Assembly (NCBI GenBank): GCA_965238175.1
Contig: CBDEGZ010000003.1
Coordinates: 800,001-864,000, forward strand
Direction: 5' to 3'
Length of the DNA: 64,000 bases
From: Gammaproteobacteria bacterium
Lineage (GTDB): Bacteria; Pseudomonadota; Gammaproteobacteria; CAJXQU01
This document shows positions 1-64,000 of the stretch, in pieces (the first letter of the stretch is position 1; each line of letters begins with the position of its first letter). A program made the translations under genes and the position numbers. The notes under the pieces were generated by a model, which saw nothing but the letters and a program-made list of their open reading frames with translations, was not told where the DNA came from and searched no databases.

Positions 1-252
1 GGAATTCAATTTGTTGGGATAGCGGTAGATCTGCCAGATAATGTTCGATCATTTATGGAAGAAATCCCACTTAATTTCCCAAATCTGATCAGCGAAACCG
101 AAGCTATGAAAATTGCTGGTCTTTATGGAAATTCACGAGGTGCATTGCCCTATACTGTCTTTATCAATAAGTCTGGCAAAATTTCTTACACGCATACTGG
201 CGAATTAGAAAAAGCAGAGGCTGAAAAGGTACTTACTTCCCTGTTAAATTGA
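1..252 (+). CDS. TlpA-family thioredoxin-like disulfide reductase, C-terminal part (5' truncated by window edge)
   Basis: Frame open from base 1: GIQFVGIAVD...YGNSRGALPYTVFINKSGKI...GEL, a typical TlpA/ResA C-terminal half with the cis-Pro loop; lies upstream of aroQ. Confidence 0.75.
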   Translation, partial: GIQFVGIAVDLPDNVRSFMEEIPLNFPNLISETEAMKIAGLYGNSRGALPYTVFINKSGKISYTHTGELEKAEAEKVLTSLLN

Positions 253-376
253 GCTGTAACTGCAAATTATTATCAATTCTAATGTGAGCTTTTACGAACT
301 ACAGTGAACTTCAGGTTTGTTGTTAAATACATTGATGTTTAACACTTCATAAAGAAATACGTGCTAACATTATTTA

Positions 377-1426
377 ATGATGCAACGCACAAATAATATG
401 AGAAAACCTGAAGTTGAGCACAAACCGATCAATTTGGCGCTCCAGGGGGGAGGTGCGCATGGCGCATTCACATGGGGAGTGCTTGATCGCCTCCTTGAAG
501 CCGATTGTTTTTATATAGAAGGGATAAGTGGGACCAGTGCTGGAGCTATGAATGCAACGGTGATGGCATACGGGTATTTGTTGGGAGGTCGGGAAGGAGC
601 ACGAGAAAAGTTGGCGGAATTTTGGCATGAGCTTACAAGGAAGAGTTTCAGTGACGTGCATAGCCTTGGATATGATAAACTTCCCGGGGTGGATTTATCT
701 CCCTCGTTTGCCATTTTCCGATCTCTTGGTTGGTTTCTATCACCATACCAGTTTAACCCACTTGCTTTTGATCCATTACGGGATATTGTCGAAAAGGTGA
801 TCGATTTTGAACACTTGCAAAAAGAAAATCCCATCAAATTATTTATCGCGACAACACAGGTACGCACAGGAAAAATAAGGATCTTTGAGAATCATGAGTT
901 AACCTCTGATGCACTACTCGCTTCTGCATGTTTGCCTTTGATGCACCACGCAATAGAAATTGAGGGCGAAGCCTATTGGGATGGTGGATTTTCAGGAAAC
1001 CCTGCGGTTTATCCTCTGATTCATAACTGTAAGAGCGATGATATTGTTGTGGTTTTATTATCTCCTTTAGAGATAAAAGCGAATCCAATGAATGCCGAAG
1101 ATATAAGAAACAGGGTGAGTGACTTAAGTTTTAATGCTGCTTTTCTAAGAGAGATGCGAGCAATTGCGGACTCTAAAGTAAGGTACGGAAATGGTGTTGT
1201 CACTTGGGGTAAGCTAGAAAAGAAATTGAGAGACACTAAAATACATTTGATTGAAGCTGAAAACCTGATGAAAAATCTTAGCCATGGAAGCAAATTGGAT
1301 ACATCGCGAGCATTTCTGAATATGCTATTTGAAGAAGGACGTGATCATGCTGATAAATGGTTAGGTGAAAATTTTAGTGGAATAGGTTCTCATTCGACAA
1401 TTAATTTGATGGAATTATTTGTTTAG
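377..1426 (+). CDS. Patatin-like phospholipase/esterase
   Basis: LALQGGGAHG oxyanion motif, GTSAG nucleophile elbow and DGG catalytic Asp motif. Confidence 0.9.
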   Translation: MMQRTNNMRKPEVEHKPINLALQGGGAHGAFTWGVLDRLLEADCFYIEGISGTSAGAMNATVMAYGYLLGGREGAREKLAEFWHELTRKSFSDVHSLGYDKLPGVDLSPSFAIFRSLGWFLSPYQFNPLAFDPLRDIVEKVIDFEHLQKENPIKLFIATTQVRTGKIRIFENHELTSDALLASACLPLMHHAIEIEGEAYWDGGFSGNPAVYPLIHNCKSDDIVVVLLSPLEIKANPMNAEDIRNRVSDLSFNAAFLREMRAIADSKVRYGNGVVTWGKLEKKLRDTKIHLIEAENLMKNLSHGSKLDTSRAFLNMLFEEGRDHADKWLGENFSGIGSHSTINLMELFV

Positions 1427-1716
1427 TTTGGCTCAATCTCTTCAATGTAACTTCTGCCGATAGGCGTTTGAACGTATTTTTTCTTCCCGTCAATGGTTGC
1501 CCAAAAAAAGTAATAACCTTTTGAAGGTTCGGAAGTGACTTTGCCATCGACAACGATCCATTCTTTTACATGAGTACCATCCGCGTAGGTGACTTTATAA
1601 TTTCCTTCAAGCCAGGATACGCCCAGGCGAGATAACTTATTTTGCTGTTCTTCAGAACAGCCAGAGAGAAATAAAACTGCTGTAAGTAGTAGTACTAGTT
1701 TTAAAACATTATTCAT
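1423..1716 (-). CDS. Small hypothetical lipoprotein
   Basis: Probable start ATG 1716 (MNNVLKLVLLLTAVLFLSGC) gives a hydrophobic signal and LSGC lipobox; the ORF track extends it to 1761. Confidence 0.7.
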   Translation of the reverse strand: MNNVLKLVLLLTAVLFLSGCSEEQQNKLSRLGVSWLEGNYKVTYADGTHVKEWIVVDGKVTSEPSKGYYFFWATIDGKKKYVQTPIGRSYIEEIEPN

Positions 1717-1804
1717 CTTTAATATTCCTGGAGAGTTAAAAATAGTCGATTTTGTAGCCAATTGCTGCTAAAATTCTGCCATCTTCGCGTAAATGGTAAT
1801 TTTG

Positions 1805-2248
1805 ATGTCAAAATTCCTGATTTTGAATGGCCCTAATCTTAATTTGCTTGGAACACGTGAACCAGAAGTCTATGGTAGCACTACTCTTGCAGATATAGAG
1901 CAGCATTTGAGAAGTGTGGCGAAGAAAAAGAAACATAAATTAGCGTTTTCACAATCAAATGCGGAACATGATTTAGTTTCAAAAATTCATTCGGCTGTGG
2001 ACGATAATATTGATTTTATTATCATTAATCCAGCGGCTTTTACCCATACCAGCGTAGCTTTACGCGATGCTTTTTTGGGCGTGAAAATTCCTTTTATAGA
2101 AGTGCATTTATCTAATGTACATGCACGTGAAGATTTTCGACAACATTCCTACCTGTCAGATATTGCAATTGGAGTGATCTGTGGATTAGGTGTAGACGGC
2201 TATGAATTTGCTCTGCTGGCAGGTATTAACCACTTAAATAAGGGTTGA
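1805..2248 (+). CDS. aroQ: Type II 3-dehydroquinate dehydratase
   Basis: [27 protein letters not shown] and EVHLSN motifs; upstream of accB. Confidence 0.97.
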
Positions 2249-2252
2249 AAAA

Positions 2253-2690
2253 ATGGATATACGAAAAGTAAAAAAACTGATCGAACTGTTGGAAGAGTCT
2301 GGCATTGCTGAGATCGAAATCAAAGAAGGTGAAGAGTCGGTACGTATTTCTCGTCAGGGAAGTGCCGTCGCAGCACCAGCACCGATGATGGCTGCGACGG
2401 TTGCTGCTCCAACACCCATGGCAGAAGCACCTGTGGCACCTGTTGTTGAAGATAACTCAAAGGCAATAACTTCACCGATGGTGGGCACTTTTTATCTTGC
2501 TTCTTCACCAGGATCTGCACCGTTTGCAAGTGTTGGTCAATCGGTTAAAAAAGGCGATGTGATATGTATTATCGAAGCGATGAAGATAATGAATCAGATT
2601 GAATCTGATCGTGACGGGGTTATTAAATCAATTCCTGCCGTAGATGGTCAGCCAGTCGAATTCGGACAACCACTTTTTATTATTGGATAG
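2253..2690 (+). CDS. accB: Acetyl-CoA carboxylase biotin carboxyl carrier protein
   Basis: MDIRKVKKLIEL N-terminus, SPMVGTFY, EAMKIMN biotinyl-Lys motif. Confidence 0.97.
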   Translation: MDIRKVKKLIELLEESGIAEIEIKEGEESVRISRQGSAVAAPAPMMAATVAAPTPMAEAPVAPVVEDNSKAITSPMVGTFYLASSPGSAPFASVGQSVKKGDVICIIEAMKIMNQIESDRDGVIKSIPAVDGQPVEFGQPLFIIG

Positions 2691-2699
2691 AGGTTCGCA

Positions 2700-4043
2700 A
2701 TGTTAGAAAAAATTGTTATTGCGAATCGTGGAGAAATCGCGTTACGTATACTTCGCGCTTGTCGCGAAATGGGCATCAAGACTGTTGCCGTTCACTCCGA
2801 AGCGGATCGTGATCTAAAACACGTTCGACTTGCAGATGAATCTGTTTGTATTGGCCCAGCATCTTCAACTGATAGTTATCTGAATGTTCCTGCTGTACTT
2901 AGTGCAGCTGAAGTGACAGATGCAGTTGCTATTCACCCCGGATATGGTTTTCTTTCGGAAAATGCTGAATTCGCTGATCGCGTTGAAAAAAGTGGTTTTA
3001 TCTTTATCGGCCCTAAAGCTGAGACCATTGAAATCATGGGTGACAAGGTCTCCGCGATTAGAGCGATGAAGGAATCTGGTGTGCCTTGCGTACCAGGATC
3101 TGACGGTATTATTAATGACGATATGATCAGAAATAAACGACTCGCAAAAGAGATCGGTTATCCAATCATCATCAAAGCCACTGCCGGTGGTGGCGGTCGT
3201 GGAATGCGTGTTGTTCATACGGAAGCTGAATTACAAGGCTCTATCGCTCTTACCCAGACAGAAGCAAAAAATGCTTTTGGAAATGGTGATGTTTATCTGG
3301 AAAAATTTCTCCAAAAACCACGTCATGTTGAGATCCAGGTGCTGGCAGATACACATGGGAATGTTATCCACCTTTGTGAGCGTGATTGCTCAACACAACG
3401 ACGTAATCAAAAAGTGATAGAGGAAGCACCTGCTCCTGGAATTACGCCAGAGTTACGTGCGGAGATCGGTGCAAGATGTGTTGATGCATGTAAAAAAATT
3501 AACTATCGCAGTGCTGGTACATTTGAATTTCTTTTTCAGGATGATGAATTTTACTTTATAGAAATGAATACACGTGTTCAGGTTGAACATCCGGTAACTG
3601 AAATGATCACTGGTGTGGATATTGTCAAAGAGCAATTACGGATCGCTGATGGTGAGAAACTGAACTACACACAAAACGATATTGAGGTACGAGGCCATTC
3701 GGTTGAATGCCGGATCAATGCTGAAGATCCAAAAACCTTTATGCCATCGCCGGGTACAATTACTATGTATCATCCACCGGGTGGTCCTGGTATTCGTATG
3801 GAAACACATATTTATGACGGTTATAAAGTGCCACCTTATTATGACTCCATGATTGGGAAATTGGTTACTCATGGTGAAACCAGAGATGCAGCGTTAGCAA
3901 AAATGCGTAGTGCACTTTCTGAGCTGGTCATCGAAGGAATAAAAACAAATATTCCTCTACACCTGGATATGCTGGCTGATAAGGGGTTTTGTGAAGGTGG
4001 AATAGATATCCACTATTTGGAGAAAAAACTGGGGATGCAGTAA
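2700..4043 (+). CDS. accC: Biotin carboxylase
   Basis: [36 protein letters not shown]. Confidence 0.98.
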
Positions 4044-4098
4044 TTTCAGGGACTTTCGAAATTAACCAGATCTTCCCTAATCCACTTGCAGGTTTTTC

Positions 4099-5028
4099 AT
4101 GAACCAAATTAGCCACTGGGTTCAGCTGGTTTTTATCACTGATCCAGAAACTTCTGTAACTCTATCCGACGCATTAGAAGCAGCGGGTTCTGCTGCTGTT
4201 ACACTTCTTGATGCGGCGGATCAGGCCTTATTCGATATTGGTCAGGAAGAAATTGAGTTATGGGATCAAGTGCGGCTGATTGCATTATTTGATACCGAAT
4301 TACTGAAATCAGAGGCAGATCTCGATCAGATCTTGCAGCAATTAAAAAATCAGGTTAAAAATATTCCACCTTATGAACTTGTCCCACTAGAGAACGAAGA
4401 TTGGGAACGCACATGGATGACGCGTTTTAAGCCAATGCGGTTTGGTGAAAATGTCTGGATCTGCCCAACGTGGGAAACACCACCTGATCCAGATGCGATC
4501 AATTTAATCCTCGATCCAGGTATGGCTTTCGGTACAGGAACTCATGAAACGACTTCACTTTGTCTGACCTGGTTGGCTAACAATCAAGCTTCGATCAAAA
4601 ATAAAAATGTGATTGATTATGGTTGTGGCTCCGGTATCTTAGCGATTGCAGCAGCCAGGTTAGGCGCTGAATCTGTTTGGGCCGTAGACATCGAACAACA
4701 GGCATTAGACAGCACAAAAGAAAATGCGCGATCAAATCTTGTATTGGGAAAATTGAGTATTTCCAGTCCGAATTTGGAATTGCAATTAGATGGTGGAAAT
4801 AATATAAAAGCAGAATTATTGATCGCCAATATTCTTGCAAATCCTCTAATCAAATTAGCCTCTTTGTTTGCTGACTATTCCTTGCCAGGAGGGAAGATTA
4901 TTTTGTCAGGCATTCTCCAGGAGCAAGTGCCACAGATCCTGGATGCATACCAGTTGTTTTATTCTTTTACAGTACCGCAATATAAGAATGAGTGGTCATT
5001 GCTGGAAGGCACGCGTAGAACTCAGTAA
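4099..5028 (+). CDS. prmA: Ribosomal protein L11 methyltransferase
   Basis: LDPGMAFGTGTHETT, DYGCGSGIL, ANILA; follows accC. Confidence 0.96.
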   Translation: MNQISHWVQLVFITDPETSVTLSDALEAAGSAAVTLLDAADQALFDIGQEEIELWDQVRLIALFDTELLKSEADLDQILQQLKNQVKNIPPYELVPLENEDWERTWMTRFKPMRFGENVWICPTWETPPDPDAINLILDPGMAFGTGTHETTSLCLTWLANNQASIKNKNVIDYGCGSGILAIAAARLGAESVWAVDIEQQALDSTKENARSNLVLGKLSISSPNLELQLDGGNNIKAELLIANILANPLIKLASLFADYSLPGGKIILSGILQEQVPQILDAYQLFYSFTVPQYKNEWSLLEGTRRTQ

Positions 5029-5037
5029 AATCACAGC

Positions 5038-6048
5038 ATGATCACACACTGTCTTGAGTGCGACACATATTTTCGTGTCAGTGCAGAACAACTAAAAACA
5101 GCTAACGGACAGGTTAAATGCGGCTGTTGTATGAGAGTGTTTAATGCACTGGAATCTCTACTCGATAATTCTGAAAGTTCAGACAGCTCGGATAGTACTG
5201 AGACTATCCATAAAGAAACAATTGGATCTGCCTTACTCGGAACTAATAAAGATCTACCTGTGCATGTCGACGAAGTATTTGTTATAGAAGAGCATGAAGC
5301 CACAGTAGAAGAACTTCCTGAAGTTATTTTAGAGACAGCGATTGATACTAATGATACAAATTTAACTTTATACGCTGACCTTTCCGAAGAAGATGATGAT
5401 ATCGAAGAAGAATTAATTGCAGTGGTTGCTGGTATTACTGCTGATACTCAAAAAAGTGTCTACGCAGAGACGGAAAATCTTATTGGTGAAAGCGATGAAG
5501 ACGATTCTGATGACGCATCGCTTTTCGGTATTACAATAGAAGAGGAGTTGGTTGGGTTAAATAATCCTCCTGAACTTCAGAAACAATCAAGTTGGATATG
5601 GCCTGGTGCAAGTATATTCATGTTTGCGTTGCTGATTTTTCAGTTTTTGAATTTTAATATCGAAAGTATGTTAAAAAAATCTCCACAACTAGAACCACTT
5701 TGTGGATTTTTGGATTGCCCCGTTGTAAAAGAGCTTCAAAATGTTTCAACTATAAAGTTGATATCACGCGATGTTCGCGAACACCCTCAATTTATAGACG
5801 TTTTATTGATCAATGCTACATTAATAAATAGTACTGAAACGCGTAAATCTTTTCCTAAATTACAGCTAGACTTATACGACAAGGTTGGGAGATCGATTGG
5901 GGATCGTCTATTTCTACCAGATGAATATTTAGACAGTAGTATTGACCTTGATGTTGGTATGAAACCTGATTTGCCAGTTCATATTGTCCTTGAAGTAATG
6001 GGTTCTGGCGAAGTAGCCAGTAGTTTTGAATTTACATTCTTAGAATAG
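5038..6048 (+). CDS. MJ0042-type zinc-ribbon and DUF3426-like membrane protein
   Basis: N-terminal CxxC...CxxC (CLEC...CGCC), acidic linker, one TM helix, C-terminal domain with P.EYL; usual position between prmA and dusB. Confidence 0.85.
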   Translation: MITHCLECDTYFRVSAEQLKTANGQVKCGCCMRVFNALESLLDNSESSDSSDSTETIHKETIGSALLGTNKDLPVHVDEVFVIEEHEATVEELPEVILETAIDTNDTNLTLYADLSEEDDDIEEELIAVVAGITADTQKSVYAETENLIGESDEDDSDDASLFGITIEEELVGLNNPPELQKQSSWIWPGASIFMFALLIFQFLNFNIESMLKKSPQLEPLCGFLDCPVVKELQNVSTIKLISRDVREHPQFIDVLLINATLINSTETRKSFPKLQLDLYDKVGRSIGDRLFLPDEYLDSSIDLDVGMKPDLPVHIVLEVMGSGEVASSFEFTFLE

Positions 6049-6065
6049 GTTTGTAGCTATTAAAA

Positions 6066-7055
6066 ATGATCAAAAGTACATTTCCAAAAATTGTTCTTGC
6101 ACCGATGGCTGGTATTACTGATCGTCCATTTAGAATTTTATGTCGACAGTATGGAGCTGAACAAACCACCTCGGAAATGGTGTCTGCAAATCCCGCGTTA
6201 AGAAATACAAAAAAGAGCCAGCAACGATTAGATTATAAAGATGAGATCGGCTTGAAAATTATTCAAATTGTAGGTACAGATCCTCAAACCATGGCTGAAG
6301 CGGCACGTTATAATATTGATCAAGGTGCCGAAGTTATCAATATTAATATGGGATGTCCGGCAAAAAAAGTTTGTAATGTTATGGCGGGATCAGCACTACT
6401 TAAGAATGAAAAATTAGTAACGCAAATTTTGGAAGCCGTGGTTAATGCCATTGATATTCCTGTGACTTTGAAGATACGAACAGGAGTAGATCCTGAAAAT
6501 CGCAACGGTGTTGAGATTGCACGCATTGCTGAAGCCTCTGGTATTCAATCACTAGCAGTACATGGAAGGACGAGAGCTTGTGCCTACCGAGGACAAGCTG
6601 AATACGAAACGATACGCAAAATAAAAAAGACTATTTCGATTCCAGTTTATGCTAACGGCGATATTTCCAGTCCCCAAAAGGCAAAGCAGGTTTTGGATTT
6701 TACGGGTGTTGATGGTGTAATGGTTGGTCGTGCTTCACAAGGTAACCCATGGATTTTTGATCAAATAAAATATTTTTTAGAGACAGGCTCAGAACTTGAT
6801 CTGCCTGGTATAGAAGAAACTGAAGCTACGATGCTTAGACATCTAATGAGTCTTTATGAATTTTATGGAGAATATTCTGGTTTGCGAATTGCACGTAAAC
6901 ATATTCGTTGGTATTTAGAAAAGCTACCAGATAAGTACCAACGGATTAGTAAAAATAACTGGCAGCAAATATCACGGGTTGATAGTATAGAGTCTCAGTT
7001 GCATTTAGTTGCTAAGTATTTTGAGGCAATAAAAATAAATACATTTGCCGCATAA
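6066..7055 (+). CDS. dusB: tRNA-dihydrouridine synthase B
   Basis: LAPMAGITD, NMGCPAKKV, HGRT, ANGDI; upstream of fis. Confidence 0.96.
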   Translation: MIKSTFPKIVLAPMAGITDRPFRILCRQYGAEQTTSEMVSANPALRNTKKSQQRLDYKDEIGLKIIQIVGTDPQTMAEAARYNIDQGAEVININMGCPAKKVCNVMAGSALLKNEKLVTQILEAVVNAIDIPVTLKIRTGVDPENRNGVEIARIAEASGIQSLAVHGRTRACAYRGQAEYETIRKIKKTISIPVYANGDISSPQKAKQVLDFTGVDGVMVGRASQGNPWIFDQIKYFLETGSELDLPGIEETEATMLRHLMSLYEFYGEYSGLRIARKHIRWYLEKLPDKYQRISKNNWQQISRVDSIESQLHLVAKYFEAIKINTFAA

Positions 7056-7070
7056 CACCTATGGGCTCAC

Positions 7071-7346
7071 ATGAAGAATAAAAAAAATAAAGTGGAACAA
7101 GAAGACAATAGTAGTAACTCAGCGCTCTCTAAGTGTATTCGCAAAACATTAAAAACATACTTCAAAGATCTTGATGGTCATCCATCCGGTAATTTGTACG
7201 ACATGGTATTGGCCGAAACAGAAAAACCGATGTTAGAAGTCGTAATGAACGAAACAGGCCACAATGTGACAAAAACAGCAGAAATATTAGGACTTAATCG
7301 CGGAACCTTGCGCAAGAAGCTTCAGAAGTACGATATCCAAAAATAA
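7071..7346 (+). CDS. fis: Fis DNA-binding protein
   Basis: LYDMVL..E.PML and [15 protein letters not shown]; dusB-fis order. Confidence 0.93.
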
Positions 7347-7363
7347 CACCCGAGAAAATATTC

Positions 7364-8935
7364 ATGACGATCAAAATTAGGCGCGCATTAATCAGCGTTT
7401 CTGATAAAGCTGGTATTATTGAACTGGCGGAATCACTTTCTGATTTAGGCGTGGAAATCCTGTCCACTGGCGGTACGGCAAAATTGATCGCTGATCAAAA
7501 TATCGTTGTGAAAGAAGTTTCGGAACACACGGGTTTTCCAGAAATGATGGGTGGTCGTGTTAAAACCTTGCATCCAAAAATTCATGGTGGGATCCTCGGT
7601 CGGCGCGGACAAGATGATGAAGTTATGTCTGAACACAATATTGATCCGATTGATCTTATTGTTGTGAACCTTTACCCATTCGAAGCAACAATTTCAAAAC
7701 CGGAATGCTCTCTTGAAGACGCGATAGAAAACATCGATATTGGTGGTCCGACAATGGTTAGAGCGGCGGCAAAAAATCATGCAAATGTTGCTATTGTTGT
7801 TGATCCAAAAGATTATGAAAAAGTTATCGAAGAAATAAATTCACACGACGGGATCAAAAAAGAAACCTGTTTTAAGTTAGCCACAAAAGCGTTTGAACAC
7901 ACCGCAAGATATGATGGCATGATTGCAAATTATTTGGGTGCGATTGTCGAGAATGATAAGGAAGGCGGAGACAGGTCTGCGTGCTTTCCATCCACATTCA
8001 ATGTCCAATTTAAGAAGGTGCAAACTATGCGCTATGGTGAAAACCCTCACCAACGAGCGGCTTTCTTTGTCTCTGAGAATCAAACCGAAGCAAGCATTTC
8101 TACGGCGAAACAAATTCAGGGCAAAGCACTTTCATACAATAATATCGCTGATACCGATGCTGCGTTGGAATGTGTGAAACAATTTGAACAACCAACATGT
8201 GTGATCGTTAAACATGCAAACCCCTGTGGTGTTGCTGTCAATGAAAGTTTATTAGCCGCTTACGATCGTGCGTATCAAACGGATCCTGAATCTGCCTTCG
8301 GCGGCATTATTGCGTTTAATCGTGAACTTGATGCTGAAACTACAAAATCAATTATTGATCGTCAATTTGTTGAAGTGATCATAGCGCCGGCGGCATCGTC
8401 GGAAGCCATTGAAATATTAAAATCAAAAGAAAATGTGCGATTACTCACCTGTGGTGAATTTAGTGGATCTGCTGCTCGATATGATTACAAACGAGTCAAC
8501 GGTGGTTTGCTAGTTCAAGATGCAGATCTTCTTTTACATCAAGATTTAAAAATCGTCAGTAAGCGTCAACCTTCTGATGACGAGATGCGTGATTTATTGT
8601 TTGCCTGGAAAATCGCAAAATTCATAAAATCAAATGCCATTATTTACGCAAAAAATAATATGACGATAGGTGTCGGTGCCGGACAAATGAGCCGTATTAA
8701 TTCAGCCCGTATTGCAGGTATCAAAGCTGAACATGCAGGTCTTGAAGTTAAAGGATCTGCGATGGCTTCTGATGCATTTTTCCCATTTCGTGATGGTATC
8801 GACGCAGCTGCCGAAGCGGGAATAGCAGCGGTAATTCAACCTGGTGGTTCCATGCGTGATGATGAAGTGATAGCCGCAGCAGATGCAGCTGGCATGGCAA
8901 TGGTATTTACCGGAATGCGTCACTTTAGGCACTAG
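7364..8935 (+). CDS. purH: Bifunctional AICAR transformylase/IMP cyclohydrolase
   Basis: [33 protein letters not shown]-terminal RHFRH. Confidence 0.98.
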
Positions 8936-8953
8936 ATCAATAGGAAATAGCAC

Positions 8954-10243
8954 ATGAAAATTTTGATCATAGGCGGCGGCGGAAGAGAACATGCGCTGGC
9001 ATGGAAAGCAGCTCAGTCGAATTGTGTAGAACATGTCTTCGTTGCACCCGGAAATGCAGGAACTTACCGAGAAGACAAAGTCAGCAACGTTAATATTGGT
9101 GCTGAAGATCTTTCTGGTTTAAAAGATTTCGCTCTAAAAAATAGAATTGATCTGACAATCGTCGGGCCAGAAGCGCCACTTTGCATGGGTATTGTAGATC
9201 AATTTGAAGCAGTAAATCTTAAATGTTTTGGTCCAACAGCTTCTGCTGCAATCCTTGAAGGATCAAAAACCTTTGCGAAGAATTTTATGTTCCGTCATGG
9301 GATCCCGACAGCTGCAAGTGAAACTTTCACAGAAACAGATCCTGCTATCGAGCGAATTAAAAACAAAGGCGTTCCTATCGTTGTAAAAGCGGATGGGCTG
9401 GCTGCTGGTAAAGGTGTTGTAATTGCACAAACAGAAGCCGAGGCAATCCAAGCTGTCAAAGATATGTTGGCCGGAAATGCTTTTGGAGAGGCTGGTCACT
9501 CCGTCGTAATCGAAGAATTTTTAACCGGTGAAGAAGCCAGCTTTATTGTGATGACGGATGGGAAAACGATTTTACCCCTGGCGACATCGCAAGATCATAA
9601 AGCCAGAGATGAAGGTGATACTGGACCCAATACGGGTGGCATGGGGGCTTATTCTCCAGCGCCAGTGGTAACACCTGAATTGCATGATCGAATTATGAAT
9701 GAGGTTATAAAGCCAGTTGTGGATGGTATGGCTGTTGAAGGGTGTACCTACAAGGGGTTTCTATATGCCGGCATCATGGTTGCAGAAGATGGGACGCCGA
9801 ACGTGCTTGAATTCAATTGTCGTTTTGGAGATCCAGAAACTCAACCGATCATGATGCGTTTGAATTCTGATCTGGCGGTACTGTGTGAAGCGGCGGTGGA
9901 TGGCGAGCTAGAGGGCAAAACTGCTGAATGGGATCCTCGTTCAGCGCTTGGCGTTGTTCTGGCAGCGGAAGGTTATCCCGATTCGCCTCGAAAAGGCGAT
10001 GTTATTAAGGGACTGGATAGTGATCAAATGGATCAATCAACGGCCAAGGTTTTTCATGCAGGTACAACTAACAAAAATGGCGATATCCTAACTGCAGGTG
10101 GTCGCGTACTTTGTGTTAGTGCTTTGAGTGATTCGGTAAAAGAAGCTCAACAGAAAGCCTATGCAAAAGTAGATAAGATTAGTTGGGATGGCATGTTTTA
10201 TCGCAAAGATATCGGCCATAAAGCGATTACAAGAGAAAGTTAA
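8954..10243 (+). CDS. purD: Phosphoribosylamine-glycine ligase
   Basis: GGGGREHAL, KADGLAAGKGV, GPNTGGMGAY, EFNCRFGDPE. Confidence 0.98.
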   Translation: MKILIIGGGGREHALAWKAAQSNCVEHVFVAPGNAGTYREDKVSNVNIGAEDLSGLKDFALKNRIDLTIVGPEAPLCMGIVDQFEAVNLKCFGPTASAAILEGSKTFAKNFMFRHGIPTAASETFTETDPAIERIKNKGVPIVVKADGLAAGKGVVIAQTEAEAIQAVKDMLAGNAFGEAGHSVVIEEFLTGEEASFIVMTDGKTILPLATSQDHKARDEGDTGPNTGGMGAYSPAPVVTPELHDRIMNEVIKPVVDGMAVEGCTYKGFLYAGIMVAEDGTPNVLEFNCRFGDPETQPIMMRLNSDLAVLCEAAVDGELEGKTAEWDPRSALGVVLAAEGYPDSPRKGDVIKGLDSDQMDQSTAKVFHAGTTNKNGDILTAGGRVLCVSALSDSVKEAQQKAYAKVDKISWDGMFYRKDIGHKAITRES

Positions 10244-10272
10244 AAAGCTTCCGGAGATTTTCATCCCCGGAA
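10243..10272 (-). terminator. Probable intrinsic terminator of the cytochrome gene (between convergent genes)
   Basis: Minus strand reads TTCCGGGGAT-GAAA-ATCTCCGGAA followed by GCTTTTT. Confidence 0.6.
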
Positions 10273-10291
10273 ATTCATTTCGTGTAGCTCG

Positions 10292-10804
10292 TTATTTTAC
10301 AGATGCTTTGAGCTGCGCGTGTGTAAATAGTTCGTCAGCAGACTCTAGTGGTATATGGCAAGAAGCACAATCAAGGTCATTTTTCTTTGGCTGTCCATCG
10401 GGTGTGTAGATTGCAAAGCCCCATTCATCAGCGCGGTGGGTTGATGGATATTTATCTGACCAATCAATACTTTTTTCCATAACTGCGACCGCAGCAAGAG
10501 CACCTTTTTCGTGGACACCATTAGCACCCATAATGGTTTTGCCGTCTGCATCTTTTTTGAATTTGTAAATTTCCATGATGATGCGTGAACCCGGAACCAG
10601 CTCATCGCCGTATTGAATACTTTTCATTGCCGGTTCATTCGCATAAAGCATGGCAACCTGTTTACCATTATTACGATCTAAAGTGGTGTAATTTGTATCG
10701 GTTTTTTTATAGTCTGTTGGAAAAGGAACAAACTCTGGGTCACCGCCAGCAAAAGCTGCTGTGGTTATGCATATGGATACTAGTGTTAACAATAATTTTT
10801 TCAT
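10292..10804 (-). CDS. Periplasmic cytochrome P460/c'-beta family heme protein
   Basis: Signal peptide, FP.DYK, GSRIIMEIYK, VMEK, WGFA.Y and a single C-terminal CASCH heme motif. Confidence 0.85.
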   Translation of the reverse strand: MKKLLLTLVSICITTAAFAGGDPEFVPFPTDYKKTDTNYTTLDRNNGKQVAMLYANEPAMKSIQYGDELVPGSRIIMEIYKFKKDADGKTIMGANGVHEKGALAAVAVMEKSIDWSDKYPSTHRADEWGFAIYTPDGQPKKNDLDCASCHIPLESADELFTHAQLKASVK

Positions 10805-10852
10805 CGTCTTAGCTCCTCTTTTTATTTAATATGTTTGCATTTGTATTGTGTA

Positions 10853-10878
10853 CAATATAATTGCATGCAATTATATTG
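10853..10878. promoter_or_regulatory. Perfect 26-bp palindrome, likely operator of the adjacent OhrR/MarR regulator
   Basis: CAATATAATTGCATGCAATTATATTG equals its own reverse complement; the overlapping TACAATATAATTGCA resembles the OhrR box TACAATT-N-AATTGTA. Confidence 0.7.
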
Positions 10879-10937
10879 GTGTCAATAAATATGCTAAAAA
10901 TGTCTAGCGATAATTTCAACGTTGAAGGAAAAAGATC

Positions 10938-11384
10938 TTGAGTAAACCTGAATATGATCAAATAAAGTTATCTAACCAATTATGCTTCTCTCTTTATTCC
11001 GCTAATAATGCTGTCATACGCGCATACCGACCTTTTCTTGAGAAGATTGATTTAACCTATTCACAATTTATTGTGATGATGGCCCTATGGGAAAAAGATG
11101 GAATCAGTTTGAAATCACTTGGGCAACAAACGCGATTGGACTCCGGCACGTTAACACCCTTGCTGAAACGCCTAGAGAAAAAAGGGTTTGTGATCCGTGC
11201 TCGTAGTGAAGAGGATGAACGTTTGCGTATGCTATCGTTAACGGATCGGGGTTGGGAGTTGCGCGACGAGGCGGCAAAAATTCCTGAATTAGTGAAATGT
11301 AAAATCGGCCTGCCTAAACCTGCTTTGCAGGAAACCTTAACTTATTGTGAAGAGATCACGAGTCAGCTTTCAAAAGATAGTTAA
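10938..11384 (+). CDS. ohrR: MarR-family regulator, OhrR-like
   Basis: TTG start after AAGGA; NQLCFSLYS sensing-Cys motif, LDSGTLTPLLKRLE, DER; two extra C-terminal Cys. Confidence 0.82.
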   Translation: MSKPEYDQIKLSNQLCFSLYSANNAVIRAYRPFLEKIDLTYSQFIVMMALWEKDGISLKSLGQQTRLDSGTLTPLLKRLEKKGFVIRARSEEDERLRMLSLTDRGWELRDEAAKIPELVKCKIGLPKPALQETLTYCEEITSQLSKDS

Positions 11385-11419
11385 AGAAATGTTTTTCTTT
11401 AATTTAAGTTTTTAGTTAT

Positions 11420-12091
11420 TTAATCCGGGCCATCCCAAGCAAGGAAATTTGCTAATAATTTCAAGCCATCATGTTGGCTTTTTTCAGGATGAAATTGGAC
11501 CGCAAAAACATTATTTAGAGTGATTGCTGAAGTAAATTCCAAACAATAATCTGTCGTCGCAGCGATGACTTGTTTTTGATCTGGCTCGACATAGTAGCTG
11601 TGCACAAAGTAGAAGCGACTACCGGGTTGGATGCCATTCCACATTGGATGATCAGCAACGGGATTAACCTGGTTCCAACCCATGTGAGGTATTTTAAGTC
11701 GTTCACCACTGATGGGATCTTTAGGATCCTCTGGGAAATGAACAACCTTACCCGGGAAAATATCTAGCCCTTTAACACCGCCATCTTCGTCACTTGTTTT
11801 CATCAGGCTTTGTAATCCGAGACAGATCCCAAAAAAAGGTTTTTCATTAATCGCTTTTCGGATCACGTCATCAAGATCCTGATCCTGAAGGTTACGCATA
11901 CAATCTCCAATAGCGCCTTGTCCTGGGAAAACCACCCGATCAGCTTTTGCAACTTCGTCAGCATTGTTAGTGACGACGACACGATGCTTGTCATTGGAGA
12001 GTTCAGCGACATGTTCAATTGCTTTGGAAACAGAACGAAGGTTACTGCCACCGTAATCGATCACGGCGACAGTTTGTCTGCTTGCGGACAT
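11420..12091 (-). CDS. hisH: Imidazole glycerol phosphate synthase glutaminase subunit
   Basis: IDYG.SNL.SV, PGQGA, GICLG, PHMGWN, FVHSY, QFHPEKS; TAATG overlap with hisB stop. Confidence 0.97.
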   Translation of the reverse strand: MSASRQTVAVIDYGGSNLRSVSKAIEHVAELSNDKHRVVVTNNADEVAKADRVVFPGQGAIGDCMRNLQDQDLDDVIRKAINEKPFFGICLGLQSLMKTSDEDGGVKGLDIFPGKVVHFPEDPKDPISGERLKIPHMGWNQVNPVADHPMWNGIQPGSRFYFVHSYYVEPDQKQVIAATTDYCLEFTSAITLNNVFAVQFHPEKSQHDGLKLLANFLAWDGPD

Positions 12092-12684
12092 TACAATTTT
12101 CCTTTGGTCGAAGGGAGTGTGCCTTGCATACGAGGATCTGGCTCAACGGCCATTCGTAATGCGCGGCCAAAGGCTTTGAAAATAGTTTCAACGATGTGAT
12201 GGGCATTCCGGCCACGAATATTATCAATATGAAGTGTGATTAAAGAGTGATTCACAAAACCTTGAAAGAATTCGTAGAATAGTTCTGTATCAAAATCACC
12301 GATCTTAGCGCGAGGGAATTTCACCTGGTATTCAAGCCCGGGGCGTCCAGAGCAATCAATGACTACACGTGACAAAGCCTCATCTAAAGGTACATAAGCA
12401 TGGCCGTAACGTCTGATGCCTTTTTTGTCGTTTAGCGCCTTAGTGAATGCCTGACCAAGCGTGATGCCAATATCTTCAACTGTGTGGTGGGCATCAATTT
12501 CCAAATCGCCTTTGGCCTTGATATCAATGTCCATTACACCATGCCGAGCAATTTGATCAAGCATGTGATCAAGGAAGGGGATCCCTGAATCAAGCTGAGA
12601 TTGCCCTGAGCCATCAAGGTTAATACTAATCTTGATTTGGGTTTCATTCGTATCGCGATCTATGCTCGCTTTGCGCTGGATCAT
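12091..12684 (-). CDS. hisB: Imidazoleglycerol-phosphate dehydratase (monofunctional)
   Basis: [26 protein letters not shown]. Confidence 0.97.
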
Positions 12685-12732
12685 CTTCTTTATTCCAAAA
12701 CATTATACAATCAAGCTACGATACCAGAATAA

Positions 12733-13662
<930 letters not shown>

Positions 13663-13682
13663 AAAGCCCTATATCGAAATAC

Positions 13683-14561
13683 TTATGCGGCTCTTTTGCG
13701 ACGTTGCATAAAACCAAGCAGAGCCATACTAAATCCAAATAAATAAACACTGGCCGGTAGTGGAACAGCCGTTACATCTCTTGTGCCGACAGTCGCAATC
13801 AATGTTGCAAAATCAGTATAGCTAAAGGCTCTGTCGACTAGCCTTTCAGAGTTGGGCATTCCCGTAGCGCCTGTTCCCAGAAGAGAGAAGTTTGATTCTC
13901 CAGGGTTAGGAACCATTGTAGAATGATTTAAAGAAAGAGTGTGGCCTATTTCATGGGAAATAGTACCGATCAATAAGTTTGCTATTTCCGTTAAGTCAGT
14001 AGGGTCATGCATGATAGTGGCAATAATGTCTGTCAGAACTGAACCAACTAAGGTTCCAGGGTTTATAGGGGGTCTAGTGCTAGTGGCGCGACCAACACAA
14101 TCGTAGCAAGCATGTCCCAGAAAGCCCGCAGCTGCTGTTACAGGGTCGGTAGTATCGCGTTCGCCTACCTTTACAAAATAATAGCTAGTGTCGAGATTAG
14201 ATGGTGCAGTACCAACACTGCCAATCTCAAAATCAATATCTAATTCTTTACCATCAGCAAGAGTACTGGATGTATCTGTCCCGATTGTTGGGAACGCTTT
14301 AAAATCATTCCTTACACCTGTTAACACTGCATTGGTGATGGTATTAAAATTAAAACTACTGCCGAAGGCTGAGGGATCAAAAGCATCTGTAGTCACGTTG
14401 CTATCGCTATTGAATATAGTTTCTGCAGTGCCCGTAGAGGAAAAGTCCAAAACAAACGTCAACGCCTTTACATTGTGGCTGGACAGCAGCAATATTCCGC
14501 TGAAAATAAGTGTGGTGATCGATCCATAAAAATGGGGACGTGTTTGTTGAGAATGTTTCAA
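13683..14561 (-). CDS. VPLPA-CTERM (PEP-CTERM class) sorted protein with zinc metalloprotease motif
   Basis: TTG start with AGGAG RBS; signal peptide; HEIGHTLSLNH; C-terminus VPLPASVYLFGFSMALLGFMQRRKRAA. Confidence 0.85.
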   Translation of the reverse strand: MKHSQQTRPHFYGSITTLIFSGILLLSSHNVKALTFVLDFSSTGTAETIFNSDSNVTTDAFDPSAFGSSFNFNTITNAVLTGVRNDFKAFPTIGTDTSSTLADGKELDIDFEIGSVGTAPSNLDTSYYFVKVGERDTTDPVTAAAGFLGHACYDCVGRATSTRPPINPGTLVGSVLTDIIATIMHDPTDLTEIANLLIGTISHEIGHTLSLNHSTMVPNPGESNFSLLGTGATGMPNSERLVDRAFSYTDFATLIATVGTRDVTAVPLPASVYLFGFSMALLGFMQRRKRAA

Positions 14562-14649
14562 AATAATTGCTCCTATAGGATACGTTTTATTTATAATTGG
14601 ATATGATCCTAGAACATGCTGTTCAAGGATTACGCTATTTAACTGTTAT

Positions 14650-14705
14650 AGCAAGGTATGGGCTAGAAGATACTTTGAGAAAATTAATTATTTAAATTAT
14701 TGATT
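14650..14705 (-). promoter_or_regulatory. Degenerate sigma54-like -24/-12 element plus IHF consensus site upstream of the VPLPA-CTERM gene
   Basis: Minus strand TAGCCCATACCTTGCT (14665-14650; the invariant GG is AG) and AATCAATAATTTA (14705-14693) matching WATCAANNNNTTR. Confidence 0.35.
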
Positions 14706-14817
14706 TAATTAATATATTTGTAATTCTATTATTTCTTAACAGTGGATTGTAGGTAAAAAAGAGTTCTTTAAAGAACAAATATGTCTCCCACAGGTGACAC
14801 AAATGAGGATTGTGGAA

Positions 14818-15252
14818 ATGAAATTTGCAGAAAAAATACTGTCAGGTTTGTTATGCTGGTTGTTAATGATGAATTCATCTCAAGCTGATTGGGCAGCAAT
14901 CTCGGCAGAAGAATTGGCAAACAGTTCTGATCTGATTGTGGTTGGAGAAATGATCGAAGTGAACGTAGCGCCAGCACCTGAAGGAGATCACAAAGTTAGT
15001 CTGGGGGTTATCCAGATCAAAGAGGTATTGAAAGGGGAACATCAATCTGAAACGCTTTTGCTAAGGATGCCCTATATTGGAGAGGGCGTGGAACTATCCA
15101 GTTCAGACATTATTTTTACTGTTGGCCAAAATGGGCTTTGGTATTTACAAAACGTTGGGAACGATCATTATTTTGTTAATCGCCCTGACAGGTTTGTTAA
15201 ACTAAATCGGGCAACAGACAGAATTAAAGAGTTACGTTGTCGTCAAGATTGA
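14818..15252 (+). CDS. Exported hypothetical protein
   Basis: Probable start ATG 14818; signal peptide ending SQA-D; EEL...SDLIVVGE...EVLKG pattern typical of small OB-fold/TIMP-like hypotheticals. Confidence 0.65.
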   Translation: MKFAEKILSGLLCWLLMMNSSQADWAAISAEELANSSDLIVVGEMIEVNVAPAPEGDHKVSLGVIQIKEVLKGEHQSETLLLRMPYIGEGVELSSSDIIFTVGQNGLWYLQNVGNDHYFVNRPDRFVKLNRATDRIKELRCRQD

Positions 15253-15353
15253 AGCTGTTTGTTTATGAATTGGACTAGCCACAACTAAACCGAGTTCCAG
15301 GTGGTAATATAGCATCTACCAAGCTCGGAACCCGGAAAACTCATTTCAATAGA

Positions 15354-16223
15354 TTAGCGTAATTTAACGTCTCTACCATTTCGGGGTTGTATGGGTCTAT
15401 TATTGTTTCCGTCTTCTGATGCGTAAGACAGGCGACCCAGTGCATTAGTCAGTATTGAAACTTGTTCTTCAGACCAGCGCACGCTCTGTTTCATAACAAA
15501 CCAGCTTACGCCTTCTGAGCATGGTGGGGTAGTTAGCGAGCCGCTGTATGCATACGCCTTCATGTTTTTAGGAAGAAGATCTTCAACATTTATTCGATCG
15601 TCAAATGAGTAGGTAGTGCTCGCAACTTGAGGTATTAATTGCTCAAACCGCTCATTATCAGGTAAGGCACGGTTCTCCCTACCAGTCCTGATCATAACAC
15701 CAACAACTGCTAATGAACCGTCTGCAGAAGAATGAACCAGATGCATCTCAAGAGGGAAATGCGCACCACCGGCAAATGTATGTTCGCTCGGGGTATGAAA
15801 ATGGAACTGTTTTAGTTCATAGCGTTGGCCGTTGATGTTTATCTCACTACCAGGCTCATACTTAAGCTCTATTGTGTGGCCATTGTTCAAGACTTCAATA
15901 TTTGTATCATAATATTGTAAGTCTAACCGCTTGCCTCTCTTTCTGTTTTCGTGACGTCTGATATTAATAGGTGATTGCAAGGATCCATCTCCGCATGTGC
16001 TCCATTCCGGATCCAGATTAGCCCAATTATTCAGACCGATTTCTCCATCGTAGCCGAAGCTTGAATCTTCGAGAGCATCTTCCAGCAAAATACTGCCGCT
16101 TAATGTTGTTTCTCCAAAGGTAACGTTCGGATAGATTGCTAGTGCAAGATTCGTTATTACTACAGCAATGCTAGATTTTGTAAAGCGAGTGGGGGAAAAT
16201 TTGTTCATGTTCTTTAACCTCAT
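15354..16223 (-). CDS. Periplasmic alpha-class carbonic anhydrase
   Basis: QSPINI, NNGHT, QFHFHTPSEH, EMHLVH, GSLTTPPCSEGV.W, NNRPIQP; N-terminal signal-like segment. Confidence 0.95.
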   Translation of the reverse strand: MRLKNMNKFSPTRFTKSSIAVVITNLALAIYPNVTFGETTLSGSILLEDALEDSSFGYDGEIGLNNWANLDPEWSTCGDGSLQSPINIRRHENRKRGKRLDLQYYDTNIEVLNNGHTIELKYEPGSEININGQRYELKQFHFHTPSEHTFAGGAHFPLEMHLVHSSADGSLAVVGVMIRTGRENRALPDNERFEQLIPQVASTTYSFDDRINVEDLLPKNMKAYAYSGSLTTPPCSEGVSWFVMKQSVRWSEEQVSILTNALGRLSYASEDGNNNRPIQPRNGRDVKLR

Positions 16224-16383
16224 ATTATTATTAGTTTATCTGCGAATCAGACCTGATTTTGACACAGGTTAAAATAGGATTATTCCTGATAATGGTCTAT
16301 TTTTAATATGTTTCTATGGAGAACTAAGCATCTAGAATACAAGTTTGATGTTACAGAAAGTGGAAATGCTTGTCTAAATTGGC

Positions 16384-17163
16384 TTATTTTTCTCCTCTAA
16401 GCAGGTTTAGAGCAAATAATGCACGCGCATTGAGTGTCGTTTGTTTAACTATTTTTTGTCTATTTTCAGGACGTAAGTCAACAAAGGTATTGAGCACATA
16501 GGTGATAAATCCAGGTTCATTTCGTTGACCTTTGTGATTCATGTCTGGTTGATCTGGTGCATCAGTTTCGAGCAATAACCGTTCAAGAGGTAATGTCTGG
16601 ATCAAGGAGCGAATATTTTTTGATCCAGCAAATGTTGCTGCGCCACCAAAGCTTAAAAAATAACCTAAATCAATCAGTTGTTCCGCTTGTTGCAAGCTGC
16701 CATTAAAACTATGGATCATGCCTTTTCGGTGATCAATTTTTTTGATTATTTTGATCACATCTTCAACGGCTTTTCGAGCATGAATTATGATGGGCAGATC
16801 AAATTCTTTCGCAATTTCTATCTGTGCCTCAAAGAACACACGTTGTTTTATTTGATCGAGATCTTTTAGATAAAAATCCAACCCAGCTTCTCCAACAGCA
16901 ACAGGTTTTTCGTTTTTTATCCAGTCGCGCAGTTGATCAAGATCTTGTTCTTTATGTTGTTCTATAAAATACGGATGCAAGCCATAAGCGGGAAAAACAT
17001 TCGGATATTGATCCGTAATTGTTTTGGTTTTGTCCCAAGAATTAGCGGACACAGCAGGTATGATCATCGCTTCAACGCCAGCCTCTAATGCACGTTGATA
17101 CACCGCATCGCGATCAAGATCAAAACGCGGATCGTCAAAGTGGACGTGTGAATCTATCAACAT
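16384..17163 (-). CDS. TatD-family hydrolase/DNase
   Basis: DSHVH, GLHP, GEAGLD, IIHAR, HSF, LETDAPD. Confidence 0.93.
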   Translation of the reverse strand: MLIDSHVHFDDPRFDLDRDAVYQRALEAGVEAMIIPAVSANSWDKTKTITDQYPNVFPAYGLHPYFIEQHKEQDLDQLRDWIKNEKPVAVGEAGLDFYLKDLDQIKQRVFFEAQIEIAKEFDLPIIIHARKAVEDVIKIIKKIDHRKGMIHSFNGSLQQAEQLIDLGYFLSFGGAATFAGSKNIRSLIQTLPLERLLLETDAPDQPDMNHKGQRNEPGFITYVLNTFVDLRPENRQKIVKQTTLNARALFALNLLRGEK

Positions 17164-17219
17164 ATTATTTCTGTCATTAAAATAAAAACAGGATCAGAAA
17201 GTTGAGGTTACTTTGGAGA

Positions 17220-17672
17220 TTATTTTTGATTAGGCGGAACCTGCAACCAGAATGTGACGGGACCATCGTTTGTGAGAGTGACTTGCATGTCGGCGGTGAA
17301 AATACCAGTTTCGACTTTATTGTGAGTCGTCCGAGCTTTCTCGACAATATAATTATAAAGTTGTTCTCCTTCATCAGATGTTGCGGCTGAAGAGAAGCTA
17401 GGGCGCATGCCTTTTTGAGTATCAGCAGGCAAAGTAAATTGTGAAACCAGCAAAAGGCCACCGTTGATATCAGTAACACTACAATTCATTTTGTCATTGT
17501 CATCAACGAAAACACGGTAGCCGAGTAACCGCTCGAGCAACCGATCAGCTTGCTTTTCAGTGTCGCCTTTTTCGACCCCGATCAAAACAAGTAGGCCTTG
17601 ATCTATTTGCCCAACGGTTTCTCCTGCAACGTCTACTTTTGCTTGAGTGACACGTTGTAGCAGTCCAATCAT
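17220..17672 (-). CDS. dtd: D-aminoacyl-tRNA deacylase
   Basis: LQRV, VSQFTL, G.RPSF, NDGPVT. Confidence 0.96.
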
Positions 17673-17695
17673 TTAAGATCTCGTTGAGGCGCTCG

Positions 17696-19519
17696 TTATG
17701 AGTCTTTCGGTGCTCTTGAAGCCCGTTTACGTTCATTTTCGGTGAGCATTTGTTTACGAATACGGATCGACTTTGGTGTCACTTCGACCATTTCATCGTC
17801 ATTGATAAACTCTAATGCTTGTTCCAAATCGTAACGAATTGGCGGTGTCAGGACGATATTTTCATCGGTTCCTGATGCACGTACATTAGTCAACTGCTTA
17901 CCTTTCAAAGGATTCACAACCAAATCATTAGTACGAGAATGAATGCCCACGATCATACCTTCGTAAAGATCTTCGCCATGGCCAACAAACAAACTGCCAC
18001 GTTCTTGCAGATTGAATAATGAATAACCCGAGCTTTTGCCTGGGCTGATAGAAATGAGCACACCGTTGTTTCGTTGGCCGATACCGCCGGTTTTTAATGG
18101 GCCATAATGATCAAACGTGTGATACATAAGACCCGTTCCAGAAGTGGATGTCATAAACTCCGTTCGGAAGCCGATCAGGCCACGAGCTGGAATTTCAAAA
18201 TCCAGTCGAACTCGGCCTTTTCCGTCGGGTGACATATCTTTAAGATCACCTTTTCTTTCGCCAAGACGTTCCATTACCGAGCCCTGGTGTTGTTCTTCCA
18301 CATCAATGGTTAATTGCTCATAAGGCTCAGAGGTGACGCCGTCAATTTCACGAATAATAACTTGAGGACGACCAACACCTAGCTCGAAACCTTCACGTCG
18401 CATATTTTCGATCAAAATCGAAAGATGTAATTCTCCACGACCAGAAACCAGAAAACTATTCGCATCTTCAGTATCGTCTACACGCAGCGCAACATTGTGG
18501 ATTAGCTCCTTATCAAGCCGCTCTTTGATCTGTCGGCTGGTAACATATTTACCGTCTTTGCCGGCAAATGGGGAATTGTTGACATAAAAAGTCATGCTCA
18601 CTGTCGGTTCATCAACACTTAACGGCGGTAGCGCTTCAACAGTGGCGGGGTCACACATCGTGTCGGAAATCCGAATGCCTTCGATACCCGTAATCGCGAC
18701 AATATCTCCCGCATTCGCTTCTTCCACTTCGATACGATCCAGCCCATTAAAACCTAACACCTGCATCGTCCGGCCATTGCGCGTTTTGCCATCAACGTCG
18801 ATTAAGGTGACGGGCATACTCGGTCTTACCTTGCCGCGCGTGATCCGACCGACGCCAATTGCGCCGACATAGCTGGAATAATCCAACGCACTGATCTGCA
18901 TCTGAAAAGGGCCATCAGGGTCAACTTCTGGGGGTGAAACGTGATCAACTATCGCTTGTAAAAGTGGGGTCATATCTCCGCTGGAAATATCTGATTCGAG
19001 ACTGGCGTAACCTTCAATTGCTGACGCATAAACAACCGGAAAATCCAATTGATCATCAGTCGCACCCAGTTGATCAAAAAGTTCGAAAGTTTGATCCATT
19101 ACCCAATCAGGGCGACTGCCATCACGATCAATTTTGTTGATAACCACAATCGGTTTTAAACCCTGAGCAAATGCCTTTTGGGTGACAAAACGTGTTTGTG
19201 GCATTGGGCCGTCAACCGCATCAACGAGCAGGATGACAGAATCAACCATCGACAAAATTCGTTCGACTTCGCCACCGAAATCCGCATGTCCAGGAGTATC
19301 AACAATATTGATCCGATAATCGTTCCAATTGATCGCCGTATTTTTTGCAAGAATGGTAATACCGCGTTCTTTCTCGATATCATTGCTGTCCATCACACGG
19401 CTAGGTGTATCTGCACGTTCACCCAAAGTACCGGATTGTTGTAAGAGACAATCAACCAGCGTGGTCTTGCCGTGATCAACATGTGCGACAATTGCGATGT
19501 TTCTGAGTTTGTCAGTCAA
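17696..19519 (-). CDS. typA: Translational GTPase TypA/BipA
   Basis: TTG start; [37 protein letters not shown]. Confidence 0.98.
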
Positions 19520-19663
19520 AAGGAGTTACCTGGTTAAAATTTAGCCGCGCATTATACGTGTGCGCCACTCAAAGAGATAGCGGCTTGATTGTAAAGCGTT
19601 ATTTAGCTCAAACTTATAATGAGAATTTAGCCTTAAGTTATGTGTAGACTTTAGGAGTAGGAA

Positions 19664-19750
19664 GGCTTCGATAATGAGATTCTTCCTGCGTCAGAATGAC
19701 AACGTAAAGCGTCATCCTGAGTCAGAGCGAAGGATCACATTATCGAAGCC
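19664..19750. repeat. REP-like palindromic doublet forming a long hairpin
   Basis: Outer arms GGCTTCGATAATG / CATTATCGAAGCC enclose GAGATTCTTC..TCAGAATGAC and GTCATCCTGAG..CGAAGGATC in inverted orientation. Confidence 0.65.
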
Positions 19751-19811
19751 CCTCAATTTTCAGTTCGGCAAAGAACCAAAAACAAAAGCTAATCTTGATC
19801 TCAAACTAACA

Positions 19812-20303
19812 CTATTCGCTATCAGAGGAACCAGTGATCCGGAAAGACAAAGTACGCTTCTCACCCAAACGCATACCTGCACTTTTTTTGTTAGCCGTCA
19901 GTTTGGATGCAAGGTCATCGATATACGCTTTGCCTTTCGTATTCCCCATTAGATAAGCGGCATAAAACCAGCCATACGCATTGATATAGTCATACTCAAC
20001 GCCCTTCCCCCGATCATAAAGCAAACCCAAATTAAGCATCGCATCGGCATTACCCTGCGCAGCAGATTTTTCATACCACTGATGGGCAAGCTTATAATCA
20101 CGATCAATACCCGCACCTAAATAATGCATCAAACCAATATAATTTTGCGCCACAGGATCATTTTTTTCAGCCTCTATGATCCAGATTTGATAGGCCGTTT
20201 CGTACTCACCGTTTTGGAAAGCGACTAATGGATCAGAATTTTGTGAGCAGGAAAATAAAAATAGGGTAAAGACAATAAACCAATATTTTTTGCTATTGGT
20301 CAT
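19812..20303 (-). CDS. Sel1-repeat (SLR/TPR) probable lipoprotein
   Basis: LFSC lipobox-like signal; AQNYIGLMHYLG.G, WYEKSAAQGNADAMLNLG.LY..G.GV Sel1 repeats; 39 bp downstream of the pilin gene. Confidence 0.85.
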   Translation of the reverse strand: MTNSKKYWFIVFTLFLFSCSQNSDPLVAFQNGEYETAYQIWIIEAEKNDPVAQNYIGLMHYLGAGIDRDYKLAHQWYEKSAAQGNADAMLNLGLLYDRGKGVEYDYINAYGWFYAAYLMGNTKGKAYIDDLASKLTANKKSAGMRLGEKRTLSFRITGSSDSE

Positions 20304-20342
20304 TTTGGTTGGTTCAAAAGATCAGAATTAATAAATGGCTGA

Positions 20343-21098
20343 TCAGGGTAGGCGGCCGGCTTGGACCATGCGGTATTTGAGGATATTTGGTGAGATCCAT
20401 ACGATCTGATCATCAAAATCACAAAAATCTTGTGAAGCATTATTATCGTCGCATGAGTTAGATTGATTTTTAGTTACAAACTCACGTATATGAAATATTT
20501 CATCACCGGGTAAAGTTATGTTTTCTAATTCATCTGTTGCATTAGCTGTTGGGGAGGCAATAACGTTTCCTTCTTGATCTGTACCACCATAACCATTTGG
20601 CCCTAGTGAAACTACGACCGCGGGGGCATCTGCGATCATAACCTCTATAGTTCTTGTTAAAGTATTTCTCCTAACGGTGATCTCCCCGTTATCACATAAA
20701 CCAAAAAATGTATCACCCACTACACATCCAATATTTGGAGGTTGTACACTTGTAAATTCTTGTGTGACTGCATAGACATAATATCTTCCCCAAGAATCGA
20801 AAGGGATGACGCCTAAGTCAAGGTTTGGGATGTTTCCAACTACGAAAGATGCTGCCGAATTACATGAAGCTTCCGCTGCACCATCATTATTAGTATCGGG
20901 GCAAGGTAAATGGCCGTTCACGATTGCATAACCAATTAAAGCTTCTTTGATATCTTCAAGTTTCTCACGTTCCTGTTGGATTTTTTTTGAGGAAATACTT
21001 GTAGATAGTGGACCTAATATTCCCCCTAGCATTAAACCAACAATTAACAAAACGATTGTTATTTCTAGTAGGGTGAAACCTTTTGAATATTTATTCAT
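20343..21098 (-). CDS. Type IV pilin-like protein with class III signal peptide
   Basis: Start 21098 overlaps upstream stop (ATGA); KG|FTLLEITIVLLIVG; LPCPD; C-terminal FDDQIVWI...AGRLP. Confidence 0.9.
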   Translation of the reverse strand: MNKYSKGFTLLEITIVLLIVGLMLGGILGPLSTSISSKKIQQEREKLEDIKEALIGYAIVNGHLPCPDTNNDGAAEASCNSAASFVVGNIPNLDLGVIPFDSWGRYYVYAVTQEFTSVQPPNIGCVVGDTFFGLCDNGEITVRRNTLTRTIEVMIADAPAVVVSLGPNGYGGTDQEGNVIASPTANATDELENITLPGDEIFHIREFVTKNQSNSCDDNNASQDFCDFDDQIVWISPNILKYRMVQAGRLP

Positions 21099-23011
21099 GG
21101 TATCCAGCATAGTTCATTAGGGTTGGTTGTACATGTAAAAGCAGCACGGACTTGATCATTAAAATTATCATCAGCTTGTATCAGAGCATCAAAAATATCA
21201 TTTCCGTCGACATTTTCTTTAGCCGTAGGCAATGGGGTTGTATCATGTCCTTCAAAGTAATCCGTTATTGGCGCTCCACCTGTTGTTCGATCTTGGCCTG
21301 TTAATTCACTTCCAGAGTATAAGATTAATGCCCTGAAATCTCCTGAGTTTTCTGGAGCACCAGATCCTGCGGATGTTGCTGCGTAGGTATTTAAAGTTAA
21401 ACAAGGCGGAGTAGTATTACACGTTTGAACTTGGCCGCCAGGTGGGTCATCACCAGAAGCATAAGCAATATAAAAATAATGATGCCAGTTGCCATCTAAA
21501 AACCATTGCGGAATTTCACCTAGATTCGGATCAAGATCATATATGACACTTAAATCAAAAGTATTAGTGGCACTACTAACAGAAGAAAAATCCATAACTG
21601 CGCGTCCAGTTTCTGTGCCTAAACTATCAGTATCGATGATTTCTATCGTTGATGTTGTTGGAGGGGTACTTGTCAGATTAAAAGTTCTAAATCGTGTCCA
21701 ATCAGGTGATGCTGGTAGAGGAAGGACAGAATTTGAGGTGGTAGTGTATATAAAATGATATGTTCTAGTTTCACCGCCAGTTCCAGATTTAGTTGCAGTG
21801 CAGTCTATTTGATCTTTGTTTGTCCATATACAAGAAACTCCTTGAAGAAGGGGGTTGACAAAAATCGGATCTGAGTAAGTAGGGTCTTGAAATACATCTT
21901 CGCAAAGGGCTATTGGGGGTAAAGTCGAACAGGCAGGAACGGTAGGAGAAATTGTACCATCTGGAATATTCCAAGTAGCAGAGAAACTATTTGAAGAAGA
22001 AATTTCATATGTCTCATTTGGAAGATGAATGGGGAGGTGACCTTGCCTAGTGTTTGGAACTCCATTAAAAGTTGAGTTTGGATCTGTTGGGTTAATTGGA
22101 TCGCTATATGGGCTTAACCACGGCAACATCGTATTTATCCTCTGGTAAGTGGACAAGATAGTTGATACTTCGCCTATTGCTCTTTTTGCCGCAGAACTTA
22201 TTAGCTCATCAATCGTTACAAAAACCAATGTATCATTAAACTCATCAGTTTCAATCAGTGTAGTTTTTGAATTGGGATAGATAATAAAATCAAAGTTAGA
22301 CGCTGTGTCAGCATTACTATAGGTTGCTCCTCCTACTGTGACACTATCAAGAAATTCAGAAGCTACAGGTGCATTCCCGTTTCGGTTTTGATTGCTAAGT
22401 GCTTCACCCGGAGCAATCAAAACAAAAGCCACTCTATTTGAAATTTCATTACCATTTTGATCTAGAACAGTGATCCAATCCGTTGTTCTACTAAGTAAAT
22501 CCGGTCCAATTTGACGATAATCTACACCATTATTAAGCATGTTCTTTGATACGGCATACCAAAGTACCTCACCATTAGGATCTTGGTAATTCGTTTTTAA
22601 ACCTCCATATATTGTTGTTCCTGTACATGGGGTGTTTTGACCTCTCCATGGAACTTTACCAAGTAGAAAATTATTTCTGTTAGTACCTGTATCTGCTGGA
22701 TCAAAGTTTCTGCAGTCAGAAAATCCATCATATGGGTTTGTAGTTTCTGATGAGGCGATTCTGTCTGAGAAGGGCATTACGCCGGGGTGAACTGGATGAT
22801 TTAAAGACCAACCTATTAAAGCCTCTTTTGCTTCGTTTAATGCACGCATTGTTATGTGATCACGAAAGGATTGTGTGGCTGCCTTGTTCATTTTAGAGAC
22901 AAGTAAAGCCGATGCGCCTGTGACTAGTAGAAGAACAAACAATAACAGCGCCGCCCCTTTTTGCTTGTTGGGGTTGTTGATTTTGTGAGATCTAAAGCGA
23001 GACATTCTCAC
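21095..23011 (-). CDS. Large PilX/GspK-like minor pilin (putative tip protein)
   Basis: KQKG|AALLLFVLLLV (no Glu5), AL..AKEALIG, LWYAVS, FND motifs; several Cys pairs; 638 aa. Confidence 0.75.
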   Translation of the reverse strand: MRMSRFRSHKINNPNKQKGAALLLFVLLLVTGASALLVSKMNKAATQSFRDHITMRALNEAKEALIGWSLNHPVHPGVMPFSDRIASSETTNPYDGFSDCRNFDPADTGTNRNNFLLGKVPWRGQNTPCTGTTIYGGLKTNYQDPNGEVLWYAVSKNMLNNGVDYRQIGPDLLSRTTDWITVLDQNGNEISNRVAFVLIAPGEALSNQNRNGNAPVASEFLDSVTVGGATYSNADTASNFDFIIYPNSKTTLIETDEFNDTLVFVTIDELISSAAKRAIGEVSTILSTYQRINTMLPWLSPYSDPINPTDPNSTFNGVPNTRQGHLPIHLPNETYEISSSNSFSATWNIPDGTISPTVPACSTLPPIALCEDVFQDPTYSDPIFVNPLLQGVSCIWTNKDQIDCTATKSGTGGETRTYHFIYTTTSNSVLPLPASPDWTRFRTFNLTSTPPTTSTIEIIDTDSLGTETGRAVMDFSSVSSATNTFDLSVIYDLDPNLGEIPQWFLDGNWHHYFYIAYASGDDPPGGQVQTCNTTPPCLTLNTYAATSAGSGAPENSGDFRALILYSGSELTGQDRTTGGAPITDYFEGHDTTPLPTAKENVDGNDIFDALIQADDNFNDQVRAAFTCTTNPNELCWIP

Positions 23012-23015
23012 TTTT

Positions 23016-23633
23016 TTATTTGTTAGGTTTCTCTAACATTTTTTGATAGGAGTCGGTGATTTTTTCGGCTTTTGGATTGAGTGTTTGGCCGACTTTGAGG
23101 CTGACGTCACCGATGTTGATGTCATCGACTTCGACATGTACGTGATCACGTCCAATTCGGTTTGGGTTTACTTTGATGTGTTGCGGTTCAAAGTAACCAT
23201 CGTTGGTGTTGATGCCATTGACCCATGCAGTGCTTCTTCCTCCAGAGCGTTTCACAAAACCGTTGACAGTAATTTTCGGTATTTCGGGTGTAGAAACGGT
23301 AACAATTTCAGGTTTTTTTTGTGTCTTAATGACGATAGGTTCTGGCTTCGGTTGGAACTGAAATTGATCAATCACGTCATGTTTGAATTTTTCTTGTGGC
23401 GGTTCAAATTTACTATGATCGACAATGGTGATCGGCGTATAGGTTTGTTTAGTTGTTTGTTGTTTTTGGGCTGGGTGGCGCAGTCTTTCAAGTGTTGCGC
23501 GTTCACTTGCGGTTGTAAATAAACGTCCTAGGCCTTCTGCGAATGTGCTTGGAGCGAATAGGATGATCATAAGTAGGTTGATCAATAATGAAGGTTTATT
23601 TTTGATCATGTTTTTAAGTGAATTCGTTTTCAT
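23016..23633 (-). CDS. Exported accessory protein of the type IV filament cluster
   Basis: Signal-like segment, LGRLFTT..ER..L, NGFVKRSGG.STAWVNG, LKVGQ; inside the co-oriented cluster. Confidence 0.75.
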   Translation of the reverse strand: MKTNSLKNMIKNKPSLLINLLMIILFAPSTFAEGLGRLFTTASERATLERLRHPAQKQQTTKQTYTPITIVDHSKFEPPQEKFKHDVIDQFQFQPKPEPIVIKTQKKPEIVTVSTPEIPKITVNGFVKRSGGRSTAWVNGINTNDGYFEPQHIKVNPNRIGRDHVHVEVDDINIGDVSLKVGQTLNPKAEKITDSYQKMLEKPNK

Positions 23634-23737
23634 AGAGATCTTTGCAGGAGTAGAGCCTGCCCCACGAGTGAAACGAGTGTTTTGGGTACGTTTTTAACGA
23701 AGCCAGAGGATAAAAGAACAATCGTGCAAAGGTTTCT
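23634..23737. mobile_element. Small MITE-like element with IS5-family-like ends
   Basis: Imperfect terminal inverted repeats AGAGATCTTTGCA / TGCAAAGGTTTCT (11/13) bounding the whole intergenic gap. Confidence 0.5.
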
Positions 23738-24351
23738 CATAATTTGATCTCCTCATTAGCCAGGTTGAGGCTGTACCATTGTAATTCGCAATTGGCACTA
23801 ATATTCGATTTTTCCGGATCAATCTGGATACTTTTATTGGTTCGATTGAAACGGCAACGTTTGATGTTGAACAGGCCTGATGCATCTTTGTTTAATTCGC
23901 TGATCAATTTTGCCAGATCAATTTCATGTAATAGACCAAGGTTGAGATTCATGCTGGTGGCGAAAAGATTATATGAGCCGGTGTCTAGTTTGTAGTCTGG
24001 CAGGTAGGGTTTTCGGGATTCGATCTGATAGCGCATTGCTGGGAGATTGATTCCTTTACCGATGGATTGCAGTGTTTCAATCCAGTTAAGACGTTTTTCT
24101 GATCCGATAATGCCACGGTTGTAGTACTCGATAAAACGTGGGTAGTGTTCTTTGATAATTTTTTCATCGCCATCGACAGACAGGTATTTTTGGCTGACAT
24201 CGCGGAAGTGATTTTGATATTGATTAAATTCAGTTTTCATGTTGTCGCGGAATAAAAAGCTGCCTGCTAGTAGTGCACCAGAGAGAATCAGGCAAACAAA
24301 AAAAGTGAGTATTGAGCTTTGTAGTATTGGCCACTCGATTTTATGTTTCAT
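23737..24351 (-). CDS. Bitopic PilO/GspM-like alignment protein
   Basis: Probable start 24351; N-terminal TM, coiled coil, G.E.RL.WIE.L, LLHE.DL, C.L.W; position after the PilM/N-like gene. Confidence 0.7.
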   Translation of the reverse strand: MKHKIEWPILQSSILTFFVCLILSGALLAGSFLFRDNMKTEFNQYQNHFRDVSQKYLSVDGDEKIIKEHYPRFIEYYNRGIIGSEKRLNWIETLQSIGKGINLPAMRYQIESRKPYLPDYKLDTGSYNLFATSMNLNLGLLHEIDLAKLISELNKDASGLFNIKRCRFNRTNKSIQIDPEKSNISANCELQWYSLNLANEEIKL

Positions 24352-25936
24352 TTTCGACTCCCAAAACAACGGTTAGTGCAAAAATGGCTTCGTGTATTTC
24401 TTGGTCACGCGATTCACCTGAAAGTTGAGATTCTGGGCTGATATCTAATGGTAGACTGTCGATATTAACGTGATGCACATTATCAGCGACTTTCATTGAG
24501 TTCGCAAAGCGTATGACAATCCCCAATGCATTTCGGTAATTTCCATCGAAGGAGGTGATATGACCTTTGATGGTGGCAATTTGGTAGTAGGAGTAGTCGC
24601 CTTTTTCTATTGGGTTTTTGCCATTTTCCCCAAGTGAAATATTATTGATCGGATGCGTATTTGGATCAGAACTTACTACCCAGTCTATGCCATCAATTTG
24701 TATACTGGGATAACGACTGAGCACTTTGCTCACGGTGTTCATCATTAAAAAAGGAGTAGATTTGTGTTTGACCAGAGAATCAATAATGTTTATCGCGTTT
24801 TTGATATCGGCCGGTTGAACAGCTGTCGGCGGCAGATCTTTTTTCGCTATTTCGTATCGCGATTGATAATACTCAGCTTCTTTTGCGGCTTTAACAGACT
24901 GATGTTTTAGTGAAATGCCTGAAATAAAATTATATCCACCCCAGGTGGTCGCACCCAATATCATCATTAAACTGGCTGCATATAATCCGACCCGTGCCTG
25001 GTGCATTGAAAAGTAATGCCGATTTTCATTGGAGCCATAATGATTGCTTGGTGTTTTGGACAACAACATGTGTGCATAGATGTAATCGCTAAACGGGGTT
25101 GACAGCACTCCTTCGACACCCATTTCATGACTTAATGTTGAGACGTCAACCAAATGATAACGAGTCTTTCCAGTGTCTTTAATTCGTGTTTGCAGATCGG
25201 CTAGCATTTCACCGTGAGCAAGAATATAAATATCAAGCGGTTCTTCCCGCGACAGTGTACGTAGATTATTTAAGTAGCGATAAAACTTTTCGAGTTCTGA
25301 TAGAACATAAGGGCCATATGGAGTTGTTCCAAAACGCGGCAATTTAGCCAGACGACTGATCTGAATTTGTTGATCACGAAAGTAGGTTTGTCGTAGTCCG
25401 CTTGAGCCGCCCATGCTAACGAGTAAAGTGTTACTCGATTTTGCATCCAATGGTTTGAGCAAGGCTTTACTCATAATCGGTAAAGAGTAAATGCCAGCAA
25501 GTGGAATTTTATGTTGTTCGAGTAAAGTGATCCATGGTGTGACTGCCGCAGGGTTAGTCAGTGCTGTTAATAATACTTTATCGTCTTTGCGGCCTTCTTT
25601 TTCACGACCTTGAAGCATGTAGTGAGTGTAAGGGGAGTTACGAAAGTTTCGGCTGAGTTTTCGTTCAAGAACGTTTTTGCGATCTGATCCACTGACATGT
25701 GGAACCGTGTCATGGCGGAATTCTTCTTCGACAACATCAACCAGCATGTAAGTTGGTAGTATCGGTGTTTCTTGTAAATAGCGCGTAAAGTGATAACGAC
25801 CTGTATCGTCAGCATCAAACTGGAAGGAATCCGTAATCTCACCATCTTGCCAATGGTAAACCGTCACCGCATCAACAGCGAGGCAAACAGCGCGTTTGGG
25901 GCCGCGACTAAATTTTGATCTTAGCAATGAGATCAT
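24341..25936 (-). CDS. PilM/PilN (GspL)-like fused alignment protein
   Basis: Cytoplasmic N-terminal region (LVDVVEEEFR, GLRQTYF..Q..SRL), TM near residue 320, periplasmic C-terminal region; follows platform gene. Confidence 0.7.
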   Translation of the reverse strand: MISLLRSKFSRGPKRAVCLAVDAVTVYHWQDGEITDSFQFDADDTGRYHFTRYLQETPILPTYMLVDVVEEEFRHDTVPHVSGSDRKNVLERKLSRNFRNSPYTHYMLQGREKEGRKDDKVLLTALTNPAAVTPWITLLEQHKIPLAGIYSLPIMSKALLKPLDAKSSNTLLVSMGGSSGLRQTYFRDQQIQISRLAKLPRFGTTPYGPYVLSELEKFYRYLNNLRTLSREEPLDIYILAHGEMLADLQTRIKDTGKTRYHLVDVSTLSHEMGVEGVLSTPFSDYIYAHMLLSKTPSNHYGSNENRHYFSMHQARVGLYAASLMMILGATTWGGYNFISGISLKHQSVKAAKEAEYYQSRYEIAKKDLPPTAVQPADIKNAINIIDSLVKHKSTPFLMMNTVSKVLSRYPSIQIDGIDWVVSSDPNTHPINNISLGENGKNPIEKGDYSYYQIATIKGHITSFDGNYRNALGIVIRFANSMKVADNVHHVNIDSLPLDISPESQLSGESRDQEIHEAIFALTVVLGVENET

Positions 25937-27116
25937 AAATGGGTCCTAATATGGAGAACATTATCCACCCAACCAGCAAACCGATCAAAACGGTTAGTGC
26001 GGGTCCTATTATTTGTTGTAACTGCTCAACAGACTCCTTTACTTCACGATTATAAAAGTAACTTACATTTTGCAGAGACTTTTCCAGTGTTCCAGTGTTT
26101 TCACCTACACGTAGCATGCGTAACACCAATGGTGGGAATAATGTCGTTTTCCCAAAGGCAGCGCTAATTCCTTCACCATCTGCAATCAATCTTCCTGCAT
26201 CTTTGATTGCACTCGCTATCGCTGCGTTACCAACGATGGCTTCCCCAGATTTTACACACTCAATAACGGTAATACCTGATGCGTACATAATAGCGAAATA
26301 ATTTGTAAACCGAGTCATCACCATCTTTTTCAGGATTGGGCCGAATACCGGTATCTTTAATTTTAAACCATCAAACCAACGACGAAAATCTGTACTCGTA
26401 TTGAGCCCAAACATAACAGCGATAAAAATAATAAAAGGTAACAGGATAAACAGGTACCAAAATTCTGTAAAGAAATTGGAAACAGCGATCAATAGTCGCG
26501 TGTGAGAGGGTAATTCTTCACCCATGTTTTGCATAAATTGCATTAATTGTGGGACAAGATAGAGCATTAAAAAAAAGACAACGCCGATGATAATCGTGAA
26601 AACAAACACTGGATAAATAAACAGTTTTTTAGTATTTGCAGCTTGCTCGTCCTGCCATTTCAGGTTCTCGGTGATATGTTCTAAAACTTGTACCAGTTCA
26701 CCACTTTGTTCTCCAGCTCGGATCAAATTAACGAATACTGTCCCGAATTCATTTGGAAAGTCAGCCATGGCCTCGGAAAGGCTTTTTCCACCGCCGATAG
26801 TTTCGATCATGGCGATGATCACATCTTTTAAACGTGGGCTGTCAACACTATCGCGAAGATCACTCAATGCCTCAAGGATAGGAACACCGGCACGTAATAG
26901 TTGATCGAGATGAAAACAAAAAGTGATCAAATCGGCACGTTTGAGTTTTTGTTTTAGAAGAAAAACGCCTCTATTTTTATGGATCTCCTTAAAGGAAATT
27001 AAATCCAGCCCAAGTCTTGTTAGTCTAAACTCGAGATCACCAGGATTCAGGGCATTTGATCGGCCGTTTACATATTTTCCTGCTTTATCAATCGCTTTGT
27101 ATTTAAAAAGCTCCAT
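25908..27116 (-). CDS. Type II secretion F family/PilC platform protein
   Basis: FKYKAID..G, L..LL.AGVPILEAL, AGEQSGEL, YP.F, GE.TG.L, PIYDL; three TM segments. Confidence 0.95.
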   Translation of the reverse strand: MELFKYKAIDKAGKYVNGRSNALNPGDLEFRLTRLGLDLISFKEIHKNRGVFLLKQKLKRADLITFCFHLDQLLRAGVPILEALSDLRDSVDSPRLKDVIIAMIETIGGGKSLSEAMADFPNEFGTVFVNLIRAGEQSGELVQVLEHITENLKWQDEQAANTKKLFIYPVFVFTIIIGVVFFLMLYLVPQLMQFMQNMGEELPSHTRLLIAVSNFFTEFWYLFILLPFIIFIAVMFGLNTSTDFRRWFDGLKLKIPVFGPILKKMVMTRFTNYFAIMYASGITVIECVKSGEAIVGNAAIASAIKDAGRLIADGEGISAAFGKTTLFPPLVLRMLRVGENTGTLEKSLQNVSYFYNREVKESVEQLQQIIGPALTVLIGLLVGWIMFSILGPIYDLIAKIKI

Positions 27117-27121
27117 TAGAA

Positions 27122-28828
27122 CTAGCCTATGCGCTCGGTAAGATCGATCACGCGTGAAATTTCATCCAGGCTGGTTGAGCCTTCCAGGATTTTTCTGATC
27201 CCCATGTCCGCAAGGGTCTTAAACTCTTTTGCTTCTGCCGCTTCGTGTAGTTCTTTTAACGTTGCATTTGCAGCAATCAGCTCATCAATTTCTTGATCAA
27301 ACTTGAGAATTTCCATGATTGCTAAGCGGCCGGTGTAACCATGATGGTCACACTCATCACAGCCTTTTGCACGATAAATTTTGATTGGTTTAGTACCGGT
27401 TTTTATACCAAGCAGGCGACGCTCAATTTCTAAAGGCTCATAAGATTCTTTGCAATGCTCGCAAAGCTGTCGTACTAATCGTTGAGCCATTACACCGATA
27501 ATATTGCCGGCCATAATCTCTGGGCGTATGCCGATATCTATCAAACGTGGAATGGCGCCCATGGAGGAGTTCGTATGCAGTGTGGTAAAAACCTGATGGC
27601 CTGTCATGGCAGCGCGAAAAGCCATGCTGGCGGTGTCTTCATCACGAACCTCACCGACCAAGATGATATCTGGATCTTGGCGTAGAATTGATCTGATACC
27701 GCTAGCGAAATCGAGTCGTACTGCTTCATTAACTGACGTTTGTCGGATCATACTCAATGGATATTCCACCGGATCTTCCAACGTCATAATATTTACAGAT
27801 TCGGTATTTAGATGCGAGAGCAAAGAGTAAAGCGTTGTTGTTTTACCACTGCCGGTTGGGCCAGTGACTAAGACAATCCCATTTGGTCGGGCAACCATGA
27901 TTTTGAGTAGATCTAAAACATCTTCGTCTAGGCCGAGATCTTCGAGTTTAACAAGGCCTTTTAAGCGATCAAGAATACGCAGGACAATGTTTTCGCCATG
28001 AACGGTTGGGATAGTAGAAACACGAAAATCGATCGGACGACCTGAAAAAGTAAGTGTGATCCGGCCATCTTGCGGTTTACGCGTTTCTGCAATGTCGAGT
28101 CCCGCCATTACCTTTAAGCGAACTGCAATCGCTGACCAATAGTTTTTATGTAAACTACGGACTTGGCGTAATACACCATCAACTCGAAAACGAAAACGTA
28201 GGAAACCTTCTTCGGGTTCAAAGTGTATATCTGAGGCATTGCGTTTTACTGCATCGGATAATAATGCGTTGACTAAACGCACGACAGGTTGGCTATACTC
28301 GTCGGTATCACCTTCGAGACTGTCATAATCAATCTCGCCCGTTTCAATCTCTTTAAGAATGCCATCTACGGATAATTCAAATCCATAGAATTGATCAATG
28401 GCTTTCTGGATTTCTGCTTCACCAGCGAGTGAAACGTCTATCTCTACATCGCCACCCATCAATGCGTTTATTTGATCAATTGCGACAACATTGAATATAT
28501 CAGCCATCGCAATACTCAGATGGTTTCGATTTTTGTCGTAGGTCAGTGGAAGCAATTTGTAACGACGAGCAAGCTCTTTGGGAATTCTTTTTATTGCTTC
28601 GCTATCGGGTACAACATTGGATAAATCGGTACTTTGTTGTCCGAGAGCACCACCTAAGACATCTCGAATAATTGCCTCTGTCGCAAATCCTAAACGTACA
28701 AGAATTCTACCCAGATGTTCATTGTGCTTTTTCTGTTCAATCAGCGCGATGCGGAGTTGATCATTACTGATCACACCATTTTCAATCAGTATTTCGCCGA
28801 TGCGGAGGGAATTATTCTGTGAATTCAT
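27122..28828 (-). CDS. GspE/PilB/MshE assembly ATPase with MshEN-type N-terminus
   Basis: RIGEILIENGVI..QL..AL.EQ, ASDIHFEP, GPTGSGKTTT, EDPVE, LRQDPDII.VGEVRD, TGH...TLH, CxxC..CxxC. Confidence 0.96.
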   Translation of the reverse strand: MNSQNNSLRIGEILIENGVISNDQLRIALIEQKKHNEHLGRILVRLGFATEAIIRDVLGGALGQQSTDLSNVVPDSEAIKRIPKELARRYKLLPLTYDKNRNHLSIAMADIFNVVAIDQINALMGGDVEIDVSLAGEAEIQKAIDQFYGFELSVDGILKEIETGEIDYDSLEGDTDEYSQPVVRLVNALLSDAVKRNASDIHFEPEEGFLRFRFRVDGVLRQVRSLHKNYWSAIAVRLKVMAGLDIAETRKPQDGRITLTFSGRPIDFRVSTIPTVHGENIVLRILDRLKGLVKLEDLGLDEDVLDLLKIMVARPNGIVLVTGPTGSGKTTTLYSLLSHLNTESVNIMTLEDPVEYPLSMIRQTSVNEAVRLDFASGIRSILRQDPDIILVGEVRDEDTASMAFRAAMTGHQVFTTLHTNSSMGAIPRLIDIGIRPEIMAGNIIGVMAQRLVRQLCEHCKESYEPLEIERRLLGIKTGTKPIKIYRAKGCDECDHHGYTGRLAIMEILKFDQEIDELIAANATLKELHEAAEAKEFKTLADMGIRKILEGSTSLDEISRVIDLTERIG

Positions 28829-28863
28829 ACCTGAATTTATCAGCGTCTAAATAGGTCAGACGG

Positions 28864-30759
28864 TTAATTATTAACAATGCCGGAAAGTTTCTGGATCCGC
28901 GCGAGCACTTGAGAAGTGTTGAAGCTAACGGGAGCTTGCTGGGCCAGTTTTAATGCCGATCTATAGTAGCCTAACGCAGCCTTTGGTTGACTCATTTGGT
29001 CAAGACTTACAGCAAGATTATAAGCGTAATCGGCATTTTTTTGATCGGTATTAAAAGCCTCAAAAAAAGATTGCTGTGCTTCAGGCCAACGGGCTTGTTT
29101 TGCATAAAAACTGCCCAAGCTAAAATGTACTTGTGGAGAGTCCGGATTTTGGTCTAGTGACAATTTCAGCTGACTTTCGTTTACATTCCCTCCAGCGTTT
29201 CCTTGAAGATTAAACAACGCCGCTTTTACGATTTGATCCTGCGGGTTTTGTTGTAATAAATGTTGATAGTGGTGATAAGCAGTTTCGTAATTACCTTCCA
29301 TGACAGCAATGGCTGCGACACCAAGTAGCGCATCGCGATTATCTGGTCGACGGCTTAAAACTTTTCGATAGGCTGTTTTTGCATTCAAATAATCTCCAGA
29401 TAGATAGGCGCGGTATGCGGTGGTGAGATCTGAATTACTTGTTCGACGAATTTGACCCTTGGTGATTTTGATCGCACTTTTCGGTAGGGTTAGGCCTTCC
29501 GCAAAATCTTCGGCCGACATAACCTCGATAGGTTGATTACTGATAGTTGTTTGATTTTCTAGTGTGAACTCACTTTCAAGAAAATCGCCTGTTGAAGCTG
29601 TTTTTGTTAATTGATCAGAGCGAACGAAAATTCTTTCGGTTTTTGACGTTTTATCTGGAACAGATTTTCCGAATTGAGAGCCCATTTCGGAAAAATCCAC
29701 AACTTCATGGTCTGTTAGTGCGTAACTTGGAAGACCTTTTTTTTGTATTGACAGAGCTTCAGTAGCAGGAATTGAACGTATAACCACAGGTTCAGGAGTT
29801 ATAAAAACAGTTTCTGTTACAACCGGAGCTTTCTGGTTACTTGGAACATTTTCAAATGTTTGCTGGGTTTTCTCAGTTTGTTCAGAAACTGATGGTGCAA
29901 TCTCTTTAACCACCGCTGTAAGAATTGGATCTTCAAGTTCTACCGGGGTTGTGTCTGGTTCAAAAGGGGGCGCTATTGTTGTCACGGTATCTACATCAAC
30001 TTCAACTGTTTGCGGTTGTTCGTCGGGTGAGTCAACCATCGTTGCAACAGTTGGTAATGCCGTTGGTACATTGATCGTGCTTGGTGTTATGTAGGAATAG
30101 TAAAGTGCCACAGCGCCTAAACCCAATGCTAAAAAGAGCGTTCCTAAAAGAGCGTATTTGGCTAGACCTGTAGAGGCTTTTCTTGAATTACCCGCAGTGA
30201 AAATGGTATGTGCGGTAACATGGGTCGCAGACAGATTCAACGGTGAGGTGCTGGTGACGGAATGTTCTGTAACATCAGGCGCAATGGCAGCATCTATCGC
30301 GCTTTCATCCATCGTAATGGACTGGGACGCCTCGAAATAATCTTTCAATGATGTTTGGATTGCCCTTTCCGAAGGTAAGGTAGCATCGTGATCAAAATCT
30401 GATCTTTGTGAACCTGAATCCGTTTGTAAGGTGAGGTCATCATAAGTTGAACTCACGGCTTTTTCTGGCAGATCTATTATTACTTCTTTTATGGTGGTGT
30501 CATCTAACTCAGGGGCTTGATCGCGGATAGATGTAGTTTCAGGAGATGTGTTTTGTGATTTTGGTTCAAGTTCTAATTCACTCGTTTCAAACGCCCAATT
30601 TTCATCTTGATCCGAAACTGATTTGATCGGTGTATGTTTTTTTTCTAAAGGATCCGTAATCTCTTGCTCGAGTGAAGCTGATTTGTCTTCTGGGTTATTC
30701 TCAGCCGCACGCTGTTTTTCCCTTTCAGCTTTTTTAAGCGCATCCATTAACAAGCTCAT
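28864..30759 (-). CDS. Membrane-anchored TPR protein (ExeB-like N-terminus; MshN-like)
   Basis: MSLLMDALKKAE start, acidic linker, TM near residue 200-222, Pro/Thr-rich stalk, C-terminal TPRs (W.EAQQ.FF.A, YNLAVSLD). Confidence 0.8.
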   Translation of the reverse strand: MSLLMDALKKAEREKQRAAENNPEDKSASLEQEITDPLEKKHTPIKSVSDQDENWAFETSELELEPKSQNTSPETTSIRDQAPELDDTTIKEVIIDLPEKAVSSTYDDLTLQTDSGSQRSDFDHDATLPSERAIQTSLKDYFEASQSITMDESAIDAAIAPDVTEHSVTSTSPLNLSATHVTAHTIFTAGNSRKASTGLAKYALLGTLFLALGLGAVALYYSYITPSTINVPTALPTVATMVDSPDEQPQTVEVDVDTVTTIAPPFEPDTTPVELEDPILTAVVKEIAPSVSEQTEKTQQTFENVPSNQKAPVVTETVFITPEPVVIRSIPATEALSIQKKGLPSYALTDHEVVDFSEMGSQFGKSVPDKTSKTERIFVRSDQLTKTASTGDFLESEFTLENQTTISNQPIEVMSAEDFAEGLTLPKSAIKITKGQIRRTSNSDLTTAYRAYLSGDYLNAKTAYRKVLSRRPDNRDALLGVAAIAVMEGNYETAYHHYQHLLQQNPQDQIVKAALFNLQGNAGGNVNESQLKLSLDQNPDSPQVHFSLGSFYAKQARWPEAQQSFFEAFNTDQKNADYAYNLAVSLDQMSQPKAALGYYRSALKLAQQAPVSFNTSQVLARIQKLSGIVNN

Positions 30760-30771
30760 ACCATAAGCTCC

Positions 30772-32505
30772 TTACTTAGGTACCGGCAGAGGAGTCGACA
30801 CACTATCGTGTAAAAAACGTCGATAAGGTGATAAGTCACCTGTCAGGCTGGCATTGTGTATGACGACAGGGCGTAAGAAAATGATCAATTCGGTTTTGGT
30901 ATTTTGGAAATCTCTTTGTTTGAATGCATTACCTACACCGGGTATATCTTCGAGGCCTGGTACACCATTAGTGCTGCGATCATAGTTATCGGTCATCAAG
31001 CCACCTAAAATTGCAACTTGGCCGCTGTTAACTTTTAGGATGGATTCCATCTCTCGAACAGCAATAACAGGGATTAGACTTACAATATTTGGAAAGTCTG
31101 CATTCGTAGATTGAGCCGCAATCAATCTAGGAGCAGGATCAGGTACTCTATCGATAACCCTTGAAATTGTTGGCCTGACATTGAGAGTAACTGCTTGGTT
31201 CTCATTAATCTGAGGTGTTACCGCCATGACTAGACCAACAGGAACCGTGTGTACTTCAGATTCTATCGATTGGAGATTGTTTCCTGCACTAGTACCACTT
31301 GCCTGACTTATTTGTGAGTCGATTGTGAAGTAGACTTGATTTTCAACCACCTTAAGAACAGCTGTTTGGTTATTCAGGGTCATCAGCTTAGGGCTAGAAA
31401 GTACCTTTGCATCACCGAATGTATTAAGTAATTGTATGGTTGCTCTAAAATCGGCGGGCTGAAGAGTAGTGGTAGTAACACCGTTGGTTGTCGTAGTAGA
31501 GACGGTATTGTTAGTCTGAATTCTTCCTTGAAAAATTCCATTCGCTGAATCGAAGTTGTTGGTAAGGGTTTGTCCAATTTCTATGAGACTATTGCCACCA
31601 ATCAAGGCGCTCCAGTCGACCCCTGCCTGAAAACGATCACTTAGTGTTACTTCAACAATGGTCGCTTCTATTAGTACCTGGCGTTGAGCATTCTGAAGAA
31701 CTTGATCAATGAATGTCTGGATATCTAAATGTTGTAGCGATGTTGCCTTAACGTTAATCACACCACTTTCAGCATTAACGATAACGGATTCAGATCCAAG
31801 TTGACCAGAACCTGATGAGCCTGAATTATTCTCTCCTAGTATCCCTGAAATATTGCTGGCTAATGTTTCCCAGAAATGATGTGTTGATGTACTTTTAACT
31901 GCCGTTGTAGAATTATTTTCACCACTGGAACCGCCGCCAGTTGATGTCACATCTACCGTACCTGTGTTCGCAATTTGAGTTGAAATACTGACTTCACCAT
32001 TCGTATCCCTTGAGATATTTACGTAATCGACTTTATAGGTGCGAAAATAGGGATCATCTGGCGAGATATATAAATTATTACCATCAAGTTCATATCGAAG
32101 CTTGGCTTGCCGCGAAATACGTTCGAGAATTTGTGGCAAGGTTTGTTCGACAGCATTGAGTGTCACCAAACCTTCAATATCCGAATCCACATCAATATTT
32201 AGTGATGCATCTCTTGCCAGTGCAAACAGTAGTTCTTTTACAGGGACATCGTTTACAACAACCGTGTATCGCTCAAGATCTTGCTCTATTGGTTGTGGTA
32301 GGGGTGGTGGTAAAAAAGCTTTTTGATCGACAATTTTTGGAATTTCGTCGTTTGAAGTATTCGACACTTGTGGGTCAATCGAGATATGACCTTCCGAAGG
32401 TTGATGTGGTTCTGGAATACTCGATGCGCACCCAGCTATAGATACAGCTAGTATCAAAATATAAAGCGGGTAAATTTTAGTTTTTCCCTTTAATATCATA
32501 TTCAT
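30772..32505 (-). CDS. mshL: MshL-type lipoprotein secretin
   Basis: IAGC lipobox; RQVLIEATIVEV.L....GVDW, VLSSPKL.TLNNQ.A, P.L..IP..G..F, KTELIIFLRP. Confidence 0.88.
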   Translation of the reverse strand: MNMILKGKTKIYPLYILILAVSIAGCASSIPEPHQPSEGHISIDPQVSNTSNDEIPKIVDQKAFLPPPLPQPIEQDLERYTVVVNDVPVKELLFALARDASLNIDVDSDIEGLVTLNAVEQTLPQILERISRQAKLRYELDGNNLYISPDDPYFRTYKVDYVNISRDTNGEVSISTQIANTGTVDVTSTGGGSSGENNSTTAVKSTSTHHFWETLASNISGILGENNSGSSGSGQLGSESVIVNAESGVINVKATSLQHLDIQTFIDQVLQNAQRQVLIEATIVEVTLSDRFQAGVDWSALIGGNSLIEIGQTLTNNFDSANGIFQGRIQTNNTVSTTTTNGVTTTTLQPADFRATIQLLNTFGDAKVLSSPKLMTLNNQTAVLKVVENQVYFTIDSQISQASGTSAGNNLQSIESEVHTVPVGLVMAVTPQINENQAVTLNVRPTISRVIDRVPDPAPRLIAAQSTNADFPNIVSLIPVIAVREMESILKVNSGQVAILGGLMTDNYDRSTNGVPGLEDIPGVGNAFKQRDFQNTKTELIIFLRPVVIHNASLTGDLSPYRRFLHDSVSTPLPVPK

Positions 32506-32630
32506 CGCTTACGATGCTCCTCAATCGAACGAACAAGATACCATATTTTTAGTCTGGAATAGAGAATTAACGCACAAATTTTCTATCCTTAGGAAAATGG
32601 TCAGATATTTGTCACAAGGTGTTATGTGGG

Positions 32631-33683
32631 TTACTGAAAAGACGTAATTTCCTGATCCAATTTTTTCCAGGTAGAGGAACTGGATTCAGCTTGATGAGAA
32701 TACAGGTTTTTATTTGGGTTATGAGTAGAACTCTTTTCGAAAGGTTGGTTCTCAATAACAAGATTATTTCTATTGTTGTTATACCACCAAGCCGTTCCAG
32801 CAATGACAGCTAATAATATTACCAGAGCTAGAATGATCCAGTACCTTGAGTTGCCAGAATCAATGCCTGGCATGTCTGAAAAATCAGAATCATTAACAGC
32901 GGTTTTGACGTGTTTCAGGGTGACAACTCGATCATTTTCTGCATAAGCTGCGAGACAGGCTTTGTCACCGAGAATATTGATGCGACGCAATAAGCCACCG
33001 GATCGTTTCCATATTTGTTTAATAGCCTTCTGATCAAACAGATCCATTCCTTGATAGCCACTGGCTCGCATCCGCGAATTCATATAATCACGGACTTCAT
33101 ACTCTTGAAGAGGTGCCAGGTTAAAACTATATGTGATCCGTTCTTTTAACTGTCTGATATGTTGTTTTGAAAGATTTTCATCCAGTTCTGGTTGTCCAAA
33201 CAAAACGATTTGTAGCAATTTATCCTGCTTTGTTTCCAGGTTACTCAAAAGGCGTAATTCTTCTAATGTTTCGATCGGCATGCTTTGCGCTTCTTCTACA
33301 AACATTACAACTCGATTGTTGTTGGCATGCTGCTCAACAAGATAGTCTTGAATTTTATGCATCGCTTTGAGATTCGGATCATGTGGTTCGACATCGAGAT
33401 TCATTTCAAAGCCGATGGCGTGTAACAGATTTTCCGGAGTCAAACTTGGGTTGGCGAGGTAGACTACTTGAACATCATTTGGAAGGCTGTCCTCCAGCAT
33501 GCGGCAGAGCATGGTTTTTCCGCTGCCTACTTCACCAACGACTTTTACAATTCCCTCACCACTCGTGACAGCGTATGTGAGTGCTTGTAAGACAGCACCT
33601 CGATTTGCTCCGGGGAAAAACAAATTTGTATCCGGCGTTATCTTAAAGGGTGACTGTTTTAATCCAAAATACGCTTTATACAT
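32631..33683 (-). CDS. ExeA/GspA/MshM-family AAA ATPase
   Basis: MY..YFGL...PF.ITPD, GEVGSGKT, EEAQ, LEELRLLSNLE, LFGQPEL, G..R.IN; C-terminal TM. Confidence 0.92.
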   Translation of the reverse strand: MYKAYFGLKQSPFKITPDTNLFFPGANRGAVLQALTYAVTSGEGIVKVVGEVGSGKTMLCRMLEDSLPNDVQVVYLANPSLTPENLLHAIGFEMNLDVEPHDPNLKAMHKIQDYLVEQHANNNRVVMFVEEAQSMPIETLEELRLLSNLETKQDKLLQIVLFGQPELDENLSKQHIRQLKERITYSFNLAPLQEYEVRDYMNSRMRASGYQGMDLFDQKAIKQIWKRSGGLLRRINILGDKACLAAYAENDRVVTLKHVKTAVNDSDFSDMPGIDSGNSRYWIILALVILLAVIAGTAWWYNNNRNNLVIENQPFEKSSTHNPNKNLYSHQAESSSSTWKKLDQEITSFQ

Positions 33684-33698
33684 AATTTATTTTTTTGT

Positions 33699-35147
33699 TT
33701 AGTTTTGTTGTTTTACTTCGATGGATAGACGTTGTATCTTACTGTATAACGTTGTGCGATTGATCCCTAATATTCTGGCTGCATGGCTTAAATTTCCATG
33801 ACTGTTTTTTAATGCAATGGTGATAAACCGTTTTTCCCATTCATCCAGTTTTTCATCCAGACGGAAAGTCTCTGAATGTAATAATTCACGTTCGCCAAGC
33901 AGATCCAAGTCATTTTGATCGGATTCGGGTACATAAACCGCAAGTTCCATTTCTGCCTCTAGTTGTCGTAGGTTAACGGGTGAACCGGGATATTTTGATC
34001 CGAGGCGGATAACAATATTTCTCAATTCGCGTACATTGCCAGGGAAAGAATATTGTAGTAACCGTTGCCTTGCTTCTTTATCCAGAATGAATGCGGGAAA
34101 GGTTCCTGCATAGAGTTGTTGGAAATAATCTAACAAAAGTAAACAGTCATCACTTCTCTCACGAAGAGGAGGTACTTTAATCGTTAAAACGCTGAGCCTA
34201 TGATAAAGATCTTGACGGAAAGACCCTTTGCGCACTTCTTCTGGTAGTTCACGATTTGTTGCTGCGACAATTCGAGCATCAGAGTGTCGAGATTGGGTTT
34301 CACCAATACGGTAATACTCACCGTTTTCTAAAACTCTTAGCAGCTTTGCTTGCAGTTCTATGGGTAACTCACCTACTTCATCAAGTAATAAAGTCCCTTT
34401 GTCAGCTTGTTCAAAGAAGCCAGGTTTAGCTGAATCTGCACCAGTAAATGCGCCTTTAGCGTGACCAAATAGTTGCGCTTCTAAAAGATCGGCGGGAAAT
34501 GCGGCGCAGTTGATCGTTAATAGAGGGTGTTTTGATCGTTCGCTTTTACTATGTAGATATTCGACAACGAGTTCTTTACCACTACCAGACTCACCTTCGA
34601 TCAAAACTGGAAAGGGAGTATCGGCGAATTGCTTGATCAAAGCACGCAGGGTCTTTATTACTGGACTTTGCCCAATAATGCCGAGATTTTCCTTTTTGAC
34701 AATCGTGTTTTCTTGCTCGGCATCTAACAGCATCAATTGATGTTGTAATCGCGTTTTGAGCAAATGGACATCACAAGGTTTCGGCACAAAGTCGATCGCA
34801 CCAAGGGTCATTGCATGTTGAATATTGCTACGTTTACTTTGGCCAGAAAGCACTAATATTTTGATCGCCGGGTTAAATGCTAATAATTCAGTGATTAAAT
34901 TAAACCCTTCTTCTGGTGTGTGTGGTGTCGGTGGCAAACCTAGATCGACGAGTGCAAGGGATGGAAGCGTTGAACGATTTTGGAGTAGGTTTTTGGCTTC
35001 TTCGCGAGTATTGGCAGTGAGCACATCAAATGTTTCTTGCAATACGAAACCTAACGATTCAATGATCAAATGATCATCATCAATGAGTAATAACTGAGGT
35101 TTTTCAGCGAGATTTGATCCTGCTAGAACGTTTGTGTCTGTTGCCAT
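33699..35147 (-). CDS. Sigma54-dependent response regulator (REC-AAA-Fis HTH), PrsR-like receiver
   Basis: LLIDDD, DLGLPP..P.EGF, GESGSGKE, GAFTGA, LDEVGE, FPGNVREL, LGINRTTLY; probable start ATG 35147 after GGAG. Confidence 0.92.
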   Translation of the reverse strand: MATDTNVLAGSNLAEKPQLLLIDDDHLIIESLGFVLQETFDVLTANTREEAKNLLQNRSTLPSLALVDLGLPPTPHTPEEGFNLITELLAFNPAIKILVLSGQSKRSNIQHAMTLGAIDFVPKPCDVHLLKTRLQHQLMLLDAEQENTIVKKENLGIIGQSPVIKTLRALIKQFADTPFPVLIEGESGSGKELVVEYLHSKSERSKHPLLTINCAAFPADLLEAQLFGHAKGAFTGADSAKPGFFEQADKGTLLLDEVGELPIELQAKLLRVLENGEYYRIGETQSRHSDARIVAATNRELPEEVRKGSFRQDLYHRLSVLTIKVPPLRERSDDCLLLLDYFQQLYAGTFPAFILDKEARQRLLQYSFPGNVRELRNIVIRLGSKYPGSPVNLRQLEAEMELAVYVPESDQNDLDLLGERELLHSETFRLDEKLDEWEKRFITIALKNSHGNLSHAARILGINRTTLYSKIQRLSIEVKQQN

Positions 35148-35185
35148 TACTTCTCCCAACTTTGTGGCATGACAAAGCTGATAAC

Positions 35186-35243
35186 AGTATATGCAATCTT
35201 GAATATATTGTCACAGTGAGGAATGAACCCACTGTGACAATAT
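35186..35243 (-). promoter_or_regulatory. Sigma70-like promoter whose -35 lies inside a 14-bp perfect inverted repeat
   Basis: Minus strand GTGACA-17 nt-TATACT (35214-35186); ATATTGTCACAGTG (35205-35218) / CACTGTGACAATAT (35230-35243). Confidence 0.55.
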
Positions 35244-35273
35244 CGTTTGTATGATTATTACTAGCTGAGATTA

Positions 35274-36587
35274 TTAATAACGATAATGTTCAGGTTTGAA
35301 AGGACCATCAATGGAAACACTGATGTAATCGGCTTGTTCTTGAGTCAATTTTGTCAGATTTGCATTGATGCGTTTCAAATGAAGCATCGCTACTTTTTCG
35401 TCTAATTTTTTTGGCAAGGTATAAACCTTGTTCTCATAATTAGACGAATTTTCCCACAGTTCGATCTGTGCCAGCACCTGATTCGTGAAAGAGTTAGACA
35501 TAACAAAACTTGGATGACCGGTGGCACAGCCGAGATTCACCAAACGACCTTCAGCTAATAGGATAATGCGTTTTCCATCCGGGAAGATTATGTGATCGAC
35601 TTGAGGTTTAATGTTTTCCCAAGTGTATTGTTTAAGGCCAGCAACATCGATTTCATTATCAAAGTGACCAATATTACAAACGATAGATTGATCTTTCATT
35701 TTGATCATATGGTCATGGGTGATGACGTTATAGTTTCCAGTAGCAGTAACAAAAATATCTGCTTGATCAACGACATTGTTAAGCTCAACAACACGATAAC
35801 CTTCCATCGCGGCTTGCAAAGCACAAATTGGATCAACTTCTGTTACCCAAACTGTCGCACCGAGTCCTTTCAAAGATTGTGCACAGCCTTTACCTACATC
35901 GCCGTAACCCAAAACAACTGCAACTTTACCAGCGATCATTACATCAGTAGCACGTTTGATCCCGTCGACAAGTGACTCGCGGCAGCCATATAAATTATCG
36001 AATTTAGATTTAGTCACTGAATCATTCACATTGATTGCAGGAACTTTTAATGTACCTTTTTTGACCATCTCGGTCAGACGTAATACGCCAGTTGTTGTTT
36101 CTTCAGAAAGCCCCAGAACGTCGTTCATGGTTTCTGGATATTTCTCGTGCATCATGGTGGTTAGATCGCCACCATCGTCGAGGATTAAGTTTGGTCTCCA
36201 GCCATTTGGGCCGAAGATTGTTTGTTCAATACACCATTCAGCTTCTTCTTCCGTTTCACCTTTCCAGGCAAATACCGGAATGTCTTGATCAGCAATTGCC
36301 GCGGCTGCGTGATCTTGAGTAGAGAAAATATTACAAGACGACCAGCGAATTTCTGCGCCAAGTTCAACCAGGGTTTCGATCAAAACCGCAGTTTGGATCG
36401 TCATGTGTAAACACCCGGCAATGCGGGCACCGGCAAGTGGCTTTTTGCCTTTATACTCTTCACGTATTGTCATCAGGCCTGGCATTTCAGTTTCAGCAAT
36501 GGCGATTTCTTTGTGTCCCCATTCTGCTAATGACATGTCGGCTACTTTGTAATCAGGGTCAAGATTTTGTATCGGTTGTGCGCTCAT
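35274..36587 (-). CDS. ahcY: Adenosylhomocysteinase
   Basis: [54 protein letters not shown] terminus. Confidence 0.98.
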
Positions 36588-36614
36588 TTATATTGGCTCC
36601 AAATAAAAAGTTGT

Positions 36615-37772
36615 TTATGGATCAAGACTCGCTTTTAGAGCCTCGGCCTTATCTGTTCGTTCCCATGTAAATTCATCACCACGACCAAAGTGGCCGTAAG
36701 CTGCGGTTGCTTTCAAACCGGGTTTACACAAATCTAGCATTTCGGTAATCCCTTTTGGTCTGAGATCAAAATTTTCGCGAATTGCTGCGATCAGTTTATT
36801 TTCATCAATTTTCCCAGTACCAAAGGTGTCAACACTGATGGAAGTAGGTTCTGCGACACCAATTGCATAGGAAACTTGTAATTCACAGCGGTCAGCCAAG
36901 CCGGCTGCTACAACATTCTTAGCGACATAACGCGCCGCATAGGCAGCGGAGCGATCAACCTTGGACGGGTCTTTGCCAGAAAATGCACCACCACCATGGC
37001 GAGCCATGCCGCCATAAGTATCAACAATAATCTTACGGCCTGTAAGGCCACAATCTCCAACAGGGCCACCAATAACGAAACGGCCGGTTGGATTGATGTA
37101 ATATCGTGTTTTCTCAGTTAGCCATTTGGTAGGAAGAACGGGTTTTATAACCTCTTCCATAATCGCTTCTTGCAAGTCTTTTTGTTCAATTTCAGGATTA
37201 TGCTGAGTTGAGAGAACAACAGCATCAATTCCAACAGGTGCGCCATCTTCATAGATGAAAGTGACCTGACTTTTAGCGTCTGGGCGCAACCAGGCCAGCC
37301 TACCGTTCTTACGAACTTCAGCCTGTTTTTTCACTAGTTGATGAGCATAGGCAATCGGTGCAGGCATGAGGACATCGGTTTCACTACAGGCATAACCAAA
37401 CATTAAGCCCTGGTCGCCAGCACCTTGTTCTTTTTCACTATCTTCATCGACACCCATCGCAATATCGGGCGACTGTTTGTCGATTGATACCATGATGGCA
37501 CAGGTATCACTATCAAAACCCATTTCAGAACTGGTGTAACCAATTTCTTTAATTGTGTTTCGAACAACTTCAGGCATGTCTACGGTTGCAGTAGTGGTAA
37601 TCTCACCAGCAAGTACGACAATTCCTGTGGTAATGAGTGTTTCGCAAGCAACACGTGCCGTATTGTCTTGTTCTAGAATAGCATCAAGAATAGCGTCAGA
37701 AATTTGATCTGCGACTTTATCTGGATGACCTTCTGAGACAGATTCAGATGTAAAGAGGCGCTTACTTCCCAT
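36615..37772 (-). CDS. metK: S-adenosylmethionine synthetase
   Basis: [41 protein letters not shown]. Confidence 0.98.
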
Positions 37773-37882
37773 AAGGGTTCTCCAAAAGCATGAGTAAAGT
37801 GGTGCGACAGTGTATGATATAGCGGATCTTATTTCTATTCCTTAATTAACCAACTACGTCATGTTTTTGTAGGTTGAATGCT

Positions 37883-38440
37883 ATGGTTTTGATGGAAACT
37901 CCTGTATGTGAGTTTGGGAAGCCTGCGATCGACTTCAAGTTAGAAGGAATCGATGGCAAACAGTGGTCGCTTGCTGAATGTAAAGGCGATAATGGATTGC
38001 TTGTGATGTTCATTTGTAACCATTGTCCTTATGTTAAATCAATTCAAGATAAACTAGTCTGCGATACAAATGAACTTGCTGATTCAGGTATAAACAGTGT
38101 TGCGATTATGTCGAATGATCCTGCTGAATATGAAGAGGATTCGTTCGAAAACATGAAGCGTATAGCCGAACAATTTGATTATCAATTTCCCTATTTGATC
38201 GATACCACACAAGAAATCGCCAAGGCATATGGTGCTGTCTGCACGCCCGATTTTTTTGGCTACAATTCTGCTCTTGAATTGCAATTTCGTGGTCGTCTGG
38301 ATGCGAGTGGCATGCAAACTGTACCTAATGTAAAACGTGAACTACTTGAGGCTATGAAGCAGGTTGTGAAGACAGGGAAAGGTCCTATTGAACAAATTCC
38401 GAGTATGGGATGCTCAATTAAGTGGATGACATCATCATAA
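37883..38440 (+). CDS. Thioredoxin-family (AhpC/TSA-like) protein
   Basis: Probable start ATG 37883; FICNHCPYV, YGAVCTPDFF, PSMGCSIKW. Confidence 0.9.
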   Translation: MVLMETPVCEFGKPAIDFKLEGIDGKQWSLAECKGDNGLLVMFICNHCPYVKSIQDKLVCDTNELADSGINSVAIMSNDPAEYEEDSFENMKRIAEQFDYQFPYLIDTTQEIAKAYGAVCTPDFFGYNSALELQFRGRLDASGMQTVPNVKRELLEAMKQVVKTGKGPIEQIPSMGCSIKWMTSS

Positions 38441-38444
38441 ATAG

Positions 38445-38472
38445 TTGCCCGGAATCATAAGCAAGGTAGAAT
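38445..38472 (+). promoter_or_regulatory. Possible sigma70 promoter of the tkt operon
   Basis: TTGCCC-16 nt-TAGAAT followed by GC-rich GTCCGCCC. Confidence 0.4.
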
Positions 38473-38523
38473 GTCCGCCCTTTACACTAAATAATTACAA
38501 TAACGAAGATTGATCAAAAGCGA

Positions 38524-40527
38524 ATGAATTCAACAGAGACAAGAAGAGAACTGGCCAACGCAATCCGAATACTTAGTATTGATGCCGTCCAGAAAGCAAA
38601 ATCTGGACATCCAGGTGCGCCGATGGGAATGGCAGACATTATGGAAGTGCTGTGGAATAGCTTCCTGAACCATAACCCGAAAAATCCAGATTGGCCGAAC
38701 CGTGATCGATTTGTACTTTCGAATGGCCATGGTTCCATGTTGTTATATTCGCTATTACATTTGACCGGATATGATGTTTCGATTGAGGATATACGAAACT
38801 TTCGTCAGTTTGAATCTAAAACACCAGGCCATCCTGAGTACGGTTATACGCCAGGAATTGAAACGACCACGGGCCCATTGGGACAAGGGATTGCGAATGC
38901 GGTAGGTATGGCAGCGGCTGAGCAAATCATGGCGGCTCAATTTAATCGTGACGAATTTAATATTGTCGATCACTATACCTACGTTGGCCTTGGTGATGGT
39001 TGTATGATGGAAGGCATCAGTCATGAAGCATGTTCTCTGGCTGGCACCTTAAAACTCGGTAAATTGATAGCCTTCTATGATGATAATGGTATTTCGATTG
39101 ATGGCGAAGTTGAGGGCTGGTTTACTGACGATACCGGAAAACGATTTGAATCTTATAACTGGCATGTGATCCGTGATGTTGATGGACACGATGCGGCAAG
39201 TATCGAAAAAGCGATCCTGGAAGCACGCGCAGTTTCCGATCAACCCAGTCTGATTTGCTGCAAAACGGTGATTGGGTTCGGCTCTCCAAATAAGCAAGGC
39301 ACAGAAAGTTGTCATGGTGCGCCTTTGGGATCTGATGAAATTGATCTGGTACGGAAAAACCTCAACTGGCCGCATCCTGAATTTGAAATTCCAGACAGTA
39401 TTTATAGTGCATGGAATGCAGATCAACAAGGTGCAAAAAACGAAACGGATTGGAATGATACGTTTTCAGCTTATCAAAAAGCACACCCTGATCTGGCCAC
39501 TGAATTTGATCGCCGCATCAGCGGAAAATTACCAGATAATTGGTCTGAAATAACGATGGACTATATAGCCTCTGTCGATCAAGCAGCGGCAACTATTCCA
39601 TCGCGTAATGCATCACAAAATGCGATTAATGCGTTTGCTCCTAGCTTGCCGGAATTATTAGGTGGTTCAGCGGATTTGGGAGCATCTAACAATACATATT
39701 GGGATGGTTATAAGAGCATTAATCCCATTTCACCGCAAGGTAACTACATTCATTACGGTGTCCGTGAATTTGCCATGGCGGCTATCATGAATGGCATTTC
39801 TCTACATGGAGGGCTGGTTCCATACGGCGGCACATTCCTGGTATTTTCGGATTATGCACGCAATGGTTTGCGAATGTCAGCTTTGATGGGGACGAAAGCC
39901 ATTTATGTGTTTACCCATGATTCCATTGGACTTGGCGAAGACGGCCCAACGCATCAACCAGTTGAACATGCATCGAGTTTAAGACTCATACCAAATATGT
40001 CGGTATGGCGACCCTGTGATGCGGTTGAATCTGCTGTTGCCTGGAAGGTGGCGGTTGAAAACGATGGGCCAACATCGATGTTGTACTCTCGTCAAAATTT
40101 GGAGCATCAAACTCGTACTGCTAGCCAACTAGAGAACATTCAACGAGGTGGCTACATTTTAGTGGATTGTGAAGGTCAACCGGATGCCATCGTTATTGCC
40201 ACAGGATCGGAAGTAGGCATAGCAACTGATGCAGCTAAGGAATTAGCGGCGAAAGGAAAAAAAATCCGTGTTGTTTCGATGCCATCAACGGATGTCTTTG
40301 ATTGTCAGGATGAACGTTATCGACATGATGTATTACCTCCGAGTGTTGGTGCACGCCTTGCGGTAGAAGCTGGGGTTAGTGATCTTTGGTATAAATACGT
40401 TGGATTGAATGGTTGTGTTATAGGGATTGATCGTTTCGGTGAGTCTGCGCCAGCATCGGTATTATTTGATCATTTTGGTTTTACAGCAGATCACATTGTT
40501 TCAGAATTAGAAAGTTTATTAAGTTAA
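38524..40527 (+). CDS. tkt: Transketolase
   Basis: [51 protein letters not shown]. Confidence 0.98.
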
Positions 40528-40548
40528 TTTATAGAATTGGAGAAGAAA

Positions 40549-41556
40549 ATGCCTGTTAAAGTTGGAATCAATGGCTACGGTCGAATCGGACGTAATATCC
40601 TTCGCGCTCTTTACGAATCAGGTCGTACGGATGAAATCCAAATTGTCGCTATTAACGATCTGGGCGATGCTGCAACGAACGCTCATCTTACTCAATATGA
40701 TAGTGCGCACGGAAAATTCCCAGGTGAGGTTTCTGTCGAAGGTGATTACTTGATCGTCAATGGTGACAAGATCAAAGTGTTATCGGAACGTGATCCATCA
40801 AAATTACCTTGGGGAGAATTAGGTGTTGATGTTGTGCATGAATCGACAGGCTTTTTTGCCAGCAAGGATAAAGCGCGTCTACATTTAGAAGGTGGAGCGA
40901 AGAAAGTTATTGTTTCTGCGCCGGCCGGCAATGATGTAAAAACGGTTGTTTATGGTGTTAACCACGATATTCTCGATGCCAGCGATGAGATCATTTCTAA
41001 TGCTTCTTGTACAACAAATTGTTTGTCACCACTGGTACAACCATTGCACGAAAAAATGGGTGTTCTCAGTGGACTAATGACAACAATCCATGCGTATACA
41101 AATGATCAAGTACTGACAGATGTTTTTCATACGGATCTACGCCGTGCGCGATCAGCAACAACCTCAATGATCCCAACCAAAACAGGTGCGGCAGCCGCCG
41201 TTGGATTGGTGTTACCAGAATTGGCGGGCAAGCTCGATGGATATGCTATGCGCGTACCGACCATCAATGTTTCATTAGTTGACTTGACCTTCCAGGCGGG
41301 TAGAGAAACCACCGAGGATGAAGTAAATAACATACTAAAGGATGCTTCTGAAGGCGCTTTAAAAGGCGTACTCGAATACAATGATAAGCCTCTGGTTTCG
41401 ATTGATTTCAATCATAATCCGGCGTCTTCTATTTTTGAAGAAAGTTTGACGAAAGTGACTAACGGAACCTTAGTTAAAGTGTGTTCCTGGTATGACAATG
41501 AATGGGGGTTCTCTAACCGCATGTTAGATACCACACTTGCGTTGATGAACGTTTAA
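40549..41556 (+). CDS. gap: Type I glyceraldehyde-3-phosphate dehydrogenase
   Basis: [29 protein letters not shown]; ATG 40549 after GGAG. Confidence 0.97.
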
Positions 41557-41604
41557 GTAGATTTGGGTTCATTAGTTTAATGGCTAGATTTGGGGAAAAT
41601 AATC

Positions 41605-42810
41605 ATGCAAACAATGGATGATTTTAATTTGACAGGGAAACGGGTTTTGATCCGCGAGGATTTGAATGTTCCATTGAAAAATGGCGAAATGTCTGACGAC
41701 TCTCGGATCCTTGCTGCCTTACCAACCATTAAGCAAGCAATTGAAGAAGAAGCTTGTGTTATGGTTGTTTCCCACCTTGGCCGACCTAAAGAAGGTCAAT
41801 TTGAGGAGAAGTTTTCTCTGGCTCCTGTGGCAAAAAGATTGTCCGAATTACTCGATCAAAAAGTGACTCTTGCAGAAAACTGGCTGAACGGCGTTGAAGT
41901 AGAACCAGGTGAAGTTGTCCTTTGTGAAAATGTTCGTTTTGCTATTGGCGAAAAAAGTAACGATGACGGCCTTGCCCGCAAGATGGCTTCTCTATGCGAT
42001 ATTTTTGTAAATGATGCTTTTGCTACAGCCCATCGTGCACAAGCATCAACTTATGGAATCGCGAGTTATGCGCCTAAAGTTTGTGCTGGACCGTTATTAA
42101 AAACGGAATTAGATGCACTTGGAGCAGCTTTGAAAGAACCTGCACGACCAATGATTGCTATTGTTGGTGGTGCAAAGGTCTCGACTAAATTAGAAGTGCT
42201 CGAAACTTTGGTAGAAAAAGTCGATCAATTAGTTGTCGGTGGTGGCATTGCGAACACCTTTATTAAAGCAGCTGGATACGAAGTTGGGCAGTCTCTCTAT
42301 GAAGAAGATTTAGTCGAAATTGCGAAGGCCTTAATCGAAAAAGCAAGAGAAGGTGGCGCTGAAATACCGATCCCGGTTGATGTGGTCTGTGCGAAAGAGT
42401 TCTCGGAAAGTTCAAAAGCGACCACAAAACTTGTCAGTGAAATTGAACAAGATGACATGATCTTGGATTTAGGTCCAAAAACACTGGAAGGATTAACTGC
42501 ACAACTTAAAGGTGCAGAAACAATTGTCTGGAATGGACCGCTAGGTGTTTTTGAATTTGATCAATTTGCTGATGGAACGGCCAAGCTATCAAAAGCCATT
42601 GCTGAAAGTAAGGCATATTCCATTGCTGGTGGTGGCGATACGTTAGCGGCAATTTCAAAATTTCAGATCAGCGATCAAGTGTCCTACATTTCTACTGGCG
42701 GTGGAGCTTTTCTAGAGCTTTTGGAAGGTAAGGAACTTCCAGCGGTTGCCATACTTGAAGAGCGTGCAAGGGCTAATCCGCAATCGCTACATCCCAGCGA
42801 AGGGTATTAG
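41605..42810 (+). CDS. pgk: Phosphoglycerate kinase
   Basis: [46 protein letters not shown]; start may be TTG 41590. Confidence 0.97.
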
Positions 42811-42831
42811 TCATAACTTAATTTTAATTTT

Positions 42832-42863
42832 ACTGCCAGGTTAGGGCCTGGCAGTTTTGCTTT
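42832..42863 (+). terminator. Terminator-like hairpin between pgk and pyk
   Basis: ACTGCCAGG-TTAGGG-CCTGGCAGT then TTTGCTTT. Confidence 0.5.
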
Positions 42864-42871
42864 GGAAAACT

Positions 42872-44314
42872 ATGAGAAGAACGAAAATTGTTGCAACCCT
42901 AGGGCCAGCTACAGATAGCCCAAAAGTACTAAAACAGCTAATCATGGCTGGAGCAGATACGGTCAGACTAAATTACTCGCATGGAACCCACGAGGAACAA
43001 GAAAAACGTGTCCAACAGGTTTATGAAATCACCAAAGAATTGGGGCGCCATGTTGGCATTATGGCTGATCTGCAAGGGCCTAAAATTCGTATAGCTTCGT
43101 TTAAAGAGGGTTTTGCCATTCTTGAAGAAGGGGATGAGTTTGATTTGGATACCGCGCTAAAAGATGATGCTGGCGATGAACATCAAGTAGGGATCACTTA
43201 TAAAAACCTGGTAAATGATGTAAAAAAAGGCGATAACTTACTTCTTGACGACGGACGGATCATTTTACAAGTTGAGCGGATCCGCGATACGCGGATTAAA
43301 TGTACAGTTTTATTAGGAGGTTACCTTTCAAATAATAAAGGTCTTAATAAAGAAGGTGGCGGTTTATCTGCTAAAGCACTTACTGCGAAGGATCGTCGTG
43401 ATTTACGGCATGCGATTGGTTTAGGGGTCGATTTTATTGCGCTTTCATTTCCAAGAGATGCGAAAGATGTAGAAGGTGCGCGTCGATTGATCAAAAAAGA
43501 AGGGGGTGAGTGCCGTATAATTGCGAAAATTGAACGAGCTGAGGCCATTGAGAACGAAAAGGAAATCATAGAGGCTGCTGATGCGATTATGATTGCACGT
43601 GGTGATTTAGGTGTTGAAATTGGCGATGCTTCTTTACCACCCGTACAAAAGCGACTGATCAAAAAAGCCCGAAGAATGAATCGTGCAGTGATCACTGCAA
43701 CACAAATGATGGAATCGATGATCGAGAATCACATTCCGACTCGCGCAGAGGTTTTCGATGTCGCTAACGCGGTACTTGATGGCACGGATGCAGTGATGTT
43801 ATCGGCGGAGACAAGCATTGGGAAAAATCCAGTAAAGGTGGTGGAAGCGATGGCTCGGATCATTACTGAGACTGAACGTCAGCGTGGTTCATTGGGTGCC
43901 GATTATCGAATTGAACAAAAATTTGAAGAGATCGATGAAACGATTGCCATGTCGACTATGTACGCGGCGAATCATATGAAAGCTAAAGCGATTATTGCCT
44001 TGACAGAAACTGGTAGTACTACTAAATGGATGTCACGAACTCGATCTGGTATTCCCATCTTTGCCTTCACACGAACAGCAAGAACCTGTCGTCGCGTGAC
44101 GCTGTTTCGAGGTGTGTACCCATTTTTATATGACATTACCGATTCAGATTTTCTTGAAGCAAATAAGGAAATGATCGAGCTATTAAAATCTCACAATGCG
44201 GTAAAAGATGATGATGTAGTCATTATTACAAAGGGCGATCTCCAGGGTTCTCAAGGGGGGACTAATGTTATGAAGATTGTTCGCGTCGGCCAATTAGTTG
44301 CTCATAGAAGTTAA
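42872..44314 (+). CDS. pyk: Pyruvate kinase
   Basis: RRTKIVATLGPA, DLQGPKIR, AKIER, ARGDLG, ATQMMESM, DGTDAVMLS. Confidence 0.97.
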   Translation: MRRTKIVATLGPATDSPKVLKQLIMAGADTVRLNYSHGTHEEQEKRVQQVYEITKELGRHVGIMADLQGPKIRIASFKEGFAILEEGDEFDLDTALKDDAGDEHQVGITYKNLVNDVKKGDNLLLDDGRIILQVERIRDTRIKCTVLLGGYLSNNKGLNKEGGGLSAKALTAKDRRDLRHAIGLGVDFIALSFPRDAKDVEGARRLIKKEGGECRIIAKIERAEAIENEKEIIEAADAIMIARGDLGVEIGDASLPPVQKRLIKKARRMNRAVITATQMMESMIENHIPTRAEVFDVANAVLDGTDAVMLSAETSIGKNPVKVVEAMARIITETERQRGSLGADYRIEQKFEEIDETIAMSTMYAANHMKAKAIIALTETGSTTKWMSRTRSGIPIFAFTRTARTCRRVTLFRGVYPFLYDITDSDFLEANKEMIELLKSHNAVKDDDVVIITKGDLQGSQGGTNVMKIVRVGQLVAHRS

Positions 44315-44468
44315 AAAAGCCTAAACAATTGAAAGTATCAGGCAACAATATTTTACGGGCAACGATTTAGCACTTGTAGAAGTATTCTTATACTCAGATA
44401 ATTGTTGAACGCGATCAAACACAACTTGTTTTAATAATTAACTTAAAGAACTATCAGGGAAAAAACTA

Positions 44469-45533
44469 ATGGCAGTTATATCACTACGACAATTACTCGA
44501 TCACGCCGCAGAAAACGGATATGGCGTTCCTGCTTTTAACGTCAATAATCTTGAACAGATGCAAGCCATAATGGAAGCTGCGGATGCGACAGATAGTCCA
44601 ATAATTGTCCAGGCTTCTGCTGGCGCAAGAAAATATGCAGGCGCCCCTTTTTTACGGCATTTAATGGAAGCTGCAGTAGAGCTTTATCCACACATTCCAC
44701 TTGTTATTCATCAAGATCATGGCACTAGTCCGTCAGTATGCCAGCGCTCAATTCAACTTGGTTTCTCATCGGTGATGATGGATGGATCGCTTGGTACAGA
44801 TGGAAAAACACCAACCAGTTATGACTACAATGTTGATGTAACTCGTCAAACGGTTGAAATGGCGCATGCATGCGGTGTCTCTGTTGAAGGTGAGTTGGGT
44901 TGTCTAGGTTCATTGGAAACAGGTGAAGCGGGCGAGGAAGATGGCATAGGCGCAGACGTTATATTGACTCATGATCAAATGTTGACAGATCCGGAGGAAG
45001 CCGCTGACTTTGTTAAGAAGACTAATGTTGATGCCTTAGCCATTGCGATAGGAACAAGTCATGGCGCTTATAAATTCACAAAACCACCTACTGGAGATGT
45101 ACTGGCGATTGATCGAGTCAAAGCCATACATGCAAGGATTCCAAATACGCATCTTGTTATGCATGGTTCTTCATCTGTTCCTCAGGATTGGTTGCAGATT
45201 ATTAATGAACATGGTGGTGATTTAGGTGAGACATATGGTGTGCCACTTGAGGAAATTCAGGAAGGTATTAAGCACGGTGTGCGTAAGGTTAATATAGATA
45301 CGGACTTGCGTATGGCAAGTACAGGATCAATTCGTAAGTTCATGGCTGAAAATCCAAAAGAATTTGATCCGCGCAAATACCTTGGTGTCTCACGAGATGC
45401 AATGAAGGGTATTTGTATCGAAAGATTCGAAGCATTCGGTACGGCAGGGAATGCATCAAAAATTAAACCTATTACATTGGAGACGATGTTTAATAAGTAT
45501 GGAAAAGGCGAACTTGATGCCGTTGTAACTTAG
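44469..45533 (+). CDS. fba: Class II fructose-bisphosphate aldolase (proteobacterial CbbA/Fba subtype)
   Basis: [53 protein letters not shown]. Confidence 0.97.
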
Positions 45534-45554
45534 AACTGTTTATATCAAGTAAAC

Positions 45555-45585
45555 AAAAAAACGGCTTTATAAAGCCGTTTTTTTT
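45555..45585 (+). terminator. Intrinsic (bidirectional-type) terminator after fba
   Basis: AAAAAAACGGCTTT-AT-AAAGCCGTTTTTTTT. Confidence 0.85.
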
Positions 45586-45796
45586 GATCTGCTGAGTTGA
45601 ATTTAACTAATCCCAGCTCAGTGATTGGAATTGCGATGAGATCTGTCCCGACTCGCTCCCCATAATTACTGAGAATGATTTTCGTATCTTATTAAAAATT
45701 TTATCTTTGACTTTATTCTCAAGTTTTGATTGGTTTCAAATTGTAAATGCCGCATGTTAAATTCTTATCGAATTAATGAGGCCTGATCAGACTTTA

Positions 45797-46564
45797 TTAC
45801 AAATCATACGTCATGATCAACGGAGCGTGATCAGAAAAACTTTCTTCTCGATAAATCTCTGTTGTCAGTACTTTACCTTTTAAGCTGGGTGAAACAATCT
45901 GATAGTCAATTCGCCAACCGACGTTGTTGGCTCGTGCTTGTCCTCGGTTCGACCACCAAGTGAATTGATCTGGTTGTTGATTAATCTCACGAAACGCATC
46001 AATAAACCCAAGTTCATCAAAAATTTTAGTCATCCATTCTCGTTCTTCGGGTAAAAATCCCGAATTCTTTTTATTACCCTTCCAGTTTTTAAGATCAATT
46101 TCTTTATGAGCAATATTCCAATCACCGGAGATGATGTAATCACGTCCATCCTTGCTCATTTCTTCAAGTCGTGGATAGAATCGATCAAGAAAATCAAACT
46201 TTCTTGCTTGACGTTCTTCGCTAGAAGAGCCGGAGGGTAAATACAATGAGATGACGCTAAGGTTTCCAAAATCGGCTTGAATAAAACGACCCTCGCGATC
46301 AAAATCTTCCCAGCCAAGTCCGACGATGGTTTGATCTGGTTTTTCTTTTGTATATAAAGCGACGCCGCTGTATCCTTTTTTTTCTGCATCATGAAAGTGG
46401 GTGTGAAAGCCATCTGGTGCAACAATTTCATCTATGAGTTGATCAATTTGTGCTTTAGTTTCTTGTACGCAAAGTACATCCACATTTTGTTTGGGGAGCC
46501 AGTCAAAAAAACCTTTTCGATGGGCAGCACGAATTCCGTTGAGATTAGCAGAGATTATTTTCAT
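45797..46564 (-). CDS. xth: Exodeoxyribonuclease III
   Basis: S.N.NGIRA, QETK, GYSGV, GDWNIAH, WWSNR, GWRIDY, SDHAP; divergent from pyrE. Confidence 0.93.
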   Translation of the reverse strand: MKIISANLNGIRAAHRKGFFDWLPKQNVDVLCVQETKAQIDQLIDEIVAPDGFHTHFHDAEKKGYSGVALYTKEKPDQTIVGLGWEDFDREGRFIQADFGNLSVISLYLPSGSSSEERQARKFDFLDRFYPRLEEMSKDGRDYIISGDWNIAHKEIDLKNWKGNKKNSGFLPEEREWMTKIFDELGFIDAFREINQQPDQFTWWSNRGQARANNVGWRIDYQIVSPSLKGKVLTTEIYREESFSDHAPLIMTYDL

Positions 46565-46618
46565 TACAGTTCCTAAAGTTTGTTAAACTAACGTGCTTTC
46601 CATTATACCCATGAAACC

Positions 46619-47269
46619 ATGCAAGAATATCAACAAGAGTTTATTGAATTTGCCCTTGAATGTGAGGTCCTGAAGTTTGGTAGTTTTACGCTAAAATCTG
46701 GCCGACAAAGTCCGTATTTTTTTAATACAGGATTATTCAACACCGGTGAAAAACTCGCTCGACTAGGTAATTATTACGCACGAGCGATCATCGATTTCGG
46801 TATTGAATTCGATATGATTTATGGTCCAGCTTATAAAGGTATTCCTTTAGCTTCTGCTACAGCGATTGCGCTTGCAGAGAAACATGATCGTGATGTCCCT
46901 TATGTATTTAATCGCAAAGAAGTCAAAGATCATGGTGAAGGAGGCATGACGCTCGGCGCGCCTTTGGCCGGGAAAATATTGATCATTGATGATGTTATTT
47001 CGGCAGGCACATCAGTCAATGAATCCATCGAAATTATTAATGCAGCTGATGCAGAACCTGTTGGTGTAGTGATTTCACTAAATCGGCAAGAAGTCGGCAA
47101 AGGAGGGTTGTCTGCGATTCAGGAAATTGAGCAACAGAAAAAAATCCCTGTCGCAAGTATTGTGGCGCTGACAGATTTGATCGAACATCTTGCTGATCAA
47201 AAAGGTGACATGCAGAAATATCGTGATCAGATTTTGGCGTATAGAGAACAATACGGCGAGAAAAGTTAA
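46619..47269 (+). CDS. pyrE: Orotate phosphoribosyltransferase
   Basis: [43 protein letters not shown]. Confidence 0.97.
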
Positions 47270-47271
47270 AT

Positions 47272-47374
47272 GCAAGCGCTCTTTTTCACCTCAATATGTT
47301 ATCAGCCGGTCGTTTATTTAGAATAACTAAACTTTGCTTACTCTGCCTTGCTTGAGGCGAAAAAGAGTGCTCGC
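47272..47374. repeat. Solo stem-loop module related to the 50571-50863 element
   Basis: 23-bp arms (20/23 complementary) around the core GGTCGTTTATTTAGAATAACTAAACTTTGCTTACTCTGCCTTG. Confidence 0.7.
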
Positions 47375-47417
47375 CAGTTTTGGCTTATGGTTGATGAATA
47401 ATCTCAGTATTTTAAAG

Positions 47418-48173
47418 TTAACCAAGAATTAATTTTAAGCCAATCACAATGGTTAGAACTTCATAGACCTTTTTGATCCAATAATTTCCTTTAGCAATCG
47501 ATAGATGTGCGCCTGCGTAGCCTCCAAGTAATGATCCTAGCAATAGTGCAGGCAACCAATTCCAGCGGATTTCACTTAATAAGCCAAGCGTTAATGCACC
47601 AGCGCCGTTCCAGAACATGCCGACAAGAATGAGTGTGTAGGCGACGGCGCATTTGTATTCAAGCCCAAACCAACGCACTAACCAAAGTGTGACGAAAAGT
47701 CCGGTTCCTGAAGTGAGCGAACCATTCAGTATTCCGATCATAAATAGAACGATACCACCGATCAAATAACCTGACATTGTTCTATTAGTCGTAAGAGTTT
47801 GTTGCCCCAGCGATGGTGTAAGCCAAGAGTAAATTCCTAGCGCGATTGTTAAACATCCCAATGACATTTCTGCCCAGCGATCCGGTACGTCAAGGATAAT
47901 ATGCGCGCCGATCAAAACACCCGGAATACCGGTGCCTAAAATAAATATTGCAAATTTTAGATCAAGCATTTTCTCGCGAGAGTGGCGTATTGTTGCGCCG
48001 ATCCCAAGTGCGACACTGGCAAATTTATGCGTGCCGAGTGCGATAGAAAATGGCAGGCCCAAAAACAGCAAAGCTGGTAGTTGGATTAAACCGGCACCAC
48101 CGCCAGCAAAAGCCGAAAATAGATTAGCTAGAAATGAGATGACGAAGAGGACTGTTTGATCGTAGAAATTCAT
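47418..48173 (-). CDS. Sulfite exporter TauE/SafE family membrane protein
   Basis: GGGAGLIQLPAL, ALGTHK, G..NG...GTG, multiple TM helices. Confidence 0.88.
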   Translation of the reverse strand: MNFYDQTVLFVISFLANLFSAFAGGGAGLIQLPALLFLGLPFSIALGTHKFASVALGIGATIRHSREKMLDLKFAIFILGTGIPGVLIGAHIILDVPDRWAEMSLGCLTIALGIYSWLTPSLGQQTLTTNRTMSGYLIGGIVLFMIGILNGSLTSGTGLFVTLWLVRWFGLEYKCAVAYTLILVGMFWNGAGALTLGLLSEIRWNWLPALLLGSLLGGYAGAHLSIAKGNYWIKKVYEVLTIVIGLKLILG

Positions 48174-48298
48174 CAGAGGTTTCCTAAAGTTCTTGTTTAA
48201 ACTGCCGATGGTTCTCGTATCAAGGAAGATATTTTAGCAGTGTGGTCTTCTATTACCTAAAGATAATAGTTTTAACATTTCAAAAAAAGGATTTTCTC

Positions 48299-48925
48299 AT
48301 GATTTCAAATTTTCATCGCATTGTAATTATTTCAGCGCTTTTCGTAATATTCATGTCTTCTTCCCATGCTGGAATCAAATGTTGGAAAAACAGTGATGGC
48401 TATCGTGAATGCGGTAATCATATTCCGCCAGAATATGCGCAGCAGGATAGCAAGCAGTTTAATAAATATGGTGTGACGACAGAAAAACAGGTGCGTGCTA
48501 AGACTAAAGAAGAGTTAGATGAGGCCGAAAGACTTGCAGCAATAGAAGATCAAAAACAGTTAGAGATCAAAAAACGAAAAGATGCTGATCAACTATTATT
48601 AAATTCTTTTGCATCAGCAGATGACATTATTCTTGCACGTGAAGGCAAGCTCTCTTCTTTAGACTCAGAAGTCAGCCTTCGCGAAGCGCATATTGAAAAT
48701 CTTCAAATGAATCTGGATAAGATTGTTACTGTTGCGATAGATATGGAACGTCGTGGGGAGTCTATAACAGAAAAAGTACTGATGGATATTGAAAGTGTAA
48801 AATCACAAATTTCGGAAACTAAGACATACATTAAGATTAAGCAAAATGAGAAGATTCTGGTCAAACAACAATATGATCAGGATCTCATCCGCTATAATAG
48901 ACTTCAACCAGAAGTTTATTATTAG
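48299..48925 (+). CDS. Exported coiled-coil protein (DUF4124-like N-terminus)
   Basis: Probable start 48299; signal peptide, IKCW....G...CG..IPPEY, D..LL.SF...DI..AR pattern. Confidence 0.7.
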   Translation: MISNFHRIVIISALFVIFMSSSHAGIKCWKNSDGYRECGNHIPPEYAQQDSKQFNKYGVTTEKQVRAKTKEELDEAERLAAIEDQKQLEIKKRKDADQLLLNSFASADDIILAREGKLSSLDSEVSLREAHIENLQMNLDKIVTVAIDMERRGESITEKVLMDIESVKSQISETKTYIKIKQNEKILVKQQYDQDLIRYNRLQPEVYY

Positions 48926-48961
48926 GCGAGTGCTAACTAACAAAATTTAGCTTGGTTCTTC

Positions 48962-49555
48962 TCAATTTATAATAAATAATACTTTTTGTAACAAGGGCCA
49001 CTGTATTTCCCAATACTCGGTTGGGCTTGCTTTGAACCCTGATCGAACATAGCGGCACATTCTTCCATCTGCAACAGAAAGTAGGAGGTTTGCTATTGAG
49101 CTGGTTGAGCCTGCGGGGCGTGAAGCTCCTGCCATTGGCGCTTCTCTAAGGATCTGTTTAAACTGTGTTTCTAATCGTTCGAATAGTTTTGCCATTCTTT
49201 TTCGTAGACGTTCATTTTCGCCAATCAAAGCATCACCCACTAGAATTCGAGTAATACCAGGATTTTTTTCGGCAAATTTTAATAACACTAAAAGTAAATT
49301 TTCACAGCGTCGGGTTGGATCAGACTCTTCCTCCATAATCCGATTTGCCAAACCAAAGATGGCATCTTCGGCAAAATCGATTAACGCTTCAAACATTTTA
49401 GCTTTGCTCGGAAAATGACGGTACAGCGCCGCTTCAGACACACCGACAGCGTTAGCCAGACGTGCTGTAGTAATGCGTGTGCCGGGACTTGTTTCCAACT
49501 CCTGTGCAAGCACTTCAAGGATTTGTTGTTTACGATTACTTTTCTTATTAGTCAT
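48962..49555 (-). CDS. slmA: Nucleoid occlusion factor SlmA (TetR family)
   Basis: RKQQIL..LA..LE, ITTA.LA..VGVSEAALYRHFPSKAKMFEALI; follows argB. Confidence 0.93.
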   Translation of the reverse strand: MTNKKSNRKQQILEVLAQELETSPGTRITTARLANAVGVSEAALYRHFPSKAKMFEALIDFAEDAIFGLANRIMEEESDPTRRCENLLLVLLKFAEKNPGITRILVGDALIGENERLRKRMAKLFERLETQFKQILREAPMAGASRPAGSTSSIANLLLSVADGRMCRYVRSGFKASPTEYWEIQWPLLQKVLFIIN

Positions 49556-49559
49556 TCGT

Positions 49560-50528
<969 letters not shown>

Positions 50529-50570
50529 TCAAGCTTTCCGAGGATAGATGTGATTATTTCTCTGTTGCTT

Positions 50571-50863
50571 TAGGGGTTGTTGATTTTTCAAGGGCATTAT
50601 TAACTGCTAGAACGCTTTTTGTCCCAACAAGGCAGAAGGAGCGAGGTTTAGTCATTACTAAATGAACGACCTTAAGTAAATGATTAATAAAACGCGGTTG
50701 GGGCAAAAAAGCGTCCCAGCCCTACGGGTTAAGGTTAAAAATGCTTCTATCTGTGTTGGTCATCACTTATTTGGAATGACTAAACCTCGTTCTTCGCGCC
50801 CTTGATAGAAGCATTTTTAGGCTCAAAAGTTAGTGCCCATGAAAGACCGACCAACAACCCCTA
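50571..50863. mobile_element. 293-bp structured MITE-like element
   Basis: Perfect 12-bp terminal inverted repeats TAGGGGTTGTTG / CAACAACCCCTA with YTAG at both ends; two internal hairpins; no coding capacity. Confidence 0.75.
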
Positions 50864-53269
50864 GTACGGTAGTTTTAATTCAGGGTCGAGTGTTAAAAGT
50901 TGTTCTCTAAAGAGTTCTTGAATTCGGGTCAACGCGGTTTCATTGTCAGCTTCAAAACGCATGACTAGGCAAGGCGTAGTATTAGAAGGTCGAATCAAGC
51001 CCCAACCGTCAGGAAAATCAACACGTATTCCATCTATTGTTCCAATATTGCCATCACCAAAATCTGCAATTTCGCTTAGACTCGCCATGAACCCAGCATG
51101 TTGATCTTCATGCATGTTTACTTTCAATTCGGGTGTAGAAACACCACCTGGCAAACGACCTAAAACTTCATGTGGTTCTTGATCTGCTTTAGTCAGAATT
51201 TCCAACAGTCGGGCAGCGGTGTATAGACCATCATCAAAGCCATACCAACGCTCTTTGAAGAACACATGACCGCTCATTTCCCCAGCCAAAAGTGCACCAG
51301 TTTCCTTCATTTTTGCTTTGATCAAAGAATGCCCGGTTTTCCACATAGTCGCTTTGCCACCGGCTTCTTCGATCACTCGTTTTAGGTGATTACTACACTT
51401 AACATCGAAAATGATCTCACCGCCTGGATTTCGTTCGATCACGTCGCGCGCGAACAACATCATTTGACGGTCTGGCCAGATGATGTTTCCTTCGCGATCT
51501 ACGACACCGAGTCGGTCACCGTCACCATCAAAAGCGAAACCAAGATCGGCATTTTGAGTTTTTACTGTATTGATCAGATCTTCTAGATTTTCTGGTTGGC
51601 TAGGATCAGGATGGTGATTGGGGAAGTTGCCATCAATCTCGCAGAATAGTTCGATCACATCGTGTCCCAATGCGCGGATCAGTTGTGGTGCAAGCTGACC
51701 GGCAACGCCATTACCAGCATCAATCACGACTTTGAACGAATGACTTAACGCAACAGGAATGTCCTCTGTGATACGGCGAATATATTCTGATCCTATTTCA
51801 GTAGATTGAGCTTGGCCTTCACCCGTCGTGAAATCAGAATTCAGTATTCGTTGTCGTAACGATTGTATTGCCTCATCGGCAAGAGTGGTGCCAGCCAGAA
51901 CCATTTTGATACCATTATAATCAGGTGGATTATGGCTGCCGGTGATCATAATACCGCTGCTGGTATCAAAGTAATTCGCAGCAAAATAGAGCACAGGTGT
52001 TGGAACCATACCGATATCGATCGTCTCACGACCGCTGTCGGTTAGGCCTTTAATCAAAGCTTCAGATAATGTTGGACTTGATAGTCGGCCATCTCGACCG
52101 ACAGCGACAGTATTATCACCGCGTGCGATGGCTTCACTACCCAATGCTCGACCGATGTTATAGACGATCTGCTCGGTCAGGGTTTTACCAACGACTCCAC
52201 GAATGTCGTAAGCTCTGAAGATAGAAGCTGGCGCATGTGTAGCTTCATCTAATAGATCAACATCAGTTTGTTCAATTTCTTCTATCGATTCTTCATCTAC
52301 CCCATCAACTTCTTCCACTTCTACCTTTTTACTACTTGTTGTAACTTTGTTGTCAATAAATTCATTTTCTTTTTTGGGAGCTGGCTGTTTTTCAGGAACA
52401 ATTGTCGAAGTTTTTGGGTGGTTAGCAAGGCTTTCTGCAAGTTTTTCCGCATTTTGTCTTTTTCGACGCCAAAATAGTAAGGCCCCGACCAAGGCTGATA
52501 AACTAATCAAGCCTATAGCTATAGCGCCCTTATCTATCGAGGGATAGGGACGAACATTTATTGTCCATCTGGTTCCTGTAATGGGTATATTTGTGTTTTG
52601 GTCTGTCTTAGCAAGGTTTTTGTCACCGACAGTGACTAACGGTAGTACGGAATCATCAGAGTTTGTGCCTTGTCGAAGTTGTATTAAAGCTTCGTTTTCA
52701 TTGAAAGCCTTTTTGAATAGTGTACGAACAGGCTCAGCGTTAAGGCTTAGATGTAATCCGCCAATCGCTTTTCCTTCATTATTATTTACACGTTGTACAA
52801 GAACAATGTGTTCGGATTCTTTGTTTGGGAACAACCATTCAATAGGAACAGATGAAGTCGAATCCATTGCTTTGTGGATCATTTTAATAGAGGCAAAAGT
52901 CAGAGGTGGTTTTTCCTTGTCGGTTTTACTCACATCAGGCAGCAGCAACCGTAATTTTAAGCCATGTTCAAAACGCTGGGTCAATTTTTTAGCTATATTT
53001 CTGCCTTTATTTTCATCATAGTTTTGGAAGAAGGATATTATTGTTGGATCCTGGCTTAATTTGTCCAGTTTATGGATATTGTTAGTAAAAAAAGACTGGA
53101 TTTGATTAGAAACATCTGTTGCGTATTCTATTATCTCTTGATTATTTGCAGTCAGTTGTTGGTCTTTACTTGCAAGGCAATCGGGAATATACAAGACCAC
53201 TAGAAGTAACAGTAATAAAACGGCGCCGATGTTTAAACGGGATTTGTGTTCTTCAAAAAATAAAGACAT
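50861..53269 (-). CDS. algC: Phosphomannomutase/phosphoglucomutase with N-terminal membrane-anchored extension
   Basis: IFRAYDIRG, TGSHNP, DGDGDR, GEMSGH, R.SNT in the C-terminal ~460 aa; N-terminal ~340 aa has two hydrophobic segments; dut-algC-argB order. Confidence 0.92.
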   Translation of the reverse strand: MSLFFEEHKSRLNIGAVLLLLLLVVLYIPDCLASKDQQLTANNQEIIEYATDVSNQIQSFFTNNIHKLDKLSQDPTIISFFQNYDENKGRNIAKKLTQRFEHGLKLRLLLPDVSKTDKEKPPLTFASIKMIHKAMDSTSSVPIEWLFPNKESEHIVLVQRVNNNEGKAIGGLHLSLNAEPVRTLFKKAFNENEALIQLRQGTNSDDSVLPLVTVGDKNLAKTDQNTNIPITGTRWTINVRPYPSIDKGAIAIGLISLSALVGALLFWRRKRQNAEKLAESLANHPKTSTIVPEKQPAPKKENEFIDNKVTTSSKKVEVEEVDGVDEESIEEIEQTDVDLLDEATHAPASIFRAYDIRGVVGKTLTEQIVYNIGRALGSEAIARGDNTVAVGRDGRLSSPTLSEALIKGLTDSGRETIDIGMVPTPVLYFAANYFDTSSGIMITGSHNPPDYNGIKMVLAGTTLADEAIQSLRQRILNSDFTTGEGQAQSTEIGSEYIRRITEDIPVALSHSFKVVIDAGNGVAGQLAPQLIRALGHDVIELFCEIDGNFPNHHPDPSQPENLEDLINTVKTQNADLGFAFDGDGDRLGVVDREGNIIWPDRQMMLFARDVIERNPGGEIIFDVKCSNHLKRVIEEAGGKATMWKTGHSLIKAKMKETGALLAGEMSGHVFFKERWYGFDDGLYTAARLLEILTKADQEPHEVLGRLPGGVSTPELKVNMHEDQHAGFMASLSEIADFGDGNIGTIDGIRVDFPDGWGLIRPSNTTPCLVMRFEADNETALTRIQELFREQLLTLDPELKLPY

Positions 53270-53296
53270 TTTTTACTTTGTACTCATAAAGTTAGG

Positions 53297-53752
53297 TTAG
53301 TTTTTTCCGGTATGTCCGAAGCCTTCTTCGCCCCGGTCGCTTTCATCAAAGTTATCGACGATGTTTAGTTTTACTTGAACTACAGGTATGAACATTAGCT
53401 GGGCGATCCGCTCACCGGGTTCTATCTTAAATTCAGTGCTGCTACGATTCCAGCATGAGACAAAAAGTTGCCCCTGATAGTCAGAATCGATCAAGCCTAC
53501 CAGATTGCCCAAAACTATCCCGTGTTTATGGCCAAGTCCTGATCTCGGCAGGATTACAGCAGCGAGTGATTTATCACTAATATGGATTGCCATTCCAGTA
53601 GGAATCAACTCGGTTTCTCCAGGTTTAAGCAGCAATTTTTCATTAAGACAAGCACGTAGATCCATTCCTGCCGAGCCACTGGTTGCATAATCAGCTAACG
53701 GAAATTCATTTCCAATCCGCGGATCGAGAATTTTCAGTTCGATATTTTTCAT
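53297..53752 (-). CDS. dut: dUTP diphosphatase
   Basis: [32 protein letters not shown]. Confidence 0.97.
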
Positions 53753-53765
53753 GTTTTTATAGTCT

Positions 53766-54971
53766 TTAAGTTTGTTTTTGATCGAATTGGTGCGCGATTA
53801 GTTTGATCAATTCACGAGCCAGTTTTTGTTTGGATTTTCGCTCTAACTTTTGATCGCCGCCTTGCCAGAAAACATGGAGAGCATTTTCATCGCTGTGAAA
53901 ACCTAGTTCGGGGTCGTCGACTCGATTTGCAGCGATCATATCCAATGATTTTTTGGTTAATTTAGCTTTTGCATGTTTTGCCAGATTTTCGGTTTCAGCG
54001 GCAAAACCTACTGTGAAAGGAGATTCTGGCAAATTTGCAACATTAGCTAAAATGTCTTTGGTTTTTGTAAATGTCAGGTTCATTTCATTAGCGGACTTTT
54101 TGATCTTCTGTTCTGCGGGCTCAGAATAAGTGTAATCTGCTACCGCAGCTGCACTGATAAAGATCTGACAAGCAACGATATTTTCGATAACGGCTTTGTT
54201 CATATCTGCTGCGGAGGTAACGTCAATTCGCTTAACTGCATCCGGTTTCTGTATATTTACCGGACCGCTGATCAGTGTCACATTTGCACCCGCTTCCATA
54301 GCGGCTTCTGCGATGGCGTAACCCATTTTCCCTGAACTGTGGTTGGTGATGTAACGTACGGGATCCAAAGCTTCTTGGGTAGGACCAGCCGTAATTAATA
54401 TTTTTACCCCCTGTAACTCACCCGATTGAAATAGCTCAGAAACACCTGCAATGATATCTGCCGGTTCCAGCATGCGTCCCGGGCCAACATCACCACAAGC
54501 TTGACCACCTTCACAGGGTCCTAGTTGTACGACACCACGTTTTTGGAGTTGTTTACAATTTGCTTGTGTCGCCTCCGCTTGCCACATTTGTTGATTCATT
54601 GCTGGAACGATAATGATCGGAGAAGCACTAGCCAAACAAATCGTCGTTAATAAATTGTCAGCCATGCCGTTCGTAAACCGGGCAATAAAGTTGGCCGTTG
54701 CGGGTGCGATCAAAATAACATCTGCCCAACGAGCAAGTTCTATATGTCCCATACCCGCTTCGGCTTCGGTATCAAGAAGATCAGTATGGACAGGATTGCC
54801 GGAAACAGCCTGGAATGTCAGTGGCGTAATAAAACCACGTGCACCGTCAGTCATAACTACGCGTACATCGGCACCATGATCACGAAGCCGCCTAACCAGA
54901 TCGGCGCTTTTATATGCAGCAATGCCACCGGTCACGCCGAGTAGGACACGTTTGTTTTGCAAAGTTGACAT
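53766..54971 (-). CDS. coaBC: Phosphopantothenoylcysteine decarboxylase/synthase
   Basis: [53 protein letters not shown]. Confidence 0.97.
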
Positions 54972-55010
54972 CTGGATAGTTTACCGCATCAATAATAAGA
55001 TTATTATATC

Positions 55011-55047
55011 AGGGGCTGTTAATCTCTCATGGGCATTAACAGCCCCT
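55011..55047. repeat. Collapsed 37-bp copy of the MITE termini
   Basis: AGGGGCTGTTAAT-CTCTCATGGGC-ATTAACAGCCCCT; resembles the end of the 50571-50863 element. Confidence 0.6.
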
Positions 55048-55099
55048 AAACACAATGATGGATTAGCGTTAAGCAAAATAACACGGAGGTTACGTTTTC

Positions 55100-55774
55100 A
55101 TGGGTATCAATCACTGGCCGGTTTCTGAACGGCCTCGAGAAAAGTTACTAAGTATGGGTTCCACCGTACTTTCAGATGCAGAATTGCTAGCAATATTTCT
55201 CCGTACCGGTGTTACTGGAAAATCTGCTATTGATTTGGCGCGTGATTTATTAATCGAATTCGGTAGTTTGCGTGCTTTGCTTGAAGCGGATCAAAAAACG
55301 TTCTGTCGTGCTAAAGGATTGGGTGATGCTAAATATAGCCAACTGCAGGCAACATTAGAGCTGTGTCGTCGATATTTAAGATCTTCATTAGACCGGGCTG
55401 AGGCACTTAGCAGCCCAGTTGAAACACGCGCATTTCTTACCGCACAATTACGTCAACATCCTTACGAAGTGTTTGCGGGTCTGTTTTTGGACAGTAAACA
55501 TCGAGTGATCGCCTACGAGGAATTGTTTCGCGGTACGATTGACGGTGCCAGTGTACATCCTCGAGAAGTGGTGAAACGCACCTTATATCATAATGCAGCA
55601 GCGTTGATCTTTGCGCATAATCACCCCTCCGGGAATACTGAACCAAGTCGTGCAGATCAGCAAATAACACAGCACTTGAAAGAGGCTTTGCAGTTGGTTG
55701 ATGTACGGGTACTGGACCATTTTGTTGTTGGAGATGGAGAGGCAGTCTCGCTGGCCGAAAGAGGGATGCTATAA
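55100..55774 (+). CDS. radC: RadC/JAB-domain protein
   Basis: [38 protein letters not shown]; between coaBC and rpmB. Confidence 0.95.
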
Positions 55775-55847
55775 TTCGGTTGGATCTGAAGAAAAATCCG
55801 TGTAAGATCGCGTCCCTTTCAGTTTTAAGATTTACGGAGACTCCGAA

Positions 55848-56084
55848 ATGTCGCGAGTATGTCAAGCAACAGGCGTTGGGCCAATGTCAGGCAACAACGT
55901 ATCGCACGCGCACAATAAAACGCGACGCCGTTTTTTGCCTAATTTACACAATCACCGTTTTTGGGTGGAAAGTGAAAAACGCTGGGTTAAACTCAAAGTT
56001 AGCAATAAGGGCTTACGACTCATTGATAAAGTGGGTATTGACAAGGTGTTAACTGATGCTCGTGCACGTGGCGAGAAAGTTTAA
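55848..56084 (+). CDS. rpmB: 50S ribosomal protein L28
   Basis: MSRVCQ.TG...[19 protein letters not shown]. Confidence 0.97.
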
Positions 56085-56165
56085 GTTATTTAATAACGTT
56101 TATTTAACCGCACTTAGTCTTAAACTCATAAATAAAGCCAAGATAATTAAGGAAGAAACATTACC

Positions 56166-56321
56166 ATGCAAGAAAAACTAAAACTCGTATCAAGTGCAGG
56201 CACTGGTCACTATTACACGACGACTAAAAACAAACGTAATGTTCCTGATAAAATGGAACTTAAAAAATATGATCCAGTAGTACGCAAGCACGTGATGTAT
56301 AAAGAATCTAAAATCAAATAA
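56166..56321 (+). CDS. rpmG: 50S ribosomal protein L33 (below ORF-track cutoff)
   Basis: Hand translation [51 protein letters not shown]. Confidence 0.96.
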
Positions 56322-56350
56322 GCTAGCTGCTTTACTACAAAAATTTAAAG

Positions 56351-56374
56351 AACCGCCTTTATGGCGGTTTTTTT
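56351..56374 (+). terminator. Intrinsic terminator after rpmG
   Basis: AACCGCC-TTTAT-GGCGGTT followed by a T run. Confidence 0.85.
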
Positions 56375-56484
56375 ATGCCCCAATATTTCCTGAATATCTG
56401 CAAAATAGACTTAAACTTACATTTTTAGTCAACTCTTTAGTCATTATCTTTGCAAGTTCACAGATAGTTCCGAATAATACACAC

Positions 56485-57240
56485 ATGGGAGAGGAAAATA
56501 CTATTGAGGCTACAGATCTCACACGATCATTTGGTGCACGTACTGCTGTTGATAACATTAGTTTCTGTGTAAAACGAGGCGAAGTTCTTGGCTTGTTAGG
56601 TGTGAACGGCGCTGGCAAATCGACCACAATGGATATGCTTGCGGGTATCCAGTTGCCAGACAAGGGTGACGTTTTGATCAATAATTTTTCACTTGCTGAT
56701 CAAGCGATGAAAGCCAGAGCTTGTCTGGGATATTTGCCAGAACAACCACCTGTCTATCCAGAAATGACGGTAGATAAATATCTGATCTATTGTGCAAAAC
56801 TACGTCGTGTTGCCAAACAAGAAATATTGTCAGCAGTTGATCAAGCAAAAACTCGCTGTGGTTTAGAGTCCTCTGGCAAAAGGATGATCAAACATCTCTC
56901 AAAAGGCTATCAACAACGCATTGGAATTGCACAAGCGATTGTGCATGCACCTGATGTTGTTATTCTTGATGAGCCGACAGTGGGACTTGATCCTGTCCAG
57001 ATTGTTGAAATTAGAAAATTGATCCGTGAACTTGGAAATGATCATAGTGTGATTTTATCTACGCACATTTTGCCTGAAGTTCTGACCGTTTGTGATCGTG
57101 TAATCATTTTGCGACAAGGCAAGGTTGTTCACGAAGCACCGATCTCTATTTTTAATCAAAAAGAATCTCCAGATAATGAAACTTTAGAACAGGTCTTTAT
57201 TAGACTCACCTGTGGTGACGAAGAGGTTGTTGCTGGATGA
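56485..57240 (+). CDS. ABC transporter ATP-binding protein (GldA-like)
   Basis: GVNGAGKST, GYLPE.PP.Y, LSKGYQQRIG, LDEPTVGLDP, STHIL.EV. Confidence 0.92.
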   Translation: MGEENTIEATDLTRSFGARTAVDNISFCVKRGEVLGLLGVNGAGKSTTMDMLAGIQLPDKGDVLINNFSLADQAMKARACLGYLPEQPPVYPEMTVDKYLIYCAKLRRVAKQEILSAVDQAKTRCGLESSGKRMIKHLSKGYQQRIGIAQAIVHAPDVVILDEPTVGLDPVQIVEIRKLIRELGNDHSVILSTHILPEVLTVCDRVIILRQGKVVHEAPISIFNQKESPDNETLEQVFIRLTCGDEEVVAG

Positions 57241-57974
57241 TCAAAACGATTGCTGCGCGAGAATTCAAAAGTTTATTCATGTCACCATTAGCATGGATCG
57301 TACTGGCGATTCTGCAATTCTTATTTGCCTATTTGTTCTTTAGTCGAATTGAATTATTTATGCAATATTTACCACGTCTACGAAATCTGGATGCTGCTCC
57401 AGGAATGACCGATATCATTGCTGCTGGGCTATTCTCATTTGCCGCGTTAGTTTTTTTGATCGTCATACCAATCTTTAGTTCACGAAGTTTTGCCGAGGAG
57501 CGTAGTTCTGGAACGCTAAAATTGATCTTATCTTCGCCGGTTTCTTTGTTAGAAATTGTACTGGGAAAATTCTTCGGACTTTTTAGTTTTTTTCTGATCA
57601 TTATTTCATTAATAGCCATAATGTCTTTTTCCCTATTCCTTGGAGGCCCAGCAGACATTGGGCAAATACTTGTCGGTTTGTTTGGCCTGATTTTACTGAC
57701 GATGACTTGTCTTTCAGTTGGCCTCTTTATGTCCGCACTAACATCACAGTCAACTGTCGCCGCGGTAAGTACTTTCGCATTTTTATTTTTCCTGTGGATT
57801 ATAAAGTGGGATGAGAAAAATGGTGGTATTTATACAACGTATCTATCTTTACAAGAGCATTTTAATTCGATGATGTCTGGTTTTCTCGCCAGTGTTGATG
57901 TGATTTATTTTGTTTTATTAACAGTGTTTTTCCTTGGTCTGACTTTCGTAAGATTAGATATGGAACGTAGTTAA
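57237..57974 (+). CDS. ABC-2 type permease (GldF-like)
   Basis: RE..SLF.SPLAW, FAEER.SGTL.L..SSPV, LGKF; six TM segments. Confidence 0.88.
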   Translation: MIKTIAAREFKSLFMSPLAWIVLAILQFLFAYLFFSRIELFMQYLPRLRNLDAAPGMTDIIAAGLFSFAALVFLIVIPIFSSRSFAEERSSGTLKLILSSPVSLLEIVLGKFFGLFSFFLIIISLIAIMSFSLFLGGPADIGQILVGLFGLILLTMTCLSVGLFMSALTSQSTVAAVSTFAFLFFLWIIKWDEKNGGIYTTYLSLQEHFNSMMSGFLASVDVIYFVLLTVFFLGLTFVRLDMERS

Positions 57975-59305
57975 TGAAAATAGATCGAAAAATCAATTCT
58001 CTCATCTTTCCAATCTTATTATTTGTTTGTATCTCATTGTTAGCCTGGATCAGTACACGAAATATTTTGGTCAAAGATTTTACCAGTAATAATAGATTGT
58101 CCCTGACCCAAGCAAGTATTTCTGTTTTAGAGAAAATGTCAGATCCGGTCGAGATTGATGTCTTTGTAAATCGATCGGATCAGCTTGGAAAGCAAGTTGA
58201 TCAATTAATGTCTCGCTATCAAAATATCAAAGAAGATATAAAGATTAATTATATTAGTCCAGAAGAAAACCCTGACAGGGTACGCGAAAATAATATCCGC
58301 TTCCCAGCAGAGATGCTTATTAAATATCAGGGTAAAACAGAACATTTAGCAAGACCTTCTGAACAATCGATCACAAATACGTTGGCAAAATTAATGCGAG
58401 GAAAAGATCGCTGGATCGTTTTCTTAACTGGGCACGGTGAACGTGATCCAATGGGTAACGCAAACTTTGATTTGAGTAATTTCAGAACTCAATTGGAAAA
58501 GCGTGGATTAAAATTTCAGTCTTTGAATCTTACCGAAACGAATGTTATTCCGGATAATACCGCTATTCTAATTCTGGCTGATCCAAAGGTGGATTTATTG
58601 TCGGAAGAATTTAGTCTTATAGAAAAATATATTCGCAAAGGCAATAATTTTCTGTGGATGACAGAACCTGGTCAAAGGCAAAAGAATACGCAATTGAAAG
58701 AACTGTTTGGTTTTAGTCATTTACCTGGCATTATTGTTGATGCGGTTGGACAAACTTTAAATATCACACAACCTGATTTGATCCCGATTATTAAATATTC
58801 AGATCATGAAATTACAGAAAAATTTAAATTGACCACTCTTTTTCCACAAGCGCTAGCTTTGGAGATAAATGAAACGAGTCAGTGGGACAGTTTTCCAATT
58901 ATTTTTTCCAGTGAAAATTCCTGGAATGAAACATCAAACATTGCAGATCAAATTGATTACAATGAAGGCTTGGAAAAAAAAGGACCATTAACGATTTTGA
59001 TGGCACTGACCTCCCAGAAAAATGATAGTAGAAAAGTTCAGCGAATTTTGATTTCTGGGGATAGTGATTTTATCTCTAACAGCTATCTAGCAAATGGAGG
59101 AAACCTCGATCTAGGTATGCGGATGATCAATTGGTTAACGGGTGATGATGAGTTGATTACCATTCCTGCGCGTCCTGCGACTGATCTCGATTTTGAACTA
59201 TCAAAAGCAATGTCATCGATCATAGGACTTGGTTTTCTAATTATTCTGCCCTTGTTGTTTGCCACTACAGGTTTAATAACTTGGTGGTGTAGAAGGTCAT
59301 TATAA
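57974..59305 (+). CDS. GldG-family ABC auxiliary component
   Basis: D.T.N..SL...S, FLTGHGE, GDSDF.SN, N.DL...INWL; N- and C-terminal TM. Confidence 0.85.
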   Translation: MKIDRKINSLIFPILLFVCISLLAWISTRNILVKDFTSNNRLSLTQASISVLEKMSDPVEIDVFVNRSDQLGKQVDQLMSRYQNIKEDIKINYISPEENPDRVRENNIRFPAEMLIKYQGKTEHLARPSEQSITNTLAKLMRGKDRWIVFLTGHGERDPMGNANFDLSNFRTQLEKRGLKFQSLNLTETNVIPDNTAILILADPKVDLLSEEFSLIEKYIRKGNNFLWMTEPGQRQKNTQLKELFGFSHLPGIIVDAVGQTLNITQPDLIPIIKYSDHEITEKFKLTTLFPQALALEINETSQWDSFPIIFSSENSWNETSNIADQIDYNEGLEKKGPLTILMALTSQKNDSRKVQRILISGDSDFISNSYLANGGNLDLGMRMINWLTGDDELITIPARPATDLDFELSKAMSSIIGLGFLIILPLLFATTGLITWWCRRSL

Positions 59306-59797
59306 ATGTCAAAAAGAACCATTGTAAATCTTTGCCTTATCGGCTTAGTCATTTTTTTAACGATGTATATCAACAAAAATCCGGTTCGAGTCGTTAATGT
59401 GATAGACATTAGTACGCTTACCCCAGAAGAGGTTGATACGATAGTTATTCAAAGACAAGATGAATCGCAAATTATTTTAGAAAAAACAGATCAAAATTGG
59501 TTGGTGAGTTCTCCACTAGAAGGCAAGGCAGATCGAGATAAATTATCATTGTTGCTACGTTTATTAAGTTTGAAAAGTCAGCATCAACATAAGATTACCG
59601 AACAAAAACAACTCAATCGTTATGAACTGCTAAATCCAAAAGTGTCACTTTTTTTGAATGATCAGCAATTTGATTTTGGAAACACAAATGATTTTAATCA
59701 ACTGCGATATGTACTCCATGATGGCACTGTGCACTCTGTAAAAGACATTACACACCATTTACTTATTTCTGATGTGGATACATTTCTAAGTGAATAA
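59306..59797 (+). CDS. DUF4340-like membrane-anchored protein
   Basis: N-terminal TM, W....P....AD, Y.L..P, FG..N....RY; follows GldG-like gene. Confidence 0.7.
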   Translation: MSKRTIVNLCLIGLVIFLTMYINKNPVRVVNVIDISTLTPEEVDTIVIQRQDESQIILEKTDQNWLVSSPLEGKADRDKLSLLLRLLSLKSQHQHKITEQKQLNRYELLNPKVSLFLNDQQFDFGNTNDFNQLRYVLHDGTVHSVKDITHHLLISDVDTFLSE

Positions 59798-59800
59798 ATA

Positions 59801-60616
59801 ATGCCAGAATTACCTGAAGTCGAAACGACGCGACGCGGAATTGAACCGCATATTCAAGATCAATTAATTATCGAAATTATTGTCCGTGATAGCCGCCTAC
59901 GATGGCCAGTCCCTGAGAGTTTAAAGAAAGAAGCGGTTAATCAAAAAATACTTTCTGTTAAACGCCGTGGAAAATATATTTTGATCAAAACCAAATCAGG
60001 AACGATTATTTTACATCTTGGAATGTCTGGAAATTTACGCATTCTTGAGGCTAATAGCGAAGTTAAAAAGCATGATCATATCGACCTAATTTTGAGTAAT
60101 GGCAAATGTTTACGCTTTCATGATCCAAGACGTTTTGGCGCATGCTTGTGGACAAATGATGATCCGCTCGATCATAAATTAATAAAAAATTTAGGCCCTG
60201 AGCCTTGGGATCCTGAGTTTAATGCTGAACGTTTATTTAAACGATCCCGAAATCGAAAAGTTATGATCAAAAATTTTATTATGGATAGTAAAGTTGTTGT
60301 CGGTGTTGGTAATATCTATGCGAGTGAAGCACTTTTTCAAAGTGGTATAAAACCTAACATTGCCGCAGGTAAAGTTTCAAAAAAACGTTATGAGAAGTTG
60401 ATCGAAGTAGTGCAAATTATTCTTAAAAAGTCGATTGAACAAGGTGGAACAACATTAAAAGATTTTCTCGATAGCTCAGGTCAACCGGGATATTTTCAAC
60501 AAGAACTACTCGTCTATGGACGTTTTGCTGAGCCTTGTTCAACATGTCAAAGCCCCATTGCGAAAAAAACTATTGGTCAACGATCAAGTTTTTTTTGTCC
60601 GAAGTGTCAAACATGA
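59801..60616 (+). CDS. mutM: Formamidopyrimidine-DNA glycosylase
   Basis: MPELPEVET, HLGMSG, DPRRFG, GVGNIYASEALF, C-terminal CxxC..CxxC zinc finger. Confidence 0.98.
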   Translation: MPELPEVETTRRGIEPHIQDQLIIEIIVRDSRLRWPVPESLKKEAVNQKILSVKRRGKYILIKTKSGTIILHLGMSGNLRILEANSEVKKHDHIDLILSNGKCLRFHDPRRFGACLWTNDDPLDHKLIKNLGPEPWDPEFNAERLFKRSRNRKVMIKNFIMDSKVVVGVGNIYASEALFQSGIKPNIAAGKVSKKRYEKLIEVVQIILKKSIEQGGTTLKDFLDSSGQPGYFQQELLVYGRFAEPCSTCQSPIAKKTIGQRSSFFCPKCQT

Positions 60617-60847
60617 TCAGTATTTTATAATCGGGTGAGATGCCATTAATACCTTGAGTATTATGAGAGATAGGTGGCACGGGTATATGGATGAAAGTGG
60701 GTTTGCCTTGATATACCAAGGAACGATGGCTATTCGATCTCGGGAACCCGATGTTTCGATAAGCAAAAGGACGCCTTAATGCTATTGGGGCAATACGGGG
60801 TATAGATATTCATGGTTGTACTTTAGAATATCCTCTTAATCGTGTCT

Positions 60848-61078
60848 CTAATGAAAAAAACGGTTTTTTTTAAGATTTCATTGTCCTGTTTCGCACGCCA
60901 AAGTTGTTTTTCTAATGCTTGGATCTTTTGTTGTTCTGCTGTATGTGTTTTTTGTCTTGGGATGTTTGTTCCTTTATTTCAGTAAGGTATTGTCTTTTCC
61001 ACTGAGATACGGCGGTTGGAGCCTGCGCCAGATATTTCCCTGTTTTGCCGACGGATATAGCTCTCGCTATTAGACCAT
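60848..61078 (-). pseudogene. Decayed IS3-family transposase orfA fragment
   Basis: Minus strand across two frameshifts reads EISGAG / PTAVSQWKRQYLTEIKEQT / TAEQQKIQALEKQLWRAKQDNEILKKTVFF, the IS3 OrfA HTH-leucine zipper tail. Confidence 0.7.
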
Positions 61079-61083
61079 TACAG

Positions 61084-61776
61084 TTAATCGAAGGGTAGAT
61101 CAACGGCATAACAAAGATAGCGTATAAAAGGGCTACCGATTGAAAGTACATTGATTGTGTTTTCGAGTAATTCTTTTGACGTCATTTCTGATTTCTTCAT
61201 ATCGTGAATTGCGGTAAAACTTTTTCGTTTTAGATCTTCAATCAGAGGATGATCTTTATCGAAACCACGTGGTGGGTTTTTAAGTGTATCAATGCTAGGC
61301 CTGAAATGTGTAGAAAATTCTGGATCATTCTTTGCTGCTAACCAGGCACGCGGATTTTCATCAATACACTCACGAATTTTTCTTAATGTAGGACTTTCTG
61401 GTCGCCATATTCCAAGCCCTGTGAAGCATTGTTCATTGGAGAGGTGAACAAAGTAGCAAGGCGCGTGGACATCTTTAGCAGCTTGATGTCGAATGGTGAT
61501 CCCGATATTAATTTTGTAGGGTGTTTTGTCTTTGGAGAAACGTGCGTCTCGATAAATACGCATTAATGATCCACCGACTTTCTTGGGAATTGCGCGAAAG
61601 CGCGGTGATAAAGAAGGTAAAGCTTCGCCCATGTCTTCAATAAATTGTAAAGAAGGTGAACGAACCACATCTTCGTAACGCTGTTTATTTTCGTTGAACC
61701 AGTCGCGATTATTATTATTTTCAAGTTCCTTTAGAAACTGAAAAGTTTTATTAGTGAAGTAGGCCTTGCTGCTCAT
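61084..61776 (-). CDS. DUF2461 family protein
   Basis: FL.EL..NNNRDWF..NK.RYE, RIYRD.RFSKDKTPYK, LK..PRGF..DHP..E.LKRK. Confidence 0.9.
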   Translation of the reverse strand: MSSKAYFTNKTFQFLKELENNNNRDWFNENKQRYEDVVRSPSLQFIEDMGEALPSLSPRFRAIPKKVGGSLMRIYRDARFSKDKTPYKINIGITIRHQAAKDVHAPCYFVHLSNEQCFTGLGIWRPESPTLRKIRECIDENPRAWLAAKNDPEFSTHFRPSIDTLKNPPRGFDKDHPLIEDLKRKSFTAIHDMKKSEMTSKELLENTINVLSIGSPFIRYLCYAVDLPFD

Positions 61777-61829
61777 TTTTGATCAAATAACATTGAGGAA
61801 TGTCTATATCTTAAGAATGGTTAACAAAT

Positions 61830-61863
61830 AAAAAAAGGGTATAAGACTAACCTTATACCCTTT
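61830..61863 (-). terminator. Intrinsic terminator of the cytochrome c5 gene
   Basis: Minus strand AAAGGGTATAAG-GTTAGT-CTTATACCC followed by a T run. Confidence 0.8.
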
Positions 61864-61918
61864 GATGATGTTAATTTGAGAATAACGTTTGTTTATTTAT
61901 AAGCTTCATCCATATAGC

Positions 61919-62674
61919 TTATTTACTGCCAGTAACCATATGATCAACAGCGGCTTTCACTTCATCATCAGTCAGTTTTGCGTTGCCGCCTTTTGGTGGC
62001 ATCATGCCCTTACCCATAAATCCGTTGATAGCGTGTTCATAAAGCATGTCATTGCCCTGAGCGATTCGAGCTGTCCAACCTTCTGCATCGCCGTATTTAG
62101 GCGCACCTGCAACACCTGTTGTATGACAAAGTGCGCAGCTCGCTTCATAAACTGCTTTTCCATCAACACCGCCACTTGCTGCCATTTCTGCTGGTTCAGC
62201 TGTCGCTGCCATCGCAACCGTTCCGCCTACTGCAGTGATCATATAATCAACCGCGGCTTTGACATCATCATCAGAGAGATCAGCACGACCACCTTTTGCT
62301 GGCATCATTGAGCCAGATGCACCGGTATAACCATTAATAGCGTTTGAATATAACTTATCATTGCCTTGTGCGAGGCGATCTGCCCATGTTGCTTTGTCAC
62401 CTTGTTTAGGTGCGCCAGCCAACCCTTGGGCGTGACAAGCAAAACAAACACCGTCGTAAATCTCTTGTCCTTTTCCGCCTGAAGATGAAGAGGCCGGGGC
62501 TTCTGTACCGCCACTTTCACTGGCGACATTGACTTCACCAACGGGTGCTGTGTTTTCTTTTACCGCTTCTTCTGAAATTTCTTCACCTTTATCAGATGAA
62601 CATGCACCGATTAAGAATGTGGAAAAAAGAAATACTGCAAATGCTGTAGGCTTGCAAACTTTTCGAATAGTCAT
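61919..62674 (-). CDS. Di-heme cytochrome c5-family lipoprotein
   Basis: IGAC lipobox; two repeats each with CxxCH (CFACH, CALCH), GAPK.GD...W..R, MP.KGG, VKAAVD.M. Confidence 0.92.
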   Translation of the reverse strand: MTIRKVCKPTAFAVFLFSTFLIGACSSDKGEEISEEAVKENTAPVGEVNVASESGGTEAPASSSSGGKGQEIYDGVCFACHAQGLAGAPKQGDKATWADRLAQGNDKLYSNAINGYTGASGSMMPAKGGRADLSDDDVKAAVDYMITAVGGTVAMAATAEPAEMAASGGVDGKAVYEASCALCHTTGVAGAPKYGDAEGWTARIAQGNDMLYEHAINGFMGKGMMPPKGGNAKLTDDEVKAAVDHMVTGSK

Positions 62675-62878
62675 AAAAGGCTCTCTTGTTAAATATTGGT
62701 TTAAAAATGTTGTTTTTTTATAGTCGTTATTTGTGTGAGTATACAGTTTGAAAAGCGTTTAAGAAACTAAATTAAGGATCAAATCTAGTTGGAATACAGA
62801 CGTTTCTGTAGCTACATCATGGAATGTAGCCTCTAAACATGTTGGATCAAATAGATACAAATAAAGTCTTAACTTAAT

Positions 62879-63511
62879 TTATAGCACGCCAGGAAATAGA
62901 CCCTTAATACCATTAGCAATAAATTCCACTGCAATAGCCGTTAGAATCAGTCCCATAACGCGGGTAAAAATATTGATCCCGGTGTTTTGTAATCGGCCTG
63001 TTATCCAAGGCATTAATAATAGAGCGATCCACAAGACCATACATAGAATCACAATATCCGCGGCGACGAGCATATAATGACCAACATCTGATCCTTGATG
63101 GGCAAAAAGAATCACCGTGCTGATCCCCCCCGGGCCAGCAAGCACTGGCATAGCAAGAGGGACAACCGCAACTGATTCTTTTGAAGCGCCCTCGAGAATT
63201 TCTTCATCTGTTTGAGCCGTTCCACTGGGGCGTGCATGCAACATGGAAATCGCCATTAATAACAACAAAATCCCACCAGCGACTCGAAAGGAATCGATCG
63301 AAATTCCAAAAAAACTCAGTAGTAGCTCTCCAATAAACAACGACACCAATAATATGATGCAAACCGAAACAGCAACCATCTTCGCGATGCGTTTTCGCTC
63401 CGCGTTCGTTTCATGAAGTGTCAAGGTAAGAAACACAGGAATGGCGCCAAGTGGATTGACGATGGCGATTAAACTGATCAGCATTTTCAGATATTCAGTG
63501 TGCTCAAGCAT
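62879..63511 (-). CDS. MarC family membrane protein
   Basis: Probable start 63511; NPLGAIPVF, FGIS..SFR.AGG, VPLA.P..AGPG, R.MGL.L.AIAV. Confidence 0.92.
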   Translation of the reverse strand: MLEHTEYLKMLISLIAIVNPLGAIPVFLTLTLHETNAERKRIAKMVAVSVCIILLVSLFIGELLLSFFGISIDSFRVAGGILLLLMAISMLHARPSGTAQTDEEILEGASKESVAVVPLAMPVLAGPGGISTVILFAHQGSDVGHYMLVAADIVILCMVLWIALLLMPWITGRLQNTGINIFTRVMGLILTAIAVEFIANGIKGLFPGVL

Positions 63512-63732
63512 GATCCAGATCTCAGTTGGGCTTAATACCATTGTAGCTGATTAGAAAATATTAGTGATTTACTGGAGAAAAATATTCGTAATACTTTGCT
63601 TAAATAACTTAACTTTTTTTTAGTTACCTCTTCATAGAGTAATTAAAAGTTTTGTTTCTAAGTTATTCAAGCAGAGTTTCTTTCCGGTAGAGTGATGCTA
63701 AAATCATGACAAACAAAATAAAATATACGGAT

Positions 63733-64000
63733 ATGAACAAAATTGTTTTTTTAATAACCACGATATTACTTTTATCTTCTTGTGCAAATATAGAACAGAT
63801 AGATAATAAAACACGTCAGTACGGATCTAACAAACCAGAGTTTGTGGTTAATAAAATAAGCATTCAATCTTATAGCTTAAAGTATTATGGTAGTTCTTCC
63901 GTTTCTGAAAAAGATGCGGTAAACAATTGGAATAAAAAAGCCAATTCACTTTGTGGTAAAAAGAAGGCATCAACGACTATCATCAATAATGAGGCTGTAA
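63733..64000 (+). CDS. Hypothetical lipoprotein, 3' truncated by window edge
   Basis: Hand translation MNKIVFLITTILLLSSCANIEQ...; LSSC lipobox; frame stays open to the window end; alternative start 63706. Confidence 0.6.
   Translation, partial: MNKIVFLITTILLLSSCANIEQIDNKTRQYGSNKPEFVVNKISIQSYSLKYYGSSSVSEKDAVNNWNKKANSLCGKKKASTTIINNEAV

Follow-up and report, generated by a model that had tools for sequence, protein, structure and literature searches.

The window, which is the whole 64 kb stretch of gammaproteobacterial DNA that was analyzed, contains a gene cluster that on balance appears to encode a type IV filament machine. This machine would represent a conserved family in its own right, with the MSHA pilus system as the closest relative known and with a mechanism that can be proposed. 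Both the function of the cluster and the filament machine are predictions from its genes. The general kind of machine, the type IV filament superfamily, is known; what is new is a recurrent, undescribed family of MSHA-like machines, and a published description of the cluster was not found in the literature.

The cluster lies on the minus strand in a run of 12 co-oriented ORFs (19812-35159), in agreement with the sequence-only reading, which had listed 12 co-oriented and mostly tightly coupled genes. The intergenic spacing is mostly 0-40 nt or overlapping, with wider gaps of 125 nt (between the genes for the ATPase M and the secretin L) and 103 nt (between those for J210 and K205); position 35147, where the sequence-only reading had the cluster end, is an in-frame ATG lying 12 nt inside the TTG-started ORF that reaches to 35159. 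We compared it with a sample of 80 related loci, mainly from uncultured Gammaproteobacteria and in many cases truncated at contig ends. Eleven genes, from the sigma54 regulator through the 255-aa pilin, keep one order in these relatives, with the complete set being present in 24 of the 80. Since this order is repeated across the 80 loci, the arrangement goes far beyond what chance would give; the earlier suggestion that such clusters are widespread as hypothetical genes is borne out by this recurrence and by the named relatives of the component I531, all of which are annotated as 'hypothetical protein'. The flanking genes are housekeeping genes, namely typA, dtd and tatD on one side and ahcY and metK on the other, and no GC break was seen at the cluster. 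Adjoining it is S163 (19812..20303), a 163 aa Sel1-repeat lipoprotein (Pfam Sel1, 7.4e-16), which had been counted as a component; the lipoprotein is indeed present, but it falls outside the conserved system because it has no homologue in the 80 related loci.

The order begins with R (33699..35159; all coordinates refer to the minus strand), a 486 aa NtrC-type response regulator and sigma54 activator that combines a REC domain, an AAA+ domain with the GAFTGA motif and a Fis-type HTH (Pfam Response_reg, Sigma54_activat, 1.7e-66, and HTH_8), in line with the sigma54 regulator of the sequence-only reading. Its best NCBIfam match, the PrsR-like model TIGR02915, stays below the cut-off (362.6 against 502.6 bits). 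It was found in 37 of the 80 loci, being first in order every time. M (32631..33683) is a 350 aa MshM/ExeA-like ATPase with an AAA_22 domain (Pfam, 8.5e-28) and one C-terminal membrane helix at about residues 281-300; it is 42.6% identical to Aeromonas MshM over 270 aa (E 4e-79) and has no peptidoglycan-binding domain. L (30772..32505) is a 577 aa MshL-like lipoprotein secretin (Pfam Secretin, 1.2e-37; lipobox SIAGC), which scores 245.7 bits against the MshL model TIGR02519, 4.5 bits under the cut-off of 250.2, as opposed to 163.1 for GspD, 113.9 for PilQ and 106.9 for SctC; BLAST gives 150-152 bits over the full length with two MshL proteins and 100 bits with GspD. N (28864..30759) is a 631 aa protein of the MshN/GspB type. 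It has a conserved peptide, MSLLMDALKKAE, at the N-terminus, a single membrane helix and, in the periplasm, a C-terminal TPR domain (TPR families at residues 436-620). Of 61 complete orthologues 51 have the peptide, which is gone where M is gone, and the MshN proteins of Aeromonas and L. adelaidensis begin with a peptide resembling it. The ExeA-type ATPase and the lipoprotein secretin named earlier are thus confirmed, as is the TPR half of an 'ExeB-like/TPR' label; for the other half, N has no Pfam T2SSB match. The kinship with MSHA, to which M, N, L and the MshEN domain of the motor all point, had been underrated.

That motor, E (27122..28828), is a 568 aa assembly ATPase with an N-terminal MshEN c-di-GMP domain, a P-loop core and a CxxC...CxxC pair (Pfam T2SSE, 2.2e-131; MshEN, 3.1e-16; NF053729, 61.2 bits over a cut-off of 38). 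Across the 65 sequences of the family motif I of MshEN is preserved (R9 in 62, Q32 in all 65), while motif II deviates from its published form, R38 being replaced by H in 50 and Q61 by A or V in 63, so that c-di-GMP binding by E is not assured. E is of the GspE/PilB type, as had been read from the sequence; both equivalog models nonetheless score under their cut-offs (GspE 553.3 against 630.25, PilB 531.1 against 675.65 bits), and BLAST is about even between MshE (371 bits, full-length), GspE (364) and PilB (338). Trees were anchored with two MshE (Aeromonas and L. adelaidensis), one GspE (E. coli) and one PilB. The 65 family ATPases are monophyletic in the FastTree tree and form a clade with a UFBoot of 100 in the IQ-TREE tree, where the Aeromonas/Legionella MshE pair (UFBoot 100) lies outside it and the nodes between the two have values of 96-100, the deep nodes being poorly supported (30-59); in both trees E. 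coli GspE is the most distant anchor. This separate clade, along with the unreached T2SS and T4aP equivalog cut-offs, sustains the earlier view of the cluster as a distinct branch of the superfamily. The platform F (25908..27116), a 402 aa inner-membrane protein of the GspF/PilC/MshG type, matches Pfam T2SSF in two stretches (4.5e-50), as expected from its earlier PilC/GspF label; it stays below the cut-off of the GspF model TIGR02120 (294.3 against 424 bits), and its BLAST scores are 184 bits with PilC, 183 with MshG and 140 with GspF.

These components could be read as those of an ordinary, if divergent, MSHA pilus locus that is already covered by the existing MSH models, which we consider unlikely. 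There are counterparts for four of the five mandatory MSH genes (mshE, mshG, mshL and mshM) in the MSH model of Denise et al. (2019), which requires only three mandatory genes and four genes in total, and L narrowly misses the MshL cut-off. The same paper states that no MSH locus contains a prepilin peptidase, and here too there is a single locus with neither peptidase nor PilT: no peptidase was found in the window or the 80 related loci, no PilT was found in the window, and a second ATPase occurs among the 80 loci only in L078. The missing PilT and peptidase, which the sequence-only reading had taken as a mark against MSHA, therefore do not serve as one. However, a small MshA-type pilin and counterparts of MshB, C, D, F, O, P and Q are missing from the window, R occupies the place of MshH in Aeromonas, and the places of MshI, J and K are taken by proteins whose sequences show no detectable similarity to them, I531 sharing the PilM fold only. 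Neither I531, J210 and K205 nor the large pilin P638 gave a BLAST match to the Aeromonas MshH-Q proteins. The gene order, M-L-N-E-G-I-J-K (G being the MshG-type platform F), differs from the I-J-K-L-M-N-E-G of Aeromonas MSHA, the pilins are 255-aa and 638-aa members of a family of their own, and the ATPases, with their altered motif II, are set apart from the MshE clade by supported nodes.

Judged by sequence, three components belong to no named family. I531 (24341..25936) is a 531 aa protein with a PilM-like cytoplasmic actin-fold domain, a long transmembrane/coiled helix and a C-terminal alpha/beta domain, in the manner of GspL or a fused PilMN. Its sequence has no match in Pfam, NCBIfam or PDB; the AlphaFold2 model (pLDDT 80.9) retrieves PilM as the top Foldseek matches (5eoy, 5eou and 2ych; E about 1e-10, probability 1.0) and also the EpsL/GspL cytoplasmic domains. 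By its predicted fold it is a PilM-PilN fusion, and the earlier PilM/N-like assignment holds for the fold but not for the sequence. J210 (23737..24369), a 210 aa bitopic membrane protein with the position and topology of PilO/GspM/MshJ, is present in 74 of the 80 loci. K205 (23016..23633), a 205 aa exported protein detected in 50 of the 80, combines a conserved LGRLFTTPxER motif with a linker and a beta-rich domain at the C-terminus. Neither has a Pfam, NCBIfam or PDB match; hhalign gives J210 a probability below 1% against MshJ and GspM and places the C-terminal motif of K205 on the GspC HR segment with a probability of only 5%, and an Atlas search with J210 returned 'hypothetical protein' clusters only. 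Topology agrees with their earlier description as PilO-like and as an exported accessory protein, and the sequence searches supply no family for either. On position and topology, K205 is a candidate PilP/GspC/MshK analogue and J210 a candidate for the PilO/GspM place. That neither shows detectable similarity to PilO/GspM or PilP/GspC counts against these roles.

Both proteins that had been called pilin-like prove to be so. G255 (20343..21110) is a 255 aa prepilin with a class III signal (KG/FTLLE) and Glu5 (Pfam N_methyl, 9.9e-06), and carries the sole prepilin motif within the window. It is weakly GspG-like, its best NCBIfam match being GspG TIGR01710 (42.5 bits, cut-off 88.85), and shares 29.7% identity with E. 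coli GspG across 118 aa; of the solved pilins the alpha1 helix alone matches. P638 (21095..23011) is a 638 aa pilin-family protein that lacks Glu5 (QKG/AALLL) and consists of an N-terminal part of ~270 residues and a C-terminal extension of ~360 residues. Comparison of the family alignments by hhalign relates the N-terminal part to G255 with a probability of 99.5% (E 3.9e-23). Its AlphaFold2 model (pLDDT 73.4) shows an N-terminal helix spanning 17-70, and Foldseek returned nothing from PDB for the model at E<=0.001; the sequence of P638 has no Pfam or PDB match.

The cluster runs on past G255 in 41 of 46 relatives, where ABC-type genes and a highly conserved second pilin follow, in many cases together with a histidine kinase; this pilin has a C-terminal Cys pair and is at least 71% identical across the best 120 clusters. 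None of these genes is found in the window, whose locus is a short form: here and in the closest relative, L002, this module is missing and typA comes directly next. In the relatives the second-pilin genes are preceded by TGGCAC-N5-xTGC in 20 of 29 loci (start 76-87 nt upstream of the Gly codon; chance expectation 0.54). This sigma54 motif is found in 11 of 14 loci with R and 0 of 5 without it, an association that is weak because the five R-less loci fall in at most two clades. The claim of an own sigma54 activator thus holds as to its conserved adjacency and the promoters in relatives; it does not extend to the cluster of the window, where no sigma54 promoter was found. That the system is self-contained is doubtful, given that it has no peptidase and that most relatives add a kinase, ABC-type genes and a sigma54-driven second pilin. 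The GspG likeness of G255 and the conservation of the second pilin are more in keeping with a pseudopilus in the periplasm than with an exposed pilus.

The extended form recalls T4aP systems with PilS/PilR in its kinase, sigma54 regulator and sigma54 promoter before a pilin with a C-terminal Cys pair, and its ABC-type genes beside the pilin gene are placed like PilGHI of the Myxococcus xanthus pil cluster, as described in PMC6060248, a likeness judged by position. The PilM fold of I531 and the PilB-/PilC-level similarity of E and F are further T4aP-like features. Unlike T4aP, PilB and PilQ (113.9 against 284.35 bits) remain under their cut-offs, PilT is absent, PilM and PilN are fused, similarity to PilO/PilP was not found, and the window has no kinase-pilin-ABC module.

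The short form might also be a decaying remnant in this genome, from which the second pilin, the kinase and the ABC-type genes have disappeared and the rest of which builds no filament. Its sharing the lack of an otherwise common module with L002, and a regulator with no detectable sigma54 promoter in the window, fit such decay, which we nevertheless regard as very improbable: the 11 ORFs are intact and closely packed, the core genes are 51-89% identical to those of loci L001 and L002, and conserved motifs are retained (Glu5 and the cleavage site of G255, the P-loop and MshEN motif I of E, the N-terminal peptide of N). Moreover, the missing genes may sit elsewhere on the 3.33-Mb contig.

A type II secretion-like machine is a possible but clearly less probable reading than an MSHA-like filament system. 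G255 capped by P638 would then form a short periplasmic pseudopilus pushing folded proteins through the secretin, with I531 as GspL, J210 as GspM, K205 as GspC and M/N as ExeA/ExeB (GspA/GspB). It accounts for GspG as the best family of G255, for GspE and GspF as the top NCBIfam models of E and F, for the zinc-finger-like CxxC pair of E, for I531 as a single fused protein like GspL, for a large subunit without Glu5 as in GspK, for an ExeA-like ATPase whose partner is a membrane protein, for a secretin at the core, for the absence of a retraction ATPase, and for a second pilin conserved as expected of a non-exposed subunit. Yet every equivalog (GspE, GspF, GspD at 163.1 against 351.35 bits, and GspG) falls under its cut-off, and matches to GspC, H, I, J, K and M are absent from the Pfam, NCBIfam and BLAST results. 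L, M and N are nearer to MSHA parts, the secretin being closer to MshL than to GspD, M lacking the peptidoglycan-binding domain and N the T2SSB domain; the motor has MshEN, and E. coli GspE is the farthest anchor. There is also no conserved candidate substrate beside the cluster, the Sel1 protein being absent from all 80 loci. Between a secretion piston and a surface filament that serves attachment under c-di-GMP control, we incline to the latter.

In the proposed MSHA-like filament machine, M would bind N at the latter's conserved N-terminal peptide, and both would aid secretin assembly, as is thought for ExeAB/MshMN. J210 and K205 would fill the PilO/GspM and PilP/GspC places, joining the platform to the secretin, and P638, lacking Glu5 like GspK/PilX-type subunits, would cap and prime the filament together with G255. 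High c-di-GMP would cause E to extend the filament, and as the cluster is without a prepilin peptidase, this enzyme must come from elsewhere in the genome. PilS/PilR control pilA; by analogy, R and the neighboring kinase would switch on the second-pilin promoter, and in most relatives the bulk subunit would be the second pilin made from it. In the window, the filament would be built from G255 or would rely on genes elsewhere in the genome.

The cluster occupies 19812-35159 on the minus strand, where 12 co-oriented ORFs mostly overlap or lie a few bases apart, and it is flanked by genes that Pfam and NCBIfam identify as housekeeping (typA, dtd and tatD downstream; ahcY and metK upstream). The G+C content stays within 0.40-0.46 across this region without a break, and Rfam and tRNA scans of the window returned no matches. 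The Pfam and NCBIfam searches bore out the labels that the sequence-only reading had given to the sigma54 activator R (486 aa, with a receiver domain; the GAFTGA motif was seen in the sequence), the AAA_22 ATPase (M, 350 aa), the secretin with the lipobox SIAGC (L, 577 aa), the protein with C-terminal TPR repeats (N, 631 aa), the GspE/PilB-family motor ATPase with an MshEN domain (E, 568 aa), the GspF/PilC platform protein (F, 402 aa), the prepilin (G255, with KG/FTLLE, the slash marking the cleavage site) and the Sel1 lipoprotein (S163). The core of the type IV filament superfamily is present, with the Pfam N_methyl, T2SSE, T2SSF and Secretin models all above their cut-offs. The 531-, 210-, 205- and 638-aa proteins (I531, J210, K205 and P638) match a family in neither database.

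Relatives of I531 are numerous, with 360 recovered at E<=0.001 among 7998 scored candidates; none of the 360 contains a Pfam domain and every name given by their source is 'hypothetical protein'. An alignment of 22 I531-type proteins scanned against one genome per species yielded 218 confirmed places, the best 80 of which were fetched with 10-kb flanks. Nearly all of these 80 loci belong to metagenome-assembled genomes labelled Gammaproteobacteria, the most distant few being labelled Burkholderiales, Usitatibacter or Noviherbaspirillum. BLAST of the window proteins against the stop-to-stop ORFs of the 80 loci (E<1e-5) revealed the common order R-M-L-N-E-F-I531-J210-K205-P638-G255, so that the syntenic loci anticipated in the sequence-only reading were indeed found: this eleven-gene order recurs across the set and is complete in 24 loci. 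I531 was detected in all 80, followed by F (77), E (74), J210 (74), N (69), P638 (59), L (58), G255 (54), K205 (50), M (38) and R (37). Contig ends truncate many of the loci (lengths 1,984-21,701 bases), and the threshold misses some copies of the strongly divergent K205. An apparent change of order in two loci (L008 and L079) lies at a contig edge. The Sel1 lipoprotein, which had been counted as part of the system, has a homologue in none of the 80 loci, and we accordingly regard it as a local neighbor rather than a component.

We then turned to the proteins belonging to no named family. An AlphaFold2 model of I531, built from a 22-sequence alignment (pLDDT 80.9), places an actin-like domain at residues 14-300 ahead of a helix of 60 residues, with an alpha/beta domain at the C-terminus. 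In agreement with its earlier PilM/N-like label, Foldseek searches of the PDB with this model recovered the PilM fold: the top matches, at E about 1e-10 and probability 1.0, are the P. aeruginosa and Thermus PilM proteins, after which come FtsA and then the cytoplasmic domains of EpsL/GspL, which match less well than PilM (E 3e-8 to 2e-7). On the strength of these matches, the predicted structure points to I531 being a fused PilM-PilN or GspL-like protein, its PilN-like alpha/beta domain being visible in the model only. In J210, a membrane helix at the N-terminus is accompanied by an invariant pair of Cys residues; K205 combines a signal peptide with an LGRLFTTPxER motif and a C-terminal domain rich in beta structure. 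Profile searches of the PDB with I531, J210, K205 and P638 returned nothing significant; hhalign comparisons of J210 with MshJ and GspM (0.4% for the latter) and of K205 with GspC and an MshK-like protein gave probabilities of at most 5%, and ESM Atlas sequence searches with J210 and K205 found unnamed clusters only. From their position and topology we infer that J210 is PilO/GspM-like and K205 PilP/GspC-like.

The pilin-family proteins form a related pair. Glu5 and the cleavage site are kept in G255, as are a helix-breaking Pro and, at the C-terminus, a conserved ...RLP; the alpha1 helix is all that G255 has in common with solved pilins. P638, which starts with QKG/AALLL and lacks Glu5, has homology in its first ~270 residues to G255 over the latter's entire length (profile-profile probability 99.5%, E 3.9e-23). 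Its model (pLDDT 73.4, pTM 0.75) yielded no PDB match at E<=0.001 in Foldseek searches, be it with the remaining ~360 residues or with the whole model; rows above this threshold were set aside as chance matches. The orthologues of P638 range from about 415 to 1139 residues.

Comparisons with an MSHA locus from Aeromonas caviae pointed to a kinship of several components. The identities are 42.6% between M and MshM (270 residues, E 4e-79), 38.8% between E and MshE (full length), 28.7% between F and MshG and 24.7% between L and MshL (full length); L is, like MshL, a lipoprotein. M is also 38.3% identical to its homologue in an MSHA-like locus of Legionella adelaidensis; it possesses a membrane helix and lacks a peptidoglycan-binding domain. 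Among nine NCBIfam secretin models, L scores highest with MshL (TIGR02519), just below its cut-off (245.7 bits; cut-off 250.2), ahead of GspD (TIGR02517, 163.1 bits; cut-off 351.35), PilQ (TIGR02515, 113.9 bits; cut-off 284.35) and SctC (106.9 bits). N opens with the peptide MSLLMDALKKAE, followed by one membrane helix and periplasmic TPRs. Of 61 complete orthologues, 51 have this peptide; it is absent from the loci without M, and the MshN proteins of both Aeromonas and the L. adelaidensis locus open with a similar peptide; N and MshN have no significant BLAST match. Further, the cluster is, like MSHA, a single locus without a prepilin peptidase: neither the window nor any ORF from the 80 loci yielded a PilD/PppA homologue, and a second E-like ATPase is seen only in L078 among these loci and not in the window. 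In the account of MSH given in Denise 2019 (PMC6668835), the system is nearly always encoded in one single locus, its loci are devoid of prepilin peptidase, and the mandatory genes of its model are mshA, E, G, L and M. Hence, the missing PilT and the missing peptidase, which had been cited as reasons why the cluster fits none of the known systems, are equally true of MSHA as described there and do not set the two apart.

Most genes of the Legionella locus (L082:2436-13860, NZ_LR134433.1) bear the annotation hypothetical or 'type II secretion system protein'. Its products comprise three small pilins, a 563-aa pilin-like protein, a PilM-like protein, PilN, two proteins without a name, MshL, an AAA ATPase and an MshN-like protein, together with a GspE/PulE ATPase that shares 49.9% identity with Aeromonas MshE. 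The Aeromonas reference was a chromosome-sized record from a plasmid collection; several such records, nearly without a gene table, are filed as plasmids (NZ_AP026896.1, NZ_CP064203.1 and others, including 4.94 Mb of Aeromonas caviae, 3.97 Mb of Acinetobacter baumannii and 2.63 Mb of Acetoanaerobium) and are usable as reference genomes.

Other comparisons set the cluster apart. I531, J210, K205 and P638 have no BLAST match in the Aeromonas MSHA locus, and similarity to MshI, MshJ or MshK was found by neither BLAST nor hhalign, the predicted PilM fold of I531 being that expected of MshI. G255 matches Msh pilins in the N-terminal helix only and P638 does not match them at all. No MshA-type small major pilin and no MshB, C, D, O, P or Q were found in the window, and the sole prepilin motif in its 64 kb is that of G255. 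As with GspD and PilQ, the scores remain below the cut-offs for GspE (TIGR02533, 553.3 bits; cut-off 630.25), PilB (TIGR02538, 531.1; 675.65) and GspF (TIGR02120, 294.3; 424), and for GspG (42.5; 88.85) and GspH (37.5; 80), both with G255. GspI, GspJ and GspK have no match among the cluster proteins; neither does GspC, the K205-family alignment reaching an hhalign probability of 5% with E. coli GspC. In contrast to T4aP, PilT is absent and the window holds no second ATPase. Pairwise BLAST scores were about equal for E (MshE 371, GspE 364, L. adelaidensis ATPase 358 and PilB 338 bits) and for F (PilC 184 and MshG 183 bits).

For phylogenetic analysis, E was searched against 1.84 billion cluster representatives and the best 150 of 67,984 matches at E<=0.001 were taken. 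A FastTree of 164 sequences, comprising 65 family members, the 95 representatives of 500-700 aa (55 outside this range were left out) and four anchors, recovered the family ATPases as a monophyletic group that no representative enters. The two MshE anchors group together outside a clade of support 1.0 that unites the family with most representatives, and the PilB and GspE anchors lie further out. In an IQ-TREE analysis of a 44-sequence subset (LG+G4, 1000 ultrafast bootstraps), 13 family members and three representatives form a clade at UFBoot 100, and the MshE pair of Aeromonas and L. adelaidensis forms a separate one, also at 100; the nodes between them have values of 96, 100, 82, 65, 89, 98 and 100. 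At the base, the order of MshE, PilB and GspE receives low support of 30-59, with MshE represented by two anchors only. These sequence trees show the motor ATPases outside the sampled MSHA, T2SS and T4aP groups; given the few anchors, we limit the claim to this position rather than to a sister relationship with MSHA. The proposal that the cluster fits none of the three systems thus holds as regards the equivalog models, all below cut-off, and the placement of the ATPases, and falls as regards PilT and the peptidase. The literature searches made here yielded no description of this filament variant. We also considered a PEP-CTERM reading, as the best NCBIfam names include PrsR for R, pepcterm_ATPase for M, PrsT for N and PrsK for a kinase encoded by relatives; it was dropped, with all of these far below their cut-offs and no exosortase seen in the window. 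On balance, we lean slightly towards the cluster being an MSHA-related but distinct type IV filament machine.

The motor ATPase E is potentially regulated by a second messenger. Its MshEN domain (Pfam, 3.1e-16) is accompanied by a score of 61.2 bits with the NCBIfam c-di-GMP motif model NF053729 (cut-off 38). Wang 2016 (PMC5013675) describes a pair of motifs, each 24 residues long, RLGxx(L/V/I)(L/V/I)xxG(L/V/I)(L/V/I)xxxxLxxxLxxQ, joined by five residues. Residues 9-32 of E fit motif I; among 65 family sequences, 62 retain R9 and all 65 retain G11, L14, G18 and Q32. In motif II, the hydrophobic core is kept, with R38 replaced by H in 50/65 and Q61 by A or V in 63/65; the window's E has H38 and A61. 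By these motifs, binding of c-di-GMP by E is likely, though not assured.

Examination of the region downstream of G255 revealed a fuller form of the system in many relatives, where a motif scan detected a second prepilin a few kb away. In most relatives the genes after G255 are an opposite-strand multi-pass histidine kinase, which is often present, an ABC-2-like membrane protein, a conserved membrane-anchored helical protein of no family, the second pilin and an ABC ATPase (e.g., L060:8815-11974, L032:15275-20319 and about 40 other loci). Among the 52 loci with a complete G255, 46 have at least 3 kb downstream, of which 41 encode one or both membrane genes and 34 the kinase; of the 22 with at least 6 kb, 18 encode the second pilin and 16 the ABC ATPase. 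The whole module is absent in L002, the closest relative of the window, and in L004 and L045; L026 and L069 have the kinase only. The window likewise contains no kinase, membrane genes, second pilin or cluster ABC ATPase, typA coming directly after the cluster as in L002; tblastn found no kinase and one ABC ATPase at 56515-57129. The latter is the sole match in the window (30% identity) to the ATPase of the relatives, to which it is probably unrelated, and it belongs to a three-gene ABC-2 set at 56485-59305 on the plus strand whose best NCBIfam names, below cut-off, are GldA, GldF and GldG. The second pilin has about 225 mature residues, an N-terminus of the form G/FTLVEIAIVLVIIGLLLGGILKGQELI and a C-terminal Cys pair, and has the alpha1 helix alone in common with G255 and solved pilins. 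Among its more than 7,996 matches, identity is 71% or higher in each of the best 120, whose sole name is 'prepilin-type N-terminal cleavage/methylation domain-containing protein'. The Myxococcus cluster described in PMC6060248 has a PilGHI ABC set beside pilA; the likeness to the ABC genes beside the pilin in the relatives is one of gene position.

The presence of R raises the question of its target. A scan of the window for -24/-12 patterns gave 181 matches against 176.6 expected, none well placed, and a scan of the loci found no conserved sigma54 site before R, M or L. One candidate at 23643-23658 on the minus strand (AGGCTC-N5-CTGCA, 3 mismatches, GG/GC intact) was rejected: it precedes the annotated K205 start by about 10 nt, too little for a normal leader, and it is not conserved, J210 and K205 overlapping each other in the relatives. 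Before the second-pilin gene, the motif TGGCAC-N5-xTGC (GG and GC intact, at most 3 mismatches) is present in 20 of 29 loci, with its start 76-87 nt upstream of the codon for Gly(-1), against a chance expectation of 0.019 per locus or 0.54 in 29. Counting only loci in which R can be scored as present or absent, it is in place in 11 of the 14 loci with R; in the other three it lies 135 nt upstream (L020), 120 nt upstream (L017) or is missing (L012). It occurs in none of the five loci without R, which come from at most two clades and are not independent. On these counts R, probably with the neighboring kinase, is the likely activator of the second pilin, the control of pilA by PilS/PilR being a parallel. 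In a subgroup of seven loci (L043, L054, L068, L071, L074, L076 and L078), R and M are absent before the secretin, N is short or without MSLLMDALKKAE, the kinase is absent, and the second pilin, where present, is without the sigma54 motif: parts expected to work together have been lost together. Upstream of R in the window, between it and ahcY, lies a perfect 11-bp inverted repeat with an 11-nt spacer (35208-35240, minus strand; TTGTCACAGTG...CACTGTGACAA), located 35-65 nt beyond the stop codon of ahcY. The repeat, whose right arm overlaps with the top-scoring sigma70-like promoter match before R (-35 at 35214), could be an ahcY terminator or an operator.

These components can be assembled into a conditional model of the machine. 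M and N would assist the lipoprotein secretin L; F, I531, J210 and K205 would form the platform and its link to the secretin; P638 and G255 would prime and cap the filament, and E would extend it under c-di-GMP control. In the full form, the sigma54 circuit would supply the main pilin; the window holds a short form that has to rely on genes elsewhere, the peptidase at least. The filament may be a surface pilus, to which the MSHA-like parts, the sigma54-controlled pilin and the putative C-terminal disulphide of the second pilin point; alternatively, it may be a secretion pseudopilus, a reading favored by the resemblance of G255 to GspG and by the very strong conservation seen in the second pilin. 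A bolder proposal, which we hold to be rather improbable, would rank the cluster as a type IV filament family of its own at class level, alongside MSH, T2SS and T4bP. If so, it would possess a new alignment complex made of the fused PilMN protein and two proteins of unnamed families, and its own two-member pilin family including a giant cap subunit of new fold; its full form would add a dedicated circuit of kinase and sigma54 regulator together with an ABC-type module for a 225-residue pilin of very high conservation. Such a family would be common among the uncultured Gammaproteobacteria of sediment, soil and groundwater, with a role other than MSHA-type adhesion or classical type II secretion.

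Type IV filament machines mediate adhesion, motility, DNA uptake and protein secretion, and their classification derives from a few cultured models. In the survey of Denise 2019 (PMC6668835), 101 of 309 representative systems are given as merely 'generic'. The cluster provides a concrete definition of one unnamed filament group, with a fixed 11-gene order in dozens of genomes, three components without a family name and a pilin pair of its own kind. Its full form presents a testable circuit of kinase, sigma54 regulator, conserved promoter and pilin, with a c-di-GMP input at the motor; the loci further offer natural experiments on the replaceable parts of the alignment complex, and the peptide of N co-varying with M may give insight into the working of the MSHA-type secretin helpers MshM and MshN. 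As the carriers are mostly uncultured environmental Gammaproteobacteria, the system may be relevant to how cells attach or release exoproteins in sediments and groundwater.

Elsewhere in the window, an 802-aa ORF at 50861-53269 on the minus strand has first ~345 residues without an NCBIfam match at E<=1e-10, followed by a region (residues 348-791) matching the phosphoglucomutase/phosphomannomutase PgmG.
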